Below are positions 1 through 64,000 of a stretch of 64,000 bases of DNA, piece after piece. Numbering within the stretch: position 1 is the first letter of the stretch; each line of letters starts with the position of its first letter. The stretch is from Haliotis rufescens (taxonomy: Eukaryota), in the NCBI RefSeq assembly GCF_023055435.1, contig NW_025963879.1, positions 13,392,001 to 13,456,000 of the forward strand, in the 5' to 3' direction. A model generated the notes under the pieces. The model was not told where the DNA came from, did no database searches, and saw nothing but the letters and a program-made list of their open reading frames with translations. The position numbers and the translations under genes were made by a program.

Positions 1-14390: not shown

Positions 14391-14410
14391 TCCCTCTGGA
14401 TCCGCCAGTG
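14161..14410. mobile_element. MITE with ggatcc-containing TIRs and an internal (CA)n/(cacg)n microsatellite
   Basis: Ends cagcgggggatcc and ggatccgccagtg are imperfect inverted repeats. The segment is absent from the 63.3-kb copy of the host repeat. Confidence 0.7.
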
Positions 14411-14804
14411 CAAACAGACATGGCGTTTCCTTTGCCTATTGGCGATCGAATCACAACTGATATTCGGGGATCTGGACATAATACTGGGACAGTTATTATC
14501 ATCATTAGAACAATAGTCCAAGATGCCGAAAATCAATGTCTACCAGGGACGTACTTTAGGCCTTTAACAAGCGTTGGCAACATTGGATAAATTGGGGAAG
14601 CCATTGAACGGGGAAGCAAGCGGGATCACTTTCCATATCTCTGCTGATAGAAATCTGCGCCTTGGGGCGTCCTCCCGAATTAAATAACGTCGGATTTGGC
14701 CGAAATATATCCGAAAATTTACTTCGTTTTTGTTGTTGTCGCAGTTTGGGACGTCTGACTGCATTTCGTAACGTTCCGATAATGTAATGGCAAGCAGACG
14801 AAAC

Positions 14805-16828
14805 GGTGTCGTGCCGGGTTAGCGAAAATCCAATTTTCCCTAGTATCAGTAAAGCGAAAACCCAAGTTGGGGTATTTGTCCCACGAAAGCGAGAAATGAG
14901 TAATGGCTATAAAATCACCGGATTACCGTAGTTTAGATTAGCGCCCGTGCTGTTCAAACAGAGGAGAGGAGAGGAGAGGAGAGTCGTTTCTTAAGAATAC
15001 ATACATTTGATGGTATATATAAAGATTGCAACTTATTTATTTATGTCCAAAATGGCTAATGCACAAGTTCGAGTGACCATGGTTGATACCGTGCGAGGTG
15101 GTCAGCACTTGTTTTATGAGGGATTCAAGTTTCGTTGTAAGAAAACGGTCCGTGAGAAGAAGTATTGGAACTGCGTTGTTGCTGCCTGCAGAGCGTCGGT
15201 GATCACTGAAAACGGCATTCTTCAAGCGGCTTTGTAGGTAAGAAAATAATGCACATGATCATGATGATAATAATCTTAAAGACATAGACTCAAAAGACTT
15301 TGCTTAACAAACTATTCAGTTATTTATTTTACTTATTATTATTACTTATTTTTAGATACCACAGGTATTTGTCACATGTATGTATTTGTTTATAGTTAAT
15401 ATTAGTTAAAATGCAATTATTTAATTGCAGGTGAACCATACCCACCAACCTATCCAATATGAGATGGAAGTGGAATCTTTCAAGTCCAAGCTCATCCACC
15501 GTGCTAAGACGGAAACAACACCGATTCCAACCATATACGGAGATGAGATTTCCAGACTTCGCCGCCACCACGACGTAGTTCCAGACGACCTGCTTAAAGA
15601 AATTCCTTCCTTTGCATCCCTGAAGACCATTCTGCACCGACAACGCCACAAGACCCTTCCTAAACTTCCTGCCACCCGACCTGAGATTCATCTTGAAGGA
15701 CAGTTGACATTGGCCGAAGCAGGAGAACACTGCCTTCATCGCATCGACAACGACATTCTCATCTTCACCACAAGCAAGAATATTGAGCACCTGTGTGCAG
15801 CAGATGAAGTGTTTGGTGACGGCACCTTCTCCTCGGCTCCACGACTGTTTGAGCAGATCTACACACTGCATGCTGAATTCCAAGGCCACATGTTCCCGCT
15901 TGTGTACTGTCTGCTCCCGAACAAGTCCGAAAATACGTACACCAGGACATTTGAGTACAGAAGGAAGGTCTGGCTACGGACTACAAGAACGATGATGAAG
16001 TGCGACGACTGGCGAGAAGAGCCGCAGCCTTGCCTCTGCTTCCCTTGGACAAGGTCGACGACGTCTGGCTCCAAGCCATCGCTGACAGTCCCGCGGGTCC
16101 CAAGGTCGCAGCATTCATGGACTACGTCACGACAACGTGGGTGGAAGGATGCCAATTCGGACCTGAGATCTGGAACCATTTTGGTAACCAATGGCATCGC
16201 ACTAACAATAACGTCGATGGGTGGAATCACAATCTCAACAAACTTGCCAGGAAGAACCATCCGAACATTTATGAAGTTGTTACGCTATTTCAAAGAGAAC
16301 AATCCAACGTAGAAGTCGCCATTCAACGAATTGGAGCCCACTGGTCAGCACCACCCAGAAAGAGAAGATACCGGCTGATTGACAACCGTCTTCAGGCTCT
16401 GAAAGACAATCTCGTAAACAACGTCATCGGCGACGTTGAGTACACAAATCACGTTGGTGACCTGATCCACTTGGAGTGAATGACAAATTTATTATAGAAT
16501 GTATTTATGTATTTACCATATTAAAAGATATAAGTTATTGTTGTTTTTGTAGAAATTATAATGTACCTCTATGAAATATTAAAGTATTAGAGTTATTAAA
16601 TTTGTTAAATGTAAAGTACTTTTGTGCAACTATACTATACTTCAGCATCTAATAAATTACTACTGTAAATACGGTATACGCATTTCTGTGTTTTTCTTGT
16701 AATTTGAGAGTCCCGGTACAGCAATATCCCGTGTTTACTGTAGCGTGACCAGTCTTACTGTAGCTTCACGAAAGCGAAAAGATTTTAGAATTGATTAAGG
16801 CTAGGTTTCGCTCTTCCGGCCCATAACC
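14805..16828 (+). mobile_element. Defective Mutator-like (MULE) DNA transposon with FLYWCH domain
   Basis: Exon 15043-15237 encodes a FLYWCH-like YEGFKF..KKYWNC....C.A, and the intron 15238-15430 leads to VNHTH. MULE core FGDGTF..APRLF.QIYT.H....FPLVYCLL; C-terminus RTNNNVDGW. Imperfect TIRs and a degenerate TSD gacgaa(a)c. Confidence 0.9.
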
Positions 16829-17307
16829 GACGAACGTGAGGTATCATAGACTAGAGTAGCTTCCCTTTGATAAAAGGCAATTTCTCTGGCGGGCGAACGG
16901 ATGGGTGTCATAAACTTTATGTACATATGGAAGCTGTATGAAGGAAATCATTCCATTATTTTATAACGGAAACATCATGATATTTCTTCCATACTTCATG
17001 TAGTGGTTTTGAAAACAAGGAGTTTGATATTGATCATAGCATTTCAGTTCAATGAGAAAGTGTTAGTTTAAATTAACTGAATCACTTAGCCTTTTATTTG
17101 TTTGTTTGTTTGTGTGTTTGTTTGTTTGCACCCAGGAATATTCCAGCTATATGACGATAGACTGTAAATAATGTTTTGTGACTGCCATTGATATACTCCA
17201 ACAACTTTCATGTATATTTTTTATATTTTCAGATATCTTCCCCCAAAAGAGGTGTAAGCAACAGTGAGATCAGATCCATCAGAACGTGAAAGAATACATT
17301 GTCAGCG

Positions 17308-18684
17308 ATGTCGATCCATTCCATCCGTTTGCTCTTCATTGTTTTAGTGACACACTCAACCAGTGGATATCCGAACAGTAGTATCCCTTTGGAGTGGTCA
17401 AACATTTGTCAATCCGCCATTAACCTTTCAAACGTAGTCATTTCCTGTCACGTGGGTGTTGACGATACATGGGATTTAGATCACTTCCGGAACTGGTCAG
17501 CCATATTGGATAATGACACCCTTGTGTCTCTGGATGTAATGTGTGAAACTAGAGCCAGTATCTGTCTCCCCTGGCCGTACCGAGCCAGACATCTGGACAC
17601 TCTGAAGATCAGGAATTGCATCAACACGTGCTATTTCTCATACTTCAACCGACCGGAAGTGCTGGATATCCCTGACTCCCTGAGGGTGTTTGAAGGATAT
17701 GGTATGACGGAACAGTTTAACGCTATGGATATGTTGTCTGTCGACCTGAAGAGTCTCCCTCCTGCATTGGAGTGTGGACCGATGTCCTTAGAGGTATTCA
17801 TCTACAGGAACACCAAGGCTGACATAATTTACCCCAAAGGTTTTGTGCCGAAAGGGGAGGACGAGGTTACTGACAATATCGTACAAACAGCGCGGGATAT
17901 AAACAAACTTAAACACGTGTGTAACTATAGAAATATGAAGGTCTATGACGCGAGTCAGAGACAAGACTCATCGTCTGTAGGTATATACGCCACTTTCATC
18001 AACTCTCGCTTCCCCAACCTGACAACACTAAACTACTCTTCCACGGAGATACAGGCGTTCCCTTCTATTTTATTATCATGGAAAGGACGCATTGAAAAAC
18101 TACAAATTTTGGATCTGTCCCATAATAACATCTCCCGTTTTGACCTCAGAGTTCAAAGTTTTGAGGCACCAATCAGAGTTATCAACTTAACGTACAACTC
18201 CATTCAAACAATAAAAGAGGCCGAGATCGGATCGTTTCAGTCTTCCGTTGCACAAGTTGTGGACGTGAGACAAAATCCCCTGAGATGCGACTGCGCTATG
18301 GCCGACTTCAGTAACTTTCTCAGAAGACATCCGACGCCAAAAGACGCAGGTCTTAGTCTTGACTACGAATATCTTTGGGATCTCACGTGCGTTGATCCAG
18401 TCAGTAAAAGAGGAAAACAAATTAGTCAATTCTCAAAGAAAGCGCTTTGCAACCTTGATGTCGTGAATGTGGCGTCCTACCAAGCCTTCGTCGCTGTTTT
18501 AGCTGTTGTTGTTGTCATTTTGGTCGCCTTACTCATATTAAGCATCCTTTACAGAGATAATGTTAAATTGCTCATCTCCCGAAGCTGCCGAATCCTGTGT
18601 GGCCGGTCCCCCATCAACGAACAAAACATCAATGATGGACGACACAAAGACGAATCCTCAAAATCTACCCAGGAGAAACTTTAG
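17308..18684 (+). CDS. TLR-cluster gene A: TLR-like LRR transmembrane protein lacking TIR (458 aa)
   Basis: Signal peptide, Cys-rich N block, LRRs (LNYSSTEI, LDLSHNNI, INLTYNSI), LRRCT NPLRCDC...LTC..P, TM AFVAVLAVVVVILVALLILSIL, about 40-aa tail. Acceptor ttttcag|atatc at 17232 matches that of gene C. First ATG is 17308. Confidence 0.9.
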   Translation: MSIHSIRLLFIVLVTHSTSGYPNSSIPLEWSNICQSAINLSNVVISCHVGVDDTWDLDHFRNWSAILDNDTLVSLDVMCETRASICLPWPYRARHLDTLKIRNCINTCYFSYFNRPEVLDIPDSLRVFEGYGMTEQFNAMDMLSVDLKSLPPALECGPMSLEVFIYRNTKADIIYPKGFVPKGEDEVTDNIVQTARDINKLKHVCNYRNMKVYDASQRQDSSSVGIYATFINSRFPNLTTLNYSSTEIQAFPSILLSWKGRIEKLQILDLSHNNISRFDLRVQSFEAPIRVINLTYNSIQTIKEAEIGSFQSSVAQVVDVRQNPLRCDCAMADFSNFLRRHPTPKDAGLSLDYEYLWDLTCVDPVSKRGKQISQFSKKALCNLDVVNVASYQAFVAVLAVVVVILVALLILSILYRDNVKLLISRSCRILCGRSPINEQNINDGRHKDESSKSTQEKL

Positions 18685-18999
18685 AAAATATCGATATATT
18701 TTGAGTGAGTGAGTTAGTATGGTTTTACTCCGCTTAATGCAATATTCCAGCAATTTAACGCAGGGGACACCGGAAAATTGGCTTCACACATTGAACCCAT
18801 GTGGGGAATCAAACCCGGGTCTTCGGCATGACGAGCCAATGCTTTAACCACGCGCCCAATATATGTTCAATGCTTATAGGTGTGAGCACACATCTACTAT
18901 TCACTGGAATAGTTGAAACTATTTGTAAGCTTCGTATATTCACTGTTGTAACAAGAGGAAATATTCAGTTAAAACACACACTGTTAGCTCCTGAGACTT

Positions 19000-19241
19000 A
19001 AACTGCCGGGGAAAAGAAAGTATACACTTGAAAATGGATTGTTTAAAGAATTACAAATGTTGTGAAACATTACTAGGCCTAAGACAGTCGCCGAATTACT
19101 GCAAACCTACGGTCCAAAACACAACAATGATACCATTAATCTTATCAAATGCATCAGCGTCGAATAACCATTTCTCTTTTATTTCATCTTAGCCAACATC
19201 AAACATATGCATGGTGTAAACTTTCTTTTGTCACGCAGTTT
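19000..19241. mobile_element. Tc1/mariner-like MITE (about 240 bp)
   Basis: TIR aaactgccgggcaaaagaaagtatacac. Further copies at 35881-36115, about 53548-53779, 58174-58386 and 61407-61643. Confidence 0.8.
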
Positions 19242-19800
19242 TATTCAGACTGATTATAGGATATGTCAGGTATGAAAAACAGCTGTACATTTTCTGTGTT
19301 TTATATTTTATGTGTCATTTAATTGGTGTTTTGATGGTGTGTGTGGGAAGGGTTGTGGGGTGTGGCAGGAATGTGTTGCTATAATTCTCTCTGAATTAAC
19401 TTCGTCTCCTGAAATGGCTTTTTCATACTGTTGGGGCCCAAATATTGGGGTCTTCTTTTTCTTAGCAAATTGGGAAATCTAAATTCTAAAATCGATCCTA
19501 TCAAGTCACGGATATTTTCATTAGATATTCACATCCATCAAAAAAGAAACTATCCGAATCGTTTAACCGATATATAATATGATCTGCCCTATTCGCTCAA
19601 TTTATTTTAACTTTTCTTATCGTTATTTGTCTGAGAGTTTTCAGCTTCACTTTCAGCGTTAATCGAGAGCGTTCGGGAATGCGCTAATCTACCTACACCA
19701 AATGGTTAACACAATAAAAAGTATTTCAACTCTTCGTATCGTTATCACTTATCTACCGACACCACGTGAGCTAAGAACACGATGCCCTATACACATCCAT

Positions 19801-19953
19801 NNNNNNNNNNNNNNNNNNNNNNNNNNNNNNNNNNNNNNNNNNNNNNNNNNNNNNNNNNNNNNNNNNNNNNNNNNNNNNNNNNNNNNNNNNNNNNNNNNNN
19901 NNNNNNNNNNNNNNNNNNNNNNNNNNNNNNNNNNNNNNNNNNNNNNNNNNNNN
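19801..19953. other. Assembly gap
   Basis: Run of N. Confidence 1.
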
Positions 19954-20824
19954 CAAACAATCACGCACACATATACACAATCACTCACACAAACACTCAC
20001 ATACATGTAAACACAACATTGTCAAGAGATACTGAAAAGAAATTAATACTTATTCAGTGACGGGCGGTGTTTCTATGCCTTATAAAACATCGTGTAGACG
20101 TTATCTAACAGTCCAACTGAAACAAGAAGTGAATTGCTGATGTGCAATACTAACTGCCGTGCCATATCCGTATACATATAGGGAAACCTACTGACGGTGT
20201 TAACAGTTTTGAATCAAATAAAACAATTAATAGTATTTAACTTTATTAGATAAGGATTTTAACCACATATGGATAAAACGTTCATCTTCAAGTAAACATA
20301 GTATGATACCTGTTTTTGAAAAATGCGCATTTCCTTACTTCCCTATATTTCTAACGTACAGCCACGTGCAAGTTATGCCTCCATGAAAAACATGAAATCA
20401 CACGGGGTAACAATGCAGCGACATCATAGATGAAGGAATGTAATACATGTTTGCGTTAAGCAATACAGGATCGATTTTAAATCGGGAATAAATACATTTT
20501 GTATGATATAACGACGTGTTACTATTAGTCCATGAGTCTCGGCTGAATTGTTCACGACAGTACCCAGTGCCCAGCTCAAAGAATGTCATGCCAACAGAGA
20601 TACTTAAGTAAAGGTCATCTGTATTCTGCATCTCAAGTCATCATGCCCCAGTTTTTGGCGTTGTGAGCTTTACATTAACTTTGTTTCATTATTTATTATT
20701 TCCGTTTTATACAAAGACATATTGTCTTTTTCCGAACGCAGGATCTGCCCCGACAATGCTACAATCAATTTACTGTGGATTGATGTTGGCATGCAATGCA
20801 ACCTTAGGCGTGCAGAAACCTAAG

Positions 20825-20970
20825 NNNNNNNNNNNNNNNNNNNNNNNNNNNNNNNNNNNNNNNNNNNNNNNNNNNNNNNNNNNNNNNNNNNNNNNNNNNN
20901 NNNNNNNNNNNNNNNNNNNNNNNNNNNNNNNNNNNNNNNNNNNNNNNNNNNNNNNNNNNNNNNNNNNNNN
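20825..20970. other. Assembly gap
   Basis: Run of N. Confidence 1.
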
Positions 20971-22214
20971 TCACACACCACTCCATCTCACCATTCCATC
21001 TCACACATGGGTAAACCCTATATCCATCTACCCTGTCGTCAAACTTCAGCGCAATTATTCATATACCACTTCATTTTACAAGCAGGTCCAGTCTGCATCC
21101 CTGTCTTCACAATTCCTTGCTGTTATTCAATGAATAAAAGCGACAAAACACTTCCCATAATAATAAGGACTCTCAGCCAAAAATCCATTGTACGATTCCA
21201 GTACCAGCATCAGCGACCTGGGAGTCTTTCGACAACTTACACGTTCCTACTGCTGAATGCTAGTTCCTACTGTTCTTACTGTGTTCCGTTGCATCACCAA
21301 TTCAATGCTAGTGCGACGTTAAATTGTAACTCACTTGCTGTGTTGTTGGAGAATGCCGCTGACATTTGTTAATGCATTCTCTACAGAAAACGTCACTGCC
21401 GCTAGCCTAGAAAGACCAAAGTGTAAATACTTTCCAATATTTTGCATGTTCGCTTTCTAGCAATTTTTAATGCTGACTGGTCAGTTGATGCGTCATAAAG
21501 TCATTGCGATATGACGTCACCAAATGTCCATGGCGTTGCGTATTGGTACCGTTACTTTATTTCGAAAACAGGCTGACGTCGGTGAAGTTCTCTTTGTTGC
21601 GATGACGTAATGCCGACGTTAAATGTAAACTCAGTCACTTCTTCATGTCCTCCCTTAAAATGACAATGAGTATGACAAAGAACATATATATTGTAAATGG
21701 GTTGAGACTTATAATATTAGTTCACTCGGGACAAACACTTCCTCTTTGCTCGTGGTTATTCTCGTCATAAGTAAAACACATTTATTTTACTGGCACATAT
21801 GCTCACATATTAATGTACCTCTTATACATGTGCCCAATGTCTTAAGTGAGACGACATAGCAACAACGTATAAACTACAAGTTGCTGCAACTGTTCCATCC
21901 AAATATCAAATAATATTTCCGTATAACTGTTTGTGGAATGCCAACACTATAAAATAGCAAAACTTGTTGGCAGGTTGAATACATAGCTAGATAATAATTC
22001 ATTAGTGGATCAACCGATTTATTTAACTATGCAAGGAACTACATTAATTGTTTAATACATCATTGTCATAACGGTAACAGCCTTTTGATTGGTCCCTGTC
22101 ATATATCTCCTGATTCTAACATTTGTCTACATCCTGTTCTAATATAAGTCATCCGGGTCACAGCTGTCAGCAGCAGGACACAAAGGGACGGTTGTCAGTT
22201 ATGTACGACCGAGC

Positions 22215-22740
22215 TGCGTTACTGAAGAAGCAATATTAATGTTCAGTTTCATGTTGAATATGTTTACGAAAATACTTATCCTTCACCTGATGTGCTGAAC
22301 ATAGGAATAGATGATGCGTTACTGCGATATAAGAAGGAAATATTAATCTTAAGTTTCATGTTGAATATGTTTACGAAAATACTTATCCTTCATCTGATGT
22401 GCTGAATATAGGAATAGGTGATGCGTTACTGCGATATAAGTAGGAAATATTAATGTTCAGTTTCATGCTGAATATGTTTACGAAAATACTTATCCTTCAT
22501 CTGATGTGCTGTATATACTAATAGGTGATGCGTTACTGCGATATAAGAAGGAAATATTAATGTTCAGTTTCATGTTGAATATGTTTACGAAAATACTTAT
22601 CCTTCACCTGATGTGCTGAATATAGGAATAGGTGATGCGTTACTGCGTTAGAAGAAGGAAATATTAATGTTCAGTTTCATGTTAAATATGTTTACGAAAA
22701 TACTTATTCTTCATCTGATGTGCTGAATATAGGAATAGGT
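22215..22740. repeat. 107-bp tandem repeat, about 5 copies
   Basis: tgcgttactg recurs at 22215, 22315, 22422, 22529 and 22636. Confidence 0.95.
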
Positions 22741-24859
22741 AAAGCACTTATATCGCATGTGCTACACAAATTGTGTCCAACAAGTGTGTTTTTAATGAAC
22801 AATCATTACTTTTTAAAGGTAAATGTCTCTCCTTTGGAATTAGTTGCCGTCACCCTATTAAAAGTCACAGCAATAAAATGGTTAATGTGTTTGAACCAAT
22901 AAGTCGGAATCGTACAATGGACTCTTTTTTTTGCAGAGATTTAATATGAATATGGAAAGGGTTTTGTCGCTCCTATTAATATGTTACCCGCGCATTCCCT
23001 TAAAATATATCGTTGGTTTGGTTTTAAAAATATAAAAAGGCAACGCTAGATAATATATATAGTCTCGATTTTCCGACGAGACATTCCATTGGGCGTAAAA
23101 GCAAACTTTCGGTGAAAAGTATATGAATGGATCACTGAAAATCAATGATGACACCAGGTGTTCGCGGAAAGGGTAAGCATGTCTGCCCTTCCGGTACTGG
23201 TAGCACCGCTACTAACACAATTTGCATTAAAAAATGTAAATGTTTGTTGCCTGACACAGAACAGCAGTACTCCTGTCATTCCGCCCTTTAAACATATATA
23301 TTTTCTTGTGGCTTGCATCTAAATTTGTATCGCATCTACAGACTGGACAATGAAATAAGTCAGAGAAGGAAGTAATAGGTACACACGTCATGTTTGCAAA
23401 ATTCAGATAACCGACCATATTACCTATAATAAAAATACATAATTTGGATAGTTTCATGACTTAATAAAAATGTTACAGGCAATTTTGTCAAATTATGCAT
23501 TTTCCCATCAATTTATGCAATTTAGACCCCCTGTAAATTCCTGCACACACTTGCAAGCTAACTGCCCATTGGAAATCGTGAGCAGATGCGTCCCTCATGC
23601 ATTAGAAAAACTTTTAGGTATACAGGAAAAAATGGAAACAAAGATCTTAAATAGCCTCTTTTCCTCTGGCGGCCAACTGACTACGGTGGACGTGTATCAT
23701 TGTACAGTCTACTGCATGTGTCGTAGCACAATCAGTTGTGTTTTGTGTCATTGCTCAGTCTGTTGTCGTTTATACGTATGCTATTGCACAAGCAGATGTC
23801 TATGTGTGTCATTTTATAGGCTCTTTATCTACACATGTAATAGAACAGGATGTAGTTTCTACGTGTATCTGATAACGGGTTCGAATCCCATATTAGCCCA
23901 TCCGCCATTACGCTCCTTGATCTGAGCTATCCGTGCTTGTTTGTTAAATCTGCAACATACGTCACACTGGTCTCTCCGCTCAGCAAAAGAAAGTATACCG
24001 AGTTTGTTTTTTACGTAATTGAAAAAAAAATGTTGCTGAGTTAGATTATGTCTATTTAACAACCCATCCCTGCAACAGTTAAATATGTGTCACAATAGAT
24101 TGGTTGAATAAAGACTGGGGTAAGAAATGAATGTGCAACCACATGACCTCTACCATGTTTGAAATGATGTACATTTGTGCCATAAAATGCAAATTTATTG
24201 AAATTCAAAGATAAGATTTATAAGATACCCATCAGCACTTGTGTATTATATTTTAATTTTTAAACGTGTTAAATCAAATTATTATTTTTTAAATAAAACC
24301 ATATAAAAAATTCTTTGAGTGCTGGCGTAGCGCCAGTAAAGTTCATTCTTTTTATATACATGTAAGATCACTAACTTAAGATATTTTCAGTTGAAAATCA
24401 ATAAGATGATAAAATCAACTGAGAGGTATAGTTTCTTTCGCTGGTTTACAACAGAATATTTTCCAAAGCAGCGTTTAGCATAGCTCATTCAAACTCGACA
24501 CTCATAGTGTATCTAATACGTGAATGGTCGTGGCTCGGAAGTTATTGTCCAATCAAAAACCTAAAATAGCTACAGATAATGTTTATTCTGACAAGCTAAT
24601 ACAAAGAATATTGGTATATAGGATGTACATATAACAAGGGCATTTTATTTCGTAGCGCTGGTAATATTTAAGCTTCGATTGATCCATGTACATTTGAATT
24701 AACCAAAGTTAAATTTGCCAAGTGCTGCCATGAATACGGGATAAGCACGGTTACATCACCATCGTGGACTGAATCCCAATACTGCTTTCTTTTGTAATAA
24801 GCAAGTTTTGAAAATACATAAAAACAAATGGCTTGATGTTCCGCATGAAAAAAAAGTTA

Positions 24860-25286
24860 AATAAGGGATAACGTTAAAGACACACAAAGGCCAATATAAT
24901 CATGATGATAACAGTCATTTATATTGTACAACTATGTATTGTGATCAACGAATATATTATTTTTACATTGTTACAAATCCGCTGACCCTTTGTCCTTGGA
25001 CAATAAGGGAATAAAGTGAAAGACACACAAAGGCCAATATAATCGTGATGATAACAGTCATTTATATTGTACAACTATGTATAGTGATCAACGAATATAT
25101 TATTTTTACATTGTTACAAATCCGCTGACCCTTTGTCCTTGGACAATAAGGGATAACGTTAAAGACACACAAAGGCCAATATAATCGTGATGATAACAGT
25201 CATTTATATTGTACAACTACGTATTGTGATCAACGAATATATTATTTTTACATTGTTTCAAATCCGCTGACACTTTGTCCTTGGAC
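24860..25286. repeat. 142-143-bp tandem repeat, 3 copies, just 3' of TLR B
   Basis: gacacacaaaggcc at 24879, 25022 and 25164. Confidence 0.95.
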
Positions 25287-25546
25287 TAAAACAACAAAAC
25301 CAAATATAAAACGATAACGCCAGAGAATAAACAGTCTCGATTATCTGCCGGAATATATTCCTTTGGGCGATAGAGGCAACATAGCATTAACAATTGTCAA
25401 TGGATCACAAAAAATCAGTGATGACATCAGGTGTTCGCGGTGCCCAAGTGTGTTCATGTTCAAGAGATTTGAGTCCAGTTCATCTTTCTATATTTACATT
25501 TGAATGAAACATCAATGATATGATTAGATGATTGTGATTTAGTATC

Positions 25547-27481
25547 TTAACAAAGGTCATACTGTTCTGGGGGCTTTCTACAGATCTTAACGTCGATGTT
25601 CTCAGCATTGTTTCCAGGCGGGGGTACGTCTTTTGCGATGGAGGTCTTCTTTTTAGGTTTACTTTTGTCGGTTAATGAATACACGATTCTGTCCCAAAAA
25701 AGTTTGTCAGAGATGTGAATGTACGTCCATGTCTGCATGCAACGCCGAAAGTCCGCGTCAAGTTCACTCACAGGGATGTCCTCAAGGAGGACCAGAATCA
25801 GATGTTTCTTCTTCTCAATGAGACTCTGGTGGAAGGCGGTGCGGAACTCCATCAAACACCACTCGCTCTCCAGAAACTTCCTAGACAACACCAGGATAGT
25901 GTGTCTGCTTGCCTCAACGCTCTGACAAATGTTGTCAGCTATAGCGGCGCCAACTGCAAAGTCTCGCTGATGAAGACATAACCGGAAGTTATTTCCGTCA
26001 GGGAAACCACTCTCTAGTCGAGGGAGAAGGGTTTTCACAACCCATGTGGTGTCATGGTGACTGTAGGCCACAAAAGCATCGTATGTCTTATTGCTTGAGT
26101 GTTCAAATGACTGACATGGTAGAATAACGTTGCAGCGTGTAAAAGTCAAAATTCTTATTTCCTTTCTATATCGAACACAAAGTATCACGAAAATTAAGAA
26201 AATGACCACAGTTACACATATGGCTGATATTTGAGATATGTAGGCTGTCATATCGGTGGAACATAATATCTTCCGTGTGAACTCGCAGATCCTTTTACCT
26301 CGAAACTTCTCTGGAGTGACACATTCTAAGTCCCAGAGATATGCATAATCCCTGTTTATACCAGCTTCAGTTGTACTGCTATACTTTTGAAGATACATGC
26401 TGAAGTTCCCCATAGCACAGTCACACTGAAAGGGATTGTCTCTCACATTAATCACAACTCCGTCAACTTTTGAAAAAGATTCAATTTCCTTTTCTCCAAT
26501 TGTACGTATATCATTAAACCTGAGATCTATCATTCCAACATCTTGAGAGAGAAGGCTCGTGTCTCTTAATTCAAAACGGGAGATGTTATTATGAGAAAGG
26601 TCCAAAATTTGCAGCTTGTCGAAGTGGCGCCGCCAGACTGCCAGAATTGGGGGAAATACCTGCAACTCAGTATCTGAGAAATTTAGTATTCGAAGTTGGG
26701 GGAATCGTGAGTTGACTACACTTGAATAGATAAGGAGAGACGAAGCCCGAATCCGTTGACTTTTATCAAAGACTCTCATATTTTCATATTTGCATACATA
26801 ACCAAGATCATCCATATTGCGCGTGTTCTTCGTGATCGTGTCAGTAATGTTGAGGTCCTCAAGTTGTGGGTAATCTTCGCTGTCTTCGTCAAATAGGATT
26901 TTAAGCTGCTTGTGTCTGTAGATGAAGACTTCCAGATGCATTGGGCCACACACCATAGGAGGCGGTAAACTCTTTATGTCAATGGACAACATATCCAGTA
27001 GTTTCCTCTCCTCTGTCACATCATAACCTTCAAATATCTTCAGTGAGTCTTGGATATCCAACACTTCCGGTCGATTGAAGTCCGAGTAGTAGCAAGTATT
27101 GGTGCACCTGGTAACCCTCAACGTGTGCAGATACCCCGCTCTGTACGGCCAGGGAAGACAGATTCTTGTTCCATCCTCACAGACTATGTCCAGCGACACT
27201 AGGGTGTCCTTATCCAACACAACTGACCAGTTCCGGAAGTGATTGAAGTCCCACACATCCTCAACGTTCACATGACAATATATAGAGATAAATGATATGT
27301 TGGTTTTGTCGCTTGATGTCTTGCACATTGCCTTCCATTCATCTGGCATGATCATATTTCTCTTGAACGTTGGAGAGGGGGGACGTTTAAGAGGCATAAG
27401 GTCTTTACCATATGCAGTGTCAACTAATGACACACCAAGCATAACCATTGTCCAAAACCTGAAGTATATTCCTGATGACAT
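25547..27481 (-). CDS. TLR-cluster gene B: Toll-like receptor with short ectodomain (644 aa)
   Basis: Signal peptide from MSSGIYF, LRRs, LRRCT NPFQCDC, TM, TIR (YDAFVAYS, LHQRDFAVG, SEWCLMEF, FWDRI). Likely acceptor ttttag at 27671. Confidence 0.95.
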   Translation of the reverse strand: MSSGIYFRFWTMVMLGVSLVDTAYGKDLMPLKRPPSPTFKRNMIMPDEWKAMCKTSSDKTNISFISIYCHVNVEDVWDFNHFRNWSVVLDKDTLVSLDIVCEDGTRICLPWPYRAGYLHTLRVTRCTNTCYYSDFNRPEVLDIQDSLKIFEGYDVTEERKLLDMLSIDIKSLPPPMVCGPMHLEVFIYRHKQLKILFDEDSEDYPQLEDLNITDTITKNTRNMDDLGYVCKYENMRVFDKSQRIRASSLLIYSSVVNSRFPQLRILNFSDTELQVFPPILAVWRRHFDKLQILDLSHNNISRFELRDTSLLSQDVGMIDLRFNDIRTIGEKEIESFSKVDGVVINVRDNPFQCDCAMGNFSMYLQKYSSTTEAGINRDYAYLWDLECVTPEKFRGKRICEFTRKILCSTDMTAYISQISAICVTVVIFLIFVILCVRYRKEIRILTFTRCNVILPCQSFEHSSNKTYDAFVAYSHHDTTWVVKTLLPRLESGFPDGNNFRLCLHQRDFAVGAAIADNICQSVEASRHTILVLSRKFLESEWCLMEFRTAFHQSLIEKKKHLILVLLEDIPVSELDADFRRCMQTWTYIHISDKLFWDRIVYSLTDKSKPKKKTSIAKDVPPPGNNAENIDVKICRKPPEQYDLC

Positions 27482-28619
27482 GGTTAACTCTTTATTAGTT
27501 TCACTGCCGCCTTTTAACACAGTCTCTGTATCTCTGCAATTCTTCCTTGGTTATCGGAATCGTCATTTAATGCGAAGAAGAGGGAACGTTGATATCAGTA
27601 GCCGGTGTCACCGAGACAACGCTGCAAGGCGCTTCTAGAGGACCCATATATTGTAACGTCTCCTTTTACTCTAAAATGTATAGAAAAGCGAAAAAGTATA
27701 AATAGGTTTTACAATTGAAATGCCTCTGATCTAAAATTATATACGTCATAAAAACGAGATGATAATTTTTTAGCCTTCAGGTTTTCATTTCTGAAATAGG
27801 GGTCAACCATTTGTTATTCGGGGGTGTGGTTGGGGGTGGGGAATGAAAAATAATAATGCTTCATGCAAATATACTGTGTGGAACTGAGATATTGTCTCTG
27901 TTTTTTTCTGTTATATGTTAATACGTATTATAATATTTCAGTTTACAAACAAAAACAATGCAGATTTTGAATGATTTAGATAAAACTTGCTCGAGCTGCC
28001 GAGTGGTCGGCGGCTAGTCCAGGCAAAACTTCAATATATAAATGTAATACCTCCAAACTAGTTCTATGGTCAGTAGAGATTAACTATAAGCAATGATAAA
28101 TATCGATTAAAGTGAAAACCTTTACATATCAACAGCATACTGACCTGTTTCATGGACTGTATATGCTCTAACCTTATAAAGCCTGCAAAGCGTGAGAGTA
28201 CCGTGTGTTGATCCAACAAGTTTCAGCGTAAACATTTATACGAGTTCGTTGGGTCAGTGTGACGTGAAGAAGCTGGCTAAACAGGATGAACACCTTTGCA
28301 TTATCATGCAAAACATTTTCCCTCTGTCACAACAGTAAATCATGTGCTTCAAACAGTTGCGTGTGTGGGCTACTGTTGTCCCATCTCTGCCTCGTCAATG
28401 TTTTTTCTTTGCATACATCTTCTCAAGAAATTAGATCCATCTAGCTAGAACGAACTGTATATGTTTGACCATAATGGGATGCAAAAATAAGGCGTTTGCT
28501 CAACGTACTTGCATCAGCGTTATATATTCTGCTTTATGAGTCCAAGGCGCTGCTATTTGTCAATGTCAGTGTCTCATTCCGAAATAGAACATGAACACAA
28601 AAACCTCATAGTACAGCCA

Positions 28620-31600
28620 TAATCATGAATCACAACTTAACAATGAAGTGAAGCATAAGTATCAAGTATAGCATGACATTGCAGTATATCATTGCCATAA
28701 ATAATAACTTAACAGCCAGGTATAACATTACCCTGAAGTATACCATAACCATCAGGTATAACATAGCCATGACGTATAACAGAACCATGAGGTACAATAT
28801 AGTCATGAAGTATAGCATACACATAAACATGATTACGGATGATAGCCTGGCATGTCGTGTACCATAACCATGTAGTATATCATAACCATGTAGTATATCG
28901 TAACCATGTAGTGTACCATAACCATATAGTATATCATAACTATACTGACGCCCAAAAGAATCTTTACCCGAGTTTGAAATCACTCTTGCTCAAAAACAAC
29001 AAAACATACATGCATGAAGTAAAGTGTATTGAGAAGATCAATATATCCACATAATCAACACTGAAAATGACAATCATACCGCGACCGAGAATGACGTCGG
29101 AGCCCCCCAAAGTTGTGTGTGGTACAAAACTCGAGCTTTCAGAATCATGGACAATAGGCAGAGTACATAAACAATCGCTCACGTTCAATAACAAGTCATT
29201 AGTAGCGTGTGTGACCACCAAATGCCTCAATACACGCAAAAACTCTTCGACGCACAGAAAAAGTCAGTCGTCTGATGAGGTCACGTGGGATTTGACGCCA
29301 TTCTTCTTGGAGGGCCAAGATCAGTTCTTGCCGGTTGGCTGGAGAGTGTGGTCGTTGTCGAACACGACGATCCATCAAGTCCCAGAGGTGATCTATGGGG
29401 GACATGTCGGGTGAGCGTGCAGGCCACGGCAGGACGTTGACGTTGTTGGCTGCGAGGAAGTAAGTGACAATTCTGGCTGTATGGGCTCTAGCGTAGTCTT
29501 GCTGATAAATGACACCACGTTGCTGCTTTTGGAGAAATGGCAGGACAACTGGACGAAGAATGTTATCCATGTAACGCTGAGCTGTCAAGTTTCCGTGAAC
29601 AATGACCAGCGGTGTCCTCTCCTGCCCACAGATCCCACCCCACACCATGACACTCCCTCCACCATATGGTACGACCTCCTGCGCGCAATACGCCACCGTT
29701 CGTTCACCCCTTCGGCGGTAAACACGTTGTCTTCCATCAGCCCTAAACATACAGAATCGACTTTCGTCAGTGAAGACAACCCTCTGCCAGTCACGTCGTT
29801 GCCAGCGTCGTACAGTCCGGGCCCATCTCAATCGCAGACGACGATGTTGCGCTGTCAGTAGCTGTCCTCTGTATGGCCTAAAAGCCCTGATTCAATGAGC
29901 CCTGAGTCTCCTGGCCACTGTTTGTCGACTAACCCTGTGACCTAAGCCTGTGTCGCCGATGACGTCACTGTCAGGAATCGATTTCGGAGGTGCAAGGTAC
30001 GCAAGTACCGGTCATCATTGGGCGTGGTCACCCAGGGTCTGCCTTTTCTTGGCCTGTCAGCGGTCCGCCGTGTCTGTCTGTAACGTTGCATCAAGTTGGT
30101 AACGGCAACACGGGAGCAACCGAAGGTTCGTGCAATATGGGCGTGGGTGGCTCCCATCTGTACCATACCCGTTCACGTTGTTCGACTGTGAGTCGTGGCA
30201 TTTCTTTTGTGTTTTTTATCACTCTGGATGTCTGACTTGCCGTTGCAATCGTTTTATACCCTTACCCGCACGTGCATTTGCAGTTGTCCGTGGTGAACGT
30301 GTTTTTCACTTTTTCGCGTGTTATCTCGCAAACATGTAACAGACGATTAACATTTTCTGCATACACTATTGTTGTATTTAGGTTATGTGTTTGAGATAGA
30401 CTTCATCGAAAAAAAATTTGTACTTTGTCTGAAATTTATATTTTCAGTTGGTAAAGTTTCTTTTGGACGTCAGTTGATGTATTGTACCATAACCATGTAG
30501 TATATCGTAACCATGTCGTATACCATAACCATGTAGTATATTGTAACCATGCAGTATATCATAACCATGTAGTATATCACAACTATGTAGTATATCGTAA
30601 CCATGTAGTATACAATAACCATGTAGTATATCATAACTATGTATTGTACCATAACTATGTAGTATATCATAACTATGTATTGTACCATAACCATGTAGTA
30701 TATCATAACCATGTAGTATATCATAACCATGTAGTATATCGTAACCATGTCGTATACAATAACCATGTAGTATATCATAACCATGTAGTGTACCATAACC
30801 ATGTAGTATATCATAACTATGTATTGTACCATAACCATGTAGTATAGCATAACCATGAAGTATATCATAACCATGTAGTATATCATAACTATGTAGTATA
30901 TCGTAACCATGTATTGTACCATAACCATGTAGTATATCGTAACTATGTATTGTACCATAACCATGTAGTATATAATAACTATGTATTGTACCATAACCAT
31001 GTAGAATAGCATAACCATGTAGTGTACCATAACCATGTAGTATATCGTAACCATGTAGTGTACCATAACCATGTAGTGTATTGTAACCATGAAGTATATC
31101 ACAGACATGTAGAATATTATAACCATAATGTAAATAATAGCCATGTAGTATACCATAATCAGGTTGAATATCATAACAATGTAGTACATCATAACCATAA
31201 AGTATATCATAGCCATGTAGTATATCATAAGTACGTAGTATATATCATGTACCATATCATAACCACAACCATAGCACAGCCATGTCGTATATCACAATCA
31301 TGTAGTGTATCCTACCTACCTAGTACATGTATATCGTAAACATGTAGTATATCATTGCAATGTAAATCATTTTAACGTTGTAGTATATCATACCCATATA
31401 GTGTAACATAACCTTGAAGCATATCATGTGCATGTGGTATAGCATAACTACATAGTATATCATAACCTTAAATTATATCATAGCCATGTGGTATATCATA
31501 ACTATCTAGCGTATTATAACCATGTTGTATATAGTAACTAAATAGTTTATGATAACCGTGTCGTGTAGCATAACAATGTAGTATATCATAACCATTTAGA

Positions 31601-31860
31601 ATATCATATCATATGATGTTTATCGTTACCATGTAGTATATCATAACCATGGTTTCGTTCGTCAAATACCAGAACTATTCACTCGTTTCATAAAATCGGT
31701 ATTACACGGGAGCTCGTTTAGTATTCTGTATGTATAATTTATCATAACCATGCAGTATATCTATAACTATGCAGTACATCATATCCATGTAGTATAACAT
31801 AAACATGAAGTATATCATAACCATGTAATTTATCATAACCATGAAGTATATCATAAACAC
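28620..31860. repeat. 18-bp minisatellite array 1 (gtagtataYcataaccat), interrupted by Tc1
   Basis: Visible units with degenerate edges. Same family as 39740-42140. Confidence 0.93.
28943..30475 (-). mobile_element. Defective Tc1 (DD34E-type) transposon 1
   Basis: TIRs actgacg(c/t)ccaaaagaa(t/a)ctttacc. Frameshifted transposase 30201-29199 with FTDESRF, QQDYARAH and SPDMSPID (catalytic E changed to D), ending GGHTRY. Confidence 0.95.
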
Positions 31861-33293
31861 AGGATTAAGTGAGGTGAAATGGGTTTTGACGTCGTGTCCA
31901 AGATTATTTCACTTGTATAGCCACGTGCATGTATGTACATGTGAGTGTAGCTGCTTGTACTAGACCGGCCGTATGATGGTTTTCAGTGCCTGCCCAGTGA
32001 GATAAGATGCCAGATGTTATCGTCGATATCACACAGAAGGTTGTATAATCAGAACCCGGGAGATCCGTTATCATACTGAAATGGCTTATTACTTTTTATT
32101 GAGATTGCTAGAGAAAGGCCAAGGAATGATAAGGCTCTATATATTGGCTCACGAGGTCTGCAAAATTATTGAAATGTGCACAAATTTGAATTCGTTATAA
32201 ACGTTATCTAGGAAATTAGAATTTCACAACACTTGCATTTCTTGGACCTTAAACAGCACCAAATGTTAAAGGCAAGGTTAACGAATATTGAAAAGGCTTT
32301 GACCCAAGCTAATGGTCTTAGGAAATGTAATTCAAGACAGTACACACATATGGTACAAAATATATTTTGTGACACGGACTTGGGTCATACAAAGATTTCT
32401 CTTGAAAGTAGAACAATGTGCCCTTTTTCTGTGATAATCTATGTAATCACTGTAGATAGCATCATCCCGGAAGTCGCCATGGCCTTGCTTTCTACAGTGA
32501 ATACATAGTTGTTTAATACTATGAAGGATGAACCTCCTTGCATGTGGCCATGTTTTGTCATAAATTTCACAGTCAAAGATTGCCAGACTGTGTGGACTGT
32601 TCACGCGCAGGTAACCTTATGCAGAAAGCGGAAGTCCCGAAAAGCACTAGTTGATGTTTCTTAACTTTTTCAGGTCTTCTTAGTTTTCTCGGATTCGATA
32701 GTCGCGTATAATGATAATTCTCTAACATGTTGAATAGTTACGTATTTTCCATGTTACAGCTGGTTTTATCATCATTGTTTGCAAACATTGGTATGTTACA
32801 TTTTCCAGCGGCATAAATGCTGCCGATGTTATGGTAACAATGGACTATAAAACACTTTCCGTTTCTGACAATGCACCAGAGTGAAGTCAGTCGCTGACAG
32901 TGGTCAAGTTATGACATGTTCCCTCTTAAATCCTTGTTTTAAAGTTATACTTATCTAGTATGATTTGTATCTTGATAACGTCTCACCTTTCAACTTAATC
33001 ATCGTGCACCATCAACTGAAGTATATTTGCATTTGTCACACATGCCTTACGCAGAAGGGACAAAACTTACAGGCCAAACAATGGCGACAGTAAATTCAAA
33101 ATCTTTATTCCACGTAACTGTAAGTCATGGTCAGTGGGAATTCAATGGAAATCTAGAAAGTAGTTTCGTCTATTAGCCGAACCTTTATAACATAAAACTT
33201 AACTCATTATGTCTTTTAACATATTTTATTCAGTGAACCTAATAGTGCTCGTCAGGAACATAAATGTGTATAACTTTATCACAACATGTGCTG

Positions 33294-33400
33294 GGCCCTG
33301 TTCCACAAAGCGATCGTAGCGCTAAGATGATCCTAACTTCCATACTTTAACATAGGCTTACAACAGTCGTAGCGCTACGATCGCTTTGTGGAACGGGTCC
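33294..33400. mobile_element. 107-bp palindromic MITE, PIF/Harbinger-like
   Basis: About 30-bp TIR ggccctgttccacaaagcgatcgtagcgct, with 3-bp TSD ctg at 33291-93 and 33401-03. Confidence 0.8.
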
Positions 33401-33677
33401 CTGGAGATTACAAGAGCTCATTTCTCTTGAGAACACCCGGCTCATGAACTCAAAGATTCTGATATTGGCAGTAATGAAGGTACAAAACAAGAGTTAATGG
33501 TCTACTGTACGTCATTTCAGCATTGTTATTGTAGGATTGAGTTGAAAAAAATGTTTATTCATAAGGTAGACAAAGGTAACAAAAACTGAACTTCAAAATG
33601 GCCGTCATTTGTGATTTATTGTTAGGATATTTTTTTAAAACATGCTCAAAAACAAAAATGCTCTAATGATAAGACGG

Positions 33678-34435
33678 TCATGGTACAACAATGTTGAATC
33701 GTGTTAACGTCAGAATCCTTATTTCTTTCCTATATCTTACCATTCGTATTATGAAAACAGCCAAAATCATCATGATTAAACATATGGCTCATAGATATTA
33801 GAGATACGTAAGCTGCCATATCAGTGGAACATAGCAAATTCCGTGTGATCCTTTTACCTCGAAACTTCTCTGGGGTGAAACATTTTAAGTCCCAGAGATA
33901 TGCATACTTCCTGTTTATACCAGCTTCAGTTGTACTGCTATACTTTTGAAGATACATGCTGAAATTCCCCATACCACAGTCACACTGAAAGGGATTGTCG
34001 CCTACATTAATCAAGACTCCTTCAACTTTTGAAAAAGACGTCACTTCATTTTCTCTAATTGTACGTATATCATTAAACCTTAGATCTATCATGGCTCATG
34101 TCTCTTAATTCAAAACGGCATTCTTGCTCCACCCTCACAAACTAAATCCAGCGACACAAGGGTGTCATTATTCAACACAACTGACCAGTTCCGGGAGAGA
34201 TTTAAGTCCCATACACCCTCAACGTACACGAGAAAATGGTGATAAACGATTTGTTGGTTTTCTCGTTTGAGTTCTTGCACATTGCCTTCCATTCATCTGA
34301 CATGATCATACATGTATTTCTACCGATCGTAGGAGAGGGAAGGATTTCAAATAATTTAGGTCAAAGGTTTTCACCAGCTTCTATAGTAATTAAAGACACA
34401 GTTATGATACCATTTGTCCAAATAGGTGATGACAT
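33678..34435 (-). pseudogene. TLR-cluster gene D: B-like pseudogene with no TIR
   Basis: MSSPIW..., WDLNLSRNWSVVLNNDTLVSLD, MIDLRFNDIRTI...NPFQCDC...RYRKEIRILTLTRFNIVVP*. Has stops, frameshifts, a 20-bp deletion and a ~580-bp deletion (junction about 34119) relative to B. Confidence 0.92.
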
Positions 34436-34857
34436 GACGATTTTTTAACATATATTTTCATAAAATATATTTGATCACAGTCGTCTTTCCAACTGTAATT
34501 AGTGTGGGTCTGTCCGTACCGTCGATCCAATGTGAAGAAAGCTGGTGTTTACACAGACCACCCTCTGCGAGGACCCTTGAAGATCCGGGGTAGAATAGGT
34601 CTTCAGCAACCCAAGCAGTCTTTATCCATTCTTGACAACTGACATTGTATTGAAGAGCCAAGTTCAGTGTATGCCCGGCTGTGTTGATGGTATGCTTAGT
34701 TGGAAACCAAAAAAAATGTACTACTTTCAATACAAAAAAAGAAAACATTCTTCCTCTAAAAATATGCCCAAGAAGAATATATTTTTTTATGCAGCCTATA
34801 ATCGTCCTTATGTAAGTGAGTGAGTTGGGTTTAACGCCGCTTTCAACTGTTATATCA

Positions 34858-35130
34858 ACCCGTGAAGATCCCGGGTAGAATAGGTCTTCAGCAACCCACG
34901 CTAGCCGTAAAAGGCGACAATGCTTGTCGTAAGAGGCTACTAACGGGATCGGGTTGTCAGGCTCGCTGACTTGGTTGATGCATGTCATCGATCCCAATTA
35001 CGTGGATCGATGTACATGATATAATTCGCTGAATTGTCTGGTCCAGACTCGATTAATTACAGACTGACGTCATATAGCTGGAATATTGCTGAGTGTGGCG
35101 TTAAACAACAAACAAACAAACAAACAAAAA
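34858..35130 (+). mobile_element. SINE-like family 3, full length
   Basis: acccgtgaagatcc...gcgttaaac(aaac)n. An isolated 5' head also lies at 34572-34616. Confidence 0.85.
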
Positions 35131-35486
35131 CTCTCTGTGAGATGACAAACTAAATAGAAGTCATTTAAATGTAAGATGAGGCTAAAAGGGTAAGATCCTC
35201 TTAGTCCATGACAAATAAAAGACTTGGGGCTGAATGATGATGTAAAGGTACATCAGGAAATGATTATCATTGTACTCACAAATGGACGAGATAATGGTAT
35301 ATACAAGAACGGAAGTCATGTTGAAAGAACTAAATCCTCTTACTCGAGAACAATTAGCAGACAGATTTCTAAGAAAATAAAGGTGTATGGGGAACGGATT
35401 GTCTGTTATTGGTTGTCTGTAAACCAATACAAGGCATCAATGTGTGTATTAACACTCTTATGTGATGATGGTATTACTAAGAATGT

Positions 35487-35770
35487 GACCCGTAAAGATC
35501 CGGGGTAGAATTTTTGTCTTCAGCAACCCATTCTTGCCGTAAAAAGCGACGATGCTTGTTGTAAGAGGCGACTAACGGGATCGGCTGGTCAGACTTGGTT
35601 GATCCTAGTCATTGATGACATTGTATCCCAGCTGCATGGATCGATGTTCATGATGTCAATCACTGGATTGTCTGGTCCAGACTCGAATATTTACAAACTG
35701 CCATTATATAGCTGGAATATTGCTGTGGCGTCAGTGTGGCGTCAAACGACAAATAAACAAGCAAACAAAC
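35487..35770 (+). mobile_element. SINE-like family 3, full length
   Basis: Same family; TSD aagaatgtga on both sides. Confidence 0.85.
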
Positions 35771-36237
35771 GAAGAATGTGAAAATATATTGAGAAAGGTT
35801 AATTTCTTACTCTAAAAAATAGAAGGCCAAAGGGAATGAAAGTAATATGGGGAGAAGTTAAATCTATTCGTAAAGTAAATAAACTTCCGGGCAAAGGAAA
35901 GTTTACACTTAAAAATTTGATTTGACCAAACAATTCTAAACGTTACCAAAACGTTACTAGACTGAAACAGTCGCCGAAATACTGCAACCTTGAGGTCCGA
36001 AACATAACTATGACACCTGTATCAAATATCATCACCATCGAATAACCAATACTTGTTTGTTTCATTTTTAATTAACCTCAAATATGGATGTATACTTTCT
36101 TTTGCCCGGCAGTTTAGAAGAGATTAGAAGAATGTCTAGGATGCGAATGTATGTTGGGAAAGCTATCTTTTCCACTTCTCTAGACACAGGTAGTTTAGGA
36201 CGTTAATGTGTATGGGGAAATGTTTTCATTTTAAATA

Positions 36238-37740
36238 TACTGAACAACAAAAGTTGCTGTGACATTGATTAAGATTTAATGCAAAGTTATCTTTTTTACC
36301 AAATCTGAAACAATTCGGTTTGCAACAGATGAAAGACTATTGTAAGTGTTGAAATGGTTTAATTTGCCATACTGACTTCAGAAAATCCATGATTTCATAA
36401 AAAACATGAACATGCCAAAATGTCAATTTACAAATCAATAGCGTGTGTGTCCACCTCTGGTTGCGATGCAAGCAACACATCTTCGTCTCATGGAATGGAC
36501 CAGGCGTCGCACAAAGCCCTGTCGGATATCTGTCCATATGTGCTGGAGCATGTTTCGAAGTTTCTGGAGTGTCTGTGGAACACGTGGTTGACGTCGAAGG
36601 CGCCGATCCATCTCATCCCACATGTGCTCGATTGGTGAGAGATCAGGGGAACGAGCCGGCCAGGGGATGACATTCACGTTGTTTTGTTGAAGTGAATCCT
36701 GAACAAGTCGAGCAATATGAGGCCGGGCGTTGTCACGTTGAAAGGTAATGCCATGACGACGCAAAATCGGTAGAACAACAGGGACGATGATCTCGTCGCG
36801 GTAGCGCTGTCCATTGAGATTTCCCTCTACCACTATCAAACGAGTCCTCTGTCTTGCTGTAATCCCACCCCATACCAAAACGCTACCGCCCCCGAACCGA
36901 TCTTCTTCCACGACACAATGATTGACGTAACATTCACCTCGACGTCGGTACACTCGAATCCGTCAATCGCTGTGGCTGAGGTGAAAATGAGTGAGTGAAT
37001 AGAACTTGTCCCCAGTGCATGGCCGTCCAGCGTAGACGCTGTCTGCACCACTGTAGACGTGCTTGACGGTGGTTTCCTGTCAAAGTTGGACGTCTAGTGG
37101 GGCTTCTGGCGACAATCCCTCTACATCTGAGGCGACGACGTACGGTTTGTGAAGATATTCGTCGAAGGCCAGGGATTCTTCCTGCAGTCACTGTTGCTTG
37201 CAGGAATCTATTTCGTAGGTGTGTTGTTCGAATCCAGTTGTCTTGTCGATTATTGGTTACGCGTGGCCTGCCACTCCGAGGATGGTCTCTGACTGCATTC
37301 GTCTGTTGCCAACGTTGCCATAAACACCGAATGGTGTTTCTGTGGACGTTAAATTGTCTTGCAACATCACGTTGACTCGATCCTGCTTCAAGCATACCAA
37401 TGGCTCGCAGACGCTCATTTTCGGACAGGCGTGGCATTTCGTAATGATGAATAATTGCGTAATTTTGTTGTTTTTCTGAGTGGTTGTTGTCAGCACGATG
37501 CTAAACAATGCATATGGAATCCCGTTAACGCACATGTTTTCATACCCATTCTTGGGTAGTGAAATGTATTGGGCTTGCACACGTAAAAGTCAACTTTTGC
37601 ATGGAATGCATGCTTTTCTGTAGCAGTTGCGTTTTTGTGACTTGATTCCATACATGTACTACAATATTGAAAACCAAACTTTACTTGTTTGAAAAATACA
37701 CTTAAATATTGGTGTCAAAAAAAGATTTTGTTGTTGAGTA
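36238..37740 (-). mobile_element. Defective Tc1 transposon 2 (different subfamily)
   Basis: TA TSDs and TIR tact(g/c)aacaacaaaa. Transposase 37437-36435 (MPRLSENER...FQRDNARPH..SPDLSPIEH..GGHTRY) is frameshifted near the first catalytic D. Confidence 0.95.
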
Positions 37741-37799
37741 TACTTCAGCTCTATTCTTCGATAATAAGACTTATATCCCTTCCAGGGAGGAGTGTGTTC

Positions 37800-38043
37800 C
37801 ACGATCCGGACTAATGCTAATTTATAGTGCTGGTTCACTGAGATACCATGCCGCAGCTTAACATTAATACCAGACTCAGACACAGTATAACAGTCCTTGT
37901 TTTAGTCCCTTTATGCCGAGCGCCAGACAGGGTAACAACAAGTACCATCTTTAAACGTCTTTTGGTATGACGAGGCCGGGGATCGGACCCCGGACCTTCC
38001 GCTCTCCGGGAGGACGCTCTACCACTAGACCACAGAGGCGGTC
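37800..38043 (-). mobile_element. tRNA-derived SINE family 2 (Meta/MESC-like core)
   Basis: gaccgcctc..TGGTCTAGTGG...GGTYCGATCC followed by cataccaaaagac...ccctgtctggcgctcggca. Copies at 49187-49547 and about 57814-57950; 3' fragment at about 31868-32005. Confidence 0.8.
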
Positions 38044-38829
38044 CAAATCAAGCTGTTTTATGACTTAGTGTGTATGAAGTTGCTACATATCTCCCGTACA
38101 ATTCGTGTAAGGAACATCAAATGGTCGGTCTGTAATGGTCAAAACTGCAATTTCCATCTACATTTCACAAATTGAAGGGGGCACGTGTAGCCAATACGTC
38201 TAAGGCGCCACAATTCGCTGTGTAGAGGTGCGCCAGACACCTATGGTCGTGGATTCGAATCCTACATATCACTTTACATTGTATGTTCTAAGTTGTCAGC
38301 ACCATACCCGTGCTCGTGAGTGACACAACAGTAGTTAACGTCAGAGACCAGCAGCACTTCCGGATGAAGCTGACACAGTGTCATATTACTGAAATACTAT
38401 ACAAAACTACCAATTGGCTCGAGTTTAGTCTCTCTATAACTCTAAAGTTTGATCACCAAACTAATGTTATGATGAGTTGAATCCAACTATGACTATGATG
38501 AACAGAAGGAGAAGCGTTAATATCCTACATATATATATTTACCTGTGTCATGGGCTGTGATGTTTTAACCTGGCGAAAGCTCTAAGCGTGAGCATACTGT
38601 ACATTTTGGCAACATTACCATACGCGAGCAATGTGACACCAGGATCCTCACTAAACAGGATATAAGCACCTGCATATATATATCTTCCTCTTTCATAGTA
38701 ATAAATAATGCGCATGATATAGTTGATGTGAATTCAGCGTGTCTGTTTTATCATACAAGGAATGTCTGACAGTGTATTGCACCGCTGGGGCCTGTTGGCA
38801 TGCATCACTACCATCACCACCACTACTAT

Positions 38830-39230
38830 CTGGTGACGGGCGGCAGTGCTGGGACATGGAACCGTGCGGCAATTCTGAGACGTTGTCGCATGCGTCACTA
38901 GTGGGACATGGTGACGTTCGTCAATGCTGGGACCTGGAGACGTGCGTCAGTCATGGGACATGGTGACTTGCGTCAATGCTGGGACCTGGTGACGTGCGTA
39001 AATGCTGGGACCTGGTGACGTGCGTCAGTGCTGGGACCTTGTGACGTGCGTCAATGCTGGGACCTGGTGGCATGCGTCAATGCTGGGACCTGGTGACGTG
39101 CGTCAATGCTGGGCGGTGGTGACGTGCGTCACTGCTGGGACTTGGTGACGTGCGTCAGTCCTGGAACGTGGTGACGTGCGTCAATGCTGGGACCAGGTGG
39201 CATGCGTCATTCCTGGGACATGGTGACATG
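38830..39230. repeat. 26-bp GC-rich minisatellite, about 15 units
   Basis: Unit gctgggacctggtgacgtgcgtcaat. Confidence 0.93.
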
Positions 39231-39739
39231 GCCACTGCCAAATCAAACGCGAAATGTCTTCGTCGTTTTCACAAAACTAAAATAAACGTAACAATGTGCC
39301 ATTTTAGATTAAATTCACCTACCTTTTGTATAGAACTTAGAGCTACATTGTATTTTATCTTATCAAAATCAGTTAAAAATGTTTCAAATGTTAACTTTCA
39401 AGATTTTAAATCCCAAACTTGCTCGTGTACATCCCTTACCCTTTCTTAAAACGACCAAGAATTATCTCACCGATAACTTCCCACAATAACCAAATACCTC
39501 AGACAATATCTATTAAAATCATCCCTCATTAATGTCACCCAACTAACCCTAACTTGCCAGAATTTTTACAAAGTAGACAAAAGAAGTTGTTATCCACAAA
39601 CGTTGCCTTTACAGTATTAAAGAAGTTGTTATACATAAATTGTGTCGACTTTGTCATCCGTCACCTTCTAAGTAATGCCTATCAAACAAATAATATTTTT
39701 ACAGATCAAACTTAACATATAATTTACCATCAACTATCA

Positions 39740-42140
39740 CGCGACCACGAAAAATACCACAACCATGAAATATACCATAGCCATGTGCTGGATCTTAACC
39801 ATGTAGTATATCCTAACAATGTAGTATACCATAACCATGTAGTTTATCCTAACAATGTAGTATACCATGACCATGTAGTATATCATAACCATGTAGTATG
39901 TCATAACCATGTAGTATACCATGACCATGTAGTATACCATAACCATGTAGTATATCCTAACAACGTAGTATACCATAACCATGTCGTATATCCTAACAAT
40001 GTAGTATACCATGACCATGTAGTATATCATAACCATGTAGTATGTCATAACCATGTAGTATACCATGACCATGTAGTATACCATAACCATGTAGTATATC
40101 CTAACAACGTAGTATACCATAACATTGTCGTATATCCTAACAATGTAGTATACCATGACCATGTAGTATAGCATAACCATGTAGTATGTCATAACCATGA
40201 AGTATACCATGAACATGTAGTATATCCAAACAATGTAAAATATCATAACCATGTAGTATACCATGACCATTAAGTATATCCTAACAATGTAGTATACCAT
40301 AACCATGTAGTATACCATGACCATGTAGTATACCATAACCATGTAGTATACCATAACCATGTAGTATATCCTTACAATGTAGTATACGATAACCATGCAG
40401 TATACTATAACCATGTAGTATACGATAACCATGCAGTATACCATAACCATGTAGTATACCATAACCATGTAGTATACCATAACCATGTAGTATACCATAA
40501 CCATGTTGTATACCATAACCATGTAGTATGTCATAACCATGTAGTATACCATATCCATGTAGCATATCATAACCATGTAGTATACCATAACCATGTAGTA
40601 TACCATAATCATGTAGTATGTCATAACCATGTAGTATACCATAACCATGTAGTATGCCATAACCATGTAGTATACCATAACCATGTAGTATACCATAACC
40701 ATGTAGTATGTCATAACAATGTAGTATACCATAACCATGTAGTATACCATGACCATGTAGTATGTCATAACCATGTAGTATACCATAACCATGTTGTATA
40801 CCATAACCATGTAGTATGTCATGACCATGTAGTATATCATAACCATGTAGTATACCATAACCATGTAGTATATCATAACCATGTAGCATATCATAACCAT
40901 GTAGTATACCATACCCATGTAGTATACCATAACCATGTAGTATACCATAACCATGTAGTATGTCATAACCATGTAGTATACCATAACCATGTAGTATACC
41001 ATAAGTATGTAGTATACCATAAGCATGTAGTATGTCATAGCCATGTAGTACACCATAACCATGTAGTATATCATAACCATGTAGTATACCATAACCATGT
41101 AGTATACAATGACCATGTAGTTTAACCTTACAATGTAGTATATCGTAACCATGTAGTATACCATAACAATGTAGTATACCATAACCATGTAGTATACCAT
41201 AACCATGTAGTATACCATGACCATGTAGTATACCATAACCATGTCGTATGTCATAACCATGTAGTATACCATAACCATGTAGTATACCATGACCATGTAG
41301 TATGTCATAACCATGTAGTATACCATAACCATGTAGTATACCATAAGTATGTAGTATACCATAAGCATGTAGTATGTCATAGCCATGTAGTACACCATAA
41401 CCATGTATATCATAACCATGTAGTATACCATAACCATGAAGTATACCATAACCATGTAGTATACCATGAACATGTAGTTTAACCTTACAATGTAGTATAC
41501 CATAACCATGTAGTATACCATAACCATGTAGTATACCATAACCATGTGGTATACCATAACCATGTAGTATACCATGACCATGTAGTTTAACCTTACAATT
41601 TAGTATATCGTAACAATGTAGTATACCATAACAATGTAGTATGCTATAACCATGTAGTATGCCATAACCATGTAGTATGTCATAACCATGTAGTATACCA
41701 TAACCATGTAGTATACCATAACCATGTAGTATACCATGACCATGCAGTTTCACCTTACAATGTAGTATACCATAACCATGTAGTATACCATAACCATGTA
41801 GTATACCATAACCATGTAGTATACCATAACCATGTAGTATACCATGACCATGTAGTTTAACCTTACAATGTAGTATATCGTAACCATGTAGTATACCATA
41901 ACAATGTAGTATGCTATAACCATGTAGTATGCCATAACCATGTAGTATACCATAACCATGTAGTATACCATAACCATAAAGCATATTATAGGTATGTAGT
42001 ATACCATAACCATGTAATATGTCATAACCATAAAGCATATTATAAGTATGTAGTATACCATAACCATGTAGTATGGCATAACTATGTAGTATATCCTAAC
42101 AATGTAGTATATCATAACCATAAAGCATATTGTAAGTATG
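39740..42140. repeat. 18-bp minisatellite array 2, about 130 units
   Basis: Unit gtagtataccataaccat, same orientation as array 1. Confidence 0.97.
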
Positions 42141-42594
42141 TAGTGTCACATTGTTACAATCGATCTCACACTCACACCATGTGTATGTATGTATTCGATG
42201 GTGCAAGGTACTTGGGTTAAATCTGATGAGTGAGTTTTGGTTTATGCCGCTTTCAGCATTAAATCACCAATGACATCCAAATCCAACATGAAACGAATGT
42301 GGGTAACCGATGTACCCGAATGAAGCAACTGGGCGAACCCACCTTCCGTGCTAATCATACATAAAACTCGTGAACGAAAATGTTTCTTTAATGAAAACAT
42401 TAAAAAACAATTTATCAAATACTAACTGTTCATTTCTATTATTCAGCAAATATAATAATTTTTGAATTCCCACTAATGATCCTTGGTTCGTTGAAAGTAG
42501 CCCGTAAACCAACAAAAGAGACAACACAGAGAGAGCATAAGCGTGTACTTATAGTCTCAGTCATTTTCAGTATATGAAAGTACAAACAGTGGAA

Positions 42595-44628
42595 TCAAAA
42601 ATCAGTGATATGGTCAGCTGACCTTGTTTCCTTTTCAATATACTGGCAAAGATCATATTGTTCTGGTAGGTTGGTGTTGACGTGATCAAAAGAGTCACTT
42701 GCACTGGTCTGTTTATTGTTGATGTCAGAGCATTCGTTTTTTGCAGCGATTGATTTCTTTTTCGGTTTACTTTTGTCGGTTAACGAATACACGATTCTAT
42801 CCCAAAAAAGTTTGTCAGAGATGTGAATGTACGTCCATGTCTGCATACAACGCCGAAAGTCCGCGTCAAGATCATTCACGGGGATGTCCTCAAGGAGGAC
42901 CAGAATCAGATGTTTCTTCTTCTCAATGAGACTCTGGTGGAAGGCGGTGCGGAACTCCATCAAACACCACTCGCTCTCCAGAAACTTCCTAGACAACACC
43001 AGGATAGTGTGTCTGCTTGCCTCAACGCTCTGACAAATGTTGTCAGCTATAGCGGCGCCAACTGCAAAGTCTCGCTGATGAAGACATAACCGGAAGTTAT
43101 TTCCGTCAGGGGAACCACTCTCTAGTCGAGGGAGGAGAGTTTTCACAACCCATGTGGTGTCATGGTGACTGTAGGCCACAAAAGCGTCGTATGTCTTATT
43201 GCTTGAGTTTTCAATCGGTTGACATGGAAGAAGAATATTGAAACGCGTGAAAGCAAGAATGGTTATCTCCTTCCTATATCTTGTCGTTACAATAATAGTG
43301 ATTATCAAAATTATTACGATTACACACAGGACTGATATCTGAGCGACATAGGCAGTCGTATCCGTTGAACACAACAACTCTTTTGAAAGGCCTCTGATCG
43401 CTTTTCCTCGAAACCTTTGAGGGGTAACACATTTCAAGTCCCAAAGATAGCTGTAGTTCATGTTTATATTCTCACCTTGATCTTTTTTTATACTCTTCTG
43501 GAGGTAGTCACTAAAGTTTGCCATAGCACAATCACATCTAAAAGGATTGTTTCTTATGTCAATTACTGCGCCTTTTGTTTTTGAAAAAGAATTTATTTCT
43601 TGGATGCCTATAGTGCGAATGTTATTATACCTGAGGTTTATTAGACCAGTACCTTGAGAAATAAGACTCATATCTCTCAAGTCAAAACGAGAGATATTAT
43701 TATGAGAGAGGTCCAAAGTTTGCAGCTTCTCAAAGCGGAGTCTCCATGTTTCCAAAATTGAAGGATAAACTTGTAATTCTGTGTCTGAGAAGTTTAGTGT
43801 TCTGAGCTGGGGAAATAGAGAGTTGATGAATGTAGAATATATTAAGGCAACCGCCGTATCAGTCCTTTGGCTCAAATCATAAACCTTCATATTTCTATAG
43901 CGACATACATGTTCAAGACTGTTGATATCCCGCGTCGTTTGTACAAACTCGTCAGTTACGGAGTCCTCTTGCTTTGGAAAGAATCCCTCTGGATATATAA
44001 AATCTGTCGTGGTGTTCCTGTAGATGAATACCTCTAAGGACATCGGTCCACACTCCAAGGCAGGAGGGAGACTCTTCAGGTCGACAGACAACATATCCAT
44101 AACGTTAAACTGTTCAGTCACACCATATCCTTCAAACACCCTCAGGGAGTCAGGGATATCCAGCACTTCCGGTCGGTTGAAGTCTGAGAAGTAGCACGTG
44201 TTGATGCAATTCCTGATCTTCAGAGTATCCAGATGTCTGGCTCGGTACGGCCAGGGGAGACAGGCACTGGCTCCAGTTTCACACATTACATCCAGAGACA
44301 CAAGGGTGTCATTATCCAATATGGCTGACCAGTTCCGGAAGTGATTTAGATCCCATACATCATCTACTGTCACCGTACACGAAATGGATACAAAAGAGGA
44401 GTTTAGATGCGAGTCCTGCCTACACGTTGTCTCCCACTCAGTGGGGAGGTGTCGGCTTGTTCCCAATATAGACACATGTGAGACATTAGTTGTCGAATCA
44501 CCAATCGACATGGCATATGATAGTTTAAAGACACTTAGAATTGCCAAATTGAATATTATGAGGATTAAACGGGACGACATCCCTGTGCCAGACAAGAGAG
44601 CTTGAAAATTGAACAGTTTCTCCATCAT
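42595..44628 (-). CDS. TLR-cluster gene C: Toll-like receptor with short ectodomain (677 aa, or 661 aa from ATG 44580)
   Basis: Signal peptide, Cys-rich N block, LRRs, LRRCT NPFRCDC, TM and complete TIR. Acceptor ttttcag|atatc at 44757. Confidence 0.95.
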   Translation of the reverse strand: MMEKLFNFQALLSGTGMSSRLILIIFNLAILSVFKLSYAMSIGDSTTNVSHVSILGTSRHLPTEWETTCRQDSHLNSSFVSISCTVTVDDVWDLNHFRNWSAILDNDTLVSLDVMCETGASACLPWPYRARHLDTLKIRNCINTCYFSDFNRPEVLDIPDSLRVFEGYGVTEQFNVMDMLSVDLKSLPPALECGPMSLEVFIYRNTTTDFIYPEGFFPKQEDSVTDEFVQTTRDINSLEHVCRYRNMKVYDLSQRTDTAVALIYSTFINSLFPQLRTLNFSDTELQVYPSILETWRLRFEKLQTLDLSHNNISRFDLRDMSLISQGTGLINLRYNNIRTIGIQEINSFSKTKGAVIDIRNNPFRCDCAMANFSDYLQKSIKKDQGENINMNYSYLWDLKCVTPQRFRGKAIRGLSKELLCSTDTTAYVAQISVLCVIVIILIITIIVTTRYRKEITILAFTRFNILLPCQPIENSSNKTYDAFVAYSHHDTTWVVKTLLPRLESGSPDGNNFRLCLHQRDFAVGAAIADNICQSVEASRHTILVLSRKFLESEWCLMEFRTAFHQSLIEKKKHLILVLLEDIPVNDLDADFRRCMQTWTYIHISDKLFWDRIVYSLTDKSKPKKKSIAAKNECSDINNKQTSASDSFDHVNTNLPEQYDLCQYIEKETRSADHITDF

Positions 44629-44952
44629 ATCATTCCTGCTTCATCACTTGGCCGTTCGATCGATGACACAACCTCTGGTTTGTGACAGTCGGTAACAAAA
44701 AGTCACGTGGGTGGTTTACAATTCGTCAGGAAAACATCCATCTTGGCAGATGATATCTGAAAACAAACAAAGACTAGTTAATAATACGTGTGATGAGTGA
44801 ATGTTGTTTAACTCCGTATAAGAGATAACGTGGGATGGTGCTCATAATTTTAATCACTGGTTTGGATGGCATAGACTTAATTTTTTATAGGCCGTCGTCA
44901 AATAGCTGTAATATTGTAATTCTGAATTAGGTTTTGGATTTTATCCCAAAAA

Positions 44953-45185
44953 TTTAATTGTCCACCAAATTTACTGAACCTACTGTTGACAAAAATGCCT
45001 GCCACAAAATTTACATTGTCACGAGGTGTTGTTTATAAAATCAAAATCCAGGCTCATAATTTTAAATTGTTTTAATTGTCCACCAAATTTACTGAACCTA
45101 CTGTTGACAAAAATGCCTGCCACAAAATTAACATTGTCACGAGGTGTTGTTTATAAAATCAAAATCCAGACTCATAATTTTAAAT
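44953..45185. repeat. 118-bp direct tandem duplication in the 5' intron of gene C
   Basis: tttaattgtccaccaaattt... at 44953 and 45071. Confidence 0.93.
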
Positions 45186-46364
45186 ATAAATAATATCTGA
45201 TTTTGAAGCTGTAGCTGACAAAATAACTTATCTCGATTCAAAATCCCAAACAGTAAGAGAAATACCTCGTCTACATACTCGCTGGTCCGCTGACGTAATG
45301 CACTCGAAATACACTTTTCATTCGCGGTGATGGATTGTGCAATTCTTTGTTATGTGCATCAATCAAAGGTTCAGTTTCCATACACCTATATCATGTATTC
45401 AAAGATATCTCTTCTTTCCTTTGTTTAATTAGAAATTATTAAACAGTGAGGTCTTTCATATATATTTTCGTTCTCACATTACATATTTAGTATCTTCTGT
45501 TTTGTAAGTGAATAGTAATATTTGTAAGCAGAATATGTCCAGGATGAAGACATACTACTCAAAAGAGGTTGAGGACCACCAGATTCTTTCATATCACTAG
45601 AGTTAATGTGGCATGCTATGACAGGGTAACTATATCTGTATGAAAGAACAAAGCGGTCCGTTTTTGAGTAGTACTACGACATCTACAAAGCATGTGTAAA
45701 GTGCACATTAAGTGAACAAACAGGATACGTTAAGAGAAGAAGTGACAGGTCGCGTAACGCACCGCGGCGGTTATGATTAATGTCACAAGATTGTTCTAAG
45801 AAATTGAAGTTCATGGAAACGCATGTTTTTTTTTGTTATCTTGTTTTTTTTAAATAGAGTCAATTATTCAAGTGAGTGAGTGAGTGAGTGAGTTTGGTTT
45901 TACGCCGCTTTTAGCAATATTCCAGCAATATCACGGCGGGGGACACCAGAAATGGGCTTCACACATTGTACCCATGTCGGGAATGATAAATACAATGTGT
46001 ATGGTGTTGTCGGTATACACGTGTGACATTGTTTATGTTTATGTTTATTCTGCTTTATGGGGACTTACACTATTATAACCCAGATTATTTGCGAGCAGCC
46101 TGCGAGGAGTGATAAACCCTGGGGCCGGTCACATAATGTGTTGATGAGCCAGAATCGATAAGTACGCCTCGGGTTCAAGATTAAACACACGGTTAGCCTG
46201 CATGGTGACAGTTGATAGCTGGTAGGCGGTAATCCTTTCTTTACTCACCAGTGTTTTTGTGGCATCAACTCAAACTATGGTTCCAACTAAATGATTGCAG
46301 TTGTAGGTAACATAATTACCGGTACCTGACATCCAATAATAACATTGTCGTGTACAACATACGG

Positions 46365-49125
46365 CAGTGTGGACACTTGACTACCAATACAACATTGTGG
46401 ACACCTGACTCCCAGTACAACATTGTGGACACCTGACTCCCAGTACAACATTGTGGACACCTGACTCCCAGTGCAACATTGATGACACCTGACTCCCAGT
46501 ACAACATTGAGGACACCTGACTCCCAGTACAACATTGATGACACCTGACTCCCAGTACAACATTGTGGACACCTGACTCCCAGTACAACATTGTGGACAC
46601 CTGACTCCCAGTACAACATTGTGGACACCTGACTCCCAGTACAACATTGATGACACCTGACTCCCAGTACAACATTGTGGACACCTGACTCCCAGTACAA
46701 CATTGTGGACACCTGACTCCCAGTGCAACATTGATGACACCTGACTCCCAGTACAACATTGATGACACCTGACTACCAATACAACATTGTGGACACCTGA
46801 CTTTCAGTACAACATTGTGGACACCTGACTCCCAGTACAACATTGTGGACACCTGACTCCCAGTGCAACATTGATGACACCTGACTCCCAGTACAACATT
46901 GAGGACACCTGACTCCCAGTACAACATTGATGACACCTGACTCCCAGTACAACACTGAGGACACCTGACTCCCAGTACAACATTGATGACACCTGACTCC
47001 CAGTACAACATTGATGACACCTGACTCCCAGTACAACATTGAGGACACCTGACTCCCAGTACAACATTGATGACGCCTGACTCCCAGTACAACATTGATG
47101 ACACCTGACTCCCAGTACAACATTGATGACACCTGACTCCCAGTACAACATTATCATCATCTGACTCCAAATACAACATTGAGGACATCTGACTCCCAGT
47201 ACAACATTGATGACACCTGACTCCCAGTACAACATTGATGACACCTGACTCCCAGTACAACATTGATGACGCCTGACCCTCAGTACAACATTGATGACAC
47301 CTGACTCCCAGTACAACATCGAGGACACCTGACTCCCAGTACAACATTGTGGACACCTGACTCCCAGTACAACATTGATGACACATGACTCCCAGTACAA
47401 CATTGATGACACCTGACTCCCAGTACAACATTGATGACACCTCACTCCCAGTACACCATTGTGAACACCTCACTCCCAGTACAACATTGTAGACACCTCA
47501 CTACCAGTCCGCCATTAATAACATCTGCCTCCAAATACAAGATTGTGGACACCTGACTCCCAGTCCGCCATTATCATCATCTGACTCCAAATACAAGATT
47601 GTGAACACGTGACTCCCAGTACAACATTGTGGACACTTGACTCCGAGTCCGCCATTATCAACATCTGACTCCCAGTACAACATCGTGGACACTTGACTCC
47701 CAGTCCGCCATTATTAACATCTGACTCCAAGTACAACGTCGTGGACACTTGAATCCCAGTCCGCCATTATTAACATCTGACTCCCAGAACATCAGTGTGG
47801 ACACCTCTGACACCTGCCTCTGAACACAGTATGGACATATGATTCTGAATAAAGTAATGTAGACACTTGACACCCAGTACAGCATCGTGGACACTTGACA
47901 CCCAGTACAATTACCGTAGACACTTGACACCCAGTACAATTACCGTAGACACTTGACATCCAGCACAATTACCGTAGACACTTGACACCCAGTAAAATTA
48001 CCGTGGACACTTGACACCCAGTACAATTACCGTGGACACTTGACACCCAGTACAGCATCGTGGACACTTGACACCCAGTACAATTACCGTGGACACTTGA
48101 CACCCGGTACAATTACCGTGGACACTTGACACCCAGTACAGCATCGTGGACACTTGACATCCAGTACAATTACCGTGGACACTTGACACCCAGTACAAAA
48201 TCGTGGACACTTGACACCCAGTACAGCATCGTTGACACTTGACACCCAGTACAGCATCATGGACACTTGACACCCAGTACAGCATCGTGGACACTTGACA
48301 CCCAGTACAGAATCGTGGACACTTGACACCCAGTACAATTACCGTAGACACTTGACACCCAGTACAATTACCGTGGACACTTGACACCCAGTACAATTAC
48401 CGTAGACACTTGACATCCAGTACAATTACCGTAGACACTTGACACCCAGTACAATTACCGTAGACACTTGACATCCAGTACAATTACCGTAGACACTTGA
48501 CACCCAGTACAATTACCGTAGACACTTGACATCCAGTACAATTACCGTAGACACTTGACACCCAGTAAAATTACCGTGGACACTTGACACCCAGTACAAT
48601 TACCGTGGACACTTGACACCCAGTACAGCATCGTGGACACTTGACACCCAGTACAATTACCGTGGACACTTGACACCCAGTACAATAACCGTGGACACTT
48701 GACACCCAGTACAGCATCGTGGACACTTGACACCCAGTACAATTACCGTGGACACTTGACACCCAGTACAATTATCGTGGACACTTGACACCCAGTACAG
48801 CATCGTGGACACTTGACACCCAGTACAGCATCGTGGACACTTGACACCCAGTACAGCATCATGGACACTTGACACCCAGTACAGCATCGTGGACACTTGA
48901 CACCCAGTACAGCATCGTGGACACTTGACACCCAGTACAGTTACCGTAGACACTTGACACCCAGTACAATTACCGTAGACACTAGACACCCAGTACAATT
49001 ACCGTAGACACTTGACATCCAGTACAATTACCGTGGACACTTGACACCCAGTAAAATTACCGTGGACACTTGACACCCAGTACAATTACCGTAGACACTT
49101 GACACCCAGTACAATTATCGTGGAT
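46365..49125. repeat. 28/29-bp minisatellite with three subtype domains
   Basis: acacctgactcccagtacaacattgtgg (46.4-47.5 kb), a transitional block, then acacttgacacccagtacaattaccgtgg / ...cagcatcgtgg (47.86-49.12 kb). Confidence 0.97.
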
Positions 49126-49186
49126 TCGTCATTCCTCCTAAAGCCGCTGCCACCTCGAAGGTCCATGTCCTGGTTCTACTGCGTAA

Positions 49187-49547
49187 GACCGCCTCCATGG
49201 TCTTGTGGTAGAGCGTCCGCCCGGAGAGCGGAAGGTCCGGGGTTCGATCCCCGGTCGCGTCATACCAAAAGACGTTAAAATATGATACTGGTTGTTACCC
49301 TGTCTGGCACCCGGCATTATAAGGGGGATAAAACAAGGACTGGTCGGCTCGGAGTCAGTATACTCCGGCATGGTATCTCAATGAGCTAGCTCTATAAATC
49401 GGCTTCAGTCCAGACTAGTACACCCAGTACAGCATCGTGGACATTTGACACCCAGTACTTGACACGCACACGCACACGTGCATGCACGGCGCTATATAAG
49501 TGCAATAATCTTGGACGCGACGTTAAACCACATTTCACCTCACCTCA
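49187..49547 (+). mobile_element. SINE family 2, full length with TSD
   Basis: A and B boxes; 12-bp TSD tctactgcgtaa at 49175 and 49548. Confidence 0.9.
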
Positions 49548-50447
49548 TCTACTGCGTAATGCCAACAACGTATGTTTACTGTTCCCCAGGAAGTCAGCGA
49601 AGAAATGAGAACCAACACTATTGTCATGATGCTGGTTAATAGTGAATGCTTTTGTTTTTTGTTAAATAAAATATCGTAAATACAGGATATTGTGGACGAA
49701 AGGCATTGAAAACCACAAACATGACTGAATATGACGATCTCGGCGGATGTTTCCTACTGCAAGTTTAACACAGTGTTGATATGTCAAATTACCTATAATA
49801 TCACAACATCTCAATACTTCAAAACTTCAAGCCGTAGAACAGTAAACATACTTGATTAAACTACCGTGGCGTTATAGATCCTCAGTAAATGTATTTGTTA
49901 AAATTAAAATGCTGCATATTTGTAAAAATCTGTAATAACATTAATAACAGTATCGTGTTGATCACTTTCCAGCACAAACTAAATTTTAACATGCACGAGG
50001 GTCACAGGGAATGAGTCCCGCTGTGGTTATAAGCGCACAACGTGTTCGGAATATTAAAAAGATCTTTACATAGGTAATGAGACATGCGTGTCAACAATTA
50101 ATGAGCACGTTATTAAAAACTCACTGGCTCGCGACCGAGGGACAAACACTGGCTTCACAGAACACTTTCGTCTGTGTCCTCGCTGGCGCACTCCATCTCC
50201 TCCTCCGAGGAAGCTATTCACGACGTGAGATATAGGTCACAGCCACAAGTGTTGACGCGGTTCATGGAAAGGGGAGTCATTTGTTGGCCGCTCCCGATTG
50301 AACAAAGGGGGAGACTTGTTGCTGGGTCACACGTACCGGTGACTGGGTACTCCCAGCGTATTTTTGTAATTGTGTAATTCTTACCTATCTAAAAACAACG
50401 TAGTTGATCTTACTATTTATTATGTACTGTTAGGTGTCATGAATATT

Positions 50448-51049
50448 AAAGTGTGTTTATTCATGTATGGGAGGCCATAGGCCCATGTACATTTCAGTTA
50501 TATATAGTAATATACAATTATACAATTGAGACAATTTACATTGCAAACAATCTTAAGGGTATAATATTAGGACTTGGTACGTAATAATAGGGCTTCCTTC
50601 ACATACTTAGCTACATTTCTGAGTATACAGTCATTTTTGCTATTTAAGAGATTACTAAAAGTCTTAATACATGGATTGTTATAGAATCTTACAGGAATAT
50701 ACTTTTGTCTTATTGTTGCGTAAAACGGGCAGACAAACACAAAATGGACTTCGTCCTCAATACAACCATTGTTACATAGCCTACAAAAGCGTTGTGAAGA
50801 ATCAATATCCTCTCTTCTGCCCAGATTACTCCGTATAGGCAATTCACTTAATCGCAACAGGCACATCATACGTCTATGGTCTCTATTTCTGAAAGCTGTA
50901 ACATAATATTCCATATCCAATAATATCTTGACGTGTGAATAATACCTTAATTTACGAGACTCATAAATTTTCATCTGTATACTCTGTTTGTTGCAATCCA
51001 ACAAACGTTGTCTAAATAGCTGCAAGAAACACTTAACATCACCAATATT
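50448..51049 (-). mobile_element. 5'-truncated LINE 3' end flanked by a 110-bp direct repeat
   Basis: ORF with R.CRLCNNGCIEDEVHFVFVCPFYATIR, the same motif class as the element at 1-1221. Flanks 50338-50447 and 51050-51159 differ by 1 base. Confidence 0.88.
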
Positions 51050-51858
51050 GGTGACTGGGTACTCCCAGCGTATTTTTGTAATCGTGTAATTCTTACCTAT
51101 CTAAAAACAACGTAGTTGATCTTACTATTTATTATGTACTGTTAGGTGTCATGAATATTTAGGGATATGGATATTATTTGTAGTGAAGATTGAGAACTGA
51201 AAATATTCTCAAAACTATTCATAAAGCATAACCTGTTTTGTTCAGTCTATATATTTTAAAAAGTACTTGATATTCTTGTAATCGTTGATTTTTTGAAAAT
51301 GGAAACTCATATATGTATATATACAATTTAGTGTGTTATATCGTTTATTTCTTGTGTTTTTCATGATAAACAAAATAGCTGATCTGCTATTTGTAAAAAA
51401 TATTCAAAAGAGGACTATTTGTATGTGTTTTTAAACAAATATACTATTGAGCGTGGTATAACGTTCATTCATATGTTCTTTATAACGATTCATCTGTTGA
51501 TATTTAAAACATTTAATTTTACTGTTTAGTATAGATATTCAGAAGCATATAATAAAGGGTATACATTTAACGTAAATTGTAGCGTGAAATGACTGATTAA
51601 ACTTCAGAATTGAGATAGGTTTGATTTTTTTCCAATAGATCATACAAAATATAACTTACAGAGATATGTTTTGGAAAGTTGTCTGGGTGGGTGAGTGGGT
51701 TGTGTTTTAAGCCGCTTGTGGCAATATTCTAGATATTCCAGCTCAAAAATATGCTTCCAACATTGTACACATGTAGAGATTCGAACCCGATTCTACGACA
51801 TAATGAGCCGGTCTTTAACAGCCATGCTTCAGCACCAGCCCCTTTTTAATAATGATGT

Positions 51859-52103
51859 GACCCGTGAAGATCCGGGTCAGAATATAGGTCTTCAGCAACC
51901 CATGCTTACCGTAAGAGGCGACTAACGGGATCGGGTGGTCAGTCTCGCTGACTTGGTTGATCTATGTCATGGTATCCCAATTGCGTGGATCGATGCTCAT
52001 GATGTCAACCACTGGATTGTCTTGTCCAGACTTGATTATTTACAGACCGCCGTCATATAGCTGGAACATTGCTGAGCGCGGGGATAAACAACAAATAAAC
52101 AAA
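51859..52103 (+). mobile_element. SINE-like family 3, single-hairpin variant
   Basis: Same 5' start. Lacks the internal duplication of the gtcgtaagaggcgac module. TSD tttaat(a/g)atgatgt. Confidence 0.85.
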
Positions 52104-52384
52104 TTTAATGATGATGTACTGGTAATTTTGCCTCACGTTTTAAATATCGGTACAACCAAGTTGCCATAATATTCTTAAAACAACAATCAAACATAATCAT
52201 ATAGGTGTCCTTTAAATTCTTGTCTTAAAAAAAGTCTTTTTTAAACATATTGTTACAGTGCAAACCATTTCAATACTTTTATTTGAAATAGTGCAAACCA
52301 TTTCAATACTTATTTAACATTTCATTTATCTAAATACCTAACTGGTTCAATATGTTTCCGAGTACACCGAAATTCTATACCCTT

Positions 52385-52844
52385 TGTCTGTTTAATATAT
52401 TCAGCAAACATTCGGCGTATCCCCTCTTATCATAAGCCCCCTCCGGGCAGGACCCTTAATCTCCAGCGCTATCTATAAATTTCAATTAACGCCTCCTTAC
52501 GTCGCCGGATGACGTGGGACAATGACCTTGCCACACGTTACGTAATACCTCGCTCTACAAAACCCGACTGGTCAGTCAGGGAGACAGCTAGAAGGTAAGT
52601 GACAGAGCGAGTCTCCACCCACCCGGGAACATTGGCCACTCGGTCCGGTGAGCGTTCTTTCACGTTGTTATCAACATGTGAACAGTATTAAAGAAGTTGT
52701 TATCCATAAACTTGTGTCTATCTTGTACCTTTTCGACTCATTTCGACCTGCATCAATAAACATGGCTGCTGTCGTCTAAACTTCACCCCTGAGTTTTGTC
52801 TTCCGTCATCACCCTGAGCTACCATCCGAGGGCCGACACTTACA
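52385..52844. mobile_element. Solo LTR (460 bp)
   Basis: TGT...ACA ends with 5-bp TSD ccctt. Internal TATAAA and ATTAAA/AATAAA. Related fragment at about 39580-39670. Confidence 0.75.
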
Positions 52845-52989
52845 CCCTTGGACAATATGACAAAATAATATTATTTAGCATTTAATGACCACAGAATATG
52901 TAAAACTATAAGAACTTATCAATAAATTTATTATCTGGCTGTATCTCCTTCCCATCCCCCGTGAACGGGAAACTTGTGAGAAACTGTTG

Positions 52990-53194
52990 GGTGAGTGAGT
53001 TGGATTTAACGCCGCTTTGAACAGTATTCCAGCTATATATCAGCTCAAAGGTGGAGGAAAGCCCGAAGTGATGCAGGTCTCAGACATTATCCGCTTTGAA
53101 GAGACCCATGAGCACGGGTTTGGTGCTGACAGACCTAGAAACATAATCGGAGCGAACCGGAATTCGAACCCACAGTGGGTATCCCGTGGCTCCC
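52990..53194 (-). mobile_element. SINE family 4 with 12-bp TSD
   Basis: TSD gagaaactgttg at 52978 and 53195. Confidence 0.82.
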
Positions 53195-54030
53195 GAGAAA
53201 CTGTTGAACCACTTTGCCTAGTGAATATTGTTACTGCCATATAACACCGCTAGAGCATTTAACATGATTTTCGGAGATTTCAATATTTTCGGTAATGAAA
53301 TGCTTTCCCTGTATGGTTAACATTCCCCCTCTATGTATGCACATATTTGGAACAAGAATGTTTGTATGGTGACATCTCCGACTTTCAGATAAAGGAGTAC
53401 ATCTAAAAATCATTTTGATCAAAACATACATGTAAAACTTTGAAAAGGCTTTTTTGGATAAAATCACAACATAATATAATATAAGATGTTCTTACACTTG
53501 CTGGAATTGGCTTTCAAATACCATAAATTGTTTAATGCGTCATAAGAGATTGCTGGGCAAAAGAAAGTATACACCAATATTTGATGGTGGTTAAATATGA
53601 AGCAACCAAGAAATGGTTAATCGATGGTGGTGTTTAGATGCGGGTATCGTAGCTTTGTTTTTTACCTAAAGTTTGCTTTGTTTCGGCGACTTTTCTCAGT
53701 CTAATAGCGTTTTGATAACGTTTGTAATGTTTTGGTTATATTCAATCTTTAAGTGTATACTCTGTGGTGCCAGTCAGTTCAGTACTATGACATCAATATA
53801 ATGGTTATCAAAACACTGAAACGGATTTTTGTTCAAACATTACACTAAATACGAATTACACTTCTCAAATAACTACTATAATTATTAAATGCATCATAAT
53901 ATAAATAGATGAACAGAACATCATTTTCAGACAGACGGGAAGAAAAAACAAAATAAATTGAGCCCGTTTACAATTGGCCACACACAATAAATGTTCTGAA
54001 AAAGTAATTGTCCGACGGTTTAAAGTAGTA

Positions 54031-54298
54031 TTTGTTTGTTTGTTTGTTGTTTTACGCTCCACTCAGCAATATTCCAGCTATGTGACGGCGGTCTGAAAAT
54101 AATGGAGTATGGACCAGACAATCCAGTGATTAATATCATGAGCATCGATCCACGCAATTGGGACCGATGACATGCATCAACCAAGTCAGCGAGCCTAACC
54201 ACCCGATCCCGTTAGTCGCCTTTTACGACAAGCATAGTCGCTTTTTACGGCAAGCATGGGTTGCCGAAGACCTATTCTAACCCGGATCTTCACGGGTC
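54031..54298 (-). mobile_element. SINE-like family 3
   Basis: Full length; TSD tttaaagtagta. Confidence 0.88.
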
Positions 54299-54903
54299 TT
54301 TAAAGTAGTAAATACAGAGTTTAAATAGAAATCCTGCACTGCCTTTCCCAATCCATCTATCTCTCATCTAAACGTTCTGCCCGTCATTCTGACGTGGGAA
54401 TAGTCGTGATGGACACACTACATTACCCATGTGAGTTGTTCAATACGCAATACCCCGAGGGCTTAACTTAGGTCATCCAGTTCACAACAGACCAGTTTCC
54501 TGAGTAGACACTTACTGTTCACTTCCGAAGTATTTCACGTTAATCGTCCGGCTCTCTGATTCATTGGTACGTCACTTTCAATCATGTGCGTCTGCCATTG
54601 TTATTGACACACACAAAAAATTCAAATTTCACACGCCATATCAAGAAGACGTTATCCATTCTTGACAACTGACATTATTATTGCAGAGCCAAGTTCAGTG
54701 TATGCCCGGCTGTGTTGGTCGTATGCTTAGTTGGAAACAAATAAAAATGTACTACTTTCAACTACTTTCAATACAAAAAATGAAAACATTTTTCCTCTAA
54801 AAATATGCCCAAGAAGAATATATTTTTTTATGCAGCCTATAGTCGTCCTTATTTCATGTAAGTAAGTGAGTTGGGTTTAACGCCGCTTTCAACTGTTATA
54901 TCA

Positions 54904-55183
54904 ACCCGTGAAGATCCGGGGGAGAATAGGTCTTCAGCAACCCATGCTAGCCGTAAAAGGCGACTGTGCTTGTAGTAAGAGGCGACTAACGGGATCGGGT
55001 GGTCAGGCTCGCTGACTTGGTTGATGCACGGCATCGATCCAAATTGCGTGGATCGATGCTCATGTTGTCAATCACTGGATTGCCTGGTCCAGACTCGATT
55101 ACTTACAGACTGCCGTCATAGAGCTGGAATATTGCTGAATGCGGCGTTAAACAGCCAACCAACCAACAAACAAACAAACCAAC
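54904..55183 (+). mobile_element. SINE-like family 3 nested in a family 4 SINE
   Basis: 14-bp TSD caactgttatatca at 54890 and 55184. Confidence 0.9.
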
Positions 55184-56036
55184 CAACTGTTATATCACTG
55201 CGTGTCAGCTTTATGTGGGAGGAAGGCCAGAAGTGATGCACGTTTACCTTTTCGGTGAAACCCAGTAGTAGGGGTATGGGGCTGACAAACATCATCGAGG
55301 CAAAACATATCAGAAAAAAAGAGTCATATATAGGTTTTTGGTCAAAATCAGGTATCAAATTCGATACCTCAAAATCAACATGACTTTACACACAAAACCC
55401 TTGCGTAAGAAAACATCGATCTGTCGACCTACGCATCGATGCATATAACAACGGCTTCCGATAACCCATTAGTGTTGTTCACGTTCGATATTAGATCAAC
55501 GGCTTATCAAGCAGTGTTAAATCTGTTTCAGAAGACACACACACACACACACACACACACTCATCAGTTCATCAGTGCCACACAATCATCGGTCACAAAA
55601 ATAGCAGTATCTCTCGTGTGGTTGTCTGCAGCTATAAACGGCGGTATTCAGCCGTTGGCAATGTGGTTGTGCCAGCAGGCCTGTTTCCTCTGGGTCAGTG
55701 CAAATTGTAACCAGCACTGTCACCGTGAACAAATATTTTTTTCAGCCATGGACAGTTAAGAGCAACAGAAATAAGTCAGGTTAGGCGTGTGGCGATAGTC
55801 ATTTTTTAGCTACTTTTGTTTGGGAATTATTTCAAACCAACTGGTACGTAAAAACAAAATATCTAAAATCTTCCTATTTAATAAACTTTGTTGTAGAAAT
55901 AAAATTAGTTGTGATTTTTTAAAGAATAACACTTTTGTCACTATTTCTACAACCTGTCACCCCTATAATATGTCATGTTGATTTCAAAGAAATTACTTGT
56001 CCCGTTTATTTCCAAGGTATGACTCGGTCCAAGTAG

Positions 56037-56304
56037 CTGGTTGGTTAGTTTGTTGTTTAACGCCGCACTCAGCAATATTCCAGCTATATGACGGCGGTCT
56101 GTAAATAATCGTGTCTGGACCAGACAATCTAGTGATTAATATCATGAGCATCGATCCACGTAATTGGGATCGATGACATGCATCAACCAAGTCAGCGAGC
56201 CTGACCACCCGATCCCGTTAGTCGCCTTTTACAACAAGCATAGTCACCTTTTACGGCAAGTATGGGTTGCTGAAGATCTATTCTACCCCGGAACTTCACG
56301 GGTC
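56037..56304 (-). mobile_element. SINE-like family 3
   Basis: Full length; TSD-like ggtccaag flanks. Confidence 0.85.
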
Positions 56305-59300
56305 GGTCCAAGCAGTGCAAATATGCAACAGGTTGCGATGAGATTAAATATATATGTGTTGAGGGTTATTTCATCAATTCTTTTATTAAAAAAACTTATA
56401 TTGTAACCATTATTTTGAACTAGTCAAGAATAAAATGAAATTATCAAATTATTATTGAATACTGCCAAGTGCGACGTAAAACTACAACCAAACGCAAAAT
56501 ACAAATAATAATGTTTTAAGTTATAAAAATCCTAATGTATGGAAAAGCAAATGTCAGTTCACTCGCTCTCTACCTCACTCATTCAATCATCCTCCGACTT
56601 CATGAAATATAAAACAGGTTCCTCCTCGCGGCCCAGACATCTGACGCCAATACATATGCAACTTTCATGGGCTTCTTGTAAAACGTCACACCACGTGATC
56701 TGTCAACGCTAGACACCTCGAACGCCCGGGGAAATGTATTACCAGACGTTAATAGCCTATCTAAAAATAAAATTGTTCCGCATTAAAAGTATGTAGTGTA
56801 ACGAGAATAATAATATAGGTATTTGAATAATTATAAACTTAGTTAATGTCCTCAAGACTCAAGTGTCGATTTGGCAGTATTTCATGTCGAACATACAGCT
56901 AATAACATTTGATTTAGTACAAGGGAGTCCAATATTAAACAACACACATACATTTCAGCATGGATGTATTCATCAATTACAATCTATCATCCAAAACTGG
57001 CTCCCACATGAGATATCCCTTGGGTGAGATCAAGCGATATCTACACTGTACAATGAAATTATCAATTACAATTTCATATCCAGGATGAAATAACAGCGTC
57101 GTTTCACAAGCCTATGGCGCGGTGTGCGAATCACAATGAGGAAAAACTGACACGAATATCACAGAGGTGGAATTTGGTGTAACACCGCTTTGTTATATCG
57201 CTGCGTATCAACTTAACGTGGAATGAAAGCCCAAAGAGATGCAGGTCTCAGGCGTTTGTGGCTTTGGTGAAGCCCACGAGCACGTGTATGGTGCTGACAA
57301 ACTTATGTTTGGAAACATGTGACGATGGTTTCAACTGTTATCAATAAATACCAATCTGGAACGGATGTAATATGATAGATCACTTTATGAATGTGTGATT
57401 TCCGATAACGAAGTGTTTCCCTTGCTGTATGCGATCATGTTACAAGGGTCACTTCAGAACAATGCGGGCCATACAATATTTCGACTCCACTTTGATTGTG
57501 ATTGGTCAAAATCATCCAATCAGAGTTTCTTTCTTGAAAAGGTCAAAGTCCTACCCAAAGTCATTCCCAGTTCAGGGCCTCAACATGACACATAAACGTT
57601 TTCCGACTCCCTTGCTTGCAATTGAACATTTGGTGCTGTTTAAAGTTAAATTGTTTGTTGTATTGTAATTGCATATTATTTACTCTGAGAATGTACTGTG
57701 CGTAATCGTATAAACGTACTCATACACGTTCCGTGCGAATTCACATACATGTATAGTGCCTATTCATTTAAGCATACAAAAACATGTTCCGTTCGTATAA
57801 TAAGTATCCAAATGACCCCCTCCTTAGTCTAGTGGATAGAGCGTCTGCACGGAGAGTGGAAGGTCCATGGTTTGATACCCGGCCGCGTCATACCAAAAGA
57901 CATTAAAATATTGTACTAACTGACTTGTTGTTACCCTGCCTTGCGATCAACATAAGGTAATACAGATGTGACTTCACTAAACGCGACGATGTGATTTATG
58001 TCGTCACTGATGACGATCCTACTCATGAAATTTGCAAAGTGTGTCGGGAAGGTGAAGAGTCGATTTGTGTGTTCAGTGTACATGTGCTTTGTTGTGCTGT
58101 GCTGTGCAGTTCGCCAAGGAATGGTATTGGCAGAAGGTGAAGTGTTCTTACTGAGACACAAGGGAAAATAACTAAACTGAGGGGCAAAAGAAAGTATACA
58201 CCTGAAAATTGGATTTACCCCAAAATTACTTGGCTGAACACAGTCACCGAAACATTGCAAGCTTAAGGTCCAAGACACATCCATAATAACCGTATAAAAT
58301 ACATCGCCATCGAATATAAATTTCTTGTTTGTTTCATTTTTTGCCAGCATGAAACATGGCTCTATAATTTCTTTTGCCCGGGGGTTAGATTTCTAGAAAA
58401 CACGCGAAATCAAGCCAACAAAAACAAGATCCTGGAGTCAACTGAAGCTTGTTAACGTTGGAGACTGTGTGGTAGTTCCAATGTCACATTTTGACAGAGG
58501 TTGGGCTGATCACGCGAATATCATGGGTATTGTGACAATACTCAAGATAATCAGCACACTATTGCTACAAAAAACAAACAGTTGAATGGTGTATTGTGTA
58601 GGAACCAGTTTGAGCAGGCGTTTAGGAATAGCTATCAAATAGTGATGGTACCAGGTGCTCACGAAAAGGTGAGCGTAACCTGCCCCACCGGTGGCACCCG
58701 TCACAAACGCTTGCAAACGCAAGCCAAACTGGTCACCTGAAAATTAAACGGGATCATATGGTCCAATGAAAAACAGGACATCACTGACATCTGACATCAC
58801 TAATAACATGTGTTCCAGACACAGCCAGCATAAAAACGCACATGTACAACAAATGAATGTTTAAATCGTTTATGAAGATATTATATATTAATCTCTATCA
58901 AAAAAACAAGGTATGGTATTTTAAAAGTTAGACTTGTATAACGTTATCATGATGATAATGTGTTTATTACTATGGGGGTGGCTACTGTTGAAGAACTATC
59001 TGAAGAAAAGAAAATGTCCTTCCTCCTCAACAGCAGCACATGAAGTTATATATTTGCAAGTTTACAGGTATTATTTATCTTAAATATATAAGTACAAAAG
59101 CCATTTTATAACGATGATAAAACTAACTTTAATGTTAAATTACTGTTATAAGTTCACTATAGGAAACTTGAAAAGCACATGGGCCAAAATGGACCACGTG
59201 GTTAATTATTTTACAAACAAGTTTTATAATATTAATATTCCATTTACTAATTTAATATAACTCTAAATGATATCATATATATTATTCAATTTAATTCAGC

Positions 59301-60399
59301 ACCCTAATATAGATATTAATTTCTGACAGAAGCAGATGAAAACAGATTGAAATGTGACCATTCCATACCTGAAGAAAAGAAAATGTCCTTCCTCCTCAAC
59401 AGCAGCACATGAAGTAAGGAGGAGGTCAGGTATGGAAGGAAGCTACCTGTAGGGGACCAGGGTGGCCAATAAGAAGACAGATTGCATTAAGCATCAAAGG
59501 AAGTGCTTAATGCAAGATATAAATAGTTTGAGGGAAACTACAGTCTGCAGGTGTGAAAAATGTCTAAAGATAGACAGAAGGTTGAAGGGGAAGATGTGGT
59601 GAGAGATTCCTAGAGACTGAAAATAAGGGTGTTGAGTTGTTTAAAGAGTTATTGACTGATATTCAACTGTAGACAAGACGAACATTGATTATATAGATGA
59701 TTATGAAGATGGTGTATGAATAATGATATAACTAGGAAGAATATGATAAAGCTCCCCTGCTACATGTTCATTGTAGGAAGTCGTTGCTCAGTCTTTAGGA
59801 TCAGGCCATGAAGCGTGCCCTATCCTCGGATTACTCAAGCAGGGTACAGGTTCCCGGGAATGGGGCAATTGCCTTGCGTAATCCGCGGATTGGGCAGCTC
59901 CTTAAATTACATGTATATGTATGTACATGTATCCTGCTTGTTCGTATAAGCATATAGACACGTCCCCGCGCTTAGCAACACTGATTCAGTATTTGTCTGA
60001 TATCAAGTGCGCAGTTTATGTATATTTTGTGTGACAAGTTGGTGACGTAAGCTTGTCATTCCGGGGCACAAAGTTTAAATGTCTGATAGTCCCAATAATT
60101 TTAATACTTTGCTTTCGGCTGATGTTGCAGAGTCATGGACCTACAAAACGTCAACACTGTTTTGCAACTCAGACACGTGGCCGGATATACCCTGCAGGTG
60201 TTCAGCGAGCGCTTGGTACAGTCATTACCTATTTCCTTCTTGTAGCAGCTCAACCGAACAATTTGACCCCATTTTTGTATTATCAGATCGCCTTTGTTGC
60301 ATTGCATTGTAAACCATTTGAACAGTATTATTCACATCACATGATTTTCACCATAAAATAGCACTCTCTCACGAATTAGAAGCGATCTTGATTGGTAAT

Positions 60400-61670
60400 A
60401 TGAAAAGTGGTTCTTGAAAAGTCAAGCAACAGAAATTGTTTATAGGAGAATTGTGTGTTAATTTGTTAATCATTTATCTGGGAAACCGCAGGTTACCAGA
60501 CCAAGTCCCTGAATTGCAATGGCAAAATCAGATAGACTTCCCCTGAAAGAAGTATTTTGTTCCAATCTGGATTTGGTAAGTCGGGACATAGGCAACACCA
60601 CACATTTCATGTCGACGTTCAAGCAAGATTATACGACTGCCTCATACACAATTGGCATCATTCACTCCCGGATTCAATTTGAATACTATTCCCAGTTCAA
60701 GTCTAAGTTACATGTCAATAAGGCACGCATGATGACTTAGGATGTAATATGCTAAAAGCACGCATCAGCACTATAACATTTTGACTTGTCTCTGAAACCT
60801 GATGACATGTCCATTCCTATTTTGTAGTGGATTCCAAAGATATATAAACATGTATACAAAGAGAGAATTTGTCTTGGATCCACCAAATCCCTTTCTCAAC
60901 GTTTAGTGGAATAAATATCATGTGGATTCTCATTAACTTATTATTATGTCAAAACATTTCATTTTCAACTTTATACACCCCACCATATCACGACAAAAGG
61001 AAGGGAAACTACTTTCCTTGATCCATGAGGCATTTGTCACTATAAGTCGTGACCATTTTTCGTCAAAAATAAAAGCAAACGTTATCTGAAGTTTACGGAG
61101 AAAATGATATGTGAAATGTTGGACTTCGCCTCCTCGATAACATCCGTGCGCAAATTGGGGATAGGACATCTGTCAAGAAGTAGGTACAATGTATATATCC
61201 CCATGGACACCAACTGTGCTCCCATGTTTCTTTATGCATATGAATCAGAATATCTGCTGGTACTGGAAACATCAAATCAAGATAATTTGGCCATGAAGTG
61301 TAAAGACTCAACTTACAGGGTTCAGTTTTAAGCATTTCGATGACTTTTGATCCTTAAAAAACGGTCAAATAGACAATTTCCTTCTACTTAGTGACCTACT
61401 TAAATTAAACTGCCGGGCAAAAGACAGTTTACACCCATGTTTGATGGTGGTAAAATGAAACAAACAGGAAATGTATATTCATGGTGATATATCTGACACG
61501 AGTTTGAAACACATGGTTGTGTTTTGGACCATAAGTTTGCCAAGTTTCTATGACTGTTTTCAGCCTTTTAACGTTTTCACAACGTTTGTAAATCTTTGGT
61601 CAATTCCAATGTTGAAGTGTATTCTTTCTTTTGCCAGCAGTTTCGAAATAAAAGAGACTTTGGAGTCTAC
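60400..61670 (+). mobile_element. Degenerate Penelope-like element RT remnant, interrupted by a MITE at 61407-61643
   Basis: Fragments PIL*WIPK.YK..YKER, IPMDTNCAP.FLYAYESE and EIKET after the MITE resemble PLE RT motifs. Confidence 0.65.
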
Positions 61671-62167
61671 GTTTCACAACCGAGCATGCTCGTTCTTCAA
61701 AGATTAAAACAACTTTTGAGCTAGTGTCGTATGACGTTCTGTGAAAACTTAGTAGAAAGAGCATGCTCGATTACGCCTCGAGGTTGTGAAATGTAGACAC
61801 CAAAGGCTGGAGCTGTTTGAATATTGCTCGACACGAAGGAAAAGGTGATCATTGGAATGTTGAAATCATCCCTCTTGTCATATAGTCTTGTTTTAAGTAA
61901 AGTAATAAGTCATAATAGATATATTGCTTATAATGCCATTCTTATTTTTTAAGTTTTAAGTAAAGTGGAAGACACTTAATGACAGATTTTATTGATCTGG
62001 GTAATACAAAGAATTTCTTGTGAAGGAAACAAAACAAACTTTATTGTTCAATGAGTTTCAATTGTGGAACGGAACATGTTGATTTTCAGTTAAGAACAAG
62101 AAGTATCGATATGCGTCCTGGTTAGAAAGCATCAGCATATGTTGTGTAAATGAGAATTGGTTAATAT

Positions 62168-62508
62168 TTAATTCGCAAACTGCAAAAGTTTAGGAGCGGG
62201 TAGGTACTCCGCTGGAGAACATCGCTCAGTCACGTTGTATATTTTATACAAAGAGTAGTTAAGATCAAATTGACGGGGGCACCATCTGGTTGTAAAGCAT
62301 CGGCCATACTGATTGATGGCAAATACCATGCATCCGGGCAATGAGGAACACTTGTTTGCGCAGTCGCCAAAAGGATTCCCTCTGATCCTTTTGTAACGGG
62401 TTCCTGTAAAACCAGTTCCAACCATTGTCTTCAAGCAGAACTTCCACGACCCCGTGTCTGGTAGAGTCCGGCAATTCAGGGATGAAGACGTTTCCGGGTA
62501 GCAGAGTT
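62168..62508 (-). CDS. Terminal exon of a small Cys-rich, probably secreted protein with a PAN/apple-like domain
   Basis: Acceptor cctttcag, phase 1. Open frame LCYPE...CR...FC...DCANKCSSLPGCMVFAINQYGRCF...WC...RC...FAN*. Minus-strand AATAAA at about 62040 and 61990. Upstream exon(s) not identified. Confidence 0.6.
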
Positions 62509-63269
62509 CTGAAAGGATGACTGTGTCTTTAGAAGTAATTTTAAATGTTTTCTCATGGCAGATTCACATATTGAACAGCACATGTCGTACGATATCACGA
62601 ACTAAATGTCAGCCAATGGTAAAACTATTTAGTGATATTTAGGGATTTACATGTAAAGTCTAAACTTAATTGACAGTGCTACAAACCTATTGCCATCCAT
62701 GTAAATATTATAGCATTAAAAAAAACAAAACTTCAGGTTTATTCCGGGTATTCAGGTTATTCAGTAAAAGTAAATGTAGATAAACATACTTCATTGTACA
62801 CGCACTTCAGATGACAACCCAATCTGGTGATGAAATCATACATGGGTATATCTAATAGTCGGTACAGTAATATTTCGTTTGCGGTGAATAAAACAACATG
62901 TTAAACACTGCATAATCGTATTCACAAAATGAGAAGTTTAAATGCAGTTTGAAACTTTTCTGATTTAAAAATATACAATGATTATATTATTAAACATCAG
63001 GCATGAATAACCAGATGACCAGAAAACCACCGCAAGGACATGGACGTGGTCCTCCCTCAAATCTTAATCTTTGTTAAAGTGTTAGTCGTTTGTTTAAAGA
63101 AGCGTCACAAGTATAATAATAATAATCTATGTATTTGTATAGCGCAGCATTCACTGTGCATAAGTATGCCAGTGAGTGCCAATGTGATGGATGACACCGC
63201 ACATGTTGGTAACATAAAGTGTTTTATAGTTCACACAACTTAATGTCTGAACCCAATAATAATTGCTTT

Positions 63270-63890
63270 TATCATATAATGGGTAGGTTTCTCGGCAGGA
63301 TAAAGCCAACGGATAAAAACGATATCCGTTGGGGTCATATGCGGATAGAGATGCAAATATCAAAGGTCAAGTAGGACTACTTTCACTGTTTATAAACAAA
63401 CATGGCGTCGCCCTCGTCATTCGGCGATCGAGTCAGAATTAACCATCGGAAATCTGGATAAACTACAGGGATAATTGCTATCATTATCAAAAGAACAGCT
63501 AATATACTGAAAATCAGTGTCTAACTGTGACGTAGCTAAGGCAATTTATAAGTTTTGGGAACTTTGGAGATATAAATTTCAAAACAATTTTGCGAGGGCA
63601 CGAGGCCTAGCCAAGCGGGATCAGTAGCCTTATTTGTGCTTGTAGACCTCTGCGGCTTGAAACCTTCTCCACAAATTAAAATAGTTGGATTTGGCCGAAA
63701 TAAGTCTGAATTGTTACCTTGTTTCGATTTGACGCTGTGTGTACATCTGACTACACTTCTTAACGTTATAACAGGACAGACCGACTGTCAACAACGTCTG
63801 GCCGTGACGTCTCATAGACTAGGGTAAGAGTAGCTTCCCTTTGACAAAGGGCAGTTACTATAGCGGACAGACCGATGGAATGCCGCGAAA
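63270..63890. mobile_element. Uninterrupted copy of the dispersed repeat seen at 14030-16915
   Basis: Shared colinear blocks ctcggcaggataaag.caacggataaaaac, ggcgatcga, aagcgggatca, ggatttggccgaaat and agagtagcttccctttga. Confidence 0.75.
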
Positions 63891-64000
63891 GGCAATAGAA
63901 AACAACTGTTGTTTTACGTATATGTTGCTTCGCCACTGTATAAGAAACAGATTTCAGTTGGAACTATATCGGCTACTGTCACTGTCCGACTGACACATCA

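What the first reader, a model, noticed from the sequence alone, without database searches (positions are those of the whole stretch)
17308..44628. Mosaic TLR cluster: domain-sized sequence exchange among four otherwise divergent paralogues
Seen: gene C is a chimera in similarity terms. Its N-terminal block is nearly identical to A and its TIR is nearly identical to B, while its signal peptide, LRRs, TM and tail differ from both at many synonymous and non-synonymous sites. A and pseudogene D both lack the TIR. Both tracts are about 2-3% diverged (10 mismatches each), suggesting similar age. Established: interlocus gene conversion shapes some immune clusters, for example mammalian TLR1/TLR6 TIR homogenisation and paired receptors such as Siglec-11/16. 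Inference: this cluster behaves as a modular system in which recognition and signalling modules are exchanged separately, giving an activating/decoy pair (C/A) with matched N-terminal domain and a pair (B/C) with matched output.
Basis: partly seen in the sequence, partly recalled or inferred. Interest (0 to 1): 0.85.

Follow-up and report, generated by a model that had tools for sequence, protein, structure and literature searches.

The report
Gene conversion patches in abalone TLRs
Three anciently duplicated Toll-like receptor genes in an abalone genome keep two short internal blocks almost identical by repeatedly copying DNA from one gene to another. This process is well known in vertebrate TLRs but apparently undescribed in molluscs, and here one partner has no signalling domain.

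Summary
Gene C (42595-44628, -) shares a 336-nt block with TIR-less gene A (10 mismatches) and a 445-nt block covering the whole TIR domain with gene B (10 mismatches). Elsewhere the three genes are saturated at silent sites.

Inside the tracts dS is 0.06-0.09 and 94-96% of conserved amino acids use the same codon, against 44-53% outside. No permutation approaches the observed scores.

Orthologues from three other Haliotis species show clean A, B and C clades in the middle of the ectodomain. In the N-terminal block, A and C instead group by lineage (concerted versus orthology site patterns 11:0, 10:0 and 6:0). The conversion is therefore recurrent, and its 3' end varies between species.

One B/C event ran from C to B after the split from H. 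cracherodii. C is thus a hub or donor, not simply a chimera.

Fragment D is a B-like pseudogene without a recent tract. The assembly gaps lie in non-coding DNA between A and B.

The mechanism matches mammalian TLR1/TLR6 and avian TLR2A/B. The activating/decoy reading is untested.

First readers of this scan noted similar TLR patchworks on other pieces of this genome.

The parts
17308..18684 (+). Gene A. Intact single-exon TLR-like gene of 458 aa with a signal peptide, a short LRR ectodomain, a TM helix and a cytoplasmic tail of about 45 aa. It has no TIR domain.
   Evidence: ORF. Pfam finds weak LRR hits only and no TIR. Intact TIR-less orthologues with the same C-terminal end exist in H. cracherodii (P0051) and H. 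asinina (P0008), plus a partial one in H. rubra (P0050).
17480..17815 (+). A-side copy of the A/C conversion tract (N-terminal LRR block, from the HFRNWS motif to the FIYRNT motif).
   Evidence: 336 nt with 10 mismatches to C 44345-44010. dS is 0.056. Identical codons are used at 96% of conserved residues.
19801..19953 (.). Assembly gap in intergenic DNA between A and B.
   Evidence: Run of N. No TLR-like coding nearby. Not filled or looked up.
20825..20970 (.). Second assembly gap in intergenic DNA between A and B.
   Evidence: Run of N. The only ORF crossing it consists of X residues and is spurious.
25547..27481 (-). Gene B. Full-length single-exon TLR of 644 aa with an LRR ectodomain, a TM helix and a TIR domain.
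   Evidence: ORF. Pfam TIR hit with E 6e-19. Identical to the annotated protein P0055.
25656..26100 (-). B-side copy of the B/C conversion tract. It covers the whole TIR domain.
   Evidence: 445 nt with 10 mismatches to C 43208-42764, including a 231-nt perfect run. dS is 0.09. Codon identity is 94%. The C-type HHDTTW motif is absent from B orthologues of three other species.
33630..34444 (-). Pseudogene D. B-like fragment with an internal deletion of about 582 nt, at least three frameshifts, stop codons and no TIR.
   Evidence: B nt 142-359 and 942-1412 align at 82% and 80%. Frames and stops were read. One segment, about 33849-33999, is 95% identical to B (151 nt, 7 mismatches) and may be an older B/D patch.
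42595..44628 (-). Gene C. Full-length single-exon TLR of 677 aa and the partner shared by both tracts.
   Evidence: ORF. Pfam TIR hit with E 3e-19. The AF2 model shows an LRR solenoid, a TM helix and a TIR domain. The TIR is closest to the TLR1/2/6/10/15 TIRs. The H. cracherodii orthologue P0001 is 96% identical.
42764..43208 (-). C-side copy of the B/C TIR tract (C aa 474-622).
44010..44345 (-). C-side copy of the A/C N-terminal tract (C aa 95-207).
   Evidence: This is the best-predicted part of the ectodomain model, with pLDDT of about 90-96.

Best explanation
A, B and C are old paralogues that duplicated before the Haliotis radiation. They sit in one small cluster of intronless TLR genes.

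Recurrent interlocus (ectopic) gene conversion is non-reciprocal copying of a few hundred bases during recombinational repair. It keeps two internal patches homogenised:
- The N-terminal LRR block is homogenised between C and the TIR-less gene A. These two genes are inverted and about 26 kb apart.
- The whole TIR domain is homogenised between C and B. These two genes have the same orientation and lie about 15 kb apart.

The rest of each gene (signal peptide, central LRRs, LRRCT, TM, tail) diverges freely.

Shown here: exchange rather than constraint, patch-like tracts with sharp ends, recurrence in several lineages, variable tract ends, and a C-to-B direction for one recent event.

Inferred:
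- The tracts persist because conversion is tolerated, and self-reinforcing, where the paralogues must keep the same interface. For the TIR that means common adaptors. For the N block it means a common ligand, partner or dimer surface.
- Conversion is selected against, or fails for lack of homology, in the specificity-determining middle of the ectodomain.
- A may modulate C as a membrane-anchored, non-signalling relative.
For: Within the genome:
- Tract coordinates and mismatch counts.
- dS of 0.056 and 0.090 inside the tracts against saturated values outside. B against C in the same N block gives dS 0.98, so the block is not constrained at the DNA level.
- Permutation tests give 0 of 5000, also on third codon positions alone.
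- Identical codons at conserved residues: 96% and 94% inside against 44% and 53% outside. These are the same figures used to argue for conversion in vertebrate TLR1/6 and TLR2A/B.
- There is no similarity in the non-coding flanks, so the tracts are not remnants of a recent segmental duplication.
- No closer donor exists elsewhere in the 1.33-Gb genome.

Across species:
- The mid-block tree gives A, B and C orthologue clades with support 100/100, 100/100 and 89/99.
- The N-block tree mixes A and C by lineage. Within-species A/C identity is 92-95%, against 81-83% between own and H. asinina orthologues.
- Concerted versus orthology site patterns in the N block are 11:0, 10:0 and 6:0, against 2:46, 3:24 and 2:37 in the mid block. 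Fisher p values run from 3e-10 to 3e-6.
- An AU test rejects A-orthologue and C-orthologue monophyly in the N block.
- The tract's 3' end lies at about aa 207 in own and H. cracherodii and at about aa 230 in H. rubra.
- Own B has the C-type HHDTTW motif, unlike B in three other species.
Against: - Orthologue evidence is at protein level only.
- At protein level the TIR is so conserved (91-100% among all Haliotis B, C and D) that only one site shows a concerted pattern. Recurrence is therefore demonstrated for A/C, but for B/C only in this genome plus the own versus H. cracherodii difference.
- The AU log-likelihood difference (about 66 over 111 columns) is large, and the groups were named after I had seen a tree. 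I give it little weight on its own.
- Elevated GC3 in the tracts is not specific evidence. TIR regions of most other TLR paralogues in this genome also have higher GC3 than their ectodomains.
- Nothing bears on function.
Confidence: 0.88

Rival explanations
1. Selection-maintained paired receptor system. A is a decoy or co-receptor whose ligand-binding N block is kept matched to the signalling receptor C. B and C are kept matched in output. Modules are exchanged as functional units.
For: - A is an intact TIR-less, membrane-anchored gene. It is conserved in H. cracherodii and H. asinina with the same short tail, and a partial H. rubra orthologue exists.
- A/C matching is renewed independently in several lineages while the block itself keeps evolving (81-86% between lineages).
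- The B/C tract coincides with the TIR domain to within about 6 residues.
Against:
- Homology-limited neutral conversion predicts the same pattern.
- The N tract is a piece of a continuous LRR solenoid, not an autonomous module.
- The exchange homogenises sequence. It does not shuffle diverse modules.
- This reading does not compete with gene conversion as the mechanism.
Confidence: 0.25
2. C arose recently as a chimeric gene by domain shuffling or unequal crossing-over between A-like and B-like genes.
For: In similarity terms C combines an A-like and a B-like block.
Against: - C orthologues with their own distinct mid-block clade exist in all four species.
- Both tracts are internal patches flanked on both sides by saturated divergence. 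One crossover cannot produce that.
- One event ran from C to B.
Confidence: 0.04
3. Assembly or polishing artefact: C or its tracts are mis-assembled from A and B reads.
For: - The scaffold contains two gaps.
- Reads could not be examined.
Against: - The H. cracherodii assembly shows the same mosaic at protein level. The H. asinina and H. rubra assemblies show the same A/C mosaic, and H. asinina also the near-identical B/C TIR. Each carries its own lineage-specific substitutions shared by A and C.
- The gaps are intergenic and more than 1 kb from any gene.
- Each tract carries 10 real differences.
Confidence: 0.02
4. Extreme purifying selection, including on codons or an embedded nucleic-acid signal, without any exchange.
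For: The TIR protein sequence is very conserved across Haliotis.
Against: - Silent-site divergence drops about 20-fold exactly at the tract ends.
- B, which shares the same N block, is at dS 0.98 from C.
- Lineage-specific residues are shared by A and C.
Confidence: 0.02

Closest known systems
Mammalian TLR1/TLR6 gene conversion (Kruithof et al. 2007, PMC2077338)
   Same: - Tandem TLR paralogues whose signalling end is kept near-identical by independent conversion events in many species.
- The ligand-specific ectodomain diverges.
- The diagnosis rests on paralogues being more alike than orthologues, and on codon identity.
   Different: - There the tract is about 900 nt and spans LRR16-19, the C-terminal cap, the TM and most of the TIR. 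Here it is 445 nt and confined to the TIR, with the TM and juxtamembrane regions divergent.
- This case is a mollusc.
- The same gene has a second tract with a different partner.
Avian TLR2A/TLR2B and TLR1A/TLR1B conversion (Huang et al. 2011, PMC3125219)
   Same: - TLR2A/B are converted in both the N-terminal and C-terminal regions, leaving a divergent central ectodomain. That is the same constant-variable-constant mosaic.
- Identical-codon fractions are 96-99% against 56-66%, like the 94-96% against 44-53% found here.
   Different: - In birds both tracts link the same two full-length genes.
- Here the two tracts of C link it to two different paralogues, one of which has no TIR.
- The tracts here are several-fold shorter.
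Paired activating/inhibitory receptors with converted ectodomains (Siglec-11/Siglec-16 type; from general knowledge, not tested here)
   Same: A signalling and a non-signalling (or differently signalling) family member keep a matched N-terminal extracellular block through gene conversion.
   Different: - It is a different protein family (Ig-type lectins).
- In that system opposite signalling motifs and shared ligands are demonstrated. Neither is shown for A and C.
RP105/CD180, the TIR-less TLR4 homologue that inhibits TLR4 signalling (PMC9675479, PMC8369417)
   Same: A membrane-anchored TLR paralogue with an LRR ectodomain and a short tail without a TIR. It is a plausible model for what gene A does.
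   Different: - RP105 is not reported to be kept matched to TLR4 by gene conversion.
- No functional data exist for A.

Membership tests
Toll-like receptor (type I LRR-TM-TIR receptor) | C-terminal cytoplasmic TIR domain | tested here: met
   B and C hit Pfam PF01582 with E 6e-19 and 3e-19. The TIR of the C model matches the TLR1/2/6/10/15 TIR crystal structures with TM-scores of 0.64-0.80. A has no TIR hit and is therefore TLR-like, not a TLR in the strict sense.
Toll-like receptor (type I LRR-TM-TIR receptor) | Extracellular LRR solenoid with cysteine caps, followed by a single TM helix | tested here: met
   - Pfam LRR hits are weak and below the cut-off.
- The AF2 model shows a short solenoid at aa 60-420 and a helix at 424-450.
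- Foldseek matches TLR8, TLR2, TLR1 and TLR4-VLR ectodomains and small LRR receptors.
- Cysteines are invariant across 34 homologues.
Interlocus gene conversion / concerted evolution of TLR paralogues (TLR1/6 type) | Paralogues within a species are more alike than orthologues between species in the tract, and the reverse holds outside it | tested here: met
   - A/C N block: identities, trees, site patterns of 11:0 against 2:46, and the AU test.
- B/C TIR: inconclusive at protein level, with only one informative site.
- Own B carries a C-type motif that B of three other species lacks.
Interlocus gene conversion / concerted evolution of TLR paralogues (TLR1/6 type) | Silent-site divergence and codon choice homogenised inside the tract only | tested here: met
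   dS is 0.056 and 0.090 inside against saturated values outside. Identical codons are 96% and 94% inside against 44% and 53% outside. Third-position permutation gives 0 of 5000.
Interlocus gene conversion / concerted evolution of TLR paralogues (TLR1/6 type) | Internal patch with divergent sequence on both sides (not a crossover product or a recent duplication) | tested here: met
   Sharp ends on both sides of both tracts. There is no similarity in the flanking DNA.
Interlocus gene conversion / concerted evolution of TLR paralogues (TLR1/6 type) | Physical linkage of the partners | tested here: met
   - All lie within 27 kb of one scaffold. Two gaps between A and B leave the exact distance and orientation of A unverified.
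Paired activating/decoy receptors | Matched extracellular block plus unequal signalling capacity | tested here: met
   The N block is 97% identical at nucleotide level. C has a TIR and A has none.
Paired activating/decoy receptors | Shared ligand or direct interaction, co-expression, and antagonistic or cooperative effect on signalling | not testable with these tools

The most novel reading that the evidence does not exclude
A and C form an invertebrate TLR 'paired receptor'. A conserved TIR-less, membrane-anchored paralogue has its N-terminal LRR block kept matched to a signalling TLR by selection-maintained, recurrent gene conversion. It therefore tracks the same ligand or dimer interface as a decoy or co-receptor. 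The signalling TIR is separately kept matched to a third paralogue. This would be a partner-specific, two-module concerted-evolution network not described for any TLR cluster.
Probability: 0.22. Interest if true: 0.75.

Novelty: new variant of a known kind. Interest (0 to 1): 0.5.

Why it matters
Partial gene conversion is the accepted explanation for the mosaic evolution of vertebrate TLR1-family genes. I found no report of it for mollusc TLRs in the searchable literature. Those families are greatly expanded, and their phylogenies and 'orthologue' names are usually built on whole sequences or on TIR domains.

Conversion is recurrent here. TIR homogenisation also appears in another cluster of this genome. 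TIR-based trees and duplication dates for mollusc TLRs will therefore be systematically misleading.

The A/C pair also gives a concrete, testable candidate for a TIR-less regulator whose recognition end is tied to a signalling receptor.

Tried and rejected
No orthologue DNA could be fetched, so cross-species dS, GENECONV and synteny checks were not done.
- Complex prediction (C ectodomain 61-421 with A ectodomain 27-382) was busy on six tries and was never run.
- GC-biased conversion was considered as supporting evidence and dropped. GC3 is 0.57-0.61 in the tracts against 0.37-0.48 in the mid block. However, B's unconverted N block and the TIRs of most unrelated TLR paralogues are equally GC3-rich.
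- A donor elsewhere in the genome was sought and not found. The next relatives are 33-34% identical in protein.
- The two 55-aa JGI 'members' of A's cluster (P0052, P0053) are unrelated sequences. A metagenome scan for abalone DNA was therefore not attempted.
- Polarity of the A/C exchange could not be inferred, because all four species are homogenised.
- H. cracherodii P0005 was first taken for the orthologue of D. This was rejected: own D is B-like, and P0005 is A/C-like at its N end and C-like from the LRRCT onwards.


Full report
**What is there**

The window is part of a 1.33-Gb abalone (Haliotis) genome, contig C101. The closest public proteins come from H. cracherodii.

Between 17.3 and 44.6 kb lie three intact single-exon TLR-type genes and one fragment:
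- A: 17308-18684 +, 458 aa.
- B: 25547-27481 -, 644 aa.
- C: 42595-44628 -, 677 aa.
- D: about 33630-34444 -.

B and C have a Pfam TIR domain (E about 1e-19). A has only weak LRR hits and a tail of about 45 aa after its TM helix.

An AlphaFold model of C was built from 34 homologues and has a mean pLDDT of 74. It shows a short LRR solenoid (aa 60-420), a TM helix (424-450) and a TIR domain. The TIR superposes on the TLR1, TLR2, TLR6, TLR10 and TLR15 TIR crystal structures. The ectodomain matches TLR and small LRR-receptor ectodomains.

The own-genome search finds dozens of other TLR genes. None is closer than 33-34% protein identity, so these four sequences are a closed subfamily.

**The gaps**

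The two N runs (19801-19953 and 20825-20970) lie in non-coding DNA. They start 1.1 kb downstream of A and end 4.6 kb from B. No TLR-like coding abuts them, and the one ORF crossing a gap is made of X residues.

The gaps affect neither the genes nor the tracts. 

**Check of the observation**

- A 17480-17815 matches C 44345-44010: 336 nt, 10 mismatches.
- B 26100-25656 matches C 43208-42764: 445 nt, 10 mismatches.

The ends are abrupt. Mismatches occur every 2-3 nt outside and every 30-70 nt inside. The B/C tract contains a perfect run of 231 nt.

Shuffling alignment columns never comes near the observed segment scores. They are 246 against at most 34, and 355 against at most 42, in 5000 shuffles. 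The result holds when only third codon positions are used.

**Exchange or constraint**

Nei-Gojobori dS is 0.056 in the A/C tract and 0.090 in the B/C tract. Every flanking block has pS of 0.69-0.85, which is saturated.

B carries the same N block as A and C but is at dS 0.98 from both. The DNA of that block is therefore not intrinsically constrained.

Among residues conserved between the partners, 96% (A/C) and 94% (B/C) use the identical codon inside the tracts, against 44% and 53% outside. This is the criterion, with nearly the same numbers, that Huang et al. used for vertebrate TLR1-family conversion.

The non-coding flanks of A, B and C share nothing beyond dispersed repeats. The tracts are therefore patches inside old genes, not leftovers of a recent duplication.

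**Orthologues**

Protein searches and cluster look-ups gave these orthologues:
- H. cracherodii: A, B and C, plus a fourth gene, P0005.
- H. asinina: A, B and C.
- H. rubra: A (partial), B (low quality) and C.
- Patella sequences served as outgroups.

Trees were made separately for the three blocks defined by the tracts.

Mid ectodomain: this block gives orthologue clades for A (100/100), B (100/100) and C (89/99). A/C identity is about 50%, so the duplications predate the divergence of these species.

N block: A and C do not separate. Within-species A/C identity is 95% (own), 92% (H. cracherodii), 92% (H. asinina) and 92% (H. rubra). Own A against H. asinina A is 83%, and own C against H. asinina C is 81%.

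Four-sequence site patterns make this explicit. 'Concerted' sites are those where the paralogues are alike within a lineage and the lineages differ. 'Orthology' sites are the reverse.

| Comparison | N block (concerted:orthology) | Mid block |
|---|---|---|
| own vs H. asinina | 11:0 | 2:46 |
| own vs H. rubra | 10:0 | 3:24 |
| H. asinina vs H. rubra | 6:0 | 2:37 |
| own vs H. cracherodii | 0:2 | 0:108 |

Fisher p values run from 3e-10 to 3e-6, and an AU test rejects monophyly of the A or the C orthologues in this block. I give the AU figure little weight on its own.

A/C conversion has therefore happened independently in at least three lineages. The last event in the own lineage is about as old as, or older than, the split from H. 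cracherodii.

The 5' end of the homogenised block sits at the HFRNWS motif in all species. The 3' end lies near aa 207 in own and H. cracherodii and near aa 230 in H. rubra.

**The TIR**

At protein level the TIR is 91-100% identical among all Haliotis B, C and P0005 sequences. Trees and site patterns are therefore uninformative, with one concerted site.

Two facts still bear on B/C. The first is the silent-site evidence in this genome, given above. The second concerns polarity. Own B reads HHDTTW at the start of the TIR, like every C. B of H. cracherodii reads HIDSAW, and B of H. asinina and H. rubra reads HMDSEW.

At least one event therefore copied C into B after the split from H. cracherodii, and the 5' end of the tract differs between sister species. 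C is the common partner and, at least once, the donor. Calling C 'the chimera' is not justified. Polarity of the A/C exchange cannot be recovered, because all species are homogenised.

**D and the fourth gene**

D is a B-like pseudogene:
- B nt 142-359 and 942-1412 align at about 80-82%.
- There is a 582-nt internal deletion, at least three frame changes and several stops.
- Nothing remains beyond the juxtamembrane region.

D has no near-identical tract with A or C. Its LRRCT part is closer to B than the rest, with 151 nt at 95%, about 33849-33999. This may be an older B/D patch or may reflect uneven constraint.

D is not the counterpart of H. cracherodii P0005. That protein is A/C-like at its N end, only 65% identical to C in the mid block, and almost identical to C from the LRRCT through the TM and TIR. 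This is a further and longer mosaic in the sister species, with no counterpart in this assembly.

**Generality**

In another TLR cluster of this genome (contig C124, loci L014-L025), the TM+TIR block has pS of 0.16-0.36 for all pairs. The ectodomains range from pS 0.12 to a saturated 0.83. In one pair (L015/L017) the TIR is more diverged than the ectodomain.

First-reader notes of this scan describe similar patchworks on other pieces of the genome. TIR homogenisation thus looks like a general property of abalone TLR arrays.

**Mechanism and interpretation**

The shown facts fit interlocus gene conversion of 0.3-0.5-kb heteroduplex tracts during recombinational repair. Conversion works between inverted (A/C) as well as direct (B/C) repeats.

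Why the tracts stay where they are is inference. Two causes are possible:
- Conversion needs local homology, so it reinforces itself in blocks that were already alike.
- Selection removes conversions that overwrite the specificity-determining middle of the ectodomain.

It holds that A is a decoy or co-receptor tied to C's recognition end, with the outputs of B and C kept equal. A is intact and TIR-less in H. cracherodii and H. asinina as well as here, and its N block is repeatedly re-matched to C while continuing to evolve. Nothing here tests binding, expression or signalling, however, and neutral homology-limited conversion predicts the same pattern. I put this reading at about 0.2-0.25.

**Comparison with what is known**

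The B/C tract is the mollusc analogue of mammalian TLR1/TLR6, where independent conversions in nine species cover LRR16-19, the cap, the TM and most of the TIR.

The constant-variable-constant mosaic is known from avian TLR2A/B, which are converted in both the N- and C-terminal regions around a divergent centre.

Three things differ here:
- The tracts are several-fold shorter, and the TIR tract excludes the TM.
- The two tracts of one gene have different partners.
- One partner has no TIR. That recalls paired receptors such as Siglec-11/16 (general knowledge) and the TIR-less TLR4 homologue RP105.

Searches of the held literature found no report of gene conversion in mollusc TLRs. A subscription paper on Haliotis TLR repertoires (Zou et al. 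2023, cited in PMC12521104) could not be read.

**Limits**

An assembly artefact is nevertheless very unlikely. The H. cracherodii assembly shows the same mosaic. H. asinina and H. rubra show the same A/C mosaic, each with its own lineage-specific substitutions shared by A and C.

**Verdict**

The mechanism, recurrent partial gene conversion, is well supported (0.88). The functional 'modular activating/decoy system' is unproven. This is a new variant of a known kind, of moderate interest.

Noticed in passing
L014-L025 (own genome, contig C124, about 11.87-12.08 Mb): In a second TLR cluster the TM+TIR block has pS of 0.16-0.36 for every pair, while ectodomain pS ranges from 0.12 to 0.83. For L015/L017 the TIR is more diverged than the ectodomain. 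TIR-limited exchange looks general in this genome.
   Followed up: partly
H. cracherodii protein P0005 (no counterpart in the window): A fourth TIR-bearing cluster member in the sister species. It is A/C-like at its N end, 65% identical to C in the mid block, and nearly identical to C from the LRRCT through the TM and TIR. This is a longer mosaic tract. No orthologue was found in this assembly. Whether one is hidden in the gaps is unknown, and I did not look.
   Followed up: partly
window 33849-33999 (-): Within pseudogene D, a 151-nt stretch is 95% identical to B. The rest of D is 75-82% identical. It may be an older B/D conversion patch or may reflect uneven constraint.
   Followed up: partly
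window 30477-31651 and 39754-42121: Two long arrays of the same 18-nt minisatellite unit (65 and 132 copies) lie just downstream of D and of C. A further short stretch of the same repeat lies near 29020-29346. They give rise to the long spurious ORFs at 30470-31255 and at 39737-42038.
   Followed up: no
window 29199-29831 (-) and 36435-37437 (-): Two Tc1/mariner-type transposase remnants (Pfam DDE_3 and HTH_Tnp_Tc3_2) lie between the TLR genes. The second is split into two overlapping frames.
   Followed up: partly
window 8456-10651 and 46368-49124: Large minisatellite arrays flank the cluster. One has a 40-nt unit with 55 copies, the other 28-29-nt units with about 97 copies. Both show strong strand composition skew.
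   Followed up: no
own-genome TLR paralogues L009-L035: GC3 is higher in the TIR-coding part (about 0.48-0.60) than in the ectodomain part (about 0.39-0.47) in 23 of 24 TLR genes examined; L013 is the exception, and in L011 and L012 the two values are nearly equal. High GC3 in the tracts is therefore not specific evidence of biased conversion.
   Followed up: partly
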